A stretch of 64,000 bases of DNA, from the IMG/VR virus record IMGVR_UViG_3300037418_001250; one strand, 5' to 3'. The stretch's first letter is position 1, and each line of letters opens with the position of its first letter. The stretch is from an uncultured virus (IMG/VR IMGVR_UViG_3300037418_001250) (lineage: Duplodnaviria > Heunggongvirae > Uroviricota > Caudoviricetes). Below are positions 1 through 64,000 of the stretch, piece by piece. The notes beneath the pieces were generated by a model, which had not been told where the DNA came from, did no database searches, and saw only the letters and a list, made by a program, of their open reading frames with translations. The translations under genes and the position numbers were made by a program.

Positions 1-106
1 CGTTCATCGCTTCCGCTTCGGTGCAGCCGTTGGCTTCGGTCATGGCGAGCAGGGCGCGGATTTTGGCGAGCAGCTTTTCGCGCTTGGCTTGGTTATCGGT
101 CGTCAT
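1..106 (-). CDS. DUF2786-like protein, N-terminal part (runs off window)
   Basis: Manual translation MTTDNQAKREKLLAKIRALLAMTEANGCTEAEAMN..., preceded by GACTGGAGA SD. Confidence 0.6.
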   Translation of the reverse strand, partial: MTTDNQAKREKLLAKIRALLAMTEANGCTEAEAMN

Positions 107-189
107 CGTCGTTTCTCCAGTCGTTTTCGGTTTCGGGTTCTGGTTTTAGAAAGGGGCAAGGCATGGCTCGCCCCTTGGGTCGGGTCGGG

Positions 190-1485
190 TTAGGCGGCGG
201 CCTGGGCTTCCGGCTTGCCTTTCTTGTGTTTTGCCGGTTTCGCGGCCTTTGCTGGCTTCTTCGCGGCTTGCTTGCTGGGCTTGGCGGCGATGGCGGCGGG
301 CTCAGCCGCAGCATTCGTGCTGCCGTCTTTCGGTTTTGGCAAGGCTTTCGGCGCAGAAATTTCCGGCGCGTCCCCGGCTTTCATCGGCATGATGACCATG
401 ATGATGTCGTCCTGGTCGGGGTCGCTGATCCTGACCGGGCTCTTGGCGTCATAGACGTCGATCACCGCTTTCGAACCGCAGTTGGACAGCGCGTTAAGCA
501 GATGGCCGGCGTTGATGCCAAAGGTCACCGGCTTTGAAACTTCCGCCTCGACCATTTCCAGAGCCTCGGCGGCATCGGTCTTGATCGAAACCAGAAGTTC
601 GCTCGCCGTCGCTTCGATACGGACCGACTTGTCGGCGGCCTTCATGGCCTTCGTCGCGCCCTCGAGCAGCGCCGCATCGACCGCGATGCGATGATCGGCG
701 CGGCTCTGTGGAATGACGCGGTGATAGTCGGGAAACGATCTGTCGACGCACTTCGCCGTCAGCTTCCAATCGGCGGCGGCGAAAACAACCCGGCCGTTTT
801 TGCCGTCGTACTGCTTGACCGCGATGCGCAGGCCGCTTTCGGGGTCAATGTCCAGCAACAGCTTATTCAGCGTGATGATCGTCTTGCGCGGAATGATGCC
901 TTCGAAGTTCGACGGCTTCAAATTGCCGAGCGGCAGCACGTCGTCGCCGAGATTGCAACGGACCAATTGCAGGCCGTCGGTGGCGACCGTCGCGAGGCCC
1001 GCTTTGCCGTAGTGGAAGAAAAGGCCGTTGAGATACGGGCGGGTTTCTTCCGTTGACATGGCGTGCTCGGGGTATTGCGTCGCCCAACCAAATTCGTCGG
1101 CGACCGCCGTAAAGCCCGCCGTCGGCGTCTTGCCCGGCGACATGACGGGAAAGTCTTTGACCTCAAGCGTCGCGTAGTTGACGTTGAAGGAGCCGACGTT
1201 GCCCTTGATCTTGTCGCCGAGCTTTTCGATGAGCACGCCGCCCGTCGTCGATGCGAAAACCTTGTGGAAGTTTTCAAGCGGCAACAGAAGCTCGCCCTCG
1301 CCGTCGCCCGGCACCATGATCTGCAACTCGCTCTCAAGGTCGGTCGCCGTGAACACGAGGCCGTCCTTCGCCGCCTTGACCTTGGCGTGGCCAAGCACCG
1401 GCAGCGTCGATTTCTTCTCGGCAATCCACCGCAAGCGGCGCGTGGCACGGAGCGCGTCGGCGGTCGTCATCGTCAGTTTGGTCAT
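190..1485 (-). CDS. dnaN: DNA polymerase III beta sliding clamp homologue with basic low-complexity C-tail
   Basis: Clamp motifs ATDLE, AMSTEETRPYLNG, VATDG, FPDYHRVIP, GINAGHL, VIMPM; ATG 1485 follows ACTGGAGA SD. Confidence 0.88.
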   Translation of the reverse strand: MTKLTMTTADALRATRRLRWIAEKKSTLPVLGHAKVKAAKDGLVFTATDLESELQIMVPGDGEGELLLPLENFHKVFASTTGGVLIEKLGDKIKGNVGSFNVNYATLEVKDFPVMSPGKTPTAGFTAVADEFGWATQYPEHAMSTEETRPYLNGLFFHYGKAGLATVATDGLQLVRCNLGDDVLPLGNLKPSNFEGIIPRKTIITLNKLLLDIDPESGLRIAVKQYDGKNGRVVFAAADWKLTAKCVDRSFPDYHRVIPQSRADHRIAVDAALLEGATKAMKAADKSVRIEATASELLVSIKTDAAEALEMVEAEVSKPVTFGINAGHLLNALSNCGSKAVIDVYDAKSPVRISDPDQDDIIMVIMPMKAGDAPEISAPKALPKPKDGSTNAAAEPAAIAAKPSKQAAKKPAKAAKPAKHKKGKPEAQAAA

Positions 1486-1520
1486 CGGGTTTTCTCCAGT
1501 TGACAGAGGCAGTTTAATGG

Positions 1521-1618
1521 TTGCAATGTAACATAAGGTGCAAAAGGTTGCAATTGTTGCAAAAGGCAGGAAAAGCAAGGCTTTGCTGCTACAACTGTTA
1601 TAATGTAACAGTTTGCAA
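1521..1618. promoter_or_regulatory. AT-rich divergent control region with (G/T)TGCAA repeats
   Basis: TTGCAA/GTGCAA at 1521, 1538, 1548, 1557, 1613. Confidence 0.55.
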
Positions 1619-1657
1619 TCTGAGGCCTTTGAGAGCTAGATTGAGGATGAAAAATCA

Positions 1658-1873
1658 ATGACCGCGGACAATCTCGTGCTTGAGCACTTACGTCTCCTGC
1701 GAAACGACATCGCTGACCTGTCCCGCCGGGTCGAAAACCTCGCCGCCGAGACGCGGGGGGTGAAAGGCCACGTCGCCACGCTTGTGCAAAGCGACCTGCA
1801 CCGTGACGACCGCATCGCCGCCGTCGAGGTCGAAATCGACCGCATCAAAAAGCGGCTCGAACTCGTCGATTGA
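1658..1873 (+). CDS. small coiled-coil hypothetical protein
   Basis: GAGGA SD; heptad-like sequence. Confidence 0.7.
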   Translation: MTADNLVLEHLRLLRNDIADLSRRVENLAAETRGVKGHVATLVQSDLHRDDRIAAVEVEIDRIKKRLELVD

Positions 1874-1907
1874 TCTCCTGTCGCTCCTGATGGCGCTTGC
1901 CGCCAAT

Positions 1908-1934
1908 TGTTGCTAATGTTGCAAATGTTGCAAT
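1908..1934 (+). repeat. 3 tandem 9-mers TGTTGCWAW
   Basis: tgttgctaa tgttgcaaa tgttgcaat directly before the SD of the 1952 gene. Confidence 0.8.
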
Positions 1935-1951
1935 GGGAGGAAAATCAGTGC

Positions 1952-2161
1952 ATGACGCTCGTCATGGCGGACACCAAATTCCAGAACGTGCATGTGCGGT
2001 TGACCGATGAAGAGGCGGAGAAGTTCGACGCCATCATCGCAGCTCGCTTTGGCGAAGGCCTGCGCGACCGCACCAAAGCATTGCGAGTGATGATCGAGGA
2101 AGAGTACGAGCGGTGCCAGCGTCGGCAGGGAGGCGCGAAGCATGGAGTGGCCGACAGGTAA
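1952..2161 (+). CDS. ribbon-helix-helix (CopG-like) DNA-binding protein
   Basis: NVHVRLTDEEAEKFDAI...RTKALRVMI pattern; GGAGG SD. Confidence 0.6.
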   Translation: MTLVMADTKFQNVHVRLTDEEAEKFDAIIAARFGEGLRDRTKALRVMIEEEYERCQRRQGGAKHGVADR

Positions 2162-2864
2162 GGCGCTCGCTGACCGCATCAAGGACATTTCCGGCACCGA
2201 CAAGATCATGCTCGGCTTCTCGCGCGGCAAGGACGCCATCGGCGCCGCCATCGAGCTGAAAAAATACTTCGACGTCGTGCCGGTCTTCTACGACGGCTGC
2301 CCAGGTCTCCAGTTCGTCGCCGACAGTCTCGCCTATTACGAGCGGGCGTTGTTCAAGCGGAAGATCCACGTCGTTCCGCATCCGAATTTCTTCCGCAAGC
2401 TGCAGCATTGGGCCTTTCAGGATTACCACGGTTTTTTCGTCATCAATCAAATTCCCTTTCCGCGTTGGACGCACGACGACGTCCACAAGTGGGTCATCGA
2501 CAAGGAAGGCTTGCCGTCGACGACCTTCATCGCGACCGGCGTCAGAGCCGCCGACAGCGTCACGCGCCGCACCGCCATCGCCAAGCACGGGCCGATCACG
2601 CTCTCCAAGCGCACGGTGCATTTCATCTGGGATTGGAACAAGGAACGGCTCATCAGCGAAATGCAGGCCGCCAACGTCAAGCTCCCCATCGATTACTTGC
2701 TGTGGGGGCGGACGTTCGACGGCATCGACGCCCGCTTCATGATCCCCTTGAAGCGGGAGCTGCCGGAAGATTTCGAGCGGGTGAAGCGGTGGTTCCCTCT
2801 CGTTGAGGCCGACATGATCCGCTACACGCGGCTGCGGCACGAGCAGGGTCAGGAGGTGATCTGA
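2142..2864 (+). CDS. PAPS-reductase-like PP-loop ATPase (adenine nucleotide alpha-hydrolase fold)
   Basis: LGFSRGKDA PP-loop, TGVRAADSVTRR, FIWDW. Confidence 0.75.
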   Translation: MEWPTGKALADRIKDISGTDKIMLGFSRGKDAIGAAIELKKYFDVVPVFYDGCPGLQFVADSLAYYERALFKRKIHVVPHPNFFRKLQHWAFQDYHGFFVINQIPFPRWTHDDVHKWVIDKEGLPSTTFIATGVRAADSVTRRTAIAKHGPITLSKRTVHFIWDWNKERLISEMQAANVKLPIDYLLWGRTFDGIDARFMIPLKRELPEDFERVKRWFPLVEADMIRYTRLRHEQGQEVI

Positions 2865-3425
2865 ATGGCGATCAAGCGGTTCGAGACAACGATAAAGCGC
2901 GACGGTGGCGCTGGTATCAAAAACTTCGCCGCGGCCGCTGGCGGCATCAAGAGGTTCGGAGGCATCGAGAAGAAACGACCGCCGCTCGCCGAGCCCGAAA
3001 TCGATGACCCGATGCAAGGCATGAAGCTCGATCCCAAAGACCGCGGCCAGCAGGCCCAGGCGACCTTGAGCGCCGCCTTGAAGAGCCTGCATCAAAAGCG
3101 GGAGGCCGAAGCCAAGTCGATGGAGCTGACGACCGACGGCGCCTTCTACTTCGTCGCCGTGTTCGACACCCGCGATCAGAAAATGGCCTTCCTCAACGGC
3201 ATTGGCTACAAGGAGGGCGACCTCTACGTCGACGGCCGCCAGATGGCCGATTGCATCAACGGCAAGATGAATGCGGTTGCGGCGCTGATCGCCCTGCCGC
3301 AGAAGCTCGCGGCGGCGTTCGAAGCGATGAAGCTCAAGCTGCCGATGGTCGACGTCAAAATGCCGAAGCTCTTCCGCGTCGACAAAAAGTACGCGGCGCT
3401 GGCGCTCAGGAAGGGCGAGAAATGA
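2865..3425 (+). CDS. hypothetical protein coupled to the PP-loop gene
   Basis: Starts 1 nt after upstream stop; FYFVAVFDTRDQKMAFL...YVDG core; N-terminal IKRF-type repeats. Confidence 0.7.
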   Translation: MAIKRFETTIKRDGGAGIKNFAAAAGGIKRFGGIEKKRPPLAEPEIDDPMQGMKLDPKDRGQQAQATLSAALKSLHQKREAEAKSMELTTDGAFYFVAVFDTRDQKMAFLNGIGYKEGDLYVDGRQMADCINGKMNAVAALIALPQKLAAAFEAMKLKLPMVDVKMPKLFRVDKKYAALALRKGEK

Positions 3426-3736
3426 CGATAGCCTGCACGATAAAACTGTATGCGGCCGCGCTCGATGAAGAGCCTATCGGTCGCGCCGAAATCAGCGAGA
3501 GGCTCCACCGGGAAATTGCACAAGGGCGCCAGTGGTTCCAGCTTCGCGAGCCGCCTCAGCCAATTGCGATCGGGCCAATGGGCATGGAAATCGAGGCACG
3601 GTCTGGCTACGGGATAATCGACGTCAAGGTCGTTCGCATTGGTGACGCTGATGGAAACTCAGCCAGTCGGTGCGTCGTTAGCAATCTTGTTGCTCAGGAT
3701 TTGGTGCGGTCGGCAAAAGGGAGCTGGAGAGGGTGA
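3422..3736 (+). CDS. hypothetical protein
   Basis: ATGA overlap with upstream gene. Confidence 0.55.
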   Translation: MTIACTIKLYAAALDEEPIGRAEISERLHREIAQGRQWFQLREPPQPIAIGPMGMEIEARSGYGIIDVKVVRIGDADGNSASRCVVSNLVAQDLVRSAKGSWRG

Positions 3737-4044
3737 TGGGCGAAACCGATCCGCGCAAGATGGTGGAGAAACCGGAAATACCGGAAAATATCGGGAAATC
3801 AGTTTGCGGAAAATGCGAGATAACGGTCAGGCAGCACATTACCTACCGACCAGAAATCGGTTTTCTTGTTATCGACGAGTGGAGCGATGAATTAGACGCT
3901 CAGGCATGGGAGCCGAGCCCGCCGTTGATGTCCCGTGCGGTGTCGGCGCGGCCGGGCGATATGTTTGCCAATCCCGACGGCACCGTGACTGCCATTGTGC
4001 GCGAGCAGCACTACCGCGATCTTATGAAGGGATTAAAGCGATGA
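3736..4044 (+). CDS. hypothetical protein (CxxC)
   Basis: TGATG overlap, GGAGAGGG SD. Confidence 0.55.
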   Translation: MGETDPRKMVEKPEIPENIGKSVCGKCEITVRQHITYRPEIGFLVIDEWSDELDAQAWEPSPPLMSRAVSARPGDMFANPDGTVTAIVREQHYRDLMKGLKR

Positions 4045-4325
4045 CAGGCAATCGTCCCGCCCACGTCTTCGCCAACACGCCGGCAGCGATGCAGGAGAAG
4101 CAGCTCGCCGTTCGCCAAGCCGTCAACGACGCCGTGCGCAGCTTCATCGGCAAGCCGATCGATGACGAGCTTCGCTGGGAAATGGCGACGGCAGCGCGCG
4201 AAGCGGGCACCCGCGAAGCCAAGCGGCTCGGCATTCGGGCGCCGAAAGTCGTCGTCGATCGCGACAGGAAAGATCCAGCGAAGATCGCCGTCCGTATCGC
4301 CTTTCCCTTGGGAGGGCGGCTGTGA
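4041..4325 (+). CDS. hypothetical protein
   Basis: ATGA overlap. Confidence 0.55.
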   Translation: MTGNRPAHVFANTPAAMQEKQLAVRQAVNDAVRSFIGKPIDDELRWEMATAAREAGTREAKRLGIRAPKVVVDRDRKDPAKIAVRIAFPLGGRL

Positions 4326-4507
4326 AGGTCATTTGCGACGAGACGAATAATACGTCGGAAACGATTGCTCGCGGCGAGCTTCACGTCAACTTTATGCCTG
4401 AGACGGTCGCTGATATTTTGACATTAATGGGGGTTAACGGCGTCGCCTCGGTGGCGTTGATGCAAGAGCTTGGGCGACGCCTGAGAGAAAGCGCCCCAAA
4501 GAAATAA
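4322..4507 (+). CDS. hypothetical protein
   Basis: GTGA overlap, GGAGG SD. Confidence 0.5.
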   Translation: MKVICDETNNTSETIARGELHVNFMPETVADILTLMGVNGVASVALMQELGRRLRESAPKK

Positions 4508-4521
4508 TTCGCAATTGGCTA

Positions 4522-4562
4522 TTGACGCCCCCTTTACGCCGCCCCCAAATCACCGGCATATT
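4522..4562 (+). promoter_or_regulatory. putative late promoter containing CCGCCCCCAAATCACC
   Basis: TTGACG at 4522; 16-mer 4539-4554 repeated exactly at 63572-63587. Confidence 0.4.
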
Positions 4563-4587
4563 TTCATCCTCGGGGAAACCCTGCCGC

Positions 4588-4623
4588 AGCGAGCCATTTG
4601 AACCGGCTCGCTTTTTTATTTTT
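4588..4623 (+). terminator. rho-independent terminator
   Basis: AGCGAGCC/GGCTCGCT stem followed by TTTTTATTTTT. Confidence 0.75.
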
Positions 4624-4860
4624 CTCCACCGCTCGCAAAATCTGCACCGCGAGCGCCGTGGCTATCGCCGCACGGTAACCCGAGCTTTTCGCTTTTCCGT
4701 CCGCCCACTCGTCGGGATTTCCCGCAGGCGAGCCAGCGCGTCTGACTAACGAGAAGGAAGGCCTGATCGGTTCGACGGGTGGGTCTCCCCAAGTGGGGGT
4801 GCTTTCATCGCCGCAAATCAGGCCGTCGCTGGCACCCCTTCACCACGCATGAGGTCTTCG

Positions 4861-5115
4861 ATGCTGCCGAAGCGTCCGCGCGGCCGACCCGTCGGCAGCG
4901 GCAAGAACGATAGCGCCGAGCTGCAGATGATCGCCGAGGTTCTGGCGCGTGGCGGAGCCACCACCCCGACCGGCGCCATCCGCGCCATCGGTATCACCAA
5001 CCCGTCGGTCATTCGCCGACTGCGCAACAAGCACAACCGGAGCCAAGCCGATGACGGACGCCAAGAAGGTCTCGAAGGTCGATCAAATCCGCGCCCTTCG
5101 CATTCGCCAAGCTGA
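4861..5115 (+). CDS. small AT-hook DNA-binding protein
   Basis: KRPRGRP motif followed by an HTH-like segment. Confidence 0.5.
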   Translation: MLPKRPRGRPVGSGKNDSAELQMIAEVLARGGATTPTGAIRAIGITNPSVIRRLRNKHNRSQADDGRQEGLEGRSNPRPSHSPS

Positions 5116-5188
5116 GGAACGGGAAGCCAGAGCCGCGGCGGCGAAGAAGACAGCGCGGCAAGCCAAACGGAAAGCCAAGTCTGATTGA
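5051..5188 (+). CDS. small basic hypothetical protein
   Basis: GGAG SD; K/R/A-rich 45 aa. Confidence 0.45.
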   Translation: MTDAKKVSKVDQIRALRIRQAEEREARAAAAKKTARQAKRKAKSD

Positions 5189-5206
5189 AAGAGGGAGCAA
5201 AATCCG

Positions 5207-5629
5207 ATGTTCGACAAACTCACCGACGAAAGCCTGCCGGATGCCAAGGAAGAGCTGAAAGCCATCCTCGCGAAACTCGGCGCCTGCTTCGGCATGTCGG
5301 GCGATGAGGCGCATGAGGCCCTTGTCGCAGGCGGCCTCGTCATCACCGCCGGCAAGTGGCAGGACGGCCCCGTCCGCTGCCACGTCAACCGCATTCCGCC
5401 GGAGCTTCGTTCGCCGTTCCCGGCCGAGCCGAAGCCGAAGTCGAAGTCGAAGCCGCAGCCGCGCAAACCCCGCGCCAGCCGTCCCGCCACACCCGCCAAA
5501 GAGGCCGCCGATGCGACAGAAGCTCGGGACGTTGACGCTGACCGTCTGGCAGGACGGCGAGGACGTGGAGGTCGAGCGCACGACGCAGTTGTCGCCAGCG
5601 CTGACGCTGATGCAGGCGGGGATGAGTGA
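5207..5629 (+). CDS. hypothetical protein, paralogue of 5762-5989
   Basis: Shared TDESLP...LVAxGL...TAG...GPVRC...R(I/V)PPELR. Confidence 0.65.
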   Translation: MFDKLTDESLPDAKEELKAILAKLGACFGMSGDEAHEALVAGGLVITAGKWQDGPVRCHVNRIPPELRSPFPAEPKPKSKSKPQPRKPRASRPATPAKEAADATEARDVDADRLAGRRGRGGRAHDAVVASADADAGGDE

Positions 5630-5750
5630 CGCCGAGAAGCGCCGCGCCATCGCCATGCGGGCCGAGGTCTGCCGCAAGGCCGCTGAGTTCTTCGTTTTCA
5701 TCCGCAACCCCGACAGCCAGGTCGAGGTCTTCGATCCGACCCGAGAGTGA
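5511..5750 (+). CDS. hypothetical protein
   Basis: AGAGG SD; overlaps the low-complexity tail of the previous ORF. Confidence 0.5.
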   Translation: MRQKLGTLTLTVWQDGEDVEVERTTQLSPALTLMQAGMSDAEKRRAIAMRAEVCRKAAEFFVFIRNPDSQVEVFDPTRE

Positions 5751-5761
5751 GGAAGGCTCCA

Positions 5762-5989
5762 ATGCAGTTTACCGACGAGAGCCTGCCGACCCCGCGCCAA
5801 GAGCTGCAAGCCGTAATGGCCAAGGTCGCCGAGGCGTTCGGCGTCTCCGCCAACGAAGCTCAGGAACGGCTTGTCGCCGCTGGTCTCATGGTGACCGCTG
5901 GCAGAGCACGAGAGACCGGCCCCGTCAGGTGCCAGCTTCTTCGGGTGCCGCCCGAGCTTCGGGCGCTCTCCGGAATGCAACACAAGTAA
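5762..5989 (+). CDS. hypothetical protein, paralogue of 5207-5629
   Basis: See paralogue; GAGGAAGG SD. Confidence 0.65.
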   Translation: MQFTDESLPTPRQELQAVMAKVAEAFGVSANEAQERLVAAGLMVTAGRARETGPVRCQLLRVPPELRALSGMQHK

Positions 5990-6022
5990 CACTTGCAACC
6001 TTCGAACCATAAAGGTCCCAAC

Positions 6023-6658
6023 ATGACGATCTCAAAGGATGGGAACCCGCACGATGCGGGTACGCCTGACGCGGCTCCCGTCGAGACGGCTCCGAAAAAG
6101 GGCAGAAGCCGCCGCAAGGCCGCCGCCAAGACTGCCGCCAAAGCCGAGGCGCCGAAGAAGAAACGCCGCCGCAACCACTCGCCCAAAGAGGACCGGCAAC
6201 TGAAAGAGCGCCGCGAAAAAATGGCGCTCGCGCTCAATGCCCGGTCGAACGGTTACAAGTACCGCGAGATCGCCGCCGAACTCCAAGTCGACGTCGCCAC
6301 CGCCTACAAGTACGTGCAGGACGGTCTCGCCGAGCTTCCCCGAGAGGCGGCGGAAGAATTGCGGGCCATCGAGCTTGACCGCATCGACACGATGCTGACG
6401 AAGCTGATGGAGGTTTTTCTCGAGACGCCGGACCCGATCTATTCCGATCAGATTTTGAAGCTGATGGGCGCCCGGGCAAAATACACCGGCATCCTCGACC
6501 AGCCGAAAGAGCCGGGCGAGGGCGGCGGCCGAAACTACGACGGCGGTGGCCGTCAGAGCTTCGCCGACAGTCTCAAGGGCGACGTGCCGCAACTGCAGCT
6601 CCCGGCGCCCATCGTCCTCAAACCGGACGAAGCCGTTCCCGCCAATCCAATTTTGTAA
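6023..6658 (+). CDS. terS: terminase small subunit (HTH)
   Basis: GYKYREIAAELQVDVATAYKYV HTH; ELDRID; immediately upstream of terL. Confidence 0.7.
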   Translation: MTISKDGNPHDAGTPDAAPVETAPKKGRSRRKAAAKTAAKAEAPKKKRRRNHSPKEDRQLKERREKMALALNARSNGYKYREIAAELQVDVATAYKYVQDGLAELPREAAEELRAIELDRIDTMLTKLMEVFLETPDPIYSDQILKLMGARAKYTGILDQPKEPGEGGGRNYDGGGRQSFADSLKGDVPQLQLPAPIVLKPDEAVPANPIL

Positions 6659-6691
6659 GAGGGGAGAGCATCCCCGAAAGGGGGTGCGCGA

Positions 6692-8083
6692 ATGTCCGGC
6701 GCGCAACGGATGCAGCGGCGCATCCAACTAACGCCGAAGCAGGCAAATATCTACGCTTGGGGCTGGCAAGAGGAAGCCCGTTTCCGCACCGCCGTCTGCG
6801 GCCGCCGCTTCGGCAAGACGTTTTTGGGCGTTGAAGAGATCAAGCGGGCCTACCGGCTCGCCATCGATCACAACATCGATCCCGACAACGAAATCTGGTA
6901 CGGCGCGCCGACCTTCAAGCAGGCCAAGCGCGTCTTCTGGAACCGCTTGAAGCGGCACGTGCCGATCGAGTGGCTCGCTGGGCGGCCGAACAATTCCGAA
7001 TGTATCCTGCCGATGGTCGGCGGCTACATCATCCGCATCGTCGGGCTTGACGATCCCGACGCGCTGCGCGGCTCCGGCCTCTGGTTCTTTCTCGGCGACG
7101 AGTGGGACGACGCCAAGGACGTCATCTGGCCCGAGATCGTGAGGCCGATGCTCGCCACCGCGCACGGTCACGCCTTGACGATCGGCACGCCTAAGGGTTT
7201 CCGCAAGCTGCACGCGGGCTACGTCGCCGGGCAGCCGAGCGCCGACCGCGACCCGGAGCGCAAGAGCTGGAAATATAACACGCTCGAAGGCGGCAACGTG
7301 CCGGTCGAGGAAGTCGACGCCGCCCGCCGCGTGCTCGACGCCAAAACCTTCCGGCAGGAGTACGAGGCCTCCTTCGAGACCTATCAGGGCATCATCTATC
7401 ACGCCTTCGACCGGGTGCAGAACGTCAAGCCGCCGCCGTGGGGAACGCAGTACAGCACCAACAGGCCTAACGTCTCGCCGTTCTACAATCCGAACCTGCC
7501 GGTCCACGTCGGTCTCGACTTCAACATCGATCCGATGACGGCGCATATTTTTCAGGAGACGGTCGAGGGGCCGATCGGCAATCGCCACATCTGCTCGTGG
7601 CAGATCGATGAGACGCACATCTTCTCGTCGAACACGCACGAAATGGGCTCCGAGATCGCCACCCGCTACGGCAAACTCGGTTTCTCCGGCGACACCGAGC
7701 TTGCCCACATCACGATCTATCCCGACCCTTCGGGCGCCGGCCGCCGAACGGCAGCGCACGGGCTCACCGACATTACGATCCTGCGCAAGATGGGCTTCAA
7801 GGTTTTCGCGATGAGCAATCATCCCCTGGTCCGCGACCGCATCAACGTCGTCAACGGCAAGTATTGCGCCGCCGACGGCACCCGGTCGCTGTTCATCGCG
7901 CCGAACTGCCCGAAGTCGATCGATGCCGCGGAAAAGCACGTCTACAAGGAAGGAACGTCAGAACCCGACAAGGGCGGCGATCCCGACTACTCCCACGACA
8001 ACGATAGCAAGGGCTACTACGTCTACACGCGCTTTGCGCATCAGAAGGCGACGCCCGCACTCATTGGCCATATGGGAAGGTAA
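6692..8083 (+). CDS. terL: terminase large subunit
   Basis: GRRFGKT Walker A, LRGSGL...DE, GTPKG, FRQEYEASF, GLDFNIDP, YPDPSG nuclease motifs. Confidence 0.95.
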   Translation: MSGAQRMQRRIQLTPKQANIYAWGWQEEARFRTAVCGRRFGKTFLGVEEIKRAYRLAIDHNIDPDNEIWYGAPTFKQAKRVFWNRLKRHVPIEWLAGRPNNSECILPMVGGYIIRIVGLDDPDALRGSGLWFFLGDEWDDAKDVIWPEIVRPMLATAHGHALTIGTPKGFRKLHAGYVAGQPSADRDPERKSWKYNTLEGGNVPVEEVDAARRVLDAKTFRQEYEASFETYQGIIYHAFDRVQNVKPPPWGTQYSTNRPNVSPFYNPNLPVHVGLDFNIDPMTAHIFQETVEGPIGNRHICSWQIDETHIFSSNTHEMGSEIATRYGKLGFSGDTELAHITIYPDPSGAGRRTAAHGLTDITILRKMGFKVFAMSNHPLVRDRINVVNGKYCAADGTRSLFIAPNCPKSIDAAEKHVYKEGTSEPDKGGDPDYSHDNDSKGYYVYTRFAHQKATPALIGHMGR

Positions 8084-8089
8084 AACCCC

Positions 8090-9664
8090 ATGCTGAAAAA
8101 ACTGTCGGGTCTCGTCAAAAAGGACAAAGACCTTCCCGAGCGGGCGCACACGATCGACGCGCTCGATCAGTTCCGCACCGGCAAGATCTACGATCACCTG
8201 CCGTTCGAGTTTCACCAAGAGCGGGACGACGACGATAAGTATATCCCGATGTGCGAGCGGGCGCCGTCGGTCCGCTTCGGGCTTTTGTCGATCATCGTCA
8301 AGGACAGCACGTCGCTCCTGTTCGGCGACAGCCACTTCCCGGCGATCGATACCGGCGTCAAGCCGGACGCCGAAGGCAAGAACCCGTCGAACGACGCGCT
8401 CGCCCGCATCATCAAGGACAGTTCCTTGCCGAAGGTGATGCTCGACGCCGCCGTCCGTGGCTCCGTCGGCTCTGTCGTCGTCATGCTGAAAGTTTTGAAG
8501 AACCGCGTCTTCTGGGAGGTCATGTCGACCAAGTTTTTGACCCCGGTCTACAAGAAGGACGAACCCGACACGCTCGAACTCGTGATCGAGAAGTACAAGG
8601 CCAAGGGCCGCGTTTTCAAAGGCCTCGGCTACAGCATCGACGACAAAGACCTCGACCGCGATTTCTGGTTCGAGCGCCACATCGGCGAGCAGGAAGAGTT
8701 GTGGTATCTGCCGTGGCCGGTGATCTACACCGACGCCGACGAAAAGCTCGGCAAGTACAAAGTACGCCTGAAAGACGAGGGGCGCAGCGTCGTCCACAAC
8801 CTCGGCTTCAATCCGTGCGAGTGGATCGAGAACCTGCCCGGCGGTGACGGCGTCGACGGGGCTCCGACGTTTCCCGACATGGCGATCGCCAACGCCATCG
8901 AGATCGATTACCTCCTGTCGCAGAACGGCCGCGGCTTGAAGTACACCGCCGACCCGACGCTCTTGATCAAAGAGCCGGGCTATTCCGACATCGGCGCGCA
9001 GCTCATCGCCGATCCCAATGGCGGTCAGCCCAAGGCCGCCATCGTCAACGGCGCCGCCGACACCTTGAAGGTCGGCGATGGCGGCGACGCCAAGATGCTC
9101 GAAATCTCGGGCGCCGGCTTCGGCGTCGTGCTCGAACAAGTGGCGAAGCTCCGCGAGCTGACGCTCGAGCTTTGCGGCGGGGCTCGCGCTTCGCCGGAAA
9201 AGCTCGCCGCGGCGCAGTCGGGCAAGGCGATGGAGCTGATGAACCAATCGCTCATCTGGCTCGCCTCCGAGCTGCGGCAGACCTACGGCGAAAAGGCGCT
9301 CATCAGCCTCGTCGCCAAGATCGCAACCGTCAACCAGCGCCTGCCACTGCGGACCAAGATGGGCGAGCTGATCCCGGCAAAGACCATCAAGGCCGACGCC
9401 GTGTCGCTCAAGTGGCCGCCCTGGTACGCGCCGACCGCCGCCGACCATCAGGCCTTGGCGACGGCCATCAAGACTTACCGTGACGCTGGCGTGATGCAGA
9501 GAAAGACCGGCATCCGCGCCATTCAGCACGACTTCGACATCGAGAACGTCGATGACGAAGCCAGCGAGATCGAGCGTGAAGAGAAAGAGGCCGCCGATGC
9601 GGCTCAAAAGCTCAAAGCGCCCGCCAGTGCAGCGACACCGCCTGGAGCGCGTGCCGCCGCATGA
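8090..9664 (+). CDS. portal protein
   Basis: 524 aa after terL; SPP1-like QSGKAMEL motif. Confidence 0.85.
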   Translation: MLKKLSGLVKKDKDLPERAHTIDALDQFRTGKIYDHLPFEFHQERDDDDKYIPMCERAPSVRFGLLSIIVKDSTSLLFGDSHFPAIDTGVKPDAEGKNPSNDALARIIKDSSLPKVMLDAAVRGSVGSVVVMLKVLKNRVFWEVMSTKFLTPVYKKDEPDTLELVIEKYKAKGRVFKGLGYSIDDKDLDRDFWFERHIGEQEELWYLPWPVIYTDADEKLGKYKVRLKDEGRSVVHNLGFNPCEWIENLPGGDGVDGAPTFPDMAIANAIEIDYLLSQNGRGLKYTADPTLLIKEPGYSDIGAQLIADPNGGQPKAAIVNGAADTLKVGDGGDAKMLEISGAGFGVVLEQVAKLRELTLELCGGARASPEKLAAAQSGKAMELMNQSLIWLASELRQTYGEKALISLVAKIATVNQRLPLRTKMGELIPAKTIKADAVSLKWPPWYAPTAADHQALATAIKTYRDAGVMQRKTGIRAIQHDFDIENVDDEASEIEREEKEAADAAQKLKAPASAATPPGARAAA

Positions 9665-9785
9665 CCGCCGACGTGGGACGGGCGACGGCCATCGCTCACC
9701 TCGCTGAGGCACACCCGCCGTTTCATCGCTGCAGACGGTGAGCGGCCCGGCGCTTCTGCAGGGCGCCGTTGACGAACACTAAACG

Positions 9786-9915
9786 AGGGGGAGTTCGCGG
9801 GGCCTGATGCCCGGCAGCTCTCCCTTTCGCATTTGAGACGCCCCGCCAGATGCGGCGCGCAAAGCCTGAAACCACCGCAACGCCCGCAAGCCGATGACCG
9901 GCTGTGCGGGCTTTT
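9786..9915 (+). promoter_or_regulatory. structured 5' leader of scaffold gene (three NNGAY-loop hairpins)
   Basis: GGGC-CTGAT-GCCC, CCGC-CAGAT-GCGG, AGCCG-ATGAC-CGGCT. Confidence 0.55.
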
Positions 9916-9933
9916 CCTTTTATGGGGGATGAC

Positions 9934-10689
9934 ATGAAATTCGGACTTGGCCTCGATGGCCACCTTGGGGCGCTGGCGCGTCTTCTTGCACTGAATGCGG
10001 CCTTCGAGGGCGAAGGCCTTGGAACCGGCGAGGGCGACGATAACAACAGGCCGCCGAAGCGCCGCGCCAGCAGCCGCGACGGCGACGACGATGACGACGA
10101 GGGCTTCGACGATCCCGTCGAGAACAGCCGCGGCAACCGCTGGCGGCAACCGTCGGCCTACGAAATCCAGCTCCGCAAGGAAACCGCCAAGTATCGCAAG
10201 CGGGCGCAGCAGGCCAAGGACGACGCCGACGCCGCGCTCGCCGAGCAGAAGGCCGCGCACGATGCGGCCGTCGCCGCCTTGAAGGCCGAGCACCAAGCGG
10301 CGCTGACGGCGGCCAAGACGGAAGGCGAGACCAGCCTCGCCAACCTCAAGAAGGAAAGCGATCAGCGCTACGTCAACTTCCACATCAAGTCGGCGCTCGC
10401 CGCTGCCAAATGCCAGAACGTCGAGGACGCCTTGAAGCTGATTGACGGATCAGCTATCAAAATTACCGACGCGGGTGACGTCGAAGGCATCGAAGGCCTC
10501 GTCGATCAGCTCAAGAAAGACAAGGCGTACCTGTTCGCTGCGGAAGTTTCAGACACGACGTCGAAGGCCCCAAAGCCGAAACCCGGTGAGCCAGCAGACA
10601 AGACGGCCGCCGATATGACGCCGGAAGAGTACGAGGCAGCGAGAGCGGCCTATACAGGCAGCACAGTGCGCCGTCGCCGCTCCGCGTAG
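9934..10689 (+). CDS. capsid scaffolding protein (GP20-like)
   Basis: Coiled coil; DALKLID...LKKDKAYLF; precedes capsid gene. Confidence 0.8.
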   Translation: MKFGLGLDGHLGALARLLALNAAFEGEGLGTGEGDDNNRPPKRRASSRDGDDDDDEGFDDPVENSRGNRWRQPSAYEIQLRKETAKYRKRAQQAKDDADAALAEQKAAHDAAVAALKAEHQAALTAAKTEGETSLANLKKESDQRYVNFHIKSALAAAKCQNVEDALKLIDGSAIKITDAGDVEGIEGLVDQLKKDKAYLFAAEVSDTTSKAPKPKPGEPADKTAADMTPEEYEAARAAYTGSTVRRRRSA

Positions 10690-10701
10690 GAGCACTTCAC
10701 G

Positions 10702-10750
10702 ACCCATCGGGCCTCGACGGTCAGGGGTTTAACCCCTAGCCGTCTGAGGA
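10702..10750 (+). promoter_or_regulatory. late-leader RNA element, copy 1 (major capsid)
   Basis: CATCGGGCCTCGACGGTCAGGGG; alternative pairing covers SD GAGG. Confidence 0.65.
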
Positions 10751-10757
10751 CCGCTGC

Positions 10758-12080
10758 ATGTCTATTCAGAACTTCCCCGCCAAGCTGCAGGCCGCTATTC
10801 AGCAGAAATTCCTTGAGCGCGAGTTCAGGGAAGGCCTCGAAAGCACGCTGACGTACCGCAACATCGCGGACGCCGAAATCTTCCCGGCCAACGTCGGTGA
10901 GACGATCACCAAGACCCGCAAGGGCCTCAAGGCGCCGACCACGACGCCGCTCGATCCGACGACCAATACCAACCTCGACAACGGCCTGACGCCAACCGGC
11001 TGGACGATCGAGCAGTACGAGCTTGGCGTCGATATGTACGGCGACACCATCGACCTCAACATGGTGACCCAGGGCGTCGGCATCGCCGATCAGTTCCTCC
11101 ACAACGCCCGCACCAACGGCATCCAGGCGATGCAGTCGGTCGACCGGCTCGCCCGCAACAAGCTCAACGAAGCCTATATGTCGGGCAACACCCGCGTTAC
11201 CGCCACGCTCGGCGCCGCCGGGACGACGATCACGGTCGACGACATTCGCGGCTTCGAGCAGGTCATCGTCAACGGCGTGCTGAAGGACGTCTCGACGGCC
11301 AACACGATGAAGGTCGTCGTCGGCGCCACCGAGTACACGCTGACGGGCGTTGCAGCCGACGGCACCAATTCGTCATCGGTCGCAGCCTTCGGCGGCAAGT
11401 CGGGCAGCCTGACCTTCTCGACCAACGTCTCGATCGCCGACGGCACGTCCGGCAACGCCGTCGTTGCCCACTACGCGCCGACCGTGCTGCGCGTCGGTGC
11501 CCGCTCGACGACCGCCGGCCTGCAGGCGACCGACAAGTTCGGCATGGCCATCGCGCTCGACGCCGTGACCCAGCTCCGCAACAACGCCGTACCCGGCGTC
11601 GGCGGCGGCTTTTACGAGTGCTATCTCGATAACACCTCGGCCCGCCAGCTCTTCGCCGACGACGACTTCAAGCAGCTCTACCGCGGCAAGGGCGCCGCGC
11701 AGGAGTTCCGCGAGGCGCGCGTCATCGAGCTTCTCGACCTCCGGTTCATTCCGACGACGGAAGCCATTCAGCAGAAGATCGGCTCGGTCAATATCCACCG
11801 GCCGCTCATCTGCGGCGCCGGTTGCATGGTCGAGGGCATCTACGACGACACGGCCTATTCCAACCTGCCCGAGGTCGACAACCAGATCATCGACGTCATC
11901 GAAGGCATCGCGATGGTCACCCGCGCGCCGCTCGACCGCTTGGCGCAGATCATCGCGCAGTCCTGGTACTACATCGGCGGCTTCACCTGCCCGACCGACG
12001 TGACGGCCGACCAGACGATCATTCCGACGGCCTCGAACGCCATGTTCAAGCGCGCCGTCATGATCGAGCACGGCGGCTGA
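10758..12080 (+). CDS. major capsid protein
   Basis: 440 aa after scaffold; strong codon bias; followed by terminator. Confidence 0.85.
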   Translation: MSIQNFPAKLQAAIQQKFLEREFREGLESTLTYRNIADAEIFPANVGETITKTRKGLKAPTTTPLDPTTNTNLDNGLTPTGWTIEQYELGVDMYGDTIDLNMVTQGVGIADQFLHNARTNGIQAMQSVDRLARNKLNEAYMSGNTRVTATLGAAGTTITVDDIRGFEQVIVNGVLKDVSTANTMKVVVGATEYTLTGVAADGTNSSSVAAFGGKSGSLTFSTNVSIADGTSGNAVVAHYAPTVLRVGARSTTAGLQATDKFGMAIALDAVTQLRNNAVPGVGGGFYECYLDNTSARQLFADDDFKQLYRGKGAAQEFREARVIELLDLRFIPTTEAIQQKIGSVNIHRPLICGAGCMVEGIYDDTAYSNLPEVDNQIIDVIEGIAMVTRAPLDRLAQIIAQSWYYIGGFTCPTDVTADQTIIPTASNAMFKRAVMIEHGG

Positions 12081-12092
12081 TCGCCGTCCTTC

Positions 12093-12126
12093 GTGAGCTA
12101 CCGGGCAATCCCTGGTAGCTCACTTT
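12093..12126 (+). terminator. rho-independent terminator
   Basis: GTGAGCTACCGGG/CCCTGGTAGCTCAC stem then TTT. Confidence 0.65.
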
Positions 12127-12161
12127 AGGCCCATTTTCATTGAGGTTTTGGAGGCCCCGTC

Positions 12162-12551
12162 GTGGCACCACGCAAGAAAACCGCCGGTCAGGCTGCAGAA
12201 GACCAGACCGATCCGAACATCGCGATCGATCCCGACGTCGAGAACGGCGCCGACGGCATCGATCCCGACGGCGCCGAAGACGAAGAGGCCGAGGAAGACG
12301 AAGCCAGCGTTGATCCAGGCGTCGATCCCCGGCCGATCAGCGAAGTGAACGGCCTGCCGATCGGCGGCCGCCCCCTGCACGATCCGCACCCTGAAACCCC
12401 GGCGAAGGCCGAGATCATTCCGGAGGCGGATTTCAACATTTCCATTCGCGGCGTGTCCTTGCAGTTCCGCGACGGAAAGAGAGCCCACGTCGAACCTGAT
12501 GTGCTCGCAGCCATCAAGGCCGCCGGGGTGCCATACAAGGTTGCGGGCTAA
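12162..12551 (+). CDS. acidic head-region hypothetical protein
   Basis: GGAGG SD, GTG start; position after capsid gene. Confidence 0.65.
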   Translation: MAPRKKTAGQAAEDQTDPNIAIDPDVENGADGIDPDGAEDEEAEEDEASVDPGVDPRPISEVNGLPIGGRPLHDPHPETPAKAEIIPEADFNISIRGVSLQFRDGKRAHVEPDVLAAIKAAGVPYKVAG

Positions 12552-12594
12552 AACCGGCGCCTTGATTTCAGCAAGCAACTAAGGATTGCAGCAC

Positions 12595-12753
12595 ATGGCT
12601 AAACGGCCCGCAAAGAAAGCCTCGAAGGCGAAGACCCGAAAGGCAATGAAGCGTCCGGCGAAGAAAGCCGCCCCCAAGGGGCGCGGCGGCCGCAAGTCGG
12701 CGACCAAGGCCCGCACGACCAACCGCTCGAACAACTCGGGCGACAGCCAGTAA
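12595..12753 (+). CDS. 52-aa histone/protamine-like basic peptide (absent from ORF track)
   Basis: MAKRPAKKASKAKTRKAMKRPAKKAAPKGRGGRKSATKARTTNRSNNSGDSQ; TAAGGA SD; followed by TTCG hairpin 12772-12793. Confidence 0.75.
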   Translation: MAKRPAKKASKAKTRKAMKRPAKKAAPKGRGGRKSATKARTTNRSNNSGDSQ

Positions 12754-12818
12754 GCCTGAGTGACAAGCATGGCCCGCATCTTCGGGTGCGGGCTCCTCCT
12801 TCAACGTGAGCGGGTTTG

Positions 12819-13193
12819 ATGTTTACCGATACCGAGAAAGTGAACATTCGCCGCCACCTCGGCTATCCGTTCTCGGGCAACGCCGCGACGCAGCACTTCG
12901 GCGTCCGCTTCATGCGGGCCTGGGGCGCGCTCGAATACAAATTGAACCACCTCGCCAGCGAAGAAGAGGCGATGGTCCGTTCCTACCTGACGCAATGCGA
13001 TCAGCTTGAAACCGATCTCTACACCGTGCGCGAGAACGCCGATACGGCGCTCGCTGCCGTGTGGACGCGCAACCCCGCCGAATTGGCGGAGCGGGAAGCG
13101 CTTTATACGAAATTCCGCATGAAGCTCGTCGGGCTCTTCGACGTGCCGCCGGGTCCGGCGCTCTGCAACTCAACCACGAGGCGGGTCGTATGA
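12819..13193 (+). CDS. head-tail adaptor (putative)
   Basis: TDTEKVNIRRHLGYP N-terminus; synteny. Confidence 0.65.
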   Translation: MFTDTEKVNIRRHLGYPFSGNAATQHFGVRFMRAWGALEYKLNHLASEEEAMVRSYLTQCDQLETDLYTVRENADTALAAVWTRNPAELAEREALYTKFRMKLVGLFDVPPGPALCNSTTRRVV

Positions 13194-13447
13194 GCGAGAC
13201 CGCCAAGAAAATCTCATTGGCTCCCGAGTTGCCGCCAGCGCAGAGCGCCCTTGAAGTCGCCGCTATGCTTGAGGGGCTGCTAGAGCGAGCGAAGACCGGC
13301 GAAATCGTAGCTCTCGGCGCCGCCTACGTAACCCGGTTCCGGGACGGCGGCTCGATGGTCGCCGGTTCCGTCGAGCGGGTGACGTTGCTCGGCTCCGTTG
13401 CGCACCTGCAGAGCCGTATCATTAAAGCCCTCGATGGTGGCACCTGA
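13190..13447 (+). CDS. hypothetical protein
   Basis: ATGA overlap. Confidence 0.55.
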   Translation: MSETAKKISLAPELPPAQSALEVAAMLEGLLERAKTGEIVALGAAYVTRFRDGGSMVAGSVERVTLLGSVAHLQSRIIKALDGGT

Positions 13448-14103
13448 TGGACGGCGCCACGATCACCGCCCGCATCAACAAAGGTCTCGGCATCGCCGCC
13501 AAGAAGGTCGGCCTTGCCTACGACGTTTATCGTCCGAACGGGCCATTGAACCCGCTCGCGGTGGGAAACAAGATCGCGACCGGCGTCGCCATGACGTTTG
13601 CCCCTTACGGCAACTGGTTTCAGTTCGGCACGCCGTCGCAGCACGGCGACACCTATTACACCGGCCTCTTCGATCCGACCGACTACCGGATCGGCGACTA
13701 TCTCGTCTCGGCGAAAGACACCTATTTCATTCTGTCGCTCGATCATATCGAGCCGCCGCTCGTCGCCCAGGCCTTCCGCACGATGGACTTCTGCCGCCCC
13801 GTCAACGCCACTGACGTCGCTGGTCGCAATCCCCGCTACGGCGGCAACGACGCGGCATCGGAAGAGCACTACATGACGGGCTGGCCGATCTCGCTCAACC
13901 TTGAGCGCAAGCTGGCGCAACCGATGGCCGGATTGCCGGGCGATGCTTCGGCCGCCTCGATGGAATTTCTTCTGCCCTACGCGGGCGTCGAAATCGTCAA
14001 CGCCGACATCGCAATCGACAGCGACGGCAACAGATGGGTCATCGGCGCCGTTGAAAAGTCGCCGCTCGGCTGGCGCATCTACGCCAGAGAGGCGGTGGCC
14101 TAA
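13447..14103 (+). CDS. head closure/neck protein (putative)
   Basis: Synteny; beta-rich. Confidence 0.6.
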   Translation: MDGATITARINKGLGIAAKKVGLAYDVYRPNGPLNPLAVGNKIATGVAMTFAPYGNWFQFGTPSQHGDTYYTGLFDPTDYRIGDYLVSAKDTYFILSLDHIEPPLVAQAFRTMDFCRPVNATDVAGRNPRYGGNDAASEEHYMTGWPISLNLERKLAQPMAGLPGDASAASMEFLLPYAGVEIVNADIAIDSDGNRWVIGAVEKSPLGWRIYAREAVA

Positions 14104-14288
14104 TGGCGGACCAGTCCTACAAGGCCTCCTTCAACCGCGAAGTCATGCGCCGCTACAAGATGGCGGTCTCGAAGACGCCCCGCATGGGCAGCAAGGCCCT
14201 CAAGGCGCGGCGTGCGGCGGCCCGCAAGCAAAAGAGCGCCATGAGCGCCCGCTCGACCAAGAGCGGCGCCAGAGCCGGGGATAGCTGA
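14103..14288 (+). CDS. 61-aa basic peptide ending GDS
   Basis: TAATG coupling; K/R/A/S-rich. Confidence 0.7.
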   Translation: MADQSYKASFNREVMRRYKMAVSKTPRMGSKALKARRAAARKQKSAMSARSTKSGARAGDS

Positions 14289-14289
14289 C

Positions 14290-15171
14290 GTGGCTGATCT
14301 CTCCGACGTCGAAGACGCGCTCGCCGATCTCATCGCGCCGCCGTTCTACCCGAACGGCCCCGACGCCGCGCCCGCCATCGATGCGGCGATGGTCAAAATC
14401 TATCCCGGCTGGCCGCAATCGGACGCGCTCGACAAGGACGTCCGCAAAGAGCGGGTCAACGTCTCGATCTTCGCCAGCAAGGGCGAGAAGAACGTCACGC
14501 GGTACATGCGGGAGTGGCGGGAGCTCTCCCGCAACGATGCGACGCTGACGGCGACCGTCTCCGGCAACACCTTGACCATCGGCGGCACGGTCGCGGTCGA
14601 CCAGAATGTTCACGCCGTCGTCGCTGGTCGGAATTACGTCTACGCGGTCCAGGCTGGCGACACTCTGCAGATGATCGCAGCGGCGCTTGCCGCGCTCATC
14701 AACGTCGACACTCCGGCCTCGGCCGCAGGCAACAGCATCACCGCCGATCATATCAGCGGCGCTTCGATCGGCGTCGTCGGCAAGCTCGCACGGGAAGTCC
14801 GCCGCACCGAAAAGCAGTTCATGGTGACCATCTGGGCGCCGAGCGACGCGCTCCGGGTCGCCGCCGCCAAGCTCATCGATCCGGTCCTTTCGGCGATCTC
14901 TTACCTGCCGCTTAAGGACGGCTCAAAGGGTTTCGTCACCTACGTCCGCTCCGATGACAACGACGATCCGCAGGAAGCTTTGATCTACCGCCGCGACATC
15001 GTTTTCATGGTCGAATACCCGACGCTCGAAATCATCGACGGCACCGAATTTATCGCGGGCGAGATCGCAACCAGCGGCGCGCAGCGCTCCGACATCGTGA
15101 CGCCGCCGCTCAACATTCAAACCGGCGACGTGGGCACCGATGCGCCCGGCTGGCCGGGAGCGGAGTGGTAG
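14290..15171 (+). CDS. tail completion/terminator-like protein (putative)
   Basis: IYPGWP motif; synteny. Confidence 0.6.
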   Translation: MADLSDVEDALADLIAPPFYPNGPDAAPAIDAAMVKIYPGWPQSDALDKDVRKERVNVSIFASKGEKNVTRYMREWRELSRNDATLTATVSGNTLTIGGTVAVDQNVHAVVAGRNYVYAVQAGDTLQMIAAALAALINVDTPASAAGNSITADHISGASIGVVGKLAREVRRTEKQFMVTIWAPSDALRVAAAKLIDPVLSAISYLPLKDGSKGFVTYVRSDDNDDPQEALIYRRDIVFMVEYPTLEIIDGTEFIAGEIATSGAQRSDIVTPPLNIQTGDVGTDAPGWPGAEW

Positions 15172-15172
15172 C

Positions 15173-15733
15173 ATGGCGCTCTTTTTCAGCCGCAACGAGT
15201 TCAAGGTCGTGAGGTTGCCGGAAAAGCCGGTGCCGAACGCCATCTATTTCGTCTTGAAGGCGGGTTACGTCGAAGAGTGGGTGACCGACGTCAAGGGCGT
15301 CGCCTATCAGGTCAAATCCGACGGCGGGGCGGGCAGCGATCCGGGAACCGGCGGCGGCGGCGACTTCACGGTCACGCTCGAGACTTCGGAGACCGTCGTC
15401 GCTGGCCAGCCGCTCCGGGTCAACAGCGGCTCGAAGTTCGAGCTGGCGTCCGCCGCGAGCTTCAACACCGCCCGCACCGCGGGTCTTGCCACCGCCAACA
15501 CCGCCGCGGGCTTTGCCGCCACCGCCGACCGGACGCAGATCACACTTTCCGATTGGACGGCGGTCGCCGGTAGCCAGCTTTTGACACCCGGCGCTACCTA
15601 TTTCCTCGGCGTCGTGCCGGGCACCATTACCAGTATCCCGCCGAACTCGGTCGGGCAGTGCGTGTGCGTCCTGGGCGAAGCCGTCTCGACGACGACGCTC
15701 GCCATTGAAATGTCCGATCCCATTCAGCTCTAA
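15173..15733 (+). CDS. virion fibre/decoration protein, paralogue of next gene
   Basis: Shared W.AV.G...LT.GA.YFL...G..T..P...GQ....G.A.S. Confidence 0.6.
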   Translation: MALFFSRNEFKVVRLPEKPVPNAIYFVLKAGYVEEWVTDVKGVAYQVKSDGGAGSDPGTGGGGDFTVTLETSETVVAGQPLRVNSGSKFELASAASFNTARTAGLATANTAAGFAATADRTQITLSDWTAVAGSQLLTPGATYFLGVVPGTITSIPPNSVGQCVCVLGEAVSTTTLAIEMSDPIQL

Positions 15734-15745
15734 GGAGAAAAATTC

Positions 15746-16231
15746 ATGGCGATCAAGAAACCCCTCGTGCTCGGCACGAACGGCCTGCCGCAGCAGCTCC
15801 AGTCCGGCGACACCATCGCGGTGCCGACGTCGCAGACGAACACGATGGCGATGTCGAACGCCGAAGCCTCGGCGCTTGTCATCGGCACGCCGGTCTACAA
15901 TCAGGCGGCCGGCGCGGTAAAGAAGGCGCAAGCCAACGCCACCGGCACCGCCCGCGTCATGGGGCTCGTTGCCGACGCCTCGATCGCTGCGGCCGCTTCC
16001 GGCGCCATCGCCACCGACGGCGTTCTGACGGCAACGACGACGCAATGGGACGCGGTGACGGGCGAGACCGGCGGCCTGACCTTCGGGGCGATCTATTTCC
16101 TCGATCCGGCCAACGCGGGCAAGCTGACCCGCACCGTGCCCTCGACCGCTGGCCAGCTCGTCGTCAAGGTCGGCATCGCCCTGTCGTCGGTCGACTTCCT
16201 GGTCGAGATCGAGCCTGAAATCCTGCTCTAA
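15746..16231 (+). CDS. virion fibre/decoration protein
   Basis: TAAGGAG SD; paralogy with both neighbours. Confidence 0.65.
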   Translation: MAIKKPLVLGTNGLPQQLQSGDTIAVPTSQTNTMAMSNAEASALVIGTPVYNQAAGAVKKAQANATGTARVMGLVADASIAAAASGAIATDGVLTATTTQWDAVTGETGGLTFGAIYFLDPANAGKLTRTVPSTAGQLVVKVGIALSSVDFLVEIEPEILL

Positions 16232-16241
16232 GGGGTAATCC

Positions 16242-16685
16242 GTGGCTGGTCGCAAACCTATCGTCGTCGGCGCGAGCGGACTGCAGCAACAGTTGCAGTC
16301 CGGCGATAGCTTCGGCGGTGGCAACATTGCCTACTCGGAACAGCACTACTATCCGCTGGCGACCATCGCCGACGCCGCGACGCTCGCCTGGGATGCTTCC
16401 GCCAAGCAGAAGGCCAAGGTGACGCTCGCTGGCAACCGGACGATGGGGGCCGTCCTGAACGCCGTCGAGGGCGCAACCTATCTCTTGTGGGTCATTCAGG
16501 ACGCCACCGGCTCGCGCACGCTGTCATGGACGACGACAGGGGCAGGGTCGTTCGATTTTGGCGCTGCGGGCGCTCCGACGCTGACGACGACGGCTAATAA
16601 GGCCGACCTGTTGCAGTTCGAAGCCGTCACCATCGCCGGGACGTTGAAACTCCGCTTCGTTGGCATCGCCAAGGGGTACGGCTGA
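16242..16685 (+). CDS. fibre adaptor protein
   Basis: N-terminus shared with 15746; QDATGSRTLSW...PTLTTTANKADL fibre motif. Confidence 0.65.
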   Translation: MAGRKPIVVGASGLQQQLQSGDSFGGGNIAYSEQHYYPLATIADAATLAWDASAKQKAKVTLAGNRTMGAVLNAVEGATYLLWVIQDATGSRTLSWTTTGAGSFDFGAAGAPTLTTTANKADLLQFEAVTIAGTLKLRFVGIAKGYG

Positions 16686-17386
16686 TGCTCGCAACCATGC
16701 CCTTCGTCGGCGCTGGCCTTGCTGCGGCGCCCGCTGGCGACCCGACCCTCGTCGGTTGGTGGAAGCTCGACGACGGCGCGGGATCGTTGGCCGCCGACGC
16801 CTCGGGGAACGGCAACAACGGCACGATCACGGGCGCGAGCTGGGTCGCGGGCCATATCGGCGGCGCGCTATCCTTCAACGGCAGCTCGAACGTCGTGTCG
16901 ATGGGCAAGCCCGCGGCGCTCAACCTGACGCACGTCGGCACGATCGCCTGCTGGGTCAAATACGACAACACGACCGCCGCGGGCAGCAGCAAGTGGCCGA
17001 TGATCCTCGGCAACGGCGATTGGGACGCCGACGTCAACGGCTATCTGTTCGCGCTGAACAGCGAAGCGGGCAACGAAGGCCAGGTCATTTTCGAAATCCT
17101 CAACGGCTCGGGCGGCGTTTTCGTCGTCAGCACGGCGAAGTACGGCAACAGCGCTTGGCATCACCTTTGCGGCACCTGGAACGGCAGCGCGCTTACCCTC
17201 TACGTCGACGGCGTTTCTGTCGGCACGACGCCGCAAACGGCCGACGCGGTGTCGGGTGCCAACCCCTTTGTGATCGGCCGCAACGCCGCCGCCGCGGATG
17301 GCTTTTTCGCCGGATCGGTCGACGACGTTCGCGTCTACAACCGGGCGCTCTCGGCGACGGAAGTCGCGGCGCTCGCTGCCATGTAG
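16685..17386 (+). CDS. LamG/concanavalin-A-like lectin domain protein
   Basis: LVGWWKLDDG, WHHLCGTWNG, LYVDG, G.VDDVRVYNRALS. Confidence 0.9.
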   Translation: MLATMPFVGAGLAAAPAGDPTLVGWWKLDDGAGSLAADASGNGNNGTITGASWVAGHIGGALSFNGSSNVVSMGKPAALNLTHVGTIACWVKYDNTTAAGSSKWPMILGNGDWDADVNGYLFALNSEAGNEGQVIFEILNGSGGVFVVSTAKYGNSAWHHLCGTWNGSALTLYVDGVSVGTTPQTADAVSGANPFVIGRNAAAADGFFAGSVDDVRVYNRALSATEVAALAAM

Positions 17387-17397
17387 GAAGGTGAGGA

Positions 17398-17916
17398 ATG
17401 GCAACGCAATACACCTACAACGGCACCGTCCTCGACCCCGGGCAAGCCTTCACGGCGGGCGGCGTCGCCTATCCCGCAAACTGGCTCGAACTCGCGAGCG
17501 ACGATGATCTTGCCGCGCACGACATCATCAAGACCGAGGTCGCCGATCCCGCGCCGACGGCGGACGAAGTCAAGGCGGCGCTGTCCGCCTATGCCGACCG
17601 CAAACAGGCGATGTTGCTCAACGGCGGCGTCACCGTCAATGGCGTACCGGCCGCAACCGACGTCAACGGCCGGGTGAATATCGCCGGTGCCGTATCGCTG
17701 GCGCAGTTGCAGCCCGACATGACCTTCCATTGGGTCAACGACAGCACCATCACACTGACCGCCGACCAGATCATCGCCCTCGGGCAAGCCGTCGGCGTTT
17801 GGGTGCAAGACGTCTACACGGCACTCGGCAACGTGCTCGCGGGCATTGCGGCCGGCACCATCACGACCACCGACGAGATCGACGCCGCCAGTTGGCCGTC
17901 GACAGCGCTTTCATAA
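17398..17916 (+). CDS. fibre assembly protein (DUF4376-like)
   Basis: YPANWL...; GGVTVNG...TD...W...TLTADQ. Confidence 0.6.
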   Translation: MATQYTYNGTVLDPGQAFTAGGVAYPANWLELASDDDLAAHDIIKTEVADPAPTADEVKAALSAYADRKQAMLLNGGVTVNGVPAATDVNGRVNIAGAVSLAQLQPDMTFHWVNDSTITLTADQIIALGQAVGVWVQDVYTALGNVLAGIAAGTITTTDEIDAASWPSTALS

Positions 17917-17930
17917 AAGGAGACCGACCG

Positions 17931-18095
17931 ATGCCACTCAATCTGATCGTCAAGGAGCCCTTCGACGGCTACGGCAAGGGAGCGAAGATCGCGGAAGCCG
18001 CGGCGGTTACGGCCGCGCTCAAAGACCATCCCGAAAAGGTGCTTCGCATCGAAGCGAAAGAGGCGCCGCGCCCGAAGTCAACCCCGAAGGCCTAG
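17931..18095 (+). CDS. small protein preceding tail sheath
   Basis: AAGGAG SD; LIVKEPFDGYGKG. Confidence 0.6.
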   Translation: MPLNLIVKEPFDGYGKGAKIAEAAAVTAALKDHPEKVLRIEAKEAPRPKSTPKA

Positions 18096-18142
18096 CCGCC
18101 GCGCAGCAAATCAGCTTAAAAAGTTAGAAGAGCAATCTTTCT

Positions 18143-18200
18143 GCTCATCGGGCCTAGACGGTCATGGGGCACTTCCAGAGGGAAACCCCCATGCCGATCT
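18143..18200 (+). promoter_or_regulatory. late-leader RNA element, copy 2 (tail sheath)
   Basis: CATCGGGCCTAGACGGTCATGGGG; CATGGGG pairs with CCCCATG containing the start codon. Confidence 0.65.
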
Positions 18201-19732
18201 TTCAATACGGTCAGCTCAACACGACCGCGCTCGTCGTTGCTGACGTTTACGTCCAGATCGTTCCGCCGCAGTTCCTTCTGAACGGCGTCCCTTCCAATAT
18301 CGCGGGCTACGTCGGCACCGCCTCGTGGGGGCCGGTCAACTCGCCCGAGATCGTCGGCTCGCCTGCCGAATACGGCGCCAAGTTCGGGCCGCCGCAGTTG
18401 CGCAATTACGACCTCGGCACCTACGCCATGATCGCCTTCCAGCAAAACGCTGCGGCGCTCAAGATGGTCCGCGTCACCGACGGCACGGATGCCGCCGCGA
18501 GCATCGAAGCGGTGACGGGCTGCATCACTTTCACCTCGAAATACACCGGCTCCTACGGCAACCAGACCAAGGTGACGATCGGCCCCGGCTCCAAGGCCAA
18601 TTCGTTTCTTGTTCGGGTGCAGATGCCGGGCGTCATTCCCGAGGTCTTCGACAACGTCGCCGCCGGGTTGACGGGGGCCGCGGCTTGGGCGGCGATTGCC
18701 AACGCCATCAACACCGGCATCCCGAATATCCGCTCCGGCTCAAACCTCATCATCGCGACGGCCGATGACGGCACCACAGCGGTCGGCAACGGCAGCTACC
18801 AGCTCGCGGGCGGCACCGACGGCGTCACGACCATCACCGCTTCGGTCATGCTCGGCACCGACACACTGCCCCGCACCGGCATGTACGCGCTCCGCGATCA
18901 GGACGTCTCGATCCTGACGCTCTGCGATATGACCGATCCGACGACGGTCGCGACGATGGACGCCTTCGCGCAGCAGCAGGCGCTCTACGGCATCTACGCC
19001 GGTCCCGCCGGGCAATCGATCTCGGACGCCAAGACCGCCAAGACGACGGCGGCCATCGATAGCGCCTGGACGAAATGGCTGATCGGCGATTGGGCCTACT
19101 GGAACGACAGCTACAACGGCGTGACGCAGCGGCTCGTTTCCCCCGCCGCCTTCGCCGCTGGCAAGCTCGCGGCCTTGGCGCCGCAGTATTCGCTTCTGAA
19201 CCAGCGGGTCAACGGCGTCGTCGGTTCGCAGAAGTCCAATAGCGGCGTTCCTTATACCTCGGGCGACCTGCAGGAGTTGGCGCTCGCCGGTATCGACGTC
19301 ATGTGCGCTCCGGCGCCGGGCGGCAACTACTTCGCCTTCCGCAACGGCCACAACTCATCGTCAAACGGGTCGATCCACGGCGACAACTACACCCGGATGA
19401 CCAACTACATCGCTCAGACCTTGAACAAGGGCATGGGCATCTACATCGGCCGGCTGCAATCCTCGCACGCCAACGACGACACGCGGCGGCAGGCCAAGAT
19501 CACGCTCGACGCCTTCATGACGGCGATGCAGCAGCAGAACCAGATCGACGACTTCAAAGTCGTTCTCGATCTCTCGAACAACTCGCTGCAGCGCATCGCG
19601 CAAGGCTACATGCAGGCCGACGTGCAGGTCAGATACCTCGCCGTCGTCGAGTTCTTCCTCATCAACCTGCAGGGCGGCCAGTCGGTCGAGATCACCCGCA
19701 CCAACACCGTGCCCCAGGCGGTCGCGGCTTAG
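18191..19732 (+). CDS. tail sheath protein
   Basis: PSNIAGYVGTASWGPVN; KYTGSYGN; LAGGTDG; C-terminal NN...IAQG.MQADV. Confidence 0.9.
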   Translation: MPIFQYGQLNTTALVVADVYVQIVPPQFLLNGVPSNIAGYVGTASWGPVNSPEIVGSPAEYGAKFGPPQLRNYDLGTYAMIAFQQNAAALKMVRVTDGTDAAASIEAVTGCITFTSKYTGSYGNQTKVTIGPGSKANSFLVRVQMPGVIPEVFDNVAAGLTGAAAWAAIANAINTGIPNIRSGSNLIIATADDGTTAVGNGSYQLAGGTDGVTTITASVMLGTDTLPRTGMYALRDQDVSILTLCDMTDPTTVATMDAFAQQQALYGIYAGPAGQSISDAKTAKTTAAIDSAWTKWLIGDWAYWNDSYNGVTQRLVSPAAFAAGKLAALAPQYSLLNQRVNGVVGSQKSNSGVPYTSGDLQELALAGIDVMCAPAPGGNYFAFRNGHNSSSNGSIHGDNYTRMTNYIAQTLNKGMGIYIGRLQSSHANDDTRRQAKITLDAFMTAMQQQNQIDDFKVVLDLSNNSLQRIAQGYMQADVQVRYLAVVEFFLINLQGGQSVEITRTNTVPQAVAA

Positions 19733-19779
19733 TCGCGACTTCCCTTCCGCAGCCATTCTTTTTTTGAGGGACTAAGACA

Positions 19780-20226
19780 ATGGGTATCGACACCGGCTTC
19801 GGCCCGCTGACCATCGGCAAGGACGTTTCCGCTGACATCGTTCTCCCGAGCGGCCAAGTTCTCCGGCTCGGCAACATCACCGGCTTCGACAGGAAGCCAA
19901 TGTCGACCGACGTCAACTCCAAGGGCATCGATGGCGTCAACCGCTTCGGCAACATTCCGGACGGCTGGGACTTGTCCTTCAACGCCGACCGGGAAGACAG
20001 CTCGGCTGATGATTACTACGCCCAGGTCGAGGCCGATTACTACGCGGGCAAGGTCATCAAGAACGTGACCGTCTACGAGACCATCACCGAGGTCAACGGC
20101 TCGATCACGCAGTACCGCTACGAGGGCTGCTCGCTGAAATACACCGACGCGGGCTCGTTTGAAGCCGACAAGGTCGTCAAGACCAAGTGGACCGGCAAGG
20201 CCGCGCGCCGCACCAAGATTGCGTAA
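19780..20226 (+). CDS. tail tube protein
   Basis: 148 aa directly after sheath. Confidence 0.8.
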   Translation: MGIDTGFGPLTIGKDVSADIVLPSGQVLRLGNITGFDRKPMSTDVNSKGIDGVNRFGNIPDGWDLSFNADREDSSADDYYAQVEADYYAGKVIKNVTVYETITEVNGSITQYRYEGCSLKYTDAGSFEADKVVKTKWTGKAARRTKIA

Positions 20227-20252
20227 AGAGGCGTCTAACAAAGAGGCAGGAC

Positions 20253-20654
20253 ATGGCAAGAGCAGTGCGTCGCAGCGGTGGGGCTGCGGCAGAAGCGATT
20301 AACACCGTCGACAAATCGCCGAAGCGAGGCGTCAACGTCCACTACGTCACCGACGATCAAGGCCGCCGCATCGGCGTCAAGATCATCAACGCGCTTGAGA
20401 GCATGAGGCTCTCCCGCGCCGCCGGTAAGGACAGCCAGAATACGACGTGGATGATGTACGCAACCGTCGCCGCCTCCGTCGTCTCGATTGATGGCGAAGA
20501 GGTGCCGTCGCCGCGCTCCATCAGCGAAATCGAAGCCATCATTCAGCGGCTCGACAACTCCGGCGTCATGGCGGTTGCCGAAGGCTTGAAGGAAATGGCG
20601 GGCGTTCGCGATACCGAGACGGACCCGCAGGAGGCCGCAAAAAATTTGCCCTAA
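20253..20654 (+). CDS. tail assembly chaperone
   Basis: Between tube and tape measure; ends at slippery A AAA AAT. Confidence 0.75.
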   Translation: MARAVRRSGGAAAEAINTVDKSPKRGVNVHYVTDDQGRRIGVKIINALESMRLSRAAGKDSQNTTWMMYATVAASVVSIDGEEVPSPRSISEIEAIIQRLDNSGVMAVAEGLKEMAGVRDTETDPQEAAKNLP

Positions 20655-20815
20655 GCCCCGTTTTGAAACAGCGGCTATGGCTGGTCAAGAACGGGGTGCC
20701 TTGGGATACGGCCTGGGCGATGGATGAGATCGAGGCGGCGGCGATGGCCGTCACCTTTGGCGAAATCGAAAGCGGCAAAAGTTACAACTGGACCCGCAAC
20801 GCATACGAAGATTAG
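20639..20815 (+). CDS. -1 frameshift extension of tail assembly chaperone (G-T type)
   Basis: AAAAAAT at 20639-20645; -1 frame reads FALSPVLKQRLWLVKNGVPWD...NAYED*. Confidence 0.7.
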   Translation, partial: KKFALSPVLKQRLWLVKNGVPWDTAWAMDEIEAAAMAVTFGEIESGKSYNWTRNAYED

Positions 20816-20824
20816 GAGCGAGCC

Positions 20825-21244
20825 ATGAGCATGAGCCCCGGCGCATTCGGCGCAAAGCTGATGCTCATGGCAAAGGAAATCGCCAGCGCTCCGACCGGCA
20901 TGGACAAGGCGGCGAGCATTCTGCAGGATCGCGCCAAGCAGGTCATCGGGACTTACGATCTCGGCTGGCCAGCGCTTGCCGCTTCGACGTTAGCGAAGAA
21001 GGGCGCCGATACGCCGCTCTTAGAAACCGGCGGCTTGCGCGACAGCATTCAGAAGACCGTCGAGCCCTTTGTCGCGCATGTCGGGACCGACGATCCCGTC
21101 GGTAGGTATCAGGAACTCGGAACCGACAAAATCCCGCCGCGCTCTTTCATTCGCGCGTCCGCGGTCGAGAAAGAAAAAGAGATCGTCGAGGCGATGCTGT
21201 TGCCGGTCTCGATCACCTTCGGCGAAAAGCCGAAGATCACCTAA
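20825..21244 (+). CDS. HK97 gp10/virion morphogenesis-like protein
   Basis: W.ALAAST...PLLETGGLRDSI...QELGT.KIPPRSF. Confidence 0.75.
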   Translation: MSMSPGAFGAKLMLMAKEIASAPTGMDKAASILQDRAKQVIGTYDLGWPALAASTLAKKGADTPLLETGGLRDSIQKTVEPFVAHVGTDDPVGRYQELGTDKIPPRSFIRASAVEKEKEIVEAMLLPVSITFGEKPKIT

Positions 21245-21452
21245 TCAGGATGAACACCGTCAGCGCGGCGGTGAAGCTCACGATAAAGAGCAGCAAGTAA
21301 ACGGTCAGCCGCCACGCGCCGTGCGCCAGCCGCGGCAGCGCGTAGGCGACGTTTTCGGCCGCCGAAAATCTGACGTCCTCCGGCATTTTCCAATGCTCGT
21401 CGCGAGGATCGAACACCGCTTCTGAAAATTTGAACCGACGTTTGGGGCTCAT
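21237..21452 (-). CDS. small membrane protein, antisense to late operon (moron-like)
   Basis: Fills the 220-bp gap; C-terminal hydrophobic helix. Confidence 0.45.
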   Translation of the reverse strand: MSPKRRFKFSEAVFDPRDEHWKMPEDVRFSAAENVAYALPRLAHGAWRLTVYLLLFIVSFTAALTVFILIR

Positions 21453-21466
21453 GGGAGGGCTTTCCA

Positions 21467-23533
21467 ATGACGACCGTTTATGACCTCGAAGCAACGCTTC
21501 GGCTGAGAGATATGATGTCCGCTGGCCTCACCGCCATCGGACAGCATTTCGTGCGCCTTGAGAAGAATGTAAAGGCTGCACAGACCAACATCAATGCCCT
21601 CTCCGGGGCCTTCAAGGCGCTCGGCGTCGTCATCGCTGGCGGCGCGATTTTCAAGGGGCTTGAAACCCTGACGCAGCACGGCCTTCGTCTCGAGCATTTC
21701 AAGACGCAGCTTCAAGCCGCTGGCTACACGACCGAACAGGTCACGAAAGCCATGAATGCCGCCTGGAAGGAGACCGGCAACAACCTCAATACCGTCGTCG
21801 CCGACAACGTCAAAAACATTCACCATTTGGCGAACATCACCGGCAACTTCGACGAAGCCATCAAACTCCTGCCCATGTTCAACCGGGCAGAAAACGCCAT
21901 CAACTCGCTCAAAGACGAGCACGTCAAAGGCCAAGCCTTCGCGTCCGAGCGGCAGACCTACGACTTCGCCCGCACGATGGAAGAGCTGGGCGTCATGTCG
22001 CAACGCCCCGGCGAAACGCACGAGCAGTCGGAGCAGCGGATCACTTCGACCTTCAACGCCCTAATGAAGGGCATCGTGGCGATGCGCGGCCTCGTCGATC
22101 CCTCGATGCTTTACGCCGCCGTGCAGAACGCCGGAGGCACGCAGTTGCAGTGGAGCCAGGACTTCATCGGCCACGAGCTTTTCCCGCTGCTGCAGACGAT
22201 GGGACCGGCGGCGACCAACGTCGGCTACATGCTGACGGCGACGTTGGCGCAGGGCCGCACGACGCGGGCGACGGCCGCGGCACTGGAGAAGTACGGCTTC
22301 ATCGACGGCAAGGACATTGAAAAATACACCGGCTCGAAAGCCGCATTGAAGCCCGGCGCCGTGCTCGGCACCGACCTCTTGAAGCAGAATTGGGTCAAGT
22401 GGTTTTCCGAAGTCTACCTGCCGCAGCTTGCGAAGGCTGGCGTCAATATCGCCGACCAAGAGGCCGTCGACGCCGTAACGGATGAAATCTTCCGCAACAA
22501 GTCGGTGGCGCGCGGCGCGCGATACGCAACCAATCCCGGCACGATGGCGCAGCTCCGCAAAGAGCGCGCCAACATCGACCGGGTGCCCGACGACGCCATC
22601 GGCATCCTGCAAAAACAAGACCCGTCGCTCATCATCGGCCGCTTCGCAACGTCCTGGGACAACCTGATGACGGCACTCGGCCATCCGCTTGTGCCAGCGG
22701 CTATGTCGGTACTCGAAAAGATGACCGAGGCATTCACCAAGCTCAAGGATTTTGCGCACCTGCACCCTGGCACAATCGCCGCCGTCGGCAAGGCACTCGG
22801 CGTTCTTGCGGCGGGCCTCGTAGCGCTCGGCGCCGTGCTTATCGGCGGACTGCTGCTTTCGGCGTTGGCGCTACTGACGCCGGGCGGCGCTCTGATCGTC
22901 GGGCTCGCGGCTCTCTCTGCTGCCGTCCTGGCGTTCTGGGATGATACCAAATGGATCTGGGAAAATACACGCGAGCACATGGACAAGAACGGCGGGATGC
23001 ACGCCGGCCATGAAAGTCTACTCAGTGCCTACGACAGCTTTTTCAAACGTGCCTATAGCGATATTACCGGCGGCCTCGGACGCCTGTATGAGAGGATCAC
23101 CAACAAGACCTTCTCGCAATTCAGTGCGGCCGTCGACAGGGCAATACAGTCGTTCACGATGCCCATCGTCGCGAAAATCCAGTCAGTCTTTGCATCCATC
23201 AAAGACGCGCTGATTGCCGGCGTTGAAAGCCTGCTCGGGGCCGTAGCTGGGGGCGCCGGAAACGGCGGTCCCGGCACCGCAGCGCGCGGCAAGTCTCCCG
23301 GCGGCGCCCGTATTCCACCGGGAGGCTTCGGCCTGATCCCGCAGAAGGAGAGCTATGTGCCGGAGGGCGGCATGTCGCGGCCGGTCGTCATCCATACCGC
23401 CTTGCACATGGACGGCCGCGTCATCGCCGAGCAGGTCACTTACCATCAAGCAAGATCGGCCCGCTTCGTCGGTTCCGCCGCGACCTTTGATGGTATGATG
23501 CACCCCGGTCCAGTAGACCAATCGTACACGTAA
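21467..23533 (+). CDS. tape measure protein
   Basis: 688 aa, helical, Ala/Gly-rich, hydrophobic segment, C-terminal LHMDGRVIA. Confidence 0.85.
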   Translation: MTTVYDLEATLRLRDMMSAGLTAIGQHFVRLEKNVKAAQTNINALSGAFKALGVVIAGGAIFKGLETLTQHGLRLEHFKTQLQAAGYTTEQVTKAMNAAWKETGNNLNTVVADNVKNIHHLANITGNFDEAIKLLPMFNRAENAINSLKDEHVKGQAFASERQTYDFARTMEELGVMSQRPGETHEQSEQRITSTFNALMKGIVAMRGLVDPSMLYAAVQNAGGTQLQWSQDFIGHELFPLLQTMGPAATNVGYMLTATLAQGRTTRATAAALEKYGFIDGKDIEKYTGSKAALKPGAVLGTDLLKQNWVKWFSEVYLPQLAKAGVNIADQEAVDAVTDEIFRNKSVARGARYATNPGTMAQLRKERANIDRVPDDAIGILQKQDPSLIIGRFATSWDNLMTALGHPLVPAAMSVLEKMTEAFTKLKDFAHLHPGTIAAVGKALGVLAAGLVALGAVLIGGLLLSALALLTPGGALIVGLAALSAAVLAFWDDTKWIWENTREHMDKNGGMHAGHESLLSAYDSFFKRAYSDITGGLGRLYERITNKTFSQFSAAVDRAIQSFTMPIVAKIQSVFASIKDALIAGVESLLGAVAGGAGNGGPGTAARGKSPGGARIPPGGFGLIPQKESYVPEGGMSRPVVIHTALHMDGRVIAEQVTYHQARSARFVGSAATFDGMMHPGPVDQSYT

Positions 23534-23553
23534 TTGTACCGGGGAGAAGAAAG

Positions 23554-23883
23554 ATGAAATTCCGCATGATCGCCGCCTTGCTCGCTTTGTCGGGCTCGGC
23601 GGCGCTCGCTGACGACGTAAAACCAACGCTGAAAACCACGACCCTCGGCTGCCTCGCCAAGGATGACATGACCCGCTTCGTGCGTATCCTCGTCGATAAC
23701 GATCAGGTGGCGGCCAAGAAGCTGCTCGTCGAGCTGATGCTTGACGGCCGCTGCCGCCTTTTCGATCCTGGCACCGAGGTCAACATCACCGACACGGCGG
23801 TTTTTTCCGGCATCATCGACGTCAGGCCGCAAGGCGAAGTTGACAGCTATTGGGTCGACATGGGGCACGTCAAAATGCACTAG
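23554..23883 (+). CDS. secreted/periplasmic protein (moron-like)
   Basis: Signal peptide MKFRMIAALLALSGSAALA; Cys pair. Confidence 0.65.
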   Translation: MKFRMIAALLALSGSAALADDVKPTLKTTTLGCLAKDDMTRFVRILVDNDQVAAKKLLVELMLDGRCRLFDPGTEVNITDTAVFSGIIDVRPQGEVDSYWVDMGHVKMH

Positions 23884-23946
23884 CGGTTGACGCTCGCACC
23901 CGAAACAGCCGATAGATGAAGGGCGCGCAGGTGGAGCGCGCCTTTC

Positions 23947-23997
23947 GCCCAGCGGATCAAGACGGTCATGGGGCTCTTTTCAGGGGCCTGACCGTCC
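23947..23997 (+). promoter_or_regulatory. late-leader RNA element, copy 3 (baseplate genes)
   Basis: CCCAGCGGATCAAGACGGTCATGGGG; GACGGTCA pairs with TGACCGTC next to the GTG start. Confidence 0.6.
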
Positions 23998-24435
23998 GTG
24001 GCGGATTTCAATCTCATTCTCGGGCCGATCGTCTTCAGGGACTTCGAAATCCCCTCGAAGATCAATTTCGGCACCGAACAAGCCCACCACATTCACAAGC
24101 TCATCGGCGGCAGCCGGGTCATCGACAAGCTCGGCCCCGATCCAAGGCCGATCCATTGGGAGGGCCGGTTTCGCGGCGCCCAGGCCGAAGGCCGTGCCCG
24201 CTCCTGCGAGCGGCTGTGCAACTCCGGTGCCGAAGTGCCGGTCAGGTACGGCGGCTATACCTATTCCGTCATCGTCTCGCACTTTGAGGCCGACTACGAG
24301 CGGTTCTACGAAATCCCCTACAAGATCGCGCTGACGGTTTCCGGCGTTGGCGGCATCGGCGGCTTTGTTGCCAGCATCGGCAGCCTCATCGCCGCCGACA
24401 TGGGCTCGATTGCAGCTCTGGGGGCGGCGCTATGA
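23998..24435 (+). CDS. tail tube initiator/baseplate protein (P2 GpU-like)
   Basis: LILGPIVF..FEIP...HKLIGG.RVID.LG; synteny. Confidence 0.65.
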   Translation: MADFNLILGPIVFRDFEIPSKINFGTEQAHHIHKLIGGSRVIDKLGPDPRPIHWEGRFRGAQAEGRARSCERLCNSGAEVPVRYGGYTYSVIVSHFEADYERFYEIPYKIALTVSGVGGIGGFVASIGSLIAADMGSIAALGAAL

Positions 24436-24773
24436 CCGTCTACACCGGCGACATCAAAGCGGCGATCGGTTTCCTCGCAGCGCAAATCGCTGCGACGCCC
24501 GACTTCGATCAGCTTTCGGCAACCGACAAGGCGACGCTGCAACTCGCGGCGCAGCAGCTTCAAGACCGTCTTTCCGGCGCCATCGCGGCGCTCGACGCCG
24601 ACACCGCGCCGGGCGGCCTCTCCGGCCCGCCGCTGGCGCCCTCCGGCGCCTTTCCGCTTGATACCGCAGCGGCGCTTCTGGCCGCCATCGCCAACTCGGA
24701 ACAGCAGGCGACGCTCATCGCGCTCAAAGGCTTTACCGGCCGGCTACAGCTCAATCTTGGAGCCGCCGGATGA
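24432..24773 (+). CDS. baseplate-region hypothetical protein
   Basis: ATGA coupling. Confidence 0.55.
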   Translation: MTVYTGDIKAAIGFLAAQIAATPDFDQLSATDKATLQLAAQQLQDRLSGAIAALDADTAPGGLSGPPLAPSGAFPLDTAAALLAAIANSEQQATLIALKGFTGRLQLNLGAAG

Positions 24774-24988
24774 CGAACCCCGTCCTCATCACCGCCAAGC
24801 GGCTGAAAACCGTCACCGTCCCCGGCGGCACGCTGTTTGCGGTTGCGGCGCAGGAACTCGGCGACGCCTTGCAGTGGACCCGGATCGCCAAGCTCAACGG
24901 CCTCTCCGATCCCTATTTGCCGTCCGCCATGACGCTCAAAATCCCCGCCCTCGATCGCAACTACGACGATGGGGGTATCCTTGGCTAG
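24770..24988 (+). CDS. LysM-domain tail protein
   Basis: GGTLFAVAAQELGDALQWTRIAKLNGLSDP...LKIP. Confidence 0.8.
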   Translation: MTNPVLITAKRLKTVTVPGGTLFAVAAQELGDALQWTRIAKLNGLSDPYLPSAMTLKIPALDRNYDDGGILG

Positions 24989-26120
24989 CCGCAACATTCT
25001 CGCCGCCATTCAGGTCGGAGCGAAAACCGCGATTTGCGAAAGTCTCGAGGTCTCGCTGTCCAAGCAGCAGAACTCCGATAGCTGTCACGCCGAGCTGCCG
25101 CTCAACGCCATCGACGGTTTCGGTCAGGCAATCGATCTCGCCTTCTGGGATAGCCTGACGTCGGACAGCGAACTCGTCGCCGTCTTCGACGGCGTGCCGG
25201 TCTTCTGGGGCTCACCCGATAACGTCGCCGTCGATTTTGCGGCGGGTATCATCAGCGTCTCCGGCCGCGACAAGTCAAAAGGCCCGATCGAAAAGAAATC
25301 AACCGAGAGCTTCAAGAACAAAACCCGCGCGCAAGTGGTGCAGGAAATCGCCGGCCGCCACGGTCTTGAATTTGTCGGCACCGGCTCGATGGACAAGGCC
25401 GGTAAGCAGCAGCAGATCGACTGGAACCACATCACCGACGAGGTGTCGGACTGGTCGACCGTGCAGCGGCTCGCCGACGAGGACGGCAAGGTCGCCTTCG
25501 TATCGAACGGCAAGCTCTTCTACAGCGATCCCGACGACACGACGACCGGCGTGCTGCCGCTCTTCTACGTGCCGCAAACGGCGGCGAGCGCGGCGCAATC
25601 GAATTTCCTGTCCTGCACCATCCACCGCAATTTGCAGGCTGGACGGCCGCATCAGGTCAACGTCCATTCGCACCACACCAAGAAAAACGAGACCTACCAC
25701 GAGCGCGCCAACGTCGGCGGCAACGGCGCCATTCTGACCTACGACTATGAGCACGCCGAGCTGCAGAAGGGGCAGGGTCAGAAGATCGCGCAAAAGCGGC
25801 TCAGGGAGCACGTTCGCCACGAGCTGACGGTCGATTGCGATATTGTCGGCAATCCGCTCGTGCTGCCGACGTGGCAACTGGCGCTGACGGGCTTTGGTCC
25901 CTGGTCGCAGAGCTATTTCATCGACGAGGTGCATCACCGCGCCCGCCGCGACTTCACGACTTCAATCACCGCCCGCAATACCAAGAAGGGGCGTGGCGGC
26001 GCGGGCGGCGGCGGAGGTGGAGGTGGCGGAAGCGGTGACGCGGGAGGCGGCGCGGCGTCGGTTGGCGGCGATCAGTTCAACTTCTCGGAAAACGGCGCGA
26101 TCAATTCGGGGAGGAACTGA
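24969..26120 (+). CDS. baseplate hub (late control D-like)
   Basis: ISVSGRD...IAGRHGL...SDW...RLA; synteny; Gly-rich tail. Confidence 0.75.
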   Translation: MGVSLASRNILAAIQVGAKTAICESLEVSLSKQQNSDSCHAELPLNAIDGFGQAIDLAFWDSLTSDSELVAVFDGVPVFWGSPDNVAVDFAAGIISVSGRDKSKGPIEKKSTESFKNKTRAQVVQEIAGRHGLEFVGTGSMDKAGKQQQIDWNHITDEVSDWSTVQRLADEDGKVAFVSNGKLFYSDPDDTTTGVLPLFYVPQTAASAAQSNFLSCTIHRNLQAGRPHQVNVHSHHTKKNETYHERANVGGNGAILTYDYEHAELQKGQGQKIAQKRLREHVRHELTVDCDIVGNPLVLPTWQLALTGFGPWSQSYFIDEVHHRARRDFTTSITARNTKKGRGGAGGGGGGGGGSGDAGGGAASVGGDQFNFSENGAINSGRN

Positions 26121-26557
26121 TGAGAAACATCGAGCACCTCCTCAACGTCGTCAGGCGCGAAGTCTACCGGGTTATGCAGACCTATTCGCACGGCAAGATC
26201 GCCGAAGTGACGAGCTACGATCCCAAAACCCACATGGCGAAGGTGAAGTTCAAGCCGCGCGACAACGAGAGCGGCTGGCTGCCCATTCAAACGCATCACG
26301 TCGGCGACGGCTTCGGCGTTCTCGTCGGGCTTTCCAAGGGCGACATCGTCAAGGTCGAGCCGCACAACGGCGACCCGAACGCCATGCAGATCACCACCCG
26401 CTACCATCACGACAAGGCCAAGCCGCCGAAGGTCGAGAGCGGCGAAATGCTGATGAAAGACAAGAACGGCACGACGATCTTTTTCGATAAGGACGGCAAC
26501 CTTCACATCAAGTCGAAGGGTAACGTCTTCATCAACGGCTCGGGGAGTACGCCCTGA
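26120..26557 (+). CDS. baseplate spike (gpV-like)
   Basis: VTSYDP...AKV...ESGWLP. Confidence 0.8.
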   Translation: MRNIEHLLNVVRREVYRVMQTYSHGKIAEVTSYDPKTHMAKVKFKPRDNESGWLPIQTHHVGDGFGVLVGLSKGDIVKVEPHNGDPNAMQITTRYHHDKAKPPKVESGEMLMKDKNGTTIFFDKDGNLHIKSKGNVFINGSGSTP

Positions 26558-26814
26558 TGCCGCTCGTCATTCGCCTCGGCGACACTTCCGATCATGGCGG
26601 CCAAGTCATCACCTCGGCGTCGCGGACCTATTACAACGACAAGCTCGTCGCGCGGATCGGCGACATTCTCGATTGCCCGCTGCACGGCCCCAATCCGATC
26701 GTCGAGGGCTCGGCGAAGCAGGTCGTCGAAGACAGCCCCGTCGCCCGCGAGGGCGACCATGCCGCGTGCGGCGCGGCGCTCATCCACGGCCAAGCAACGT
26801 CGGAGGATAGCTGA
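26557..26814 (+). CDS. PAAR-domain spike tip
   Basis: RLGDTSDHGG...ARIGD..CPLHG...AREGD..CGA. Confidence 0.9.
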   Translation: MPLVIRLGDTSDHGGQVITSASRTYYNDKLVARIGDILDCPLHGPNPIVEGSAKQVVEDSPVAREGDHAACGAALIHGQATSEDS

Positions 26815-27203
26815 TGGATGCGGCCCATTGGTATGGCGAAGACCTGGCGCTTTCCGCCTCCGGCGACCTTCTCATGGCCGACGGTGTCGATCTTTGCAAT
26901 CAGCGCATCGTTCGCCGCCTGATGACGACGGAGGGCGGCTATTGCTGGCATCCCGACTACGGCGGCTCGGTGCCGCTCAGGGTCGGCGGCCTCAACGGCG
27001 CGCTTCCCGATGAAAACGCCCTCGGACTGCTTTCGGTCAACGCCGTCGTCAGAACGCAAATGTTTCTCGAAGAGAGCGTGCAGCAAGACCCCGAGCCAAC
27101 CGTCGCGATCTCGCCGATCAATGGCGGGGTCTTCGTGTCGGTCCAGTACATCGACGCGCTTTCTGGCGATAACGCCTCCCTCGATTTCGACGTGGTGCTC
27201 TGA
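26814..27203 (+). CDS. baseplate wedge gp25/gpW-like
   Basis: DL..S.SGDL...QRIVRRLMT..G.Y.WHPDYG. Confidence 0.75.
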   Translation: MDAAHWYGEDLALSASGDLLMADGVDLCNQRIVRRLMTTEGGYCWHPDYGGSVPLRVGGLNGALPDENALGLLSVNAVVRTQMFLEESVQQDPEPTVAISPINGGVFVSVQYIDALSGDNASLDFDVVL

Positions 27204-28336
27204 TGACAGCAATCAACCTCAAGAGCTTCGCGAGCTTCGTGCAGGAGCAGGCCGCCAACATTCAGGGCCGGGTCAAGCAGCTCATCGATTTTTCGACGGG
27301 TTCGGTGATGCGGGCCAACGTCGAGGCCAACGGCGGCGTTGGCTTGTGGCTGCAGGCGCAAATCCTGCGGGTACTGGCGACGACCCGCGCCGCGACCTCG
27401 ACGGGCGCCGATCTCGACAGTTTCGTAGCCGACTTCGGGCTGGCGCGGCTTGGCGCGGCGAACGCCATCGGCACCGTCACGCTCTCCCGCTTCACGCCTT
27501 CGGCGCAAGCGGTCATTCCAGTCGGCGCCACCGTGCAGACGAGCGACGGCACCGTCAATTTCGCCGTCATCGCCGATAACTCGAACTCGAATTTCAACGC
27601 CGGTCTCAACGGCTACGTGCTCGGCGCTGGGATTGCGTCGATCGACGTGCCGGTCATGGCCGAGGTGCCGGGGGTGCAGGGCAACGTCGCGCCGGGCACC
27701 ATCGGCTTCATCACGACGCAGATCGATTTCGTCGACACCGTCAGCAACGCCGCCGCGATCGTCGGTGGCGGCGACGCCGAGAGCGACGCCTCGCTCCGCA
27801 CCCGGTTCATCGATTACGTTCAATCTCTCCGGCGCGGAACGCCTGACGCTATCAAGTTTGCGGTGATGAACCTGCAGCTTGGTACGCAGGCCCTCGTCGT
27901 CGAGTTTACGAACCCCGATTTTACGCCGAACGACAATTTCAATTTCGTCGTCGTCTCGACGTCGGCGCTCAATCCGGTTCCCGACACGACGCTCATGAAC
28001 CACGCCAAGGATGCCGTCGAAGCCTACCGGGCGGGCGGCATCCGTTACGGCGTCTTTCCCGCCTCAGTCGTCTCGGCCGACGTGTCGATGTCCCTGACGC
28101 TCGCTGACGGTTACGATTTTCAGACGATGGTCGCGGGCGTCGGGCTGACGCTCCAAGGTTACGTCAATGGCATGAAGCTCGGCGACACGCTCCGCATCGC
28201 CCGGCTCATCCAGATCGCGCTCGATTATTCACCGGGCGTCATTTCCGCCGACGACGTCCGCATCAACAACGTGCAGGCCGATCTCATCGTCACCGCCCGC
28301 AACATCGTTCGCGCCGGGAGCGTCACCGTCTCATGA
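27203..28336 (+). CDS. baseplate J/gp47-like protein
   Basis: TGADLD...A.G.VT...GGGDAESDASLR.R. Confidence 0.9.
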   Translation: MTAINLKSFASFVQEQAANIQGRVKQLIDFSTGSVMRANVEANGGVGLWLQAQILRVLATTRAATSTGADLDSFVADFGLARLGAANAIGTVTLSRFTPSAQAVIPVGATVQTSDGTVNFAVIADNSNSNFNAGLNGYVLGAGIASIDVPVMAEVPGVQGNVAPGTIGFITTQIDFVDTVSNAAAIVGGGDAESDASLRTRFIDYVQSLRRGTPDAIKFAVMNLQLGTQALVVEFTNPDFTPNDNFNFVVVSTSALNPVPDTTLMNHAKDAVEAYRAGGIRYGVFPASVVSADVSMSLTLADGYDFQTMVAGVGLTLQGYVNGMKLGDTLRIARLIQIALDYSPGVISADDVRINNVQADLIVTARNIVRAGSVTVS

Positions 28337-29046
28337 TTGGCGATCAACAAGACGTCTTGCGGCGACAGAGGGCGACCCTCGGGTCGGGCTGGTTTCCCGA
28401 CCAGTCGCCGGTCCTCGATGCCGTGCTGTCCGGCTTCTCGCTCGTCGGCTCGCAGGCTCATTCCCTGCTTATGTACGTGCGTCAGCAGGGCCGCATCAAA
28501 ACGGCGTCCGATGGTTTTCTCGACCTCATCGCCTTTGATTTCTTCGGGCTTCGGGTCAAGCGCCGCAACGGCCAGGGCGACGATCAATTGCGGGCGACGA
28601 TCATCGCCGAGATTTTCCGCGACCGGGTGACCCGCACCGGCATTCAAAAGGCCGTCGGCGACCTCACCGGCTTCGACGTCCGCATGTTCGAGCCCTTCAA
28701 CGCAAGAGACACCGGCGGCTTCAACACGCCCTATCTCGGCTGGAATTGCCTCGGCCGCTGGGGCTCGCTGATGCTGCCGCGGCAGATCTTTATCGCGACG
28801 CTCAACCCGCGCGGCGCCGGTATTCCAAACGTCGGTGGCTTCAATGACGGTCACGGCGGTTGGGATAAGGCGCCCGGCATGTGGGGCTCGCCGACGCTCA
28901 TCAAGGGCGCCGTCACGCAGGCCGACGTCTACGACGTCATTAACGCGACGCGGGCGATGGGCGTCACGCCTTGGGTATCGATCGGCTATCCGCCGGAAGC
29001 TCGCCTCGACGATGATTTCATCCTCGACCAATCGCTCTTGGAGTAG
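28333..29046 (+). CDS. baseplate wedge (gpI-like)
   Basis: TASDGFLDLIA.DFFG...R..G..D..LR; follows J. Confidence 0.7.
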   Translation: MIGDQQDVLRRQRATLGSGWFPDQSPVLDAVLSGFSLVGSQAHSLLMYVRQQGRIKTASDGFLDLIAFDFFGLRVKRRNGQGDDQLRATIIAEIFRDRVTRTGIQKAVGDLTGFDVRMFEPFNARDTGGFNTPYLGWNCLGRWGSLMLPRQIFIATLNPRGAGIPNVGGFNDGHGGWDKAPGMWGSPTLIKGAVTQADVYDVINATRAMGVTPWVSIGYPPEARLDDDFILDQSLLE

Positions 29047-29049
29047 GCC

Positions 29050-30054
29050 ATGACCGCACAATTCAGCTCCAAGCAAATCCTGACCGCGCTCATGCTGAAC
29101 GCGGCTTTCAACGCCAAGGTCGACGCCTCCATCGGCGCGGCGATGCAGGCGGCGATTACGCGCCTCGAAAACTTGGGTGCGCAAAATTACCTCGGCCTCT
29201 GGGACGCCTCGACGAACACGCCGCCGCTCGCCTCCGGCGTCGGCACCAACGGCGACACCTACACGGTCTCCGTTGCAGGCGCGACGGAACTCGACGGCGT
29301 CGCGAGCTGGGGCGTTGGCGACAAGGTGACCTTCAACGGCGGCCTCGGCGTTTGGCAGCGGACCCCGAATATCGCCAACAGCGTTTCTTCCGTTGCGGGC
29401 CTGACCAGCGTCGTCACGGCGGCAGATTTGATCGCGGCGCTCGAGTTGACGATCGATGACATCACCGACGCGACAATCGTCGGCCAAGGTCTCGTCAGGG
29501 CCGCGACCGCCGCGGCGGCGCTCTCTGTGCTCGGCGCGGGCTCGGCGGCAACCAAAGCCGCTGGCACGAAGAAGAACAACGTCCTGCTGCTCGCCGACGA
29601 CGACAAGTTGCCGCCGCTCGACGGCTCGGCGCTGACCGGCATCAACGTGCCCGTCATCTCGGTCGCCGGCCGCACCGGCGCCGTGACGCTTGCAAAGGCC
29701 GACGTCGGCCTCGCCAACGTCGACAACACCTCGGACGCCAATAAGCCCGTTTCAACGGCGCAACAGACGGCGCTCAACGCCAAACTCGCAACTGCAGGTC
29801 TTGGTGCGGCCCTCGCCGCGCTCGGCCTCGGCGGCGTCGGGAGCTTTGCCTACCTGGCACTGTCGACGACCGGCGGCAGCATCGTCGCCGGGCAAACCTA
29901 CCCCGGCTCCGATCTTCTCTACGCTGGCATCTTGGGCACGAGCAACGCCTGCCTTCTGGCGACCAACGGCGCGCCTCCGGGGACGTGGCGGAGCATGGGC
30001 TATTGCAGTGCCACGACCTACCGCTGCTCAACGCTCTTTCAAAGGATCGCCTAG
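29050..30054 (+). CDS. tail fibre protein
   Basis: SVAGRTGAVTL.KADVGL.NVDNTSDANKPVSTAQQ motif; PGTWRSMG tip. Confidence 0.8.
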   Translation: MTAQFSSKQILTALMLNAAFNAKVDASIGAAMQAAITRLENLGAQNYLGLWDASTNTPPLASGVGTNGDTYTVSVAGATELDGVASWGVGDKVTFNGGLGVWQRTPNIANSVSSVAGLTSVVTAADLIAALELTIDDITDATIVGQGLVRAATAAAALSVLGAGSAATKAAGTKKNNVLLLADDDKLPPLDGSALTGINVPVISVAGRTGAVTLAKADVGLANVDNTSDANKPVSTAQQTALNAKLATAGLGAALAALGLGGVGSFAYLALSTTGGSIVAGQTYPGSDLLYAGILGTSNACLLATNGAPPGTWRSMGYCSATTYRCSTLFQRIA

Positions 30055-30537
30055 ATGATCGATGGTCCAAACATTCCCATCCGCAACGTCCGCTACAACG
30101 CCCACGGCAGCATCGATTGTGAAATCGAGATCGTCGAAAACGAGTGGATACCCTTTACGGCGACACTCAATGACGTCGAGCCGCATTCGGCGCAGATTTA
30201 CCAGCGGGCGCTCGCCATGCAGCCGGTCGCTTACGTCGCGCCGACGCCGGTCGAGGGTGACTATCAGATCGCCGTCCAATCGCTGATCGATGCGACGGCG
30301 GCGGCACGCAATTACACCGACGGTAATTCGTGCGTTTCCTATGTCGGCGACACCGTCAACCCGCAATGGGCAGCGGAAGCGGCTTGGTTCAAGGACTGGC
30401 GCAGCCAAGTCTGGGCCTACGTCTTCGCGCAGCTCGCGCTCGTCACGTCGGGGCAGCGGACGCAGCCGACCGTTGCCGCGCTCATCAGTGAAATCACCGC
30501 CAAATTTCCGATCAACTGGCCGCAGTCGGCAGGTTGA
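30055..30537 (+). CDS. tail fibre assembly chaperone
   Basis: IDCEI...WIPFTA..ND.E; D..A..R.Y......SY...W. Confidence 0.7.
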   Translation: MIDGPNIPIRNVRYNAHGSIDCEIEIVENEWIPFTATLNDVEPHSAQIYQRALAMQPVAYVAPTPVEGDYQIAVQSLIDATAAARNYTDGNSCVSYVGDTVNPQWAAEAAWFKDWRSQVWAYVFAQLALVTSGQRTQPTVAALISEITAKFPINWPQSAG

Positions 30538-30595
30538 TCCAGACGGACACTCGTCACGCCGCGTTCATGGCGATCCGAAATTCTGAGGGGACGTT

Positions 30596-32254
30596 ATGGA
30601 CCGCAAGCTCGCATATCCGACGCAAATTCCGCTCGTTGAGGATTGGCTCAACAGCCAGAAGAACACGATGATCGCGCTGGCGGCGCTGACCCAGTGCATC
30701 AACGGCACGCCGGTCGTCGCCGATGGTCTTGCCGTCATTCCAACCGTGCCGGCCTCGCTGGCGGTGCAGGTGTTGCCGGGCTCGATCTATTCGCCGGTCG
30801 CCGTCGATACGACCGACTATGGCATCGTCGGCAACGACACCGTCCACACGATTATGAAACAGGGCGTCAATCTCGACGCCGTGGTGCTGACGCTTGACCC
30901 GCCGACGACCGCTGGGCAGTCGATTAACTACCTGATCCAGGCGCAGCTCAGCGAGGGCGACACCGACGATATGGTGCTGCCCTACGTCAACGCCGCCGAC
31001 CCCGACCATCCTTTCTCCGGCCCCAACGACAGCGGCATCATGCAGCCGACGACCCGCGAGGCGCGCGTCGTCGTGCAGGCCAAGGCTGGCGTCGCCGCCA
31101 CCGCCGGAACGCAGACGACGCCCGCGCCTGATGACGGCTGGGTTGGGCTTTATCAGGTGACGGTCGCGCAAGGTGCGACGACGCTCGACAGCACCAAGAT
31201 CATTCAGGTCGAGAGCGCGCCTTTTCTGTTCAAGAAGCTGCCGGAAATTCCGGCCTGGGTACAGTCCGGCGCTTTTCTCTGGGCCAACAACGATACGGGA
31301 ACGGCGAACGCGATCGTTGCAACCTGCACGCCAAAGGTGACGAGCTACACCAAGGGGCAGCACTTTTTTGTCAAGAAAGGGCCGAACGCCAACACCGCCA
31401 ACCTGACGTTCGACGGCGGCGGCGGCGCGGTCGCCGTTCTTGACTTGACCGGCGCGCAGATCGGCCCCGGCAACGCTGGCGCTGGCTACGTCATGCACCT
31501 CGTTTTCGACGGCGCCAGCATGAGGTGGGTCAACGGTTCAATTACGCAAACGAGCGTCACCTCGATCACCGCCGCCTCGGGCGAGGGCATCACCGTCAAG
31601 GGCGACAACTCCGTCAACCTGAACATTCCTGGCCTCGGTGCTGGGTTGCCGACGGCGCTCGATCTCTTGGTTTTCTTCGACAACGAAGGCGGCCATCACA
31701 TGAAGGTGTCCTGGGCGTCGCTTTTGGCGCTGATCCAGGCATCCGTCGGTTCACAAAACCTCAAGGCGCTGGCACCGGTCATCATGATGCGGGAGCAGCG
31801 GCCGGGGACGGCGGGGGCTCCAAGCGGCATCGGCGGCGCCTGGAATACCCGCAAGCTCAACACGACGCTCGCCAACCAAATGGCGTCGATCGGCAGCGTC
31901 ATCAATACCAGCACGGGGCAGATTACGCTTCCGGCTGGCAGTTACCGGGTCGACGCCGCCGGTGCGTCCTACGCCTCTGGCAATAGCCGCGTCCGGCTGC
32001 AGGACGTAACCAACGGCGTGACGCTCGGGCAGGGCATCACGACCGACACGCACACCGACGGACCGGGCGGCGCTTCCGATACGCACGCAGTCACGACGCC
32101 GTCGACGATGAACACCTACTTCACGCTCGCTGCTCCGGCGGTCGTTGAGCTGCAGCAGTACGTGTCGAACACGACGCCGCTCGGCGACACCACCAACATC
32201 GGCTCCGATCAAATCCACATCGACAGCTACATCTCCATCACGAAGGACGGCTGA
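30596..32254 (+). CDS. tail fibre protein (baseplate-anchored)
   Basis: MDRKLAYP.QIP N-terminus; DTGTANA motif; C1q-like C-terminal ITLPAG.Y. Confidence 0.75.
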   Translation: MDRKLAYPTQIPLVEDWLNSQKNTMIALAALTQCINGTPVVADGLAVIPTVPASLAVQVLPGSIYSPVAVDTTDYGIVGNDTVHTIMKQGVNLDAVVLTLDPPTTAGQSINYLIQAQLSEGDTDDMVLPYVNAADPDHPFSGPNDSGIMQPTTREARVVVQAKAGVAATAGTQTTPAPDDGWVGLYQVTVAQGATTLDSTKIIQVESAPFLFKKLPEIPAWVQSGAFLWANNDTGTANAIVATCTPKVTSYTKGQHFFVKKGPNANTANLTFDGGGGAVAVLDLTGAQIGPGNAGAGYVMHLVFDGASMRWVNGSITQTSVTSITAASGEGITVKGDNSVNLNIPGLGAGLPTALDLLVFFDNEGGHHMKVSWASLLALIQASVGSQNLKALAPVIMMREQRPGTAGAPSGIGGAWNTRKLNTTLANQMASIGSVINTSTGQITLPAGSYRVDAAGASYASGNSRVRLQDVTNGVTLGQGITTDTHTDGPGGASDTHAVTTPSTMNTYFTLAAPAVVELQQYVSNTTPLGDTTNIGSDQIHIDSYISITKDG

Positions 32255-32258
32255 GGCG

Positions 32259-33368
32259 ATGCTAAGGCTCACCCGAGACGATCTGCAGCACATCGCGCCG
32301 CGGCCGAAGACGCCGAAGAAGGCGGCGATCTGGGACGGCTACGTCGCTGCCCTAACGTCGCCGGAAGGCGCGGCGCTCTTTGAGCGGTATCAAGTCAACA
32401 CGCCGCTCAGGGTGCAGCACGCATTGGCGCAATGGGCGGGTCCGGAGACGGCTGGGTTTAGTCTGGTCTTCGAGAGTGGCGCCTACTCGGCGGCCGGCAT
32501 TCTGCGCGTCTTCGGCTATCCGCATCATTCTTCGCCGGTCTCGGAAGAGGAAGCGCGAGAGATCGCGGCGCTCCCCGTTTACGACGACGGCTCGGGTCCG
32601 CGCGCCGACCGGCTCTTCGAGCGCGTCTACGGCTACCTGACCCACATCGGACCGACGCTCGGCAACACGCTGCCCGGCGACGGTCAGAAGTATCGCGGCC
32701 TTGGTCCCGATCAGGCGACCGGCAAGTACGCATGGATGCACGCGGCGCAGCTCATCGGTTGCTCGCTCGAAGCCCTGGCGCAGCCGATCAACATGCTGCA
32801 CATGGCGCTCATCGAGTGGAGCGAACTTGGCTGCAACGAGTACGCCGACCAGGACGATTGCGTGAACATTCGCTCGCTCATCAACCTCGGTCACGCGCAC
32901 GGCGCGTTGTCGAAAATGAACGGCCTGCCTGCGGCCCAGGCGACGCTCCGGCTGTGCAAGAACGTCATCACCGAAGCCGATTTTTCCTCGGACGGCGGCG
33001 TCAATCCCCGCGTCGCGGTCGGCAACAATGGCGGCCCGCCGCTTGAGCCGGACATTCCGGTCAACGGCGATCATTTGCAGCCCACGAACGAATTTAAGCC
33101 CGCGAGCCTCTGGCAATCGACGGAAATGCACCAAGCGGGCGCCGGGGCGATCACGTCGGGCGGCGTCGCTGGCACAAAGATCATGGCCTTTCTTCCGGCG
33201 GCCTTCGGCGCGGCGCACGCGGGCGGCGGATTTAGCCTCACGGATTTTGCCTTTTCTCTGCTTTCCAACGCCGACTTTTACGAGTGGGCCTTCGCCTCGA
33301 TCGCGGCGGGCGGCTGCATTTATCTGATGGTGCAGCGCTACAAGCGATTTCATATCTGGGGGGTGTGA
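32259..33368 (+). CDS. endolysin, GH19-like, with hydrophobic C-terminal extension
   Basis: NTPLRVQHALAQ...E; LGNT.PGDGQKYRG.G..Q.TGK. Confidence 0.75.
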   Translation: MLRLTRDDLQHIAPRPKTPKKAAIWDGYVAALTSPEGAALFERYQVNTPLRVQHALAQWAGPETAGFSLVFESGAYSAAGILRVFGYPHHSSPVSEEEAREIAALPVYDDGSGPRADRLFERVYGYLTHIGPTLGNTLPGDGQKYRGLGPDQATGKYAWMHAAQLIGCSLEALAQPINMLHMALIEWSELGCNEYADQDDCVNIRSLINLGHAHGALSKMNGLPAAQATLRLCKNVITEADFSSDGGVNPRVAVGNNGGPPLEPDIPVNGDHLQPTNEFKPASLWQSTEMHQAGAGAITSGGVAGTKIMAFLPAAFGAAHAGGGFSLTDFAFSLLSNADFYEWAFASIAAGGCIYLMVQRYKRFHIWGV

Positions 33369-33769
33369 TGGCGGCGCTTTTCTCAGGCCTTTGGGCGGCC
33401 ATTACCCGCTACTCGCTGGGCGACATCGCCACCGTCCTCATCGGCGGCGCGCTGATGACGGCCGCGGGCGTCGGCGTCTACAAAGTGACGGACGCCTTCG
33501 AGCGGGCAGGAGCCGCGCCCGAGCAGGTCGCGAACGCCAAGCTGAAATGCGACAACCAGAAGATCGCCGCCGACAACGCCGCGATGGAAGAACTCGTCGC
33601 CGCCAACCGGCGCGCGGCAGAGGCGGCGCAGAAGGAACGCGACCGACAAAAGACGGTGGCCGACCAGCGGCTTTTCAAAATCCATGACCTCGAAGTGCAA
33701 CTCGCGGTGAAACCCGCGGCGCCGGAATGCGGCTATTCGCCGGAAGTGACGGGGAGCCTCCGCAAATGA
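33368..33769 (+). CDS. inner-membrane spanin (Rz-like)
   Basis: N-terminal TM plus coiled coil after lysin. Confidence 0.6.
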   Translation: MAALFSGLWAAITRYSLGDIATVLIGGALMTAAGVGVYKVTDAFERAGAAPEQVANAKLKCDNQKIAADNAAMEELVAANRRAAEAAQKERDRQKTVADQRLFKIHDLEVQLAVKPAAPECGYSPEVTGSLRK

Positions 33770-34092
33770 TGACGTGTCGCAAAAACACGATTTCGTGCGC
33801 ATATCGGCTGGCATATGTCGCAAGCGTGAGCATGTTGCTCGCGGCCTGCGATGACCCATTCCACCCCGCAGCGCCGCCGCCGGTCCTCGTGACCAAGGTC
33901 GTGACGCCTGACCTGCCCGCCGAATGCACCTCGCCCGATCCCAACTGGATCGACCCGCCGAAAGGCTTTGAGCCTATCGGCCACGTCGCCGAGCGGGAGC
34001 AGAAAAACCACGACCATTTCAGCGACATGAAGAGTGACCGCGCCGTGTGCCGGGCCGGAGTGAAGGCCGCAGCAGCTAAACCGAAGGGATAA
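33766..34092 (+). CDS. outer-membrane spanin lipoprotein (Rz1-like)
   Basis: Lipobox LLAAC, Pro-rich. Confidence 0.6.
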   Translation: MMTCRKNTISCAYRLAYVASVSMLLAACDDPFHPAAPPPVLVTKVVTPDLPAECTSPDPNWIDPPKGFEPIGHVAEREQKNHDHFSDMKSDRAVCRAGVKAAAAKPKG

Positions 34093-34096
34093 GACA

Positions 34097-34681
34097 ATGG
34101 ACGTGACCAACCTGCCGCAAACGCCGCCCGCGACGCCGCCGTCGGCCATCGCCAGCGCCGAAGCAACCGCCGGAGCCGTCGCGCACGCACTCGCCGACGC
34201 CGCCAAGGAAGTTCTCGTTGACGCCGAAGAGGCGGCAGCTCGCGTCACCGCCGCCGCCAAGCCGCACTGGACGGCGTTTCTGACCGACTGGCGATCATGG
34301 GCGACGCCAACCCGCATCGCCTTCGTCATCATCGTGACCTTGGGCTCGGTGCTTTTCATTCAATTCGGATACGGCCTCATCAATTTTGCAAGCGGCAGCA
34401 TCCGAGCAGCACACGCCTACGCGCACGGGCAAGTGGTGACCAAGGCTGATCTTGCTGCCAAGGCCAACCTCACCGCGGTGCCGAGCCGGGCACAATTTGC
34501 AGCGCTGGCCAAGACCGTCGAAGCGCTCGATGCCGATGCCACCGACGCCAAGGCGCGGCTCGCTGCCGTCGAGAAGCAGCTGGCGGATGCCGAAGCGGCG
34601 TTGGCCGCGAAGAGGAAGAAGACGCCGCGCAGAGCGACGGTTCACGAGAAGCCTGAAAATTCGCCGTTTTGGTCATTCTGA
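34097..34681 (+). CDS. membrane protein, TM plus coiled coil
   Basis: IAFVIIVTLGSVLFI helix. Confidence 0.6.
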   Translation: MDVTNLPQTPPATPPSAIASAEATAGAVAHALADAAKEVLVDAEEAAARVTAAAKPHWTAFLTDWRSWATPTRIAFVIIVTLGSVLFIQFGYGLINFASGSIRAAHAYAHGQVVTKADLAAKANLTAVPSRAQFAALAKTVEALDADATDAKARLAAVEKQLADAEAALAAKRKKTPRRATVHEKPENSPFWSF

Positions 34682-34704
34682 CGGAGAGACGAGAGGCGCC
34701 TAAC

Positions 34705-35598
34705 ATGGGCCAGAATGCAGATGCCGCCGCACCGAATTTCGAGTGGGTTGGGGCCGCCGCAAAGCTTGCGGCGCCCGGAGTACCTGCGAACCCTGAGACG
34801 GCCAGCGGCCGACGATTGGGCTGGGAGACTGGCGGTCGCCGAGAACGAAATCAATCACCTGTGGATAGCGGGCGACCGCAAGGCGGAAGCGATCGAAGTG
34901 CTGCAGGAGATCATCCGGGAGCACGGCGAGCACATCGAGCGGCAGAGACGCCTCCGCCGCTTCCTCGTAAGGCACTGGCTGGCGATCCTGAAAGTCATCG
35001 CCGCCTCGCTGATGTTCGCGCTGACCATGCTCAACCTGATGGACGTCAACTCGGCGGCCCACCTTTACAAAAAGGCGGTGCAGTTCCGCGAGGCGATGCA
35101 CCTGGGAGAGGCAAGCGAGTAGGCGGGCCATCGATCCCCGATATTCTCTTCATCGTGGCGATCGTCTCGTGCCTGTCCTCGATGATCGCGGTCGCCATTT
35201 CAGCGGTCGCCTTCAAGGGGCCGCCGGCCGACGCCATCACCTTCCGGCAAATGACGCTGGCGCGCAACGTCGTCAAGGCGGGCGAAGATCTGCAGTTATC
35301 ATTCACCTACGACAAGCGGGCCGCCTGTTTCGGCACCGGCGCCTATGGCGAATACTACTTCCGGGTCTGGGATGGCGACGGCAACGCCTCAAGCCTGCGG
35401 AAATTGCCGGACGGCCGCGTCGCCGACGATCCCGCGGGGCTCGGCCAGCGAGCGAACCTGATCGTGACGCTCGCTCATATCCTGCCGCCGCTGGAGCCGG
35501 GACGCTACGCCTTGCAGGTCGTCGCCGCCTTTCGCTGCAAAGGCGAAAACCAGCAGTTCGTGTTGTCGCCGAAGGTGCCGTTCGTGGTTTCGAGTTAG
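34705..35598 (+). CDS. membrane-anchored periplasmic beta-domain protein (only the part after ~35120 looks protein-like)
   Basis: TM ILFIVAIVSCLSSMIAVAI then Cys-paired beta domain. Confidence 0.5.
   Translation: MGQNADAAAPNFEWVGAAAKLAAPGVPANPETASGRRLGWETGGRRERNQSPVDSGRPQGGSDRSAAGDHPGARRAHRAAETPPPLPRKALAGDPESHRRLADVRADHAQPDGRQLGGPPLQKGGAVPRGDAPGRGKRVGGPSIPDILFIVAIVSCLSSMIAVAISAVAFKGPPADAITFRQMTLARNVVKAGEDLQLSFTYDKRAACFGTGAYGEYYFRVWDGDGNASSLRKLPDGRVADDPAGLGQRANLIVTLAHILPPLEPGRYALQVVAAFRCKGENQQFVLSPKVPFVVSS
34715..35122 (+). CDS. holin-like membrane protein (start uncertain)
   Basis: Coiled coil then WLAILKVIAASLMFALTML helix, in the lysis cluster. Confidence 0.45.
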   Translation: MQMPPHRISSGLGPPQSLRRPEYLRTLRRPAADDWAGRLAVAENEINHLWIAGDRKAEAIEVLQEIIREHGEHIERQRRLRRFLVRHWLAILKVIAASLMFALTMLNLMDVNSAAHLYKKAVQFREAMHLGEASE

Positions 35599-35653
35599 GC
35601 CGGGGTCAGCCTCTTCCCCGGCCTGGAGCGCAGCGGTCCCACACCCTGCGATC

Positions 35654-35700
35654 ACCCGTCCGCGCTCGGCTTCATCCCCCGGCGCGGACGGGTTTATTTT
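35654..35700. terminator. terminator at convergence of late and accessory units
   Basis: ACCCGTCCGCGC/GCGCGGACGGGT stem then TTATTTT. Confidence 0.7.
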
Positions 35701-36176
35701 GGCCTCCTACACGTCATCCTTGCATATTTCCAATACGCCTGCCTCCAGTCGGTCGCGAGGTCGTGACGCGCTTCTTCGAGCGTCGCCTTACCGGCGCACA
35801 CGCACCGCATCGCCTGGACTTCGACGCGATCCTTGCGGCGGGCTTCGGTCCAGGGTTCGAGCTGCAGATTGGAAGTGTCGGCGGGTGCGCCGCCGAGACA
35901 GAGCGGGACGATGTGATCGAGTTCATACTTCTTGCGGTCGGCCCAAGTTTCGCCGCGCGCCTTCAACATTCTGAGTTTGATGAGGCTTGTCGTGTACCAG
36001 GGCGGCCGAACGGTCGCCGTCCAGCCCTTGACGCAGATCGTCGACGCGATCGTCGTTTGCGTCACCGCCGGATTGAGTGCCGGATCGGCGTGCGCGGCGC
36101 GAACGCCGAGCACGATGCCAACGCCGATGAGTAGCGCGGCAGCGGCGCAAAGGAAGGCTTTGGCGAGCGGCTTCAT
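35694..36176 (-). CDS. secreted HNH-fold protein
   Basis: Signal peptide; YELDHIVPLCLGG...NLQ. Confidence 0.7.
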   Translation of the reverse strand: MKPLAKAFLCAAAALLIGVGIVLGVRAAHADPALNPAVTQTTIASTICVKGWTATVRPPWYTTSLIKLRMLKARGETWADRKKYELDHIVPLCLGGAPADTSNLQLEPWTEARRKDRVEVQAMRCVCAGKATLEEARHDLATDWRQAYWKYARMTCRRPK

Positions 36177-36352
36177 GGCGAGCCCTTTCCCAGCGCGTAC
36201 CCAACGAGACCGACGATGACGTAGGACAGCAGGCGACCGAGCGTCATGCCGAAGATCGCGCCGAAAAACCACCACACGAAGAGCGCGAAAAGCGCCAAAA
36301 AGGCCAAGACGACGATGTTGCTGCCGATGTCGATTTTGATGTTTTTGCTCAT
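36173..36352 (-). CDS. 59-aa two-TM membrane protein (absent from ORF track)
   Basis: MSKNIKIDIGSNIVVLAFLALFALFVWWFFGAIFG...; ATGA coupling. Confidence 0.6.
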   Translation of the reverse strand: MSKNIKIDIGSNIVVLAFLALFALFVWWFFGAIFGMTLGRLLSYVIVGLVGYALGKGSP

Positions 36353-36355
36353 ATC

Positions 36356-36616
36356 CTAAAGCCAACTTTCTACGATGACGTAGCTGTCGCTCTCGTCGCG
36401 CGGGAAACACGCGAGGCCGGGCGGCAATTGCGCCCGAACCTCTTCGAGCGTCGCGCCCGTGATGACGGCCGTGGTTGCTTGCATCTGACCATCACGCGAT
36501 GCGACGTTGGCGCGGGCGATGAAGCCCTCCGGGTAATCGAAGGGCTTCTCGTAGATCGTCCACACGGGCATGTAGCCGGCGTCGACGAGGTGCTTGTGAG
36601 CTTCGACCGGCGTCAT
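36356..36616 (-). CDS. hypothetical protein
   Basis: WTIYEKP.DYP..F.AR...TLEEVRA.LP.GL...R...D...IVE.W. Confidence 0.65.
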   Translation of the reverse strand: MTPVEAHKHLVDAGYMPVWTIYEKPFDYPEGFIARANVASRDGQMQATTAVITGATLEEVRAQLPPGLACFPRDESDSYVIVESWL

Positions 36617-36831
36617 TCCAGCGGCTCGAAGTTGTCGGCGAAGTATTGCGCCGCGACGAGCCATTGATCGGTGTGGTTTTTGGGATTGCGGGCGATCATG
36701 TCGCCAGCTTTCGGGCTCCCAGCGTCGCGGTCGGGCTTGGAAATGCTGACGTGTTCCAAGTCCTCGCCCTCGACGTAGGGCCTCAGCTCGGCGATCTGAC
36801 TGCGGCGGTATTGTTTGAAATCGCTGCTCAC
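36613..36831 (-). CDS. phage hypothetical protein
   Basis: GSPKAGDMIARNPKNH.DQWLV; coupled at both ends. Confidence 0.7.
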   Translation of the reverse strand: MSSDFKQYRRSQIAELRPYVEGEDLEHVSISKPDRDAGSPKAGDMIARNPKNHTDQWLVAAQYFADNFEPLE

Positions 36832-37061
36832 TTCGTTATCTCCCGTAAAGCTTTCCGCAACATCCGCCGCGTCTCTCTGACAGCGTATGACTTCGCCGCT
36901 TGCTGCGTTGCAAATCCGCCGATGCGGCCTATGGGATATTCCAAGTCGGCGACGAAGGAGCCTTTGAGATCTGGGTCCTGCGGTGCTGATTTCCATATCC
37001 GGATCACGCCCGGCGACTTTCCAGCGTAGATGTCGCCCGAGGGATGCTGGCGCCACTTCAT
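36828..37061 (-). CDS. hypothetical protein
   Basis: GGAGA SD; coupling. Confidence 0.5.
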   Translation of the reverse strand: MKWRQHPSGDIYAGKSPGVIRIWKSAPQDPDLKGSFVADLEYPIGRIGGFATQQAAKSYAVRETRRMLRKALREITK

Positions 37062-37101
37062 TCGAACTTCTCCGCGTCGCGTGCCTGCCACTTGAAGCTG
37101 T

Positions 37102-37461
37102 TCATTGCGCGCTCGTCCCCTCGACGCCGCGCGCCTGACGGTCAGACGTGCGCATCTTGAGCCAGCCAAGAGCGCTCTCGACGTCGATTAGCGCCATTGC
37201 GTTTTCGTGGCACTTGTAAGGGCCGCTCTGAAAGCCTTGGAGCCGGTCGATGCAGATGGCGAGCAGGCTTTCGATGCTGATGCCGTTGACGCCGTGCTCT
37301 TTGACGGGGCCATTCTGGAAGAAAATCTCAGTGGTGTCGTAGCTGAGCATGTCGTTGATCTGGTATCGGTGACATGCTCCACCGTGGCCGGGCTCATCGA
37401 GCACCAAGATTTTGAGCTGATCGTCCAGCTCGTTGCCCTTGTGTGTCGTGATCTCTCTCAT
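37102..37461 (-). CDS. tad1: Tad1-family anti-Thoeris/anti-CBASS nucleotide sponge
   Basis: GGACHRY..I.FQ.G...E...G....LL.I..DRL..FQ.GP...EN..AL..VE.AL.W...R..DR..R.V.GT matches the Tad1 pattern as recalled. Confidence 0.85.
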   Translation of the reverse strand: MREITTHKGNELDDQLKILVLDEPGHGGACHRYQINDMLSYDTTEIFFQNGPVKEHGVNGISIESLLAICIDRLQGFQSGPYKCHENAMALIDVESALGWLKMRTSDRQARGVEGTSAQ

Positions 37462-37468
37462 GGCGTCC

Positions 37469-37684
37469 TCACTTGTAGATCAGCGCGCGAACGGCGCAGT
37501 CTTTGGCTTCGAGAAGTTTGCGGAGTGCGACGGTGCGTTCCGGGTTGCGCGGCACCGTTGCGACGAGGTGATCGGCCATCGATGCGAAAGGCCGGCTGAC
37601 GGCCTGGAGCCCTTCTGGCAAATGCGCGTAGCCAAAGAATTGAAGGATCGGCTCGTCGCGATCCGAGTTCGGCGTGTTTGACAT
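37469..37684 (-). CDS. small helical-hairpin protein, candidate nucleotide sponge
   Basis: FGYAHLP..LQ.VS.PF...PERTVALRKLLEAKDCAVRA; adjacent to tad1. Confidence 0.65.
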   Translation of the reverse strand: MSNTPNSDRDEPILQFFGYAHLPEGLQAVSRPFASMADHLVATVPRNPERTVALRKLLEAKDCAVRALIYK

Positions 37685-37685
37685 T

Positions 37686-38003
37686 TTATTTCCGCTTTCC
37701 GGTGAATGCTCCCGTTGCACCAACGCGCAGTTCCGCGCCGGGAAGCTCGGCGAGAACGGACAAGGCAGTCGGGTCGCCCTGGGCTTCCCGTTCGATCTTC
37801 AAGCAGTTGACAAAGAAGCGCCGCGCCGGAGCTTCGAAGCTTTGAAAAAGCTCGAGCGTTCGCCGGATGCCGTCGAGGCGGGTGACCGATTGCTGGCAGG
37901 CGGCAACGTCGCTGCCGGTTGCGTGTTCAAGTCGGAGCTTGGCGGCGACGAGCTGCGCCGCTATTTCCTCAAGGTAGCCGTCGAGCGGCGATGGCTCGCT
38001 CAT
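37686..38003 (-). CDS. hypothetical protein
   Basis: GGAGA SD; ATGA coupling. Confidence 0.55.
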   Translation of the reverse strand: MSEPSPLDGYLEEIAAQLVAAKLRLEHATGSDVAACQQSVTRLDGIRRTLELFQSFEAPARRFFVNCLKIEREAQGDPTALSVLAELPGAELRVGATGAFTGKRK

Positions 38004-38581
38004 CGGAAGTCTCCGCGCGTGCGGCGCCACTCATCGCAAGCGGTGATGACCCGGTGGCATTGATCGAGGCTGAACATGCCGATGTGGCATTGGTCGCGCT
38101 CGATACCGAGCGTTTCGGCCAGCCATTTGTAGGCGGCCTTGCGGGCCGCGCCTGAGCCCTGGCGGCTGAACCCGCTCATCACATGCCAGAGAGGGTCGAA
38201 GGCCGCGTGCGCCCTCCGGCGGGCGCTTCTCAGCGCATAATTGGCGGCGGTGCCGAGAGGCTTGGTTGTGTGGGGATGGCAGCCGACCCAGGCCCGGCAG
38301 GGGCGGCAGAAATAGAAGGACTTCTGAGCGAGGTCGGGCCGCTCGGGATAGACGGCTTCGCCGGTTTCGAGTTGCGCAGGCTTGCCGCAATGAGCGCACG
38401 TTGCGGCGTCGTTTCGTGTGCCCCTTTTTGTGCCCACGCCCGCCGCGTTTGGCTCGTTTGGCGCGCGGTTGGAACGGGAATTTCCTAGGTTTTTCAGAGA
38501 AGGTGTGGAGGCCACGCCCGGAATTGAACCGGGGTACGCGGATTTGCAGTCCGTTACGTCACTTTTTGGCATCGTCGTCAT
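38000..38581 (-). CDS. DUF3268-like zinc-finger protein (frame spans attP; start uncertain)
   Basis: CAHCG...C.PC.AWVGCH......LG..A...LR..R..AH.AFDPLW...CHIGMF. Confidence 0.75.
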   Translation of the reverse strand: MTTMPKSDVTDCKSAYPGSIPGVASTPSLKNLGNSRSNRAPNEPNAAGVGTKRGTRNDAATCAHCGKPAQLETGEAVYPERPDLAQKSFYFCRPCRAWVGCHPHTTKPLGTAANYALRSARRRAHAAFDPLWHVMSGFSRQGSGAARKAAYKWLAETLGIERDQCHIGMFSLDQCHRVITACDEWRRTRGDFR

Positions 38582-38658
38582 CGGGTTGTTTTCCATTTGA
38601 AATTTGCCTTGTGCCCCCTTTAGTCCGATTTCACTAGGGGTCACAAACCGGGGGCACA
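38417..38658. repeat. putative integrase arm-type sites
   Basis: TGTGCCC at 38417, 38429, 38610; GGGGTCACA 38637; GGGGGCACA 38650. Confidence 0.6.
38506..38552 (-). other. attP: attP core: 3' half of tRNA-Cys(GCA)
   Basis: GGACTGCAAATCC...CCCCGGTTCAATTCCGGGCGTGGCCTCCA; no D-arm/5' acceptor; 80 bp from integrase. Confidence 0.85.
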
Positions 38659-39752
38659 TCGGAGGCTTTGGCCGCCTTGGCGGGGGCTACAACACTCGCG
38701 TCAATTGAACTTTCCAGATGCTCAACCTCAAGGAAAGCGTAGTGCTTCTGGGTGACCTTGGTGCCTGAGTGGCCGAGCCAGCGTGACACGCGCTCGATCG
38801 GCATCCGGTGATCCTGTAGCAGCCGACAGCCGCAGGTGCGCCGGAGGTCGTGCCACTCGACGTCCTTGATCTCCTTTTCCTTGAGCACGGCTTGGAGCTG
38901 CCGCCACGCCCAGGTGTGCTCGACCTGAACCGTCTCGCCGTCGTCGTTGATGCGCCAGAAGAGAAAATCGGTGGCGTTGTTTTTCAGCCGGCGCTCGGTG
39001 ATCTCCCAGGCGCGCGGCAGGAGTGGCACCCACCGCTGTTTGCCCGACTTCGAGATTTCGGCCCTGACGTGGACCCGCTTGTTACGGCGGTCGATGTCGG
39101 CCTTTAAGATGTTCCACTGCTCGTCGGCGCGCAGCCCGGTATCGAGCGCCCAGGCGAAGCGGTCGTAATCCTCGTTGCTGATGTCTTCGAGCAGCAACTT
39201 TTCCTCGTCGTGATGCAGGTAGCGGCTGCGGCCTTCGGCCTCGACCATCGCCCGCTTTTTCTTTCGGGCTCTGAGGAAGGGCTTCACCGGGTTATGCTTG
39301 ATCCACTCCCACTCTTCGGCCGACGAAAAGATCGACGACAGGCACGCGAGGTCGCGCTTGATCGTGACCGGCGAAATACGCTGTTTTGAATTTTTGCGCG
39401 GCCGCATTTTCCGGCGATGCTGCTCGAAGGCGTACAGCTCTTTCGAGCCGATGTCCCTGAGCCGCATGTGCCCGAAGTAGGGGAGCAGCCAGCCAAGCGA
39501 CGTGTCATAGCGCCGGATGGCGCCTTTCCTGAGCGTCGGCAAGTGTTCCTCGATCCACTTATTTGCGGCCATCCGGACGGTGTGATCGGTGTCGACCTTG
39601 AGGCCCGAGCGGGCGGCGTCGACGTCCTTCACCCAGGCGGCGAAGACTTGCTCAGCAATCTCTGGATCTTTTGTCTTGAGGGGTCGGCGGAGGGGCTTGC
39701 CCTGTCGCTTGATTTTACCCCACGCCCAGCCATTGCGCCAATAGATGCCCAC
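38634..39752 (-). CDS. int: tyrosine integrase
   Basis: TGLRADE, KSGK.R, WHDLRRT, WLGHS....T..Y. Confidence 0.93.
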   Translation of the reverse strand: MGIYWRNGWAWGKIKRQGKPLRRPLKTKDPEIAEQVFAAWVKDVDAARSGLKVDTDHTVRMAANKWIEEHLPTLRKGAIRRYDTSLGWLLPYFGHMRLRDIGSKELYAFEQHRRKMRPRKNSKQRISPVTIKRDLACLSSIFSSAEEWEWIKHNPVKPFLRARKKKRAMVEAEGRSRYLHHDEEKLLLEDISNEDYDRFAWALDTGLRADEQWNILKADIDRRNKRVHVRAEISKSGKQRWVPLLPRAWEITERRLKNNATDFLFWRINDDGETVQVEHTWAWRQLQAVLKEKEIKDVEWHDLRRTCGCRLLQDHRMPIERVSRWLGHSGTKVTQKHYAFLEVEHLESSIDASVVAPAKAAKASDVPPVCDP

Positions 39753-40000
39753 GGCCTTCTCTCCAGTCGTTCTTCGGGTTTCAATTCGCGGCCCTTGGAG
39801 CCGCCGCTCCCCCACCATTTGAGGAAGCCGTCGCGATCGTAGTGCCACCGGCTGCGGGGACCGTTCGGCTGGTAAGCCCAATCGATCGCGCCGGTCTCAG
39901 CCATTTCCTGAATTGTCCGCATCTTGTAGCCGGTGATGCGGCTGATCTCGGCGGAGGTCATGCGCTCAGGGAGCGCCGCTTCAATCGGTTCGGTCGTCAT
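39629..40000 (-). CDS. xis: excisionase-like HTH protein
   Basis: MTSAEISRITG...TI..MA..G.I; overlaps int start. Confidence 0.65.
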   Translation of the reverse strand: MTTEPIEAALPERMTSAEISRITGYKMRTIQEMAETGAIDWAYQPNGPRSRWHYDRDGFLKWWGSGGSKGRELKPEERLERRPWASIGAMAGRGVKSSDRASPSADPSRQKIQRLLSKSSPPG

Positions 40001-40491
40001 CGTGTGTCCGTTGTCTGGGGTACGCGCACGCGCTTCTGGAACGGCCGGGACTGCATCTTGCGCCCCTTCGGCCACTGTCGTTTCGGTTTTGGCCTGGACG
40101 CTGGCCGACTTTCTGAATTGGAAAGCATCTGGGCACGAAAAGCCGCTTCCTTGGCCCGCTTCTTCAAAATCCGCTTGGTGCGGGCCGCCTCGGTGACGTC
40201 GCCGCGATAGACGCCGTTGCCGAAAGTCTGCTTGTCGTGGGCCTTACAGGCCGTCGTTTGCGGATTGTGCAACAGCGTCATGTAGGCCGGGTCATTGGCG
40301 TGCGGCGTGTAGCTCGCGGGATCGGATTTCGGCTTCGTCTCGTCGCGCTTTCTGACCCACAAGGGCGGCGCGTGATTGACGACGGCGAAGCCGGGCGCGA
40401 TGGGCTCATGGCAGCCCTGGCAGACGCCCGCTTCGCGCTGCCAGACGACTTCCTTGGCCGTCTTCGAAATTGCTGGTCGCCGATCGCTCAC
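39997..40491 (-). CDS. HNH-like protein
   Basis: G.CQGC...NH..PL...N...C..HD..T. Confidence 0.55.
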   Translation of the reverse strand: MSDRRPAISKTAKEVVWQREAGVCQGCHEPIAPGFAVVNHAPPLWVRKRDETKPKSDPASYTPHANDPAYMTLLHNPQTTACKAHDKQTFGNGVYRGDVTEAARTKRILKKRAKEAAFRAQMLSNSESRPASRPKPKRQWPKGRKMQSRPFQKRVRVPQTTDTR

Positions 40492-40564
40492 GGAAAATCC
40501 CTTGCTGAGTGTCGGCGGCAACGGCTACCGCTCCGCCGCCGCCGACGTTGGTGTCCGCTGCGGC

Positions 40565-40792
40565 CTACGCCGCCTCCTGTCCCGGTCCAGCATCACCTTG
40601 AGCTTCGTCCCCGGCGTCATCACCGACGGGATCAACACCGTAGCGAAAGACGAACTCGTCGAACGTCTCCGGCTTGTTTTCGACCGGCATTTCGAAGCGC
40701 AGTTCGACGGCTTCGGCGCCGTACTCTTCGCAGAGCTTTTGCGCCAAGGCTTGCATTTCGGCTTGGTCGAGTTTTTTCACTGCATCACTCAT
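40565..40792 (-). CDS. acidic hypothetical protein
   Basis: ORF with phage-like codon use. Confidence 0.5.
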   Translation of the reverse strand: MSDAVKKLDQAEMQALAQKLCEEYGAEAVELRFEMPVENKPETFDEFVFRYGVDPVGDDAGDEAQGDAGPGQEAA

Positions 40793-40844
40793 GGCTTTCT
40801 TTCGTCGCTTGAGCGCGGCGAGCCCCGCCGCCGGGACGCTACAA

Positions 40845-41534
40845 TTACGCTGCCTGCTGCCCTCTCTTGTCGAGCCAGTAGCGGGCCGAGAATTTCCACC
40901 CCTCATCCATGTCGGACTTGTCGATGATCCATCTGAGATAGCCGGGCTCGTCTTCGAGGCGCTTGCCCTTGTGCATCCCGAAGCTGAATTTGCTGTAGAG
41001 CGGCGGCTCGGCCTGCCATTTCATTTGTTCGGCCCACGGCGCGGCGCCGGAGAGGTCGCAGAAGAGCGCGCCGGTCACGATACAATCGGAGAGCGCCCGG
41101 TGCGCGTCGATCGTCGACCGCATTTGCCCGAGTGGATTGAAGTGGCCGCGCCAGTAGCGGAGCGTGTTGTTTTTGTGGTTCGGCGCCTCCGGCCAAATGC
41201 GTAGCGCCGCCTTCATGGTGCAGTACCACTTCGGCTCGCCGAGCAATTGATGCAGGAAGCTCTGCTCGAACGCGGCGTTATGCGCCACGAAGAGGTCGGC
41301 GCCCTGGTACATGCCGATGATCTCGGAGACGTGCGGCTTGTCCTTCACGTCAGCGTCGATGATGTGATGCACTTCGCTTGTCTCCGGCGGGATCGGAATG
41401 CCGGGGTTGCAAAGGTGCGATTGCCGGGCGACGATTTCGCCGCCACGGCCAAGATCAATCGAGGCTATTTCGACGATCTTCGCCGTCGCCGGGTCGGTGC
41501 CAGTCGTTTCGATATCCACAACCCTCACAACCAT
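40845..41534 (-). CDS. DEDDh 3'-5' exonuclease (ExoX-like)
   Basis: VDIETTG, VAHNAAFE, AHRALSD, FGMHKG. Confidence 0.9.
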   Translation of the reverse strand: MVVRVVDIETTGTDPATAKIVEIASIDLGRGGEIVARQSHLCNPGIPIPPETSEVHHIIDADVKDKPHVSEIIGMYQGADLFVAHNAAFEQSFLHQLLGEPKWYCTMKAALRIWPEAPNHKNNTLRYWRGHFNPLGQMRSTIDAHRALSDCIVTGALFCDLSGAAPWAEQMKWQAEPPLYSKFSFGMHKGKRLEDEPGYLRWIIDKSDMDEGWKFSARYWLDKRGQQAA

Positions 41535-42148
41535 TTTCCTACCTCTCGCGTTAATGCCTGTTCGACCGGCCAGCGTCGATTGAGGCGGCCTTTCAGCGTG
41601 TCATAAGGAATGCCGGTTGCGCGGGACCAGCCCGCAAGAGTTTTGATCTGCCCTCGGAAGGAAATCAGCCGGTTATTGCGCTTGTTATTCGCCTGCTCTA
41701 GCGGTGAAGCCCAACGGCAATTTTGTTTCGAATAGCCCTGAGAATTATGCTTGCGGTCAAGCGTTCCCAGAGGGGGGCGGTCACCCATGTCCGCATAGAA
41801 ATTCTCGAATTTTTGCCATCGTCGGCAAACTTTGATCCCGCGGGCGCCGTAGTCGGCATACCGCTGATGTCGCGGGTTGCTGCACCGGGCGACCATGTCA
41901 GCCCAAATCCAATAGATTTTTGATCCGGCTTGACCATGTTTCGTACTGCGCTTGGTGCAGCTTTCTCGCCTCCCGCACCCGCACGATTTTGTATTACCGG
42001 TCCGCAAGGAATTTCCGATGACATCGAGCGTCGAACCGCATTCACACCGGCACGCATAAACTCGTTCTCGACCACGATTGGCGCACGCCTTTACGACGGT
42101 TAGGCGACCGAATTTCCTGCCAATCATTTCGATGGGTGCCGGGCTCAC
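41525..42148 (-). CDS. HNH homing-endonuclease-like protein
   Basis: GRKFGRLTV, TKSCGC, YGARGIKVC, LDR..N..GY...NCRWA..EQANN; lower GC. Confidence 0.8.
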   Translation of the reverse strand: MSPAPIEMIGRKFGRLTVVKACANRGRERVYACRCECGSTLDVIGNSLRTGNTKSCGCGRRESCTKRSTKHGQAGSKIYWIWADMVARCSNPRHQRYADYGARGIKVCRRWQKFENFYADMGDRPPLGTLDRKHNSQGYSKQNCRWASPLEQANNKRNNRLISFRGQIKTLAGWSRATGIPYDTLKGRLNRRWPVEQALTREVGKWL

Positions 42149-42432
42149 TGCAGCTTGCCTCTCTGCATGGATGCGACGAAGTCGGTGCAGAATTTGTTGG
42201 TGATCTCGATCCTCTTCATTGCCGGGATCGAGTTGGCGAGCGTCGTTGCCGCGAGGCTCGCCATGACGTTGACCAAGTCCTCGACGTAGGCGTCGAAGTT
42301 CTCGCTGCCGTGATGCCGCCCCGCCAAAAAGCCGAGCAGGGGTGATGCGAGAACGACGATGACGCTCATCAACTCACGGGTGTCTTCCGATTGCGCCGCG
42401 ATGGCGGCTTTGATGTCTGGAAAATCCGTCAT
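42145..42432 (-). CDS. hypothetical protein
   Basis: Coupled to neighbours. Confidence 0.5.
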   Translation of the reverse strand: MTDFPDIKAAIAAQSEDTRELMSVIVVLASPLLGFLAGRHHGSENFDAYVEDLVNVMASLAATTLANSIPAMKRIEITNKFCTDFVASMQRGKLQ

Positions 42433-42725
42433 CACATTCTCACCTGATGCAAAGCGGTATCGATGCGGCGATGCAGCTCGGCGAGCGCGCGGGCTTCTTC
42501 GTCGGGCGAAAAGATGCTGGTGACGCTGGAGTGCATGAGCGTCACGAGGATGCTTGTCAGGCAGTCGAGGATCGCCCCCTTCGAACACGGCATCATGCCG
42601 TCGATGACGGCATCGATTTCAGGCAGCGCGATCCTGGCGACCCGCATGACCCGTTGCGCCGGTTCCGGCAGCTCCGAAAGGTCCTGGTCGATACCGACGC
42701 CTCGAATAATGTGCGTGCCCTGCAT
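42432..42725 (-). CDS. hypothetical protein
   Basis: Coupled to neighbours. Confidence 0.5.
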   Translation of the reverse strand: MQGTHIIRGVGIDQDLSELPEPAQRVMRVARIALPEIDAVIDGMMPCSKGAILDCLTSILVTLMHSSVTSIFSPDEEARALAELHRRIDTALHQVRM

Positions 42726-43243
42726 TACGCCGCCGCCTTCCCCTTGCTGATACGCGAAGCACCTGTCTGTTTTAGCAACTCTACGGACACGCCAATGCGG
42801 AAGGCGAGTTCTGAAATCACCTTGTCGCAAACCTCGGTGTACTCTTCGCCCGTACACTTGCTCTTGGAGATCGACTTCGGCGCGACGAGCACGACGCTCC
42901 GTTCCCTGGCGATCATCCTGAGCGGCGGCTTGTCCATCAAGCTTTTCGCGCGGCCGATCAAGGCGCCGGAGACGAGACCGACGAAGCGGCGCGCGACGGT
43001 CGCCGGCACGCCGACCTTGAGCGCCAGATCGAAGGCGTCGCCGAGGTCGACCTCAAGCTCTTGCTTCCAGCCGACCTCGACGAGCGCCCAGGCGCGCAGA
43101 TGCTCGGCGCTGGTCGGCTGGAATTGTTCGTGCGGCGGCCAATTCTCGTAGGCGGCAGCGACGATGTGGAAAATGAGATTATGGTGCTCACGGCTGCGCT
43201 TTGCGTGCGGACACCAAGAGCATGTGCGAATAGATGCGCTCAT
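42725..43243 (-). CDS. DUF1367/NinB-like recombination-associated protein
   Basis: RS..HH...F...A..NW...EHLR.W.L...G...PKSIS. Confidence 0.55.
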   Translation of the reverse strand: MSASIRTCSWCPHAKRSREHHNLIFHIVAAAYENWPPHEQFQPTSAEHLRAWALVEVGWKQELEVDLGDAFDLALKVGVPATVARRFVGLVSGALIGRAKSLMDKPPLRMIARERSVVLVAPKSISKSKCTGEEYTEVCDKVISELAFRIGVSVELLKQTGASRISKGKAAA

Positions 43244-43818
43244 ACGTGCCTCCATGCTTCGCCGCGCCGGACGCGATAAATCTGACTGATACTGATCCCA
43301 AATTCCGCAGCAAGATCGGATGGCCTGCGGTCACTCATGTCTCGGATTTTCAACACGGCGGCTTCATCAAGAATGGCTGTCGCCACCTTTGAGCCGCGCG
43401 TATGGCGACCCTTCGTTACGCAATCGACGACGTTGTCGAGCGGCGTCCCCAAAAATAGATGATGGGGATTGATGCAACACCGCACGTCGCAGCGATGGCA
43501 AACAAAAAGTCCTGCCGGAATTGACCCAAAGAAGTGCTCGTAAATCTCACGCGTCAGCACTTTTTGCCGACCATCCTTTCGAACCTGCGGATAGCCATAG
43601 TTGTCGCAAGCTCCGGTCCATAAATGACACCCGCTGTTCGGCTCTGGCGACGCGCGGCTTAGCCAATCCGAAAGTGCTCGGCGCGTCGCGCCCGTTTCAC
43701 TGGCGGCGTAACAAGAGTGCGAACAGAACTTGGCCTTAGCGAACATTGCCGGTCGCCAGTTCGGGCGTGAAAATTCTCCACCACACCACGAGCAGACCTT
43801 GACCGTCGGCGTCGTCAC
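43240..43818 (-). CDS. HNH endonuclease
   Basis: PEPNSGCHLWTG...VCHRCD...C.NP.HLFLGT..DN..D...KGR; lower GC. Confidence 0.88.
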   Translation of the reverse strand: MTTPTVKVCSWCGGEFSRPNWRPAMFAKAKFCSHSCYAASETGATRRALSDWLSRASPEPNSGCHLWTGACDNYGYPQVRKDGRQKVLTREIYEHFFGSIPAGLFVCHRCDVRCCINPHHLFLGTPLDNVVDCVTKGRHTRGSKVATAILDEAAVLKIRDMSDRRPSDLAAEFGISISQIYRVRRGEAWRHV

Positions 43819-44165
43819 GGCGTCGACCCCTTGGCGCCGTTGGCCGCGGTCTCGATGGCGCTCATCCGCTCCTGCATTTCCTGCTTGAGATCGCAGATCG
43901 TACCGCGCAAGTCTTCGATCATCGCCTTGAGCGCGCCGATCTCGTCGGCGGGCGTCGCGGCGCGCGGCCTCACGTCACCGTAGATGGCGCGGCGGCGGGA
44001 GCCGACGGCGCTGACGGGAATGTCCAACTCGGTCGCGATGCGGCGATCATCCCAGCCGTCGTTGTATTCAAAGCTGCCGTCCTCATACGCTTTGCCGTTA
44101 GCGCCGATCATGACGCCGACTTGATGCGCTTCCTTCATCGTCAGTTTTCTGGCCTTCACTGCCAT
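43815..44165 (-). CDS. HTH/coiled-coil hypothetical protein
   Basis: W.D.RIA.EL......V...RR..YG. Confidence 0.55.
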   Translation of the reverse strand: MAVKARKLTMKEAHQVGVMIGANGKAYEDGSFEYNDGWDDRRIATELDIPVSAVGSRRRAIYGDVRPRAATPADEIGALKAMIEDLRGTICDLKQEMQERMSAIETAANGAKGSTP

Positions 44166-44211
44166 TTCCGTGCTCCCCGTGGGCTTCTACGCGCACTCTC
44201 ATCGTTTCCTT

Positions 44212-44517
44212 TCAGGCGGCCTCGCTGAACTGCACGCCAAGCTCTTCAAGCTCGCGCCGGACGCGCTTTGCTTCTTCCTCGTAAAAGAGAGTGGCCATCT
44301 CTTTGAGCCTGACCGCAAAGCGGGCTCTTGCTGTTGGTTGCTGCTCGCTGTCTGTCTCGGTGATATCAAGCCAAGGCGGGTCACCGAGGGTGATGCTTGC
44401 CCAACCGCTAACTATGAGCTGCAACATCTCGGTTGCTGCAACGGCGCGGCGGCTGCTGTTCAGCTTGTCCAGTTCATCGAAAAGCCGTTTGGCTCTCGTA
44501 ATGTCGGTGTCTTTCAT
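44212..44517 (-). CDS. hypothetical protein
   Basis: AGGGG SD. Confidence 0.5.
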   Translation of the reverse strand: MKDTDITRAKRLFDELDKLNSSRRAVAATEMLQLIVSGWASITLGDPPWLDITETDSEQQPTARARFAVRLKEMATLFYEEEAKRVRRELEELGVQFSEAA

Positions 44518-44615
44518 CCTGCATCCCCTTTTGAAATCTGGACCGGGCGAGCGTCCCGCTTTGCCTCTGTCACGCTCGCCCGGTTCTCGGCAAAACTTCC
44601 CCGCTTGCCGAAAGT

Positions 44616-45761
44616 CTAGGCCGCCTCGCTCTTGTCGAAGCGAGCCAAGTATTCGTCGATCAGGTCGTAGGCGTGCTGGCGCTGTTCCGGCGTAAAGCGA
44701 TCGCTGGCGATCGTCGTTTCTTGCCGGTCGAAGACGGCCTGCACCTGCGATGCCGATTTCGCCTTCTTCAATTCGGCTTCGAACTTGCTGAAATAGCGCG
44801 CCACCGGATCGGCGAGTGGCTCCCCCGTCGCCGGTTGCGCTTGGGGAGCACTTTGGGGCGACGGGGTTGCTACTTGAGCCGCAGCCGTTTGATTGATCGG
44901 CGGCGGCATCAGGGTCGAGCCAGCGGCGGGCGGCAGCGGCGCATGTGCTTGCTGGGGGGCAGCAGGGCTCGATGCGGTCGCGGAAATTTCCGGCGGCATG
45001 AGGGCGCCTCCGGCGATACTGCCCGCCACTGGTTTGGCGGCGTTATTGAACTCGTAAAGAGTGTCGTCTCTCTGAAAGATCGCCATGAGACTGTCGGGCA
45101 CCGCCGGGACCGACTTCAAGCCGCGCTTGGCAACGGTTTTCCTGCACGCCTCCCCGAAATACTTCGTCCAGAGGTCGCCGTTTTTGACTTTTGAACTTTC
45201 GCGCACGACGAGGATTTGCGCGAGGCTCATGACTTCGCGGTGTATGATGACGAGCGAGTTGTCGGGCATCAGCTTGCGAAAGATCGCATAAGCGCCGACG
45301 ATCTCGCCGCGGTCTTTGTCGAGTGGCGGGTCTTCGTGCTCGATCCGGCCATTGTCGCCGCGCACCACTTTGAAGTGGTCGTTGGCATGGACGACTTCGG
45401 CCTCGATGTAGATCGAGGCGAGTTCGATGGCGCGTTTTCGGACGCCGAGGATCATCGGTATCCATACGCACGCGTCGATCCAAATGTCCTTGCCGTTGCG
45501 CCTGACCTTTGTCGAATAGACGTTGATGACGCCCTCTTTGCCGTCCGGCTTGAGGCCATCCGTGGCAGCCATGCGAACGGCACGCCAGAAGGACAGCCGG
45601 TCAGCCTGTAGAAGCTCTGGGCGCGTCGCCACCGCCATGTGCAGCGTCGAGATAAAGCGGTCTTCATCCTCGGGTCTTGGCAGCGAGGCGACAATGTCGT
45701 TGCGCTGCTGCTGCAGCTCTTCGGCAAAGCTATTGCGGTCATTGCTGGCGACTTGCGTCAT
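44616..45761 (-). CDS. recT: RecT-family ssDNA annealing recombinase
   Basis: A.DGL.PDG.EG, V..ND.F...G...I.H, RGEIVGAYA, W...F.E..RKTV.KR..K. Confidence 0.88.
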   Translation of the reverse strand: MTQVASNDRNSFAEELQQQRNDIVASLPRPEDEDRFISTLHMAVATRPELLQADRLSFWRAVRMAATDGLKPDGKEGVINVYSTKVRRNGKDIWIDACVWIPMILGVRKRAIELASIYIEAEVVHANDHFKVVRGDNGRIEHEDPPLDKDRGEIVGAYAIFRKLMPDNSLVIIHREVMSLAQILVVRESSKVKNGDLWTKYFGEACRKTVAKRGLKSVPAVPDSLMAIFQRDDTLYEFNNAAKPVAGSIAGGALMPPEISATASSPAAPQQAHAPLPPAAGSTLMPPPINQTAAAQVATPSPQSAPQAQPATGEPLADPVARYFSKFEAELKKAKSASQVQAVFDRQETTIASDRFTPEQRQHAYDLIDEYLARFDKSEAA

Positions 45762-45785
45762 CTGAGGGCTCCAGTCTCGATCGGA

Positions 45786-46859
45786 TTAGGCGGCGATTTT
45801 TTCGGTGACGATCTTGGCGGTCGCGACTTTCTTGCCCGCGTTGAGCATCCGGCGCGCGAGCTTGGTGATGAGGTCTTCGAGTTCGGCCTTGCACTCATCG
45901 TCGGCGAGGATCGCCTTGGCGGCTTTTGCCATGTCGCCGATCTGAACGACGGCGTGCTCGCGCAGGCCGATGGCCTTGCCGGTGTGGCCGCCGATCTTGA
46001 CCGGCTGCGCCGGTTCAAACGGCGGGCCTTCCTCATCGGCCTCGTCCGTCGCTTGCGCGGCGGCCGCTGCGGCCTTGGCCTTGGCTTCGTCTTCGGCCTT
46101 CTGCAACCAGATGGTCGCGAGGCGGCGGAGCACGGCGACGGTTTCGTCGAGTTTTTTGATGAAGGGGTTGTAGCGCTTGTCGACGGCGCGACCGGCCTCA
46201 AGGTGCGGCTTCTTTTCGACGGTGTGCATCTTGCCGGCCTTGCCCGATAACTCCCTGAGCGTGCCGATCTTGTTGCCGATGATGGTCGCCTGCTGCTCGG
46301 TTTCGATCTTGGCATCGGATTTCAGCCACGCCGCCGCGCCGTCGAGCGCCTCACCGATTTCAGCCATGAGCTTGCCGTAAGGGTCCTGCACCTCATTCGG
46401 CAACGCTGCCCCGTCGGCCGTGAAAGCCTGAGCCTGAGCCTGAGCCTTGGCGACGGCGACGGCGGGATCAGCAAGGAACTCGATCAGCTCTCCGGTGTTT
46501 TCGGCTTCCTTGTAGAAGGCAACTTCGAGCCCAGGCGCCGCCTCGGGCGCTGCTTCGGCTGCGGCCTGGGGCGGCTCTTGCCCCGGCCAGTAGCCGTGCT
46601 CGAAATAGAACCGCGCGTCGGCTTCCGCGACCGGATGGCGGGCAAGTCCGACCCATTGCTTGTAAGGGTCAGCCGCCGTCAGCCCGACGCGGCAGAGAAG
46701 GTCGCCCGTCTGTGGACAACGCCAGATCGCCGCCGCCACCCAGGGCGCGTCCTTTCCGAAACGCCGTTTCCAGTAGCCGCATTCCGGCTTGTTGTGTGAA
46801 ATGGATAGCTTTTCGCCAGCTAGGGCCTTGAAATAATAGTCATAATCCGGGTTGCTCAT
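45786..46859 (-). CDS. phage protein of the recombination operon
   Basis: PECGYWK...W...AIW; EKKPHLEAGRAVD. Confidence 0.7.
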   Translation of the reverse strand: MSNPDYDYYFKALAGEKLSISHNKPECGYWKRRFGKDAPWVAAAIWRCPQTGDLLCRVGLTAADPYKQWVGLARHPVAEADARFYFEHGYWPGQEPPQAAAEAAPEAAPGLEVAFYKEAENTGELIEFLADPAVAVAKAQAQAQAFTADGAALPNEVQDPYGKLMAEIGEALDGAAAWLKSDAKIETEQQATIIGNKIGTLRELSGKAGKMHTVEKKPHLEAGRAVDKRYNPFIKKLDETVAVLRRLATIWLQKAEDEAKAKAAAAAAQATDEADEEGPPFEPAQPVKIGGHTGKAIGLREHAVVQIGDMAKAAKAILADDECKAELEDLITKLARRMLNAGKKVATAKIVTEKIAA

Positions 46860-46870
46860 GGCGCCTTAAC

Positions 46871-46917
46871 CTTTCCAATTTGGAAAGATAATAGCACAAG
46901 GTTTCACTTTCCGAAAC
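46871..46917. promoter_or_regulatory. OL-like tandem 17-bp operators
   Basis: CTTTCCAATTTGGAAAG and GTTTCACTTTCCGAAAC, 30 bp apart. Confidence 0.75.
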
Positions 46918-46984
46918 CAGCAAAATACTGGGGACGAAAAATCTCGCGACCGCGATCGGAAAGGTCTTGCCGCGCGAGGGAACC

Positions 46985-47641
46985 CTAGCCTTCAAACATC
47001 GTTTGAGACGCGAGCGCCAAACCCTTGACGGTCACCTGTGAAAGCGGGATGGGCTCTTGCGTCCCGGCGAGATCGCACAGCACGAGCACACCATCGATGC
47101 GCTGCAGCCGCCTGATAAGGATCTGCCGCAAGTTCTCCCGCTTGCGCTCAACGTGCAAAATGTCGGGCGGCACAAGCTGGCGCGCGACTTGCTTTACGTC
47201 GACAAACAAGAAGTGCGTAAGGCCGATTGAGGGGCTTCCGACTTCTACGGCATATTGCAGGGAGGGGTCGTAGCCGGGGTGGGGTAGAAATTCGACGGCA
47301 GGTCGATGCACTGGCATGTTAGGTCCGTTTTCTCGCCAATATCCTTCGAGCGCAAGCGCTACGACCGGAACGGAAATGATCTTTCCGGTAACGACGTTCG
47401 CAGGAACGTCGCCGGGGAGGGGAATGCCGAAATAGACGGAAGCCTGCTCAAGCTCGTGGGCTCTGATCGGCCGTGTTCCTCTAACCATTTTCGACACCAC
47501 CGGTTCCGATGACTTGAGGTGGCGCGCCAGTCCTGCTTGTGATTTTCCGGGGAGGCTAACGCCTCTCTGTAGCCATCGCGCATACTTTGCCTGTAACTCC
47601 GCTTGTTTTTCATCGCGCGTCGATCGTCTCGGCACCGGCAC
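46985..47641 (-). CDS. cI: CI-like repressor (XRE HTH plus degenerate S24-like domain)
   Basis: KSQAGLARHL......VSKM..G.R.I...EL; divergent from cro-like gene. Confidence 0.75.
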   Translation of the reverse strand: MPVPRRSTRDEKQAELQAKYARWLQRGVSLPGKSQAGLARHLKSSEPVVSKMVRGTRPIRAHELEQASVYFGIPLPGDVPANVVTGKIISVPVVALALEGYWRENGPNMPVHRPAVEFLPHPGYDPSLQYAVEVGSPSIGLTHFLFVDVKQVARQLVPPDILHVERKRENLRQILIRRLQRIDGVLVLCDLAGTQEPIPLSQVTVKGLALASQTMFEG

Positions 47642-47747
47642 ATTCCCTATTCACAAAACGAGCCACTAAAACCCAGAGCGGTCGCATGTGAAAGATGGCT
47701 TTTGCAAGGTCGACGCGAAGTCGGTTAATGCCGACGCCTACTGGCGT

Positions 47748-47785
47748 CTTTCCATTTTGACAAGTGGTTTCGGATAACGTAGTTG
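47748..47785 (+). promoter_or_regulatory. PR/OR-like promoter-operator
   Basis: TTGACA 47757 inside 17-mer CTTTCCATTTTGACAAG; TAGTTG 17 bp downstream. Confidence 0.65.
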
Positions 47786-47791
47786 TGGGTT

Positions 47792-48049
47792 ATGGAGAAT
47801 GGACTGAACCCGGCCGCCCGCGTGCTCGAAAAGCTGGGTGGCGAAAAGGCCGTTTCAAATGGCACCGGCATTCCGATCGACACCCTCTGGCGCTGGCAGC
47901 GTCCGCGGGAGCGCGATGGAACCGGCGGCCGCATCCCGCAGGAGCGGTGGGCGGTTTTGGTCGAGTACGGCCTGCGTATCGGCAAGCCATTGCGTTCGCA
48001 TGAATTGCAGGAAGAAGCCCTGCGCGAATTGATGGCGAAAGCCGGTTGA
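47792..48049 (+). CDS. cro: Cro/YdaS-like protein
   Basis: PAARVLEKLGG...V...G....LWRW......GTGG.IP. Confidence 0.75.
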   Translation: MENGLNPAARVLEKLGGEKAVSNGTGIPIDTLWRWQRPRERDGTGGRIPQERWAVLVEYGLRIGKPLRSHELQEEALRELMAKAG

Positions 48050-48289
48050 GTTTCTGAGTTTTTGAGTTTCGCGTCATTGTGAGCGTCGTTTGGCGGTTCG
48101 CCGTCAGGGGGAAGCTATGTTCACGCCACGCGAAGTCTTGCCGCTCGGCGGGGCGGCGAAAATTTCGGTTGCGCAGATACTTTCTGATCTCGCAACTCCC
48201 ATGCCAATCTCGAAACTCGCGATGTCCGCGCCGTCCGGCGACGGCCGCGACGGCTGCCGGTTTCAAATTGAGCCGGAGGCCCGCCGCTG

Positions 48290-48943
48290 ATGGCGCCAGA
48301 GCCTCAAAATGGTGCGGTTGGGACGCCCTGGTCGAAGGCGATGATCGACGACTTGAAGGCCTTGCTCGGCGAAGGCCAAAGCTTCGGCAGAATAGCCAAG
48401 GTACTGAGCGCAAAATACCGACCCGTCACGCGCTCCGCCGCCATTGGCAAAGCCACACGCCTTAAACTCGCTGGCCGCGGCGCCAGCTTCGGCACAACCG
48501 GGCGCCGCAAACCAACCCTTCGCGTCGCCCCGGTAAGCCGCAAACAAAGCTCGCAGAATGCCAAGTCGAGCCCGTGGCGCGCGGCGTCAAAGACCGCTCT
48601 TCAAAACATTCTGGAGAAGGCGCCAGCCGACCTTGTTCCCGAGCCCGATGTCGTTGCGGCCGGTGAACGTCAATCAATTCTAAGACGCAACAAAAACGGC
48701 GACATAGAGGCCAATCCGCTGTTCACGGCAAAGTCATGCCGCTGGCCGATCGGCGACCCGACCTCGGACGATTTTTACTTCTGCTGCCGCGAGGCGGTGG
48801 CTGGCGCGCCCTACTGCGAAGCGCACGCCCGGCGCGCCTACGTGCCACTGCAAACGAAGCGGCAGCAAAAAGCAAATTCAGTGCAAGCGTTGAGCGACAA
48901 GAGAGAGACGAATGAAATCGGCAGGGCTCGGACAGCTCTTTAG
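48290..48943 (+). CDS. gcrA: GcrA cell-cycle regulator homologue
   Basis: W......LK.L..EG.S...IA..L...TRSA.IGK..RL.L; CRWPIGDP...F.FC......PYC..H...AY. Confidence 0.9.
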   Translation: MAPEPQNGAVGTPWSKAMIDDLKALLGEGQSFGRIAKVLSAKYRPVTRSAAIGKATRLKLAGRGASFGTTGRRKPTLRVAPVSRKQSSQNAKSSPWRAASKTALQNILEKAPADLVPEPDVVAAGERQSILRRNKNGDIEANPLFTAKSCRWPIGDPTSDDFYFCCREAVAGAPYCEAHARRAYVPLQTKRQQKANSVQALSDKRETNEIGRARTAL

Positions 48944-50069
48944 TAGCGGCACGCGGCTGCTGATGAGCGCGGCGCTTTTCACGTTGGGTTGCGGGGCTGC
49001 TTGGCTCACGATCCAGATGAACAGAAACCTCGGCGCCTCGCTCGGCATCGGCGAGCTGGGGCAGTTTTATCAATCCAACAGCGCCACCGTCATCGACGCG
49101 GGCGCGATCTTTTTCGCGCTTTACGCGGGCATGATGATGCGCGACCGGCGCTGGCTTTTGTTCGCCGGAGCGGGGGCGCTTGCGCTCGTGCTTGGCTTTG
49201 CGTCCTGGACCGGCGTCTTCGGCTTCGGCGCCAAGGAACGCATCGGCAAGGCGGCGACGATCGAAATGCAGAACAAGGCCGCCATCGACGCGGCGACGTT
49301 CGCCCGCGACGAGCAGGCCAAGCGCACCGACGGCTATTTGGCTTGGCTCAAAGGCACGGCGAGCGAAGTCAGGGGCCGGGTGACGCGGCAGACCTATCTC
49401 GAACAGGCGACGAAGGTCGTGTTAACGCCGGTCAAGGTCGAGACACCGACGATCACGCAAGCCATCGCCGATCCGCAGGCGAGGGTCTTTGCCCAGCTCG
49501 GCAACTGGATCGACGGCGGCAAGATCACCGATGACGTCGACCCCAAAAAGATCGAGCTTACCGAGCTGAAACTGATCTTCATGATTTCGGCGCTCGTCGT
49601 CGGCGTCAAGGTCATGGCGTTCTTTTTTGCCTCCGCCGTCTGGCCGAAGGCCGCCGCAGCAAAAATCGAAACGAAGGGTGAGAAGGAGCGGGCCGATCCC
49701 GCGCCTTCGCCCGCCGTTGAAAAGAGCGCTGAGCCGCCGCAGCCGTCGGCGACGATCATCGACCATCCCAAAAAGACGGAAGCCGAAGCTCAGCCCGGCG
49801 TCACCGATATTTCGCGCGCCCGCGAGCGCAAGATCGTCGAAGAGTTTTTTGCTGACGAAGTGGTGCTCGGCAAGGGCGGCCGCGCCAAGGCCGCGACCGT
49901 CTATCAATGGTTCGCCGATTGGTCGAAGCGCAGCAAGTACCCGCTGATCTCGAACTCGCAGTTCGGCCGCATCTGCACCGAGCTGCAGATCGAGCGCACG
50001 ACCGATGGCCGTCACAACTTCTACGCCGTGCAGCGGCGTCAGGGCCAAGCCTTCAAGAAGGTCGCCTGA
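48912..50069 (+). CDS. multi-TM protein with C-terminal winged-helix-like domain
   Basis: About 4 hydrophobic helices; A..VY..F..W.......S...FGR. Confidence 0.6.
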   Translation: MKSAGLGQLFSSGTRLLMSAALFTLGCGAAWLTIQMNRNLGASLGIGELGQFYQSNSATVIDAGAIFFALYAGMMMRDRRWLLFAGAGALALVLGFASWTGVFGFGAKERIGKAATIEMQNKAAIDAATFARDEQAKRTDGYLAWLKGTASEVRGRVTRQTYLEQATKVVLTPVKVETPTITQAIADPQARVFAQLGNWIDGGKITDDVDPKKIELTELKLIFMISALVVGVKVMAFFFASAVWPKAAAAKIETKGEKERADPAPSPAVEKSAEPPQPSATIIDHPKKTEAEAQPGVTDISRARERKIVEEFFADEVVLGKGGRAKAATVYQWFADWSKRSKYPLISNSQFGRICTELQIERTTDGRHNFYAVQRRQGQAFKKVA

Positions 50070-50077
50070 AAACAGAA

Positions 50078-50102
50078 ACCCCGCCGGCAAGGGCGGGGCT
50101 TC
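50078..50102 (+). terminator. hairpin/terminator (tR1-like)
   Basis: CCCCGCC/GGCGGGG stem, weak T-tract. Confidence 0.45.
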
Positions 50103-50275
50103 GAAGCTTGGGAACGAAGAATTTCGGGGCGGTAACCCCATCATCGGAACGAGCCTATGAACCGTGATTTACTCCAGCCTGTCAATGGTCAATCAGCCGC
50201 CGACACCGATCAGTGGGTGCGGCTTTCCTGGCACGTCAGCCGCATCGTGCGCCGTCTCAGATTGAGGGCTGCACC

Positions 50276-50461
50276 ATGAAGCATATGAAGCGGCCGCCGC
50301 CTCTCGTCGAGATCACGCAGTTTCCGCCCTGGCGCCAGCAGCTCATCGCGCAGGTGCATTCGGTCGACTACGACGACCGGCTGACAATCGAGGAAAAATA
50401 CGACCGCGTCATGCTCGCCTTCCGGCAGGTTCTCGAACCGAATATCGGGAGAGAGGAATGA
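50276..50461 (+). CDS. hypothetical protein
   Basis: GAGGG SD; ATGA coupling. Confidence 0.5.
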   Translation: MKHMKRPPPLVEITQFPPWRQQLIAQVHSVDYDDRLTIEEKYDRVMLAFRQVLEPNIGREE

Positions 50462-51666
50462 GCGCCGTCACGGACCCAAGTGAGATCGCCGACCGGCTCG
50501 CGCACAACTCCAGCAGCGTCGATGACTGGCGTGTCAATCCCGGCGACTGGATCGCGCTCTCGCGCCGCGTCGAGTTTCACCCCGTTGTCGGCTTTGGCCT
50601 CACAGCGAAACCCAACGACCCACGCCGAAACACCTACAGCCGCGGCGAGGCATGGCAGAGCCTTCTGTTTCTCGCCAACTTCAAGCCCGGCCGCGTCACC
50701 AATAAGGGCGTCGTGATGAGCCTCGACGTCGGTCAGCTCATTGGCGGCACGCACTTTCTGGCGCAGCGGTGGAACTGGTCGCGCGCCGCCGTCAGATGGT
50801 TTCTCGACACCCTTGAGCGGGAAGGAATGATTACGCGCGGCGGTGACAAAACCGGCGAATCAAACAGCCACCAAAATGCCGACGCCAGAAAGAACACCGC
50901 GAACGCTATAACCATCTCGAATTACACGAAATTTCAGCTTTTGGAAAATGAGCTTGACAGGTTCGTTACGAGCCTCAAACAGCCACCGCACAACCACCGA
51001 GACGGCAAAATCGCAGCCACCGCAGCAGCCACCGAAACGGCCGCCGCAACAGCCACCGAGCCGTCTGGTAAAATGTCGAAAAAACAATCGTCTACGCTTC
51101 TGCCGAAGACCGCAACAGCCACCGACGCGGCCACCGCAACAGCCACCGACGCAACCACCGACGCGGCGATCCAGCAGCCACAAAACACTGTATCTATTAC
51201 TAAGAAAGAGGAAGGTTATTCCTCTTTGCCTCCTTCCCTTCCTACTACTGAAAATCTTCGTGTTGAGAGAGGGGTGCGGGGAGAGAGCAAAAACACTCCA
51301 GCGCCATCCAGCCCTTCGAGCAAAAAATCGGCGGCGCTGCATGGCACCCGGCTGGCGGCCGACTGGTTCCTGCCGCGCTCGTGGGGGCAGTGGGCGCTCG
51401 ACAACTTCCGCTGCACCGAAACGCAGGTTCGGCTCGAAGCCGATAGCTTTGCCGCCTATTGGCAATCGAAGCCCGGCCCCCAGGCCAAGAAGCTCGACTG
51501 GCAACAGACGTGGCAGAATTGGTGCCGGAAGGCGTTCGCCAAGGTCGCCAAGCCGAGAAGCCTGTTCAATGACAAACCGGCGTCAGCGGCGAAGCCTGAC
51601 CGCATGGCGGCCTACGACAAGGCCAATCTCGATGAGGGCATCGAGTTTCAGGGAGGCGGCGAATGA
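50458..51666 (+). CDS. replication initiator protein (lambda O-like organisation)
   Basis: WIALSR...GQ......LA.RW.W....V..FL..LE..GMI; GTRL..DW...F..YW...K.DW..TW.NW. Confidence 0.75.
   Translation: MSAVTDPSEIADRLAHNSSSVDDWRVNPGDWIALSRRVEFHPVVGFGLTAKPNDPRRNTYSRGEAWQSLLFLANFKPGRVTNKGVVMSLDVGQLIGGTHFLAQRWNWSRAAVRWFLDTLEREGMITRGGDKTGESNSHQNADARKNTANAITISNYTKFQLLENELDRFVTSLKQPPHNHRDGKIAATAAATETAAATATEPSGKMSKKQSSTLLPKTATATDAATATATDATTDAAIQQPQNTVSITKKEEGYSSLPPSLPTTENLRVERGVRGESKNTPAPSSPSSKKSAALHGTRLAADWFLPRSWGQWALDNFRCTETQVRLEADSFAAYWQSKPGPQAKKLDWQQTWQNWCRKAFAKVAKPRSLFNDKPASAAKPDRMAAYDKANLDEGIEFQGGGE
50865..51220 (+). repeat. iteron-like CAGCCACC repeats plus AT-rich tract: likely replication origin
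   Basis: CAGCCACC(G) at about 50865, 50980, 51014, 51026, 51049, 51116, 51140, then TGTATCTATTACTAAGAAA. Confidence 0.7.
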
Positions 51667-52262
51667 CCCGCTCCCTTTTCGACATTCTCGGTGAGTGGGG
51701 CGTCTACGGCATTCCCGACCGCATCGGCAAGCATCACACGACATGCCCTCGCTGCTCGAGCCAGCGCAAGAAAGCGAACCAGAAAAAGCGCGTGCTCGCC
51801 GTCTGGATCGGCCCCCGCAATGTTCGCTGCCACTGCATCCACTGCGGTTTCACCGACGCCGAATTTTTTGATGAAGGAAAGCCCGATGTTGCAAAAACTA
51901 AATCTAAATCCCGAGCACGCAACGTGGCTCGAAGAGGCGCGAAAAATCCCGAGCGAGCTGGCGGCGGAGATCGGCTTCGTGTCGCGCGGCCGGAACATAG
52001 CGTTCGAGTACCGCAAGAACGGCACGACGATGTTCCGCAAGGTCCGGTGCGAGACGAAGGACCCCGAGACGGGCAAGCGCGGCAAGACGTTTTTCATCGA
52101 ACCGGCGGGCGCAAAGTTATTTCTATTCAACGAGGATTGCCTGAACGAGCCGTGCGCGCCGACGGTGCCGCTGATTATCTGCGAGGGCGAGATCGACGCC
52201 GCGTCGTGGATGCAGGCGGGCGCAACGCGCGTTGTGTCCGTGCCGAACGGCGCCCGCGCTGA
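51663..52262 (+). CDS. primase zinc-binding domain (first ~70 aa; remainder looks out-of-frame)
   Basis: TTCPRCS..RKK......LAV........HCIHCG. Confidence 0.7.
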   Translation: MTRSLFDILGEWGVYGIPDRIGKHHTTCPRCSSQRKKANQKKRVLAVWIGPRNVRCHCIHCGFTDAEFFDEGKPDVAKTKSKSRARNVARRGAKNPERAGGGDRLRVARPEHSVRVPQERHDDVPQGPVRDEGPRDGQARQDVFHRTGGRKVISIQRGLPERAVRADGAADYLRGRDRRRVVDAGGRNARCVRAERRPR

Positions 52263-53385
52263 GGTCGGCACCGACGACATCGTGCCGGAGGAAGACACGG
52301 CGTTTTCCTATCTTTGGGAGGGCGGCCATCTCCGGCCGGAAATCGACCGGTTCCAGAAGATCATCATCGCCTCGGACGGCGATCGTGCAGGTCTTGCGCT
52401 GCGGGAAGAATTGTCGATCCGTCTTGGCCGTTCGAAGTGCTACGTCGTCACTTATCCCGACGGCTGCAAGGACGCCAACGACGTTCTGCAGACCTTCGGC
52501 GAGCGTGGGCAAGATATGCTCATGGACATGATCGACCGGGCGATCCCGCTTGTCGCCGACAAGCTGATCCCCTTGATCGATATTCCCGAGCGCGGTCCGA
52601 GGATCATCTATTCGGCCGGATGGGAAGGGCTCGACCCGCACTTCCGCGTCGTCATGCCGGAGCTGATCGTCGTCACCGGCCCGCCCGGTTCCGGCAAATC
52701 GCAATTCACGCTCTCCGTCTGCATGAACCTCGCGCGGCTGCACCACTTGAAAGGCGCAATTTTTCAGTTCGAGGACGATCCCGACCGCAACAAGCGGGAC
52801 ATTTTGAAATACGCGAAGTCGTGGGCGGTCGGCGCCGCTGACGGCAAGGGCGTCTACGTCGGCGAAGATTACCACGGCTGGGCAAGGCGCATGTTCTACG
52901 CCATATCGCCAGACGAAGACGACAACGCCGAGGTGACGTTCAATCTCGATTGGCTGTTTTCGACTATTCGCGAGGCGGTGGTCCGTCACGGCTGCAAGTG
53001 GGTATTGATCGATCCCTGGAATGAGATCGAGCACGTCTGGAAAATCAGCGAAAACGAGACCGGCTATACCAACAAGGCATTGCGCGACATCAAGCGGCTG
53101 GCGCGGCAGCTCGGCATTGCAATTTTCATCGTCGCGCATCCCTCGAAAGCGGCCGACGGTAAGACCATCGACGAATTGAACCTCTACCACGTCTCCGGCT
53201 CGTCAGCCTGGAAGAACAAGGCGGATCACGGCATCGTCGTCTTGCGTGACCCGGAAGACCCCGGCCAGACCTTCATCAAAATCGACAAGTCGAAGGACTG
53301 GCAAAAGATGGGGGTGCCGGGAAAGGTCACGATGGAGTTCGTCCCCGAGCGCGCGTCGTTCAAGTTCGTGAAGGGCGGGACGTGA
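51886..53385 (+). CDS. TOPRIM primase-DnaB-like helicase (T7 gp4/Twinkle-like)
   Basis: ICEGEIDA, SVPNGA, D.D.AG, CKDAND, VTGPPGSGKS, IDPWN, VAHP.K. Confidence 0.92.
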   Translation: MLQKLNLNPEHATWLEEARKIPSELAAEIGFVSRGRNIAFEYRKNGTTMFRKVRCETKDPETGKRGKTFFIEPAGAKLFLFNEDCLNEPCAPTVPLIICEGEIDAASWMQAGATRVVSVPNGARAEVGTDDIVPEEDTAFSYLWEGGHLRPEIDRFQKIIIASDGDRAGLALREELSIRLGRSKCYVVTYPDGCKDANDVLQTFGERGQDMLMDMIDRAIPLVADKLIPLIDIPERGPRIIYSAGWEGLDPHFRVVMPELIVVTGPPGSGKSQFTLSVCMNLARLHHLKGAIFQFEDDPDRNKRDILKYAKSWAVGAADGKGVYVGEDYHGWARRMFYAISPDEDDNAEVTFNLDWLFSTIREAVVRHGCKWVLIDPWNEIEHVWKISENETGYTNKALRDIKRLARQLGIAIFIVAHPSKAADGKTIDELNLYHVSGSSAWKNKADHGIVVLRDPEDPGQTFIKIDKSKDWQKMGVPGKVTMEFVPERASFKFVKGGT

Positions 53386-53428
53386 GTTTTTGTGCGTGCA
53401 GCGTTTCTAAAACAGAAAGAGGCAAACT

Positions 53429-53719
53429 ATGATGGACGTTGAGAAACTCGCCAGCCGGATAGAAGGCAAATACATCGCCTGGGTCGTCGATGATGAACTT
53501 GTACCCAAGTTGATCGTCGCCGTTTTTTGCGCGTCGGAGAATATCGCAATAGCGGAGATCAAAACCTGCGGCGCCGATCACTCCGACGTCGAAGAGATTG
53601 AATTGACCGGCGTCACGTTCTTCGACAGCGAAGCGGCGTGTCTGGCGCATTGCGACGAGCAAAACGCGATCGCTGATGCCGAGGAAGCTGAGGCTGCGGC
53701 CGGAAAGGCGGCAGCATGA
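53429..53719 (+). CDS. acidic hypothetical protein
   Basis: AGAGG SD overlapped by a 17-bp operator at 53403. Confidence 0.55.
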   Translation: MMDVEKLASRIEGKYIAWVVDDELVPKLIVAVFCASENIAIAEIKTCGADHSDVEEIELTGVTFFDSEAACLAHCDEQNAIADAEEAEAAAGKAAA

Positions 53720-54210
53720 ACCGGGTCACGCTCATTGGCTTCGTCGGTGCGGACCCTGAAATCCGCGCCGCCGGCAGCGGCAACAAGGTTGCCAACTTCA
53801 ATCTCGCCACCTCGAAGCGCTGGAAGGACAAACAGACCGGCGAGCAGAAGGAAAAAACCGAGTGGCATCGGATCATCTGCTGGGGCGACGGGCTCGTCGA
53901 CGTGATCGGCAGGTACGTCCGGAAGGGCTCGCAGCTTCTCGTTGAAGGCGAGCTGCAGACGCGCAAGTGGACCGACAAGCAGAACATCGAGCGCTACTCG
54001 ACGGAAATCGTCGTGCAGGGCTTCGACGGTCAGGTCCGGCTTCTCGATCGCGATAACTCGACGAGGCCGCCAGCGCCGCAGCAGCCACCGCAGGGCGCCA
54101 ATCTCGGCGGCTCGAGCGATCAGCACGCCAGCAACATGGTTCCGGCTTCGGCACCAAGCGACGGGCCGCCGGAATGGCATTCGCAGGTCAACAGCGAAAT
54201 CCCGTTCTGA
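53716..54210 (+). CDS. ssb: single-stranded DNA-binding protein
   Basis: MNRVTLIG.VG.DPE, TEWHRI, EG.LQTRKW, C-terminal EIPF. Confidence 0.97.
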   Translation: MNRVTLIGFVGADPEIRAAGSGNKVANFNLATSKRWKDKQTGEQKEKTEWHRIICWGDGLVDVIGRYVRKGSQLLVEGELQTRKWTDKQNIERYSTEIVVQGFDGQVRLLDRDNSTRPPAPQQPPQGANLGGSSDQHASNMVPASAPSDGPPEWHSQVNSEIPF

Positions 54211-54242
54211 GGAAAGTTCCGCCCGTGCTCGAAGAGGCCCAG

Positions 54243-54974
54243 ATGGCACCCGAACAGTTAAGCCCCGAAAAAGCACGGGCGAAACTCAACGCTCGCATGA
54301 AGCGGGACATGAAGCGTCCCGATTTGACGCAGGCGATGGCGCAGGAATACGCCAGCTTCAAATCGTGGATGAACAACGTCCGCGACATGGTGAAGGTTTC
54401 GAAGAAGAAGCCGAAGCCGCCGAAGCCCGAAACCGCAGCGGAGCGGCGGGCGCCGATGCTCAGGGCCAACGCCCGCGCCGCCGCTGAACTCGCCGGTCAG
54501 AACAAGCACTTGGTCAGCGTCGATCAGAACTATATCGACCTGCCGATGGTCGCCTTGAGCAAGGCGACGCCGAACCACGAAAAGCTCGCCTTCAATTGGC
54601 ACCTGCAGGGCTTCATCGTGACGCTCGGCGCTGCCAGCCGATCACAACTCGGCGGCCGTGGCGCGCAAGTCCTCAATCTGACGGATGAGCAGCGCGGCCA
54701 CCTCGTCGCGATGTTCAACTACGTCAGCCAGAAACTCCCGCCCGAAGAACGGCAACTCTCCGACGTGTTGATCGAGCAGCACTTGATGCTGACCGAACGG
54801 CCGATGACATACGACGAGTTCGGCCAGCTCTTGACGAGCGCCAACGACGAGCGGGTGAGGAAAGGCGGCTTCATCGGCGCCTGCCGCATGGTCTTCGCCG
54901 CCGTCCGTCACTACCAGCGCGAGTACCACATCGAGCAGGCGACGAAACGAATTGCAGCCAGGGGGCGGCAATGA
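54243..54974 (+). CDS. hypothetical protein (possible late regulator)
   Basis: Helical; position at end of replication operon; function inferred only. Confidence 0.55.
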   Translation: MAPEQLSPEKARAKLNARMKRDMKRPDLTQAMAQEYASFKSWMNNVRDMVKVSKKKPKPPKPETAAERRAPMLRANARAAAELAGQNKHLVSVDQNYIDLPMVALSKATPNHEKLAFNWHLQGFIVTLGAASRSQLGGRGAQVLNLTDEQRGHLVAMFNYVSQKLPPEERQLSDVLIEQHLMLTERPMTYDEFGQLLTSANDERVRKGGFIGACRMVFAAVRHYQREYHIEQATKRIAARGRQ

Positions 54975-55153
54975 GCTGGGGTGAATTGCAAAAAGCCAAC
55001 GGCCGCGTCGCGTGCCGCTGCCGGTCGTGCGGCCGAGAGATCGTCGTCGAGCCGAAGAAGATTTTGTCGATCAGTGGCGAGGCGTCGCTTTCCGAAGCGC
55101 TCGCGCTTTTGACGTGCCGCGTTTGCGGCACCCGGACGATAGAGGCGAAGTGA
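54971..55153 (+). CDS. zinc-ribbon protein
   Basis: CRSC...CRVC. Confidence 0.65.
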   Translation: MSWGELQKANGRVACRCRSCGREIVVEPKKILSISGEASLSEALALLTCRVCGTRTIEAK

Positions 55154-55154
55154 C

Positions 55155-55523
55155 ATGGGCGGAGAAAGACAGCGGCTGCCGGATCGGCGCGGCGGCGAAG
55201 TTTTGGAGGTCTACGCCGGAACGGCGGAAATCGGCATCAGCAAATGGATCGTCACGGTCGGCCGCCGTGGCAGGCTCGGGCTCGGGGAGGTCGCGGAAGT
55301 GTTTATCGCCTCCGGCAAGTCCGGCACCGACGTCAACATCATGGCCTTGGAGCTTGGCATTCTCGCCTCGCTCTGCCTGCAACACGGCGTCACCGCCGAG
55401 ACCATCCGGCACGCCATGCCGCGCGATGACCAAGGCCGGCCGCAAGGCGTCATCGGCGAGCTGTTCGACGAATTGCAACGAGGCGAGAGGCGGAATTTCA
55501 AAGGGGTGGAGCAAACTGCATGA
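55155..55523 (+). CDS. stand-alone TSCPD (class II RNR C-terminal-like) domain
   Basis: R.RLP.RR...VTVG...EVFI..GK.G.......S..LQHGV. Confidence 0.7.
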   Translation: MGGERQRLPDRRGGEVLEVYAGTAEIGISKWIVTVGRRGRLGLGEVAEVFIASGKSGTDVNIMALELGILASLCLQHGVTAETIRHAMPRDDQGRPQGVIGELFDELQRGERRNFKGVEQTA

Positions 55524-55789
55524 AACGGGAAAACATCAAGGGTCTCGTCGATGAACGGCTGGCGGCCATCGGCTGCCCGTTGAGCAACCGCAACGTCAAG
55601 ATCGTGCCGTCGCGGACCCGCATCGAGGTCGCCGTCGGTGATCGGCGGATGGTCATGGAGTTCAATTCGGGCCTCCCCGAGTGCGAGGTCAGATCGAAGA
55701 TCGCCGACTTCGAGCGCCGGTACTTGGACTGCAAAAATCAGGTCGACCTCGAAGAGGCGATCGGCGACGTACTGGCGGCGGGGGAGTGA
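55520..55789 (+). CDS. hypothetical protein
   Basis: ATGA coupling; QVDLEEAI motif. Confidence 0.55.
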   Translation: MKRENIKGLVDERLAAIGCPLSNRNVKIVPSRTRIEVAVGDRRMVMEFNSGLPECEVRSKIADFERRYLDCKNQVDLEEAIGDVLAAGE

Positions 55790-55794
55790 GGGCG

Positions 55795-56214
55795 ATGTGG
55801 CTTCAATTCATCGGCGTGCAGTGCTGCAATTGCGGCATACACTTTGGCCTTGAGAGCAGCCATCACGCGCTGCTCAAGCGGGACGGCGAGTGGTTTCATT
55901 GTCCGAACGGCCACAAGCAGCGCTATAGCGGCAATACCGAAAAGGAACAGTTGCGCCGCGAGCGCGACCAGCTCAGGCAGCGGCTTGCTCAGGTGGATGA
56001 TCGCAATCGCGAGCTTCGCGATGCACGCGACGCCGCCGAGCGCCGCGTTGCGGCCGCCAAGGGGCAGATCACAAAACTCAAGAAGCGCGCCTCGGCCGGC
56101 ACCTGCCCGTGCTGCAACCGGACGTTCCAGCAGCTCGCCGCGCACATGAAGCAGAAGCATCCCGATTTCGGCCCCAAGGTTGTCGATTTGGATGCGGCCA
56201 GGGGGAGAGCGTAA
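55795..56214 (+). CDS. zinc-finger/coiled-coil protein
   Basis: CCNCG...CPNGH...CPCCNRTF..L..H....H. Confidence 0.75.
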   Translation: MWLQFIGVQCCNCGIHFGLESSHHALLKRDGEWFHCPNGHKQRYSGNTEKEQLRRERDQLRQRLAQVDDRNRELRDARDAAERRVAAAKGQITKLKKRASAGTCPCCNRTFQQLAAHMKQKHPDFGPKVVDLDAARGRA

Positions 56215-56218
56215 GACG

Positions 56219-56623
56219 ATGGACGGTTTTGCAGATCAGCTCGACGTCTTCCGCCGCCACATGACGGAGGACGCCCACTACCAGCTCGCGCAATTGCAGC
56301 AGCTCGACGCCGCTCTGAGCGAAGTCGATCAGCAGCTTTTGGATTATCTCAACGGCATGTTCCGCCGTCACGGCGAACGCCGCAGCGGCCTTATCATGCG
56401 GCTCGTCGAAGAGGCGCGGCGGTATGAGCTTCCGAGCTATCCTGAGAAACAAGGCGAAGAACGCCCAGGCGTGGCTCAGGGCGGCAATCTTGCGCGGCCG
56501 CGGTTTCTGGGAGGGGGAGAAATGCAGGAGGCGCCAGCGGCCCAGGACGGGGCGGCTGACGCGCCTGAGAATTGGGAAGGGTATCGCGGCCCCTACGAGG
56601 GCTGGCGGGTGCCGCATCAATAA
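56219..56623 (+). CDS. hypothetical protein
   Basis: GGGAG SD. Confidence 0.55.
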   Translation: MDGFADQLDVFRRHMTEDAHYQLAQLQQLDAALSEVDQQLLDYLNGMFRRHGERRSGLIMRLVEEARRYELPSYPEKQGEERPGVAQGGNLARPRFLGGGEMQEAPAAQDGAADAPENWEGYRGPYEGWRVPHQ

Positions 56624-56666
56624 AAATAGGGCGGCTTCCTGACCCGAATCAGAAAGCCGCCCCTTT
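56622..56666. terminator. bidirectional terminator
   Basis: GGGCGGCTT/AAGCCGCCC stem with A-tract before and TTT after, at gene convergence. Confidence 0.7.
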
Positions 56667-56700
56667 GAACATCACAGCGGCCGGACTGGAGAGAACGGCG

Positions 56701-56916
56701 TCAGTGACGTTGCTCCTTATGTAGGGGCGTCCATAGCTCGTGTCCATCATCCATCGTCAGGACTTCCCAGGTTTTCCCGCCGCGGGTGACGTGCTGGACG
56801 GGCGGCCGCGAGCGCCACTCATCGAGCATTTTATCGCGCTGGCGAACCCGGATACTCGAGGCGATGGTCTGCGCGATGATCGCGATGAGAAAGACCGCCA
56901 GAGCTTCGCCGATCAT
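56701..56916 (-). CDS. small membrane-anchored protein
   Basis: N-terminal TM. Confidence 0.5.
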   Translation of the reverse strand: MIGEALAVFLIAIIAQTIASSIRVRQRDKMLDEWRSRPPVQHVTRGGKTWEVLTMDDGHELWTPLHKEQRH

Positions 56917-57224
56917 GGCTCGACCTTCTCCGAATATCGAGGGAGGAATCCCGCCATCAGCTTGCCGGTGCGGCGGTCGATGTGGCGCCGGATGCCGAAG
57001 ACGTCATGACTGAAATCGAAGTCGCCGGCATAGAGCAAGGCCCTGAGCGCCAAGGGGTTGCCGTTGCAGTGAACCGCCGTGATGTCCATCGCCAGCGAGA
57101 CGCCGTCGATGGTGACGTCGGCTTCCTTGGCGAGCTTCAAGCTGCGTCGCACGATCATCCGGATCAGGATGCGATCTTCCGGCGTGACGTCGAAATTGAC
57201 TTTGGCTTTCGCATTCATCTTCAT
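56913..57224 (-). CDS. phage hypothetical protein
   Basis: MDITAVH.NG.PL.L..LL.A.DF.F.HDV.GI.RH.DR.TG.L...F.PR. Confidence 0.75.
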   Translation of the reverse strand: MKMNAKAKVNFDVTPEDRILIRMIVRRSLKLAKEADVTIDGVSLAMDITAVHCNGNPLALRALLYAGDFDFSHDVFGIRRHIDRRTGKLMAGFLPRYSEKVEP

Positions 57225-57715
57225 CCGTACACCACGTCCTTCAAGGTTACGAGTTGCAGGAAGACGTCGGCGGTGATGGCGTCGTCGTTCTCGGCCATGA
57301 AGTCGCCGAAGTGGCGGGCGTGTTTTTCCGCCATGAGCTTGAGCCCGGCGTCGAGTTCGGCGCGGGTGACGCGGTGGCGCTTGAGGTTGTCTTCGCTCTT
57401 TTTCAGGTTGAAGTATTCCGCCTCATCTTCGATCTCGTAGACGTCGACGGCGAAGTCGGATGATGCCCAAAGCCGCGCATCGTTGTACCAGACAGTATTC
57501 GCCTCGAAGCCTTCCCAATCATCGTCGTCGATGCGCTGACCCTCGATGACGGCGTGACGGAAGCGGATGCCGCCGCACCACGATCGCGTCATGTGGTTGC
57601 ATTCGATGGCGTTGACGAAAAGATCGGCGATGCGTTCGGCCGGAATTTCGACCTTGGTGGCGATGATGAAGACGTCGGGTTTTTGTTCGGTACTTTCGAT
57701 GGTTTCGGTCGTCAT
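57221..57715 (-). CDS. hypothetical protein
   Basis: Start-associated repeat; DA..AD...Q.....DVVYG. Confidence 0.7.
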   Translation of the reverse strand: MTTETIESTEQKPDVFIIATKVEIPAERIADLFVNAIECNHMTRSWCGGIRFRHAVIEGQRIDDDDWEGFEANTVWYNDARLWASSDFAVDVYEIEDEAEYFNLKKSEDNLKRHRVTRAELDAGLKLMAEKHARHFGDFMAENDDAITADVFLQLVTLKDVVYG

Positions 57716-57735
57716 GGCTTTCTCCAGTCTCAGGG

Positions 57736-58005
57736 TTAGAATTTCTCGCGCGCAATGCACTCGCAGAGGTCGATGGCGAACTGCATCATGTCGTTGTCCC
57801 GCATAATCCGGGCCTCAAGCACGATGGCTGAGACGACGAAGCCCTTTGCGGTTGAGAGCTTTTTCGCGATAAGGCGGCGCTCGTACTGGTTTCCCTGCAC
57901 CCACTTGTTCAGCCAGTAGCGGGCGCGCGTTTCTCGCCGTTCGAGCCGCTTTTGCCGTTGGCTCGGCGGCTCCGCCGTAATGTTTTCGGCCAGAAGGGAG
58001 GTCAT
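57736..58005 (-). CDS. hypothetical protein
   Basis: GAGGA SD; fills gap. Confidence 0.55.
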   Translation of the reverse strand: MTSLLAENITAEPPSQRQKRLERRETRARYWLNKWVQGNQYERRLIAKKLSTAKGFVVSAIVLEARIMRDNDMMQFAIDLCECIAREKF

Positions 58006-58008
58006 GGC

Positions 58009-58416
58009 TCAGTATTCCTCCGCCAGCATGATCGTCAGCACGCGGGTTGTTTGCTTCGGGTCGGCTGGATCGTTGCCGCCGAACTCGAGTTTTTTGTCGT
58101 AGTAATCTATTCGCCAATAATAGCGGCCATCTTCAAAGTCGAAGGCCCCAAACTCTGCTTCGAAATACGGGTCGTTGTCGGCCGTGAACTCCTTGTAGTT
58201 ACGGACCCTCCTTACGATCTCATGGCGCTTCCCGAACGGAAGAGTTGAGACGCCGTGACTGAATACAATGCGACCTCCGATTAACGTCTCGCGAAAGCGG
58301 TTGTTGAGGGCGCGGATTTTCTTGGTTCGCGCGTCGGCAAATTCCTTGACGTTTTGCGCGTGCCGTTCGACCAAATAGGCTTGCTCGGCGGGGCCGCGAT
58401 CTTCGTGGGGCTGCAT
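58009..58416 (-). CDS. DUF3768-like protein
   Basis: IR.LN..FR...F..DNDPY.E..FG...W.IDYYD...DP.DP..T.RVLTIMLA.EY. Confidence 0.85.
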   Translation of the reverse strand: MQPHEDRGPAEQAYLVERHAQNVKEFADARTKKIRALNNRFRETLIGGRIVFSHGVSTLPFGKRHEIVRRVRNYKEFTADNDPYFEAEFGAFDFEDGRYYWRIDYYDKKLEFGGNDPADPKQTTRVLTIMLAEEY

Positions 58417-58442
58417 GATGGTCTCCAGTCTCGGGTTGCGGG

Positions 58443-58637
58443 TTAGAATTTGAAATCTTTGAGCCAGGACGGCCCAAAGTCATTTCGGAGCTGCCGCACG
58501 GCTGGGATATGTTCAGGGCGGAAGTCTGCCGCGCCGCCCTCCCAAACTCGGCGCATGTGCGTCTTCCACCGACGGCCGTAGCGGTCGACAAATGCGCCGA
58601 TTGCGAGGATTTGTTCGTCGGTAAGTTTGCGTTCCAT
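58443..58637 (-). CDS. hypothetical protein
   Basis: GRRWK..M...W..G...LRN.FGP.WL. Confidence 0.6.
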   Translation of the reverse strand: MERKLTDEQILAIGAFVDRYGRRWKTHMRRVWEGGAADFRPEHIPAVRQLRNDFGPSWLKDFKF

Positions 58638-58639
58638 GC

Positions 58640-58990
58640 TCACGCGCGCTCCCTGGCCTGACGTTTCTCGATCTTGTCGACGGCGCGAAAGATTTCTTCT
58701 TGCGATAGCCTCCAGCCGCGCTCCTGCGGCAGCCGCGCGACGACGACCCACTTGAATTGCTGGTAGAGCCGGAGCGCCACGTCCTTGTCGCCGTAGGCGT
58801 CAGCGAGCAGCGCGAGGCTGAGCTGCGCTGGGCCGCTTCCGCCGTAGCCCCAATTGAAACCGTCGGGCGAATGGTTGACGAGGTCGCTGCGCGGGTTGAG
58901 CGGATAGAAGCGTCCCGTTGGCAGGTGGACGGAAACGTCCCGCCGTCCGAACGGGGTTTCGCCGCGGTAGGTTTTGAGCGCCTGGATCAT
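58640..58990 (-). CDS. DUF6166-like protein
   Basis: NHSPDGFNWGYGGSGPAQL.LALLAD...YQ.FK. Confidence 0.75.
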   Translation of the reverse strand: MIQALKTYRGETPFGRRDVSVHLPTGRFYPLNPRSDLVNHSPDGFNWGYGGSGPAQLSLALLADAYGDKDVALRLYQQFKWVVVARLPQERGWRLSQEEIFRAVDKIEKRQARERA

Positions 58991-60474
58991 TCTGCGGCCT
59001 CCTTGACGTCGGCGGCAGCGCGCTTTTTGAGCGCGTCGAGCTTGCTGGTGAGGTCTGGATGCACGTCGAGCTTTTCCTGCCCGCGCGTCGCCGCGACGTA
59101 GAACAGCATCAGCTCATCTGTCGGGATCGGCTTCTCGCCTTTCTCGGGGTCTTCCTTTTTCGAGACGCCGATCAGGAAGTCTTCGCAAAGCTTGACCTCG
59201 CCCCACTCGCGGCCCTTCGACTTGTGCCCTGTAGAAAGCACGACGTCGGCTTTCTTCTCGTCTTTGGGCAGGCCCTCGAAGGCATCCTTCAAGGCGTCGA
59301 CGCCGTATTTCTCGACGAGGTTGACCCAGCCCGAAAGCTCCCGGTTGTCTTCGTCCTGCGCGGCGATCCTGACCTCGGCCCAATTTTTGTAGCCGAAGAA
59401 CATCAGCGGATTGTCGACGGTCATGCCCGCCTGCAGCTTTTCGGTGGCGTCCAGGAGCGTCAGCATTTCGGCAACGCCACCGACGATGAACGGCCGCTTG
59501 CCGGCTTCGAGCTGGCCGACAAGCTCTTCGATCAGCCGGGCGTTGGTGCGGGCGAGGATCGCCCGCGGGTTTGCGATGATCTCCAGACTATCTGTCTTCT
59601 CCGGGTTGCCGGTCAGCGGCAGAGTTTCGCCGAGCATCGCAAGAATGCCGGTCGCGAAGCCCGCGATATTCGGGCCGAAGCGGAATGAGGTCGACAGCCG
59701 CCGTTCGATCTCGGTCGGCAATTCGACCATCGCGTTCATCGCCCCGCGCCACCTGTAGATCGATTGCCACTTGTCGCCGACGGTGATGAGTTGCGCCCCT
59801 TGGTGCCGCATCAATTCCATGACGACGCCGTTGGTGTCCTGCGCCTCATCGAGCAGGATGAAGTCGCCGTCGATTTGCGGCTTTTCCATCGCCCACATTT
59901 TGAGATAGCCGTCGTGCGTCATCGGCAGCTTCGACGCCGGGTCGATCATTTGCGCCCAGAGCTGTTCGCCGTTGCGGACGATGTCTTTCCTGAGCCCGAG
60001 CAGCAGGGGCGCCGCGAGCTTCGTCAGCTTGCCTTCGATGTGGCAGTGACGGAGCGTGATCTGATCGTCGCCGGAGCGCATGAACTTCTGCACCGCTTCG
60101 AGCACGAGGCGGCCGTAGCTCCGTTCGGAAATGAAGAGGTCGTCGCCGTAGTCGCGCTTCCTGTAGCCGAGCTTCATCGCAATGAAGCCGCCGTTGAGGT
60201 TGCCGGTCATCTTGTCCATGCCGAAGCCGCGCTTGATGATCGAGCGGAAGGCGAGCGAGTGCATGGTCGAGCAATTGATCGTTCGCGGGAATTTCGACTT
60301 GGCTTCTTCCGCGATCGATTTGTTGAAGGCGACGTAGGTGCCGCGCCGGTCGGTGGCGTTGGCGAGAAGCTTCAAGGTCGACGTCTTACCGGTTCCGGCA
60401 TAGGCGTTAATGCGCAACTTCTTTCCGGTTTGGAAAGCTTCAACGCAAGCGGATTGCTGTGGTGTCGGCTGCAT
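58987..60474 (-). CDS. UvrD-like superfamily 1 helicase
   Basis: AYAGTGKT, LDEAQD, VGD..QSIY.WRGA, SFRFG, H.SKG.EW, YVAATR. Confidence 0.92.
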   Translation of the reverse strand: MQPTPQQSACVEAFQTGKKLRINAYAGTGKTSTLKLLANATDRRGTYVAFNKSIAEEAKSKFPRTINCSTMHSLAFRSIIKRGFGMDKMTGNLNGGFIAMKLGYRKRDYGDDLFISERSYGRLVLEAVQKFMRSGDDQITLRHCHIEGKLTKLAAPLLLGLRKDIVRNGEQLWAQMIDPASKLPMTHDGYLKMWAMEKPQIDGDFILLDEAQDTNGVVMELMRHQGAQLITVGDKWQSIYRWRGAMNAMVELPTEIERRLSTSFRFGPNIAGFATGILAMLGETLPLTGNPEKTDSLEIIANPRAILARTNARLIEELVGQLEAGKRPFIVGGVAEMLTLLDATEKLQAGMTVDNPLMFFGYKNWAEVRIAAQDEDNRELSGWVNLVEKYGVDALKDAFEGLPKDEKKADVVLSTGHKSKGREWGEVKLCEDFLIGVSKKEDPEKGEKPIPTDELMLFYVAATRGQEKLDVHPDLTSKLDALKKRAAADVKEAAE

Positions 60475-60525
60475 GGCTCGGTGGCCCCTCTGTTTAGGTT
60501 GAAGACGTGAGCGTTAGCTTGTCCA

Positions 60526-60729
60526 TTACGCATCCTCGCGCATCGACAGGCCTGCTTCCAAAATGCCGACGACGATCGGATCGAGGTAACGCGGCTCGAT
60601 GGCGACGGCGCCGCCGATCCACATGACGTCGGGCGGCAAGTTCTCGTGGACCCAATCGATCGCGTCCGCCGTCAATGGCGCGAGCGTGACGATGGAGCCG
60701 TGGTAGGTGGCTTCGAAGTCTTTCGGCAT
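60526..60729 (-). CDS. hypothetical protein
   Basis: HGSI..L.PL...A..W..EN...IEPRY. Confidence 0.65.
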   Translation of the reverse strand: MPKDFEATYHGSIVTLAPLTADAIDWVHENLPPDVMWIGGAVAIEPRYLDPIVVGILEAGLSMREDA

Positions 60730-60732
60730 CGC

Positions 60733-61050
60733 TCAGCCCTCCCGTTTCATGGCGGCGAGAGCTTCGGCGGAGCCGCGCGGGTAAAGGCCGCCCTTGTCCA
60801 TCCAGGTGCGAACTTTATCGGGTGAGCCCCAGCACTCGGACGGCGCATGGCGGTAGAGAAACTTCACGTAGTCGACGATATGGTTGATGTTGGTGTCGTC
60901 GGCGTTCTGGCAGGACCGCTTGAGATCGTTTTCGAGGACTGCACTCAGGAACGAACCGACCGAGCGTCCAAGCTCAATGTAGCGGCGAAGTCCGGCGCGG
61001 CAGTGCTCGGGAATGAGTGACCAATCGGCGGTTTCAAAATCGTAAGGCAT
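60733..61050 (-). CDS. phage hypothetical protein
   Basis: RYI..G...G.FL.AVL.NDL...AD..N...P..CWGS...V..W. Confidence 0.75.
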   Translation of the reverse strand: MPYDFETADWSLIPEHCRAGLRRYIELGRSVGSFLSAVLENDLKRSCQNADDTNINHIVDYVKFLYRHAPSECWGSPDKVRTWMDKGGLYPRGSAEALAAMKREG

Positions 61051-61083
61051 TGTGAGGTCTCCAGTCTCGTTTCGGGTTGAAGA

Positions 61084-61986
61084 TCAGGCGGCAAGGTCGA
61101 AGAGGTCGGCGAGCGTCGCTTGCTCGCGTGGCACCTTCGGCATTTTGTTGGGACGCGCGAACGCTGGCGGCGGAATGTTGCAGCCGAGCACGGCGGCGCT
61201 GTCGATCGCGGCCTTGATGGCCTTGTTCTGCAGCCGCGCGAGCCGCTTGGCGCGCTTTTCATCGAAGGCGCCGGAGGCCCAGAAAAGCGGCTGGCCGCCT
61301 TCGTTCCAGACGCGGCCGAAGCTCTCGACTTTGCACTTCGGCTCAATGAAGCCGTTGAAGTAGGTCAGGGCATCCTTGACGGTCTCGAAGCGGCAGCACC
61401 GCTTCTCGTTATCGACCTCGAAGGCATAGACGTGGCCGTCGATGCAATGGCGCACGTCGTATTTGTCGGAGCGGACCGAGGGGCGAAACTCGCGCCAGTT
61501 CCAGCGGTCGTTTTTGCGGATCGAGAGCGGAATGTCGATCTGGTTGGCGTAACGTGGTAATGCCCGCTTGGCGAGTTCGACGCCTTCGAGCCAATCCTGC
61601 CCGTCGCCGTCGCTCGATACCGAAAAGCCCTTGCCGTCGGCACTGATGCTTTCGAGATAGGCGAGGATCGCGACGACGGCGAGGTCGTAGGGTTTTTGCG
61701 CCGTCTTGCAGAAGGCCCAGCCGAGCCGGCCGGGCGTTTGGTAGTCTTCGAGGCGACGCACGCGCTCGATGTAGAAGGTCTCGTGCCCGTCGTCGCCGAT
61801 GCCGTTGAAGCGGATTTTGTCGCCGGTCACTTCCGGCTGCGTGCCAGCTTCGTCCCATTCGGCGGCGAGCGCGACGCCCTGGACGTGCTGCACGTCCTTG
61901 AGGATCAGGCGAACGTCGCGGCAGAGTTCATCCCATTCGTCGCCGGTGAAGTCCCGCAATTGCGTCCAGTAATGCGTATAGCCCAT
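61084..61986 (-). CDS. hypothetical protein
   Basis: MGYTHYW...FNG....HETF...FCKTA.KPYD..V...L...SSDG. Confidence 0.75.
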   Translation of the reverse strand: MGYTHYWTQLRDFTGDEWDELCRDVRLILKDVQHVQGVALAAEWDEAGTQPEVTGDKIRFNGIGDDGHETFYIERVRRLEDYQTPGRLGWAFCKTAQKPYDLAVVAILAYLESISADGKGFSVSSDGDGQDWLEGVELAKRALPRYANQIDIPLSIRKNDRWNWREFRPSVRSDKYDVRHCIDGHVYAFEVDNEKRCCRFETVKDALTYFNGFIEPKCKVESFGRVWNEGGQPLFWASGAFDEKRAKRLARLQNKAIKAAIDSAAVLGCNIPPPAFARPNKMPKVPREQATLADLFDLAA

Positions 61987-62084
61987 AATCGAGGTCTCCA
62001 GTCTCATCGGGTTGAAAGGTCCGGGGCATTCGCGCCCCGGCAGTTGACCGCCCGTCCTTTGCGTGTGGAGGAAGCGCGGCGGTA

Positions 62085-62130
62085 GTTTCGAAAAGCGAAA
62101 GTTCAAGTCTGAACTTTCTAAAACAGAAAG
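62085..62130. promoter_or_regulatory. tandem 17-bp operators
   Basis: GTTTCGAAAAGCGAAAG and CTTTCTAAAACAGAAAG, 29 bp apart. Confidence 0.7.
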
Positions 62131-62131
62131 G

Positions 62132-62335
62132 CTAGAGCGAAACAAAAACCGAGCGGATGCACTTGTGGAAATAGCCGCCGGCACTCTTGGCGCTCTTGAG
62201 CCCGCGAAAAACCTCTTCCGGGACGTCCTGGTAGGTCGTGGCGTGGCCCGAGTTGAAGGTGATCGTCAGATGTTTTTTCTTCGGGTCGTAGGTCGCATAC
62301 TTGAGCGCGGCGCTTTCAAATTCAGCGGTCAGCAT
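62132..62335 (-). CDS. KTSC domain protein
   Basis: S......YD.....L.I.F.SG...Y..VP......L..A.S.G.YF...IR. Confidence 0.85.
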   Translation of the reverse strand: MLTAEFESAALKYATYDPKKKHLTITFNSGHATTYQDVPEEVFRGLKSAKSAGGYFHKCIRSVFVSL

Positions 62336-62337
62336 GG

Positions 62338-62544
62338 TCAAAGCTCCATTTGTTGCCAGTGATCCCGCAGCACTTCGGCGTGCCAATACTGCGGGGTTTC
62401 TTCGATCAGCACGCCGGTCTCGGGTTCAAGCGGGTCGCGGACAAAGACGCCAAAATGCGTCGGCTCATTCCATTCGTTGCGGATAAGATCGATCCAGACG
62501 TCGACGCGACCGCGGCCGTCGGGGCCGAGGTAAATTCCCGGCAT
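62338..62544 (-). CDS. hypothetical protein
   Basis: TGATG coupling. Confidence 0.5.
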   Translation of the reverse strand: MPGIYLGPDGRGRVDVWIDLIRNEWNEPTHFGVFVRDPLEPETGVLIEETPQYWHAEVLRDHWQQMEL

Positions 62545-62843
62545 CAAAAGGCCCTTTCCAAATTGGAACGGCGCAAGGCATGAAGACGCTCGCGCGCCGT
62601 CATGGCGCAAAGCGCCTGATGGAACCGGGCGTTGGCCCAGGCGGCGATTTCGTTGGCGTCGCCCGCCTCCAGAGCGCGGCGGAAATTCTTGCGCCACATG
62701 CGGGAAAGTTCGAGTTCGGCGTGGTACTCATCGAGCAGGCGGCCGTAGGGCAACGGCGCGTTCGGCCAGTCGGCGGCAGAGACTTGCCAGCGGGAGGCGC
62801 GAAGCTCGGCGAACATCGCGCGGATGCGTTCGGAAATGGTCAT
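62544..62843 (-). CDS. hypothetical protein
   Basis: Start-associated repeat. Confidence 0.6.
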   Translation of the reverse strand: MTISERIRAMFAELRASRWQVSAADWPNAPLPYGRLLDEYHAELELSRMWRKNFRRALEAGDANEIAAWANARFHQALCAMTARERLHALRRSNLERAF

Positions 62844-62870
62844 CGGGTTCTCCAGTCTTCGGGTTTCGGG

Positions 62871-63386
62871 TTACTCGGGTAAAATTTCTTCCTCGTAGCA
62901 GCGCTGGCCGCGTGCGATCATCGCGTCGGCGTCGCCGTAGACGTCGCCCTTGCGGTCACAAAGGTGTTTGAGGTCTGCGATCAAATCGCTGATGGCATCT
63001 TCGGGGTCGGTGCCGGTTTCGTCCATGAAGGCTTGCAGCGCGACCTCCGCCCAAGAGGCGCGGTCGTCGTTCATGTTCTCAGGATCAGGCGGCAATTTTT
63101 TCGGCATGGTCGTTTCTCCAGTCTTCGGGTTAGTCGCGGTCGCGTTGCTGGCGCGGGCTTCGAGGACGCCGACAATGGCGGCACCCCTGAACCATGCAGG
63201 GAAGTCGTCACCCCACTTGCGCGCCGTTCTGAGATAGGCGCGGGCGGCGGTTTCAGATTTGAAGGGAAAGAAAAAATCGCGAGCTGCGGTTCGCGTTCTG
63301 AATTTGGCGGGCACGCCGCTCCAGCAAGAGCCGGTGCGGTCGATGATCGTGCCGTCGGTCAGACGAATTGCGAATTGAGCTTCCAT
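62871..63386 (-). CDS. hypothetical protein(s); strong internal start at 63107
   Basis: Start-associated repeat before ATG 63107; N..RA.WA..AL..F...G...DL.ADL.H.CD. Confidence 0.6.
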   Translation of the reverse strand: MEAQFAIRLTDGTIIDRTGSCWSGVPAKFRTRTAARDFFFPFKSETAARAYLRTARKWGDDFPAWFRGAAIVGVLEARASNATATNPKTGETTMPKKLPPDPENMNDDRASWAEVALQAFMDETGTDPEDAISDLIADLKHLCDRKGDVYGDADAMIARGQRCYEEEILPE

Positions 63387-63428
63387 GTGGCTGGTCTCCG
63401 GGTTGCGGGCTTTCCAGTGCCCCTATTG

Positions 63429-63472
63429 GTTTCTGATTTGGAAAGCATAAGGCAGGGCAGGAACCAATGCAA
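63429..63472 (-). promoter_or_regulatory. sigma70-type early promoter with overlapping 17-bp operator
   Basis: Minus strand TTGCAT-17 bp-TATGCT; operator GTTTCTGATTTGGAAAG 63429-63445. Confidence 0.7.
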
Positions 63473-63510
63473 CAAAAGAAACAAACTCAACAAATGCAAC
63501 AATAAGAACA
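63466..63510 (-). repeat. 5 tandem 9-mers (TGTT-phased)
   Basis: aatgcaaca aaagaaaca aactcaaca aatgcaaca ataagaaca. Confidence 0.75.
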
Positions 63511-63773
63511 AGAGAAGAACATAACATTACAAATAGTTAATGTTTATGGCTGGGGCCTTGGCCTTGCCGCCCCGCCCCCAAATCACCTAGCCCTTGGATA
63601 GCCTCGGCGCGTAACGGGGTTCGAGCTTGCAGAGCCGCCGAAGTCGAGGGCCTTCGGTGGCTCTCGCCGTTTCTGGATGCAACACGTTCAACGCCGCCAT
63701 CAGCCATCACCCCGCCATAGGCACAAAGGGCATGATGCGCCGGTTACGAACCGTCCGTGCTTCCGGGTCAGCC

Positions 63774-63806
63774 AAAGAAAAGGGTGCTCAGTCCGAGCAC
63801 CCGTTT
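63774..63806. terminator. bidirectional terminator
   Basis: GGGTGCTC/GAGCACCC stem, A-tract before, GTTT after. Confidence 0.7.
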
Positions 63807-63841
63807 CACGTGAAGCAACTCGTTGCCGTTTTAGAAAGCCT

Positions 63842-64000
63842 CTAGGCCGCGACCGTTTCGATCTTCTCGATCAACTGCTCGAACTCCAGCTCTTCGAAAA
63901 AGTCGAACACCTTGCGATAGTCGCGCTCTTGGTTTGCGATGGTCGCGAAGTCGAACTTGCCCGGCAGACAGTCGGGCCTAAGCTTCGTCAATTCGAGGTT
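63842..64000 (-). CDS. C-terminus of probable 5'-3' exonuclease (flap/PolA N-domain like), partial
   Basis: Manual translation NLELTKLRPDCL...DYRKVFDFFEELEFEQLIEKIETVAA*. Confidence 0.55.
   Translation of the reverse strand, partial: NLELTKLRPDCLPGKFDFATIANQERDYRKVFDFFEELEFEQLIEKIETVAA

Follow-up and report, generated by a model that had tools for sequence, protein, structure and literature searches.

A conserved hairpin in the leaders of tailed-phage virion genes, probably a translational switch of a new cis-regulatory RNA family

In phage Mu, binding to an upstream hairpin by Com opens the start region of mom, which is otherwise locked in an inhibitory stem. The hok/sok-type mRNAs have metastable and alternative folds with coupled covariation, and the leaders of lambda N and the T7 early mRNAs are activated in an RNase III-dependent manner. 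A bulge, a 4-bp stem and a conserved loop are typical of protein-recognition hairpins, and the bulge-and-loop design of the MS2, PP7 and HIV TAR hairpins is read by proteins; the MS2 and PP7 hairpins enclose the start codon, and protein binding to them is repressive. The nut boxB is a GNRA-like pentaloop accompanied by boxA, and put is a two-hairpin structure just after the promoter. How tailed phages arrive at very different amounts of capsid, sheath and baseplate protein from their long late transcripts is poorly understood.

The window analysed here is a 64,000-nt stretch of DNA from an uncultured tailed virus (Caudoviricetes, IMG/VR record IMGVR_UViG_3300037418_001250). Three of its virion-gene leaders contain a hairpin made of an outer stem, an invariant 2-nt CG bulge, a 4-bp inner stem and an NNGRC pentaloop, and we define here a capsid-leader hairpin family to which all three copies belong at 31–35 bits. 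As in Mu com/mom, the hairpin adjoins and, in silico, competes with a stem that sequesters the Shine-Dalgarno sequence (SD) and the start codon. This half of the likeness to Com, drawn by an earlier sequence-only reading of the window, is borne out by the predicted folds, but no Com-type zinc-finger activator or other Com-like protein was found in the window, the genes regulated would be structural genes of the virion, the hairpin has another sequence and shape, and the element occurs in many phages with no conserved partner protein. As in hok/sok, one strand has two conserved partners, and an early local hairpin is set against a stabler long-range fold that would control translation, but the motif is not a toxin system, has no known antisense RNA or 3' processing, and is a ~30 nt element in an intercistronic leader. 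Translational riboswitch platforms likewise place an SD-like strand, an anti-SD strand and the real SD in series, with mutually exclusive folds, although the hairpin is far smaller than most aptamers and has no match in Rfam. The lambda N and T7 transcripts share with our locus a long leader helix that sequesters the SD and hairpins between the cistrons of a long phage transcript, but the conserved unit here is a short hairpin with invariant unpaired letters, and cleavage is hypothetical. The conserved letters lie in a bulge and a loop a few base pairs apart, as in the MS2 and PP7 operators and HIV TAR. Unlike the MS2 and PP7 hairpins, ours ends 20–35 nt before the start codon and is thus not an operator of that kind. 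It also falls outside the boxB and put classes, having an NNGRC loop with invariant G18 and C20, and no N/Q-like protein found in the window.

When the whole window was searched against Rfam 15, no match reached the gathering threshold. Relaxed searches gave only sub-threshold chance matches (microRNA and TLS-PK6 models) for 10640–10780, and one unrelated sub-threshold match for the leaders of six relatives. A full-text literature search also found no description of the hairpin, in agreement with the earlier statement that no named element was known to match it. In the part consulted, PMC10690425 has candidates upstream of a different capsid family; the searched part of its supplement has no DUF4043 or gp56 entry, and the motif could be among its unnamed candidates. 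The hairpin thus probably represents a new cis-regulatory RNA family, absent from Rfam, that acts as a translational switch. Several other elements were considered and dropped: a sigma-54 promoter (judged from how the conserved G and C letters are spaced), a hammerhead or other small ribozyme core and guanidine-II-type ACGR loops (in both cases the loop letters before G vary), CsrA GGA sites (missing in most copies), a pseudoknot between bulge and loop (ruled out sterically by the 4-bp stem that separates them) and an upstream ORF (AUG at columns 25–27 in only 16 of 56 distinct copies).

A hairpin repeated ahead of three virion genes

Using a covariance model (R1) with filters off on both strands of the whole window, we obtained exactly three strong matches, with E values from 9e-8 to 1e-6 (Table 1), while the next-best match scored 12.7 bits (E 0.24). 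A 23-nt consensus pattern matched the window twice, against 0.00 matches expected from 100 shuffles, and chance is excluded as the source of the three copies. All three have the sequences and coordinates given in the sequence-only reading, and they precede ATG 10758, ATG 18191 and GTG 23998; an N-terminal alignment with the sheath of relative L008 shows that ATG 18191 is the true sheath start. Copy 1 lies within the 68 nt that separate the scaffold stop (10689) from the capsid ATG, and when folded alone it adopts the motif at a predicted -11.6 kcal/mol. The bulge-to-start-codon distances are 49, 42 and 45 nt for copies 1, 2 and 3. A weaker fourth copy had been claimed ahead of the fibre gene at 30536. 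We rejected it: it is absent from the 21 R1 matches listed up to E = 10, it lacks the CG bulge, and the fold of its region is no stabler than those of shuffles (z = -0.44).

Table 1. Features of the window around the motif copies
Feature	Position	Strand	Details
Scaffolding protein gene	9904..10689	+	PF06810, 1.4e-16; PHROG scaffold; upstream neighbour of copy 1
Motif copy 1	10699..10733 (hairpin core 10702-10728)	+	R1 34.7 bits, E 9e-8
Closed hairpin, capsid leader	10712..10749	+	Predicted; motif loop and 3' half; SD GAGG (10746-10749) in 3' strand
Major capsid protein gene	10758..12080	+	PHROG 1357; DUF4043 / N4-gp56 family by source names of homologues
Motif copy 2	18140..18174 (core 18143-18169)	+	R1 34.6 bits; 5' of tail sheath gene
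Tail sheath gene	18191..19732	+	PHROG 23, 1.4e-44
GC-rich hairpin	23922..23942	+	7-bp arms, 7-nt loop; directly 5' of copy 3; read from sequence
Motif copy 3	23944..23978 (core 23947-23973)	+	R1 31.0 bits; 5' of first baseplate-module gene
First baseplate-module gene	23998..24435	+	GTG start; PHROG 21362, function unassigned
Claimed fourth copy	30536..30549	+	Rejected

In an alignment of 28 sequences, 87.7% of the cells in stem positions are paired, compared with 71.6% in shuffles, and none of 500 shuffles was as high. Seven of the nine pairs change on both sides, and the inner stem has no unpaired cell. A larger alignment of 78 hits, drawn from 72 searched sources and including duplicates from overlapping loci (56 distinct rows), gives the same pairing picture. 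In a search with the unpaired letters only, which has no bias toward pairing, all four inner pairs formed in 35 of 122 plus-strand matches but in only 1 of 63 minus-strand matches. G.U cells outnumber A.C cells (26 versus 10), and all copies of the motif lie on the gene strand. As both stems covary, the copies follow the gene strand and G.U exceeds A.C, the motif is read as RNA. Copies within one phage (L053, L036 and L008) have different but compensated stems, so a dimeric DNA-binding site is no explanation. The earlier claim of a real mRNA-strand hairpin with compensatory changes is thus borne out by covariation and strand bias, and both conservation and covariation were recovered when relatives were searched with a covariance model. 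The letters A8, C10, G11, G18, C20 and A25 are invariant among the 28 sequences, a set partly favoured by how the seeds were collected (a regular expression and a fixed IMG/VR pattern). Among capsid-selected loci there were no intermediate-scoring variants.

The same data bear on whether the motif could act on transcription, either as a late-gene DNA promoter or as a put/nut-like RNA that lets polymerase pass terminators. Such a role would fit the placement of all copies in gene direction at module heads, the terminator-like hairpins at the same position in relatives, where read-through would be needed, and a TTGACG-N18-GATAGA seen by eye at 23887–23916, upstream of copy 3. However, compensatory stem changes within a phage and the excess of G.U are unlike promoter hexamers, and a consensus scan found no plus-strand promoter- or terminator-like site at the three motifs; its sole plus-strand promoter-like site in 9500–25000 was at 23663–23690. 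No two sigma-70-type hexamers at 16–18 nt spacing lie over the motif, no GC hairpin with a U run (intrinsic terminator or attenuator) was found at the three motifs, and the closed hairpins described below are not followed by a U run. An antitermination element also needs no fixed distance to a start codon, and searches with Pfam and PHROG found no phage RNA polymerase, sigma factor or N/Q-like protein in the window. We therefore consider action at the level of transcription very unlikely.

Predicted competition with a fold over the initiation region

The fold energies given here are nearest-neighbour predictions for leaders with assumed 5' ends. The inner stem of the motif is missing from the minimum-energy fold of 23 of 25 leaders. 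A longer hairpin, the closed fold, forms instead, and in it the loop and 3' half of the motif pair with the SD/start region; enforcing the motif costs 2.4–19.1 kcal/mol across the 25. The capsid, sheath and baseplate leaders of the window fold at -35.4, -23.5 and -30.2 kcal/mol (z -4.9, -1.8 and -2.4, respectively), and for the capsid leader (10699–10766, z -4.87) none of 200 shuffles was as low. With the motif enforced, the capsid leader is predicted at -16.3 kcal/mol, against -32.4 kcal/mol without this constraint. The pairings named in the sequence-only reading (10712–29 with 10731–49, 18163–69 with 18187–93, and 23961–68 with 23989–96) are all present in the minimum-energy folds. The motif and closed folds are mutually exclusive in all three window leaders in silico, with findpath barriers of 7.5–9.2 kcal/mol from motif to closed and 16–25 kcal/mol in the reverse direction.

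The motif 3' half forms a duplex with its own ribosome-binding site (RBS) at a mean of -15.8 kcal/mol, compared with -13.2 kcal/mol for the RBS of other leaders, and none of 20,000 permutations was as low. This supports the proposed specific complementarity of the loop and 3' half to the initiation region of each gene. The 5' half has only weak cognate specificity, since 1,069 of 20,000 permutations reached an equally low value. The purine-rich 5' inner strand is SD-like and the pyrimidine-rich 3' inner strand anti-SD-like. An anti-SD-like strand pairs with any SD, so composition alone accounts for some of the complementarity. At positions -14 to +3, occlusion is greater with the native upstream sequence than with dinucleotide shuffles of it (mean z 1.95); z is above 0 in 40 of 43 leaders and above 1.64 in 19, while it is at or below 0 in three (L091, L093 and L101). 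Start-region occlusion, as predicted from these folds, is frequent but not universal. The two-state switch proposed earlier is thus consistent with the predictions in that the folds exclude each other and the closed one is favoured, but occlusion does not extend to every leader.

The closed folds are irregular helices of about 17–22 bp, which can be compared with RNase III substrates of about two turns, mostly paired. This raises the question of whether the closed hairpin or the motif is a host RNase III or RNase E site in a polycistronic late mRNA. Cleavage there would separate the upstream part (terminase, portal and scaffold) from the capsid part, end hairpins would give the two parts different half-lives, and the cut might also free the SD. 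Besides the helix length, a GC-rich hairpin often lies directly 5' of the motif (23922–23942 in the window), as expected for a protected 3' end beside a protected 5' end, a terminator-like hairpin replaces the motif in related phages, and a host enzyme as the factor would fit the absence of a conserved phage-specific protein. On the other hand, the covariation backs the short motif hairpin and not only the long helix. Generic RNase III and RNase E substrates are not known to need invariant bulge or loop letters, which the motif has, and both the narrow spacing to the start codon (43–60 nt from the bulge in single copies) and the cognate SD complementarity point to initiation and not to cleavage alone. 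We regard a role in processing or stability as unlikely.

The reading we prefer, at roughly even odds, is a cis-acting structured leader RNA of virion genes that works as a ligand-held translational switch with two folds. In the first fold, which is the motif, the SD-like 5' inner strand pairs with the anti-SD-like 3' inner strand, and the real SD and start codon would be left free. In the second, longer and stabler fold, the motif loop together with the 3' inner and 3' outer strands would pair with the SD/start region and block initiation. The motif would arise first during transcription and, alone, is predicted to collapse quickly into the closed fold, which leads us to infer a trans-acting holder; this ligand would read the invariant bulge and loop, capture the motif fold and keep translation on. 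Since the closed fold is predicted to be far more stable than the motif, a leader that is off unless the hairpin is held is a reasonable expectation. That translation is affected, and in which direction, is inferred, as is the ligand and what it might be. It is not obvious why keeping the protein needed in the largest amounts strongly off by default would be adaptive.

Distribution among phages and candidate ligands

More than 50 IMG/VR contigs, as well as Ralstonia phage Raharianne, have the hairpin 43–87 nt 5' of a homologue of this capsid gene (DUF4043/N4-gp56-type). A blind scan of IMG/VR gave 53 copies at 52 loci, and 51 of the 53 have a capsid homologue 43–87 nt downstream; in single copies the bulge lies 43–60 nt from the start codon. 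Comparable GC hairpins are seen 5' of the motif in many relatives. A pattern for the window variant matched 69 IMG/VR loci, of which 10 pass the model at E <= 0.01. Seven of these are the record of the window itself or known relatives and one (L191) is a weak partial match; L178 and L199 have no similarity downstream to any of the 88 window proteins and are chance or unrelated matches. G001 is the nearest record, with identity over 601 nt, and was uninformative. A contig scan with the capsid protein alone gave one partial locus (L001), which was uninformative. Among GenBank phages, a protein search gave seven matching records: Raharianne has one copy, 5' of the capsid gene, and phiKX1 has a different leader without the motif. 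The DNA search of GenBank phages returned just a 95-nt, chance-like match.

Most relatives have a single copy, and the capsid leader is the main site. The description of the element as repeated across an operon therefore applies only to the lineage of the window and L008, which share the three-site arrangement with capsids 66% identical; orthologous copies are found 5' of a homologous baseplate-module gene in L008 and L070. The motif is present in several deep clades of the capsid tree, and some related phages have a terminator-like hairpin in its position instead. It has stayed with a single capsid gene family in phage genomes that differ greatly.

The trans factors suggested in the sequence-only reading did not find support. 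Four other phage genomes that bear the motif contain no homologue of ORFs 54174–54974 (its candidate at 54243) and 54971–55153 (its zinc-ribbon candidate) or of the small basic ORFs. The window and these four genomes share morphogenesis proteins only, and all proteins common to motif-bearing phages also occur in motif-less relatives. Among the 88 window ORFs, no Com-like or other RNA-binding Pfam family was detected at E <= 1e-3, and no RNA-binding PHROG family was found among the 18 and 65 window ORFs scanned; both searches covered ORFs of at least 45 aa. Because the motif is not accompanied by any conserved, dedicated phage protein, the ligand is more likely to be a host component that is conserved, or a shared morphogenesis protein such as scaffold or capsid, than one of the candidates above; the scaffold protein, also named in that reading, is conserved and is a possible factor.

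A morphogenesis protein travelling with the hairpin, most plausibly scaffold or capsid, could instead bind it as an autoregulatory operator, so that translation of capsid (here also sheath and baseplate) tracks unassembled subunits. Inheritance of the motif with the capsid family across otherwise unrelated genomes that share only morphogenesis proteins would fit such an operator, as would its presence in several deep capsid clades and its bulge, 4-bp stem and conserved loop. Yet the same proteins occur in motif-less relatives, no RNA-binding domain was detected in the scaffold and capsid proteins by Pfam or PHROG, physical linkage alone explains the co-inheritance of gene and leader, and a protein that stabilised the open fold on binding would exert positive and not negative feedback. 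We judge this operator improbable, somewhat more so than processing.

Setting the amounts of virion proteins

A broader version of the ligand-held switch, which we offer as speculation and think improbable in this full form, makes the hairpin the sensor of an as yet undescribed circuit widespread in tailed dsDNA phages. A conserved ligand would bind the bulge and loop co-transcriptionally and set the output of capsid and, in some lineages, of sheath and baseplate as well; it might be a morphogenesis protein (scaffold or a capsid subunit, for example), a part of the host machinery for translation or RNA decay, or even a small molecule. Should there be a ligand, the element would be a compact protein- or ligand-responsive translation switch with possible use in synthetic biology. 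Being small and sharply defined, it offers an easily mutated handle on the post-transcriptional control of virion stoichiometry. If the sensor circuit is real, it would couple the stoichiometry of virion proteins to assembly state or host physiology via translation.

Motif copies in the phage genome

The window covers all or most of the genome of a temperate, myovirus-like phage, and an identical fragment also exists in IMG/VR. Morphogenesis genes (terminase, portal, scaffold, capsid, sheath, tube, tape measure, hub, PAAR, baseplate J and fibre) are accompanied by genes for an integrase, RecT, a primase-helicase, SSB, and GcrA-like and DnaN-like proteins. The GcrA-like regulator suggests an alphaproteobacterial host. 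By its position directly 5' of the large terminase gene, the ORF labelled 'Rnase E' is more likely the small terminase subunit.

Features of the window, with positions and strands
Feature	Position	Strand	Remarks
Motif copy 1	10702-10728	+	In the 68-nt gap from the scaffold gene (9904-10689) to capsid ATG 10758
Motif copy 2	18143-18169	+	Upstream of the sheath gene
Motif copy 3	23947-23973	+	Upstream of GTG 23998
GcrA-like regulator	48290-48943	+	
DnaN-like sliding clamp	190-1578	-	
Tyrosine integrase	38634-39881	-	
PAAR spike-tip protein	26557-26814	+	
ORF 5' of large terminase	5993-6658	+	PHROG label 'Rnase E' (5e-18); weak HTH/sigma-r4 Pfam matches

A covariance model of the motif (R1) was built from 28 related sequences and searched against both strands of the window with filters off. 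It matched exactly three main sites, at 34.7, 34.6 and 31.0 bits, all where the sequence-only reading had placed them; the next best match scored 12.7 bits. A 23-nt consensus matched twice in the window, with 0.00 matches expected. The weaker fourth copy proposed at 30536 was rejected, being absent among R1 matches up to E = 10 and lying in a region that folds no better than shuffled sequence (z -0.44).

The sheath gene starts at ATG 18191 and not at ATG 18164, which lies within copy 2 and in frame with the gene, judging from the sheath N-terminus, which aligns from 18191 with that of the related locus L008. In copy 3, the AUG opens a 7-codon mini-ORF (23968-23991) whose UGA ends 6 nt before GTG 23998. 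An AUG at this position is shared by just 16 of the 56 distinct copies, so it is not a conserved feature of the motif. Just 5' of copy 3 and its GC hairpin, a sigma-70-like TTGACG-N18-GATAGA can be picked out by eye (23887-23916); the consensus scan did not list it. A short hairpin of 5 bp (10672-10689), 12 nt 5' of copy 1, has the scaffold stop codon in its loop; where relatives lack an extra GC hairpin, ~10-20 nt separate the upstream stop from the motif.

Hairpin structure and covariation

In the motif consensus, an outer stem of 4-6 bp and a U9-A25 pair are followed by a 2-nt bulge (C10 G11), then by a 4-bp inner stem (columns 12-15 with 21-24) that is capped by an NNGRC pentaloop. In the 28-sequence alignment, 87.7% of cells were paired, compared with 71.6% for shuffles, none of which (0 of 500) reached the observed value, and pairing fell to 29-52% when the partners were slid out of register. 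Two-sided changes occurred in seven of the nine pairs. The inner stem had no unpaired cells, and each of its two loop-proximal pairs showed 12 double-sided changes. An alignment of 78 matches (56 distinct rows) gave the same result. Because the seed pattern itself required pairing, an unbiased control search relied on the unpaired letters alone; all four inner pairs then formed in 35 of 122 plus-strand matches vs. 1 of 63 on the minus strand. G·U cells outnumbered A·C cells (26 to 10), and even within a single phage, copies differ by compensated changes, as in the tandem pair of locus L053 and the three copies of L008. Taken together, the covariation, the strand control, the G·U excess and these within-phage changes favour a hairpin in gene-strand RNA over a palindromic DNA site or promoter hexamers, and the motif is very probably a structured RNA. 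The structural reading made from the sequence was largely right, apart from its fourth copy and the trans factors that it proposed. An element acting on transcription is a remote prospect: G·U pairs and covariation within single phages speak against it, consensus sites are absent, and the spacing to the start codon is fixed.

Six letters are invariant in the 28-sequence alignment (A8, C10, G11, G18, C20 and A25), an invariance partly favoured by how the sequences were collected. Such constancy in the bulge and loop suggests that the hairpin is recognised by something specific.

Distribution with the capsid gene

We gathered 80 IMG/VR loci by homology to the capsid protein (DUF4043/N4-gp56-type) alone and inspected the 100 nt 5' of every capsid start. 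Many carried the same hairpin in the same place. R1 gave 30 strong matches among these loci (E <= 1.3e-5), all on the gene strand, and otherwise only four weak ones (E 0.034-0.84); no intermediate-scoring variants were present in this set. We also scanned all 2.9 million IMG/VR contigs blindly with the commonest stem variant as the pattern. This returned 53 copies in 52 loci, 51 of them with an ORF matching the window capsid (E <= 1.6e-47) 43-87 nt downstream. Of the two exceptions, one was the leading member of a tandem pair; at the other locus, the start had been miscalled by our script.

Most relatives have a single copy, before the capsid gene. This is the case in G004 (CheckV 100%), in G005 (CheckV 91%) and in the complete 46-kb Ralstonia phage Raharianne, where the copy (14131-14165) precedes the major head gene gp27. 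The 66-kb contig of L008, termed G002, whose capsid is 66% identical, has three copies, which precede the capsid gene, the sheath gene and the homologue of window ORF 23998; the partial contig L070 has two, before the capsid gene and a baseplate-module gene. Tandem pairs before the capsid gene (L053, 6037-6103; L036, 9901-9967; L118) have stems that differ but are compensated.

On a quick capsid tree of 56 rows, from which near-duplicate loci and translations shorter than 380 aa were excluded, the motif occurs in several deep clades and requires at least five changes, three of them forced by well-supported branches. In other clades, the motif position is taken by one of two further structures, a terminator-like hairpin or a distinct double hairpin whose loops read CUGAUG. 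The former is a canonical GC hairpin with a U run directly 5' of the capsid SD, replacing the motif (L010-L030, L027, L038, L055, L065); since no promoter would fit in the remaining space, transcripts must be read through or processed at this point. The latter, seen in phage phiKX1 (L087, 19920-19990) and in L034, L050, L059, L068, L071 and L076, consists of two CUGAUG-loop hairpins and a downstream segment complementary to the first, and may be an analogous switch.

Alternative fold and candidate ligands

Alone, each window motif folds as the hairpin (the open fold, -11.2 to -11.6 kcal/mol). In the leader context, the minimum-energy fold is a longer hairpin that uses the motif loop and 3' half (the closed fold), at -35.4 kcal/mol for the capsid leader (z -4.87), -23.5 for the sheath leader (z -1.79) and -30.2 for the baseplate leader (z -2.36). 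The alternative pairings with each gene's initiation region that had been read from the sequence are all exactly present in these folds. Among 25 family leaders, the motif inner stem is absent from 23 minimum-energy folds, and forcing the motif costs 2.4-19.1 kcal/mol. In a swap control, we compared duplex energies of each motif half with its own and with other leaders' RBS regions (-25 to +9). The 3' half paired better with its own (mean -15.8 vs. -13.2 kcal/mol; 0 of 20,000 permutations as low), while the effect for the 5' half was weak (1,069 of 20,000). Native upstream sequence raised the cost of opening -14 to +3 above that of dinucleotide shuffles (mean z 1.95), with z > 0 in 40 of 43 leaders and z > 1.64 in 19; a few lineages showed no effect.

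When prefixes of growing length are folded, the motif stays the most favourable structure up to 40-52 nt. Estimated barriers are 7.5-9.2 kcal/mol from motif to closed fold and 16-25 kcal/mol for the reverse. From such modelling, we infer that the bare motif would survive for roughly a second at most and that the closed fold would be essentially irreversible. The leader is built like an anti-anti-SD switch: its 5' inner strand resembles an SD, its 3' inner strand an anti-SD, and the real SD comes after both. That the motif acts as a two-state translational switch, as the sequence-only reading proposed, has in our estimate an even chance. A processing or stability element would fit the long closed helix, the GC hairpins directly 5' of the motif and the terminator-like hairpins at its position in relatives, but it accounts less readily for the short covarying hairpin and for the complementarity to the cognate SD, and we consider it unlikely.

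To look for what might hold the open fold, we compared 88 ORFs of the window with four further genomes that carry the motif (Raharianne, G002, G004 and G005). Only morphogenesis proteins are common to all four: TerL, portal, scaffold, capsid, sheath, tube, hub, baseplate J, the fibre N-terminus and ORFs 12816, 13447, 14290, 20825, 23998, 24770, 26120, 26814 and 28333. Among the trans factors suggested earlier, ORFs 54174-54974 and 54971-55153 lack a homologue in all four genomes, and so do the ORFs next to them. Since the shared proteins are all found in relatives without the motif as well, and no Com-like, Q/N-like or RNA-binding family was detected among the window ORFs, a dedicated, conserved phage activator is unlikely. 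The holder is possibly a host component or a morphogenesis protein. A special version of the switch, in which scaffold or capsid is the ligand and the motif its autoregulatory operator, seems to us rather improbable.

The motif is alike in mechanism to Mu Com/mom, hok-type alternative folds and riboswitch expression platforms, but a member of none. No Rfam family matches it, and full-text literature searches found no description of it. A 2023 catalogue of viral structured-RNA candidates (PMC10690425) mentions candidates upstream of a different capsid family, and the searched part of its supplements has no DUF4043 or gp56 entry. The motif represents a genuine and conserved family of cis-regulatory RNAs, apparently not catalogued before, that is linked to a single family of phage capsid genes.
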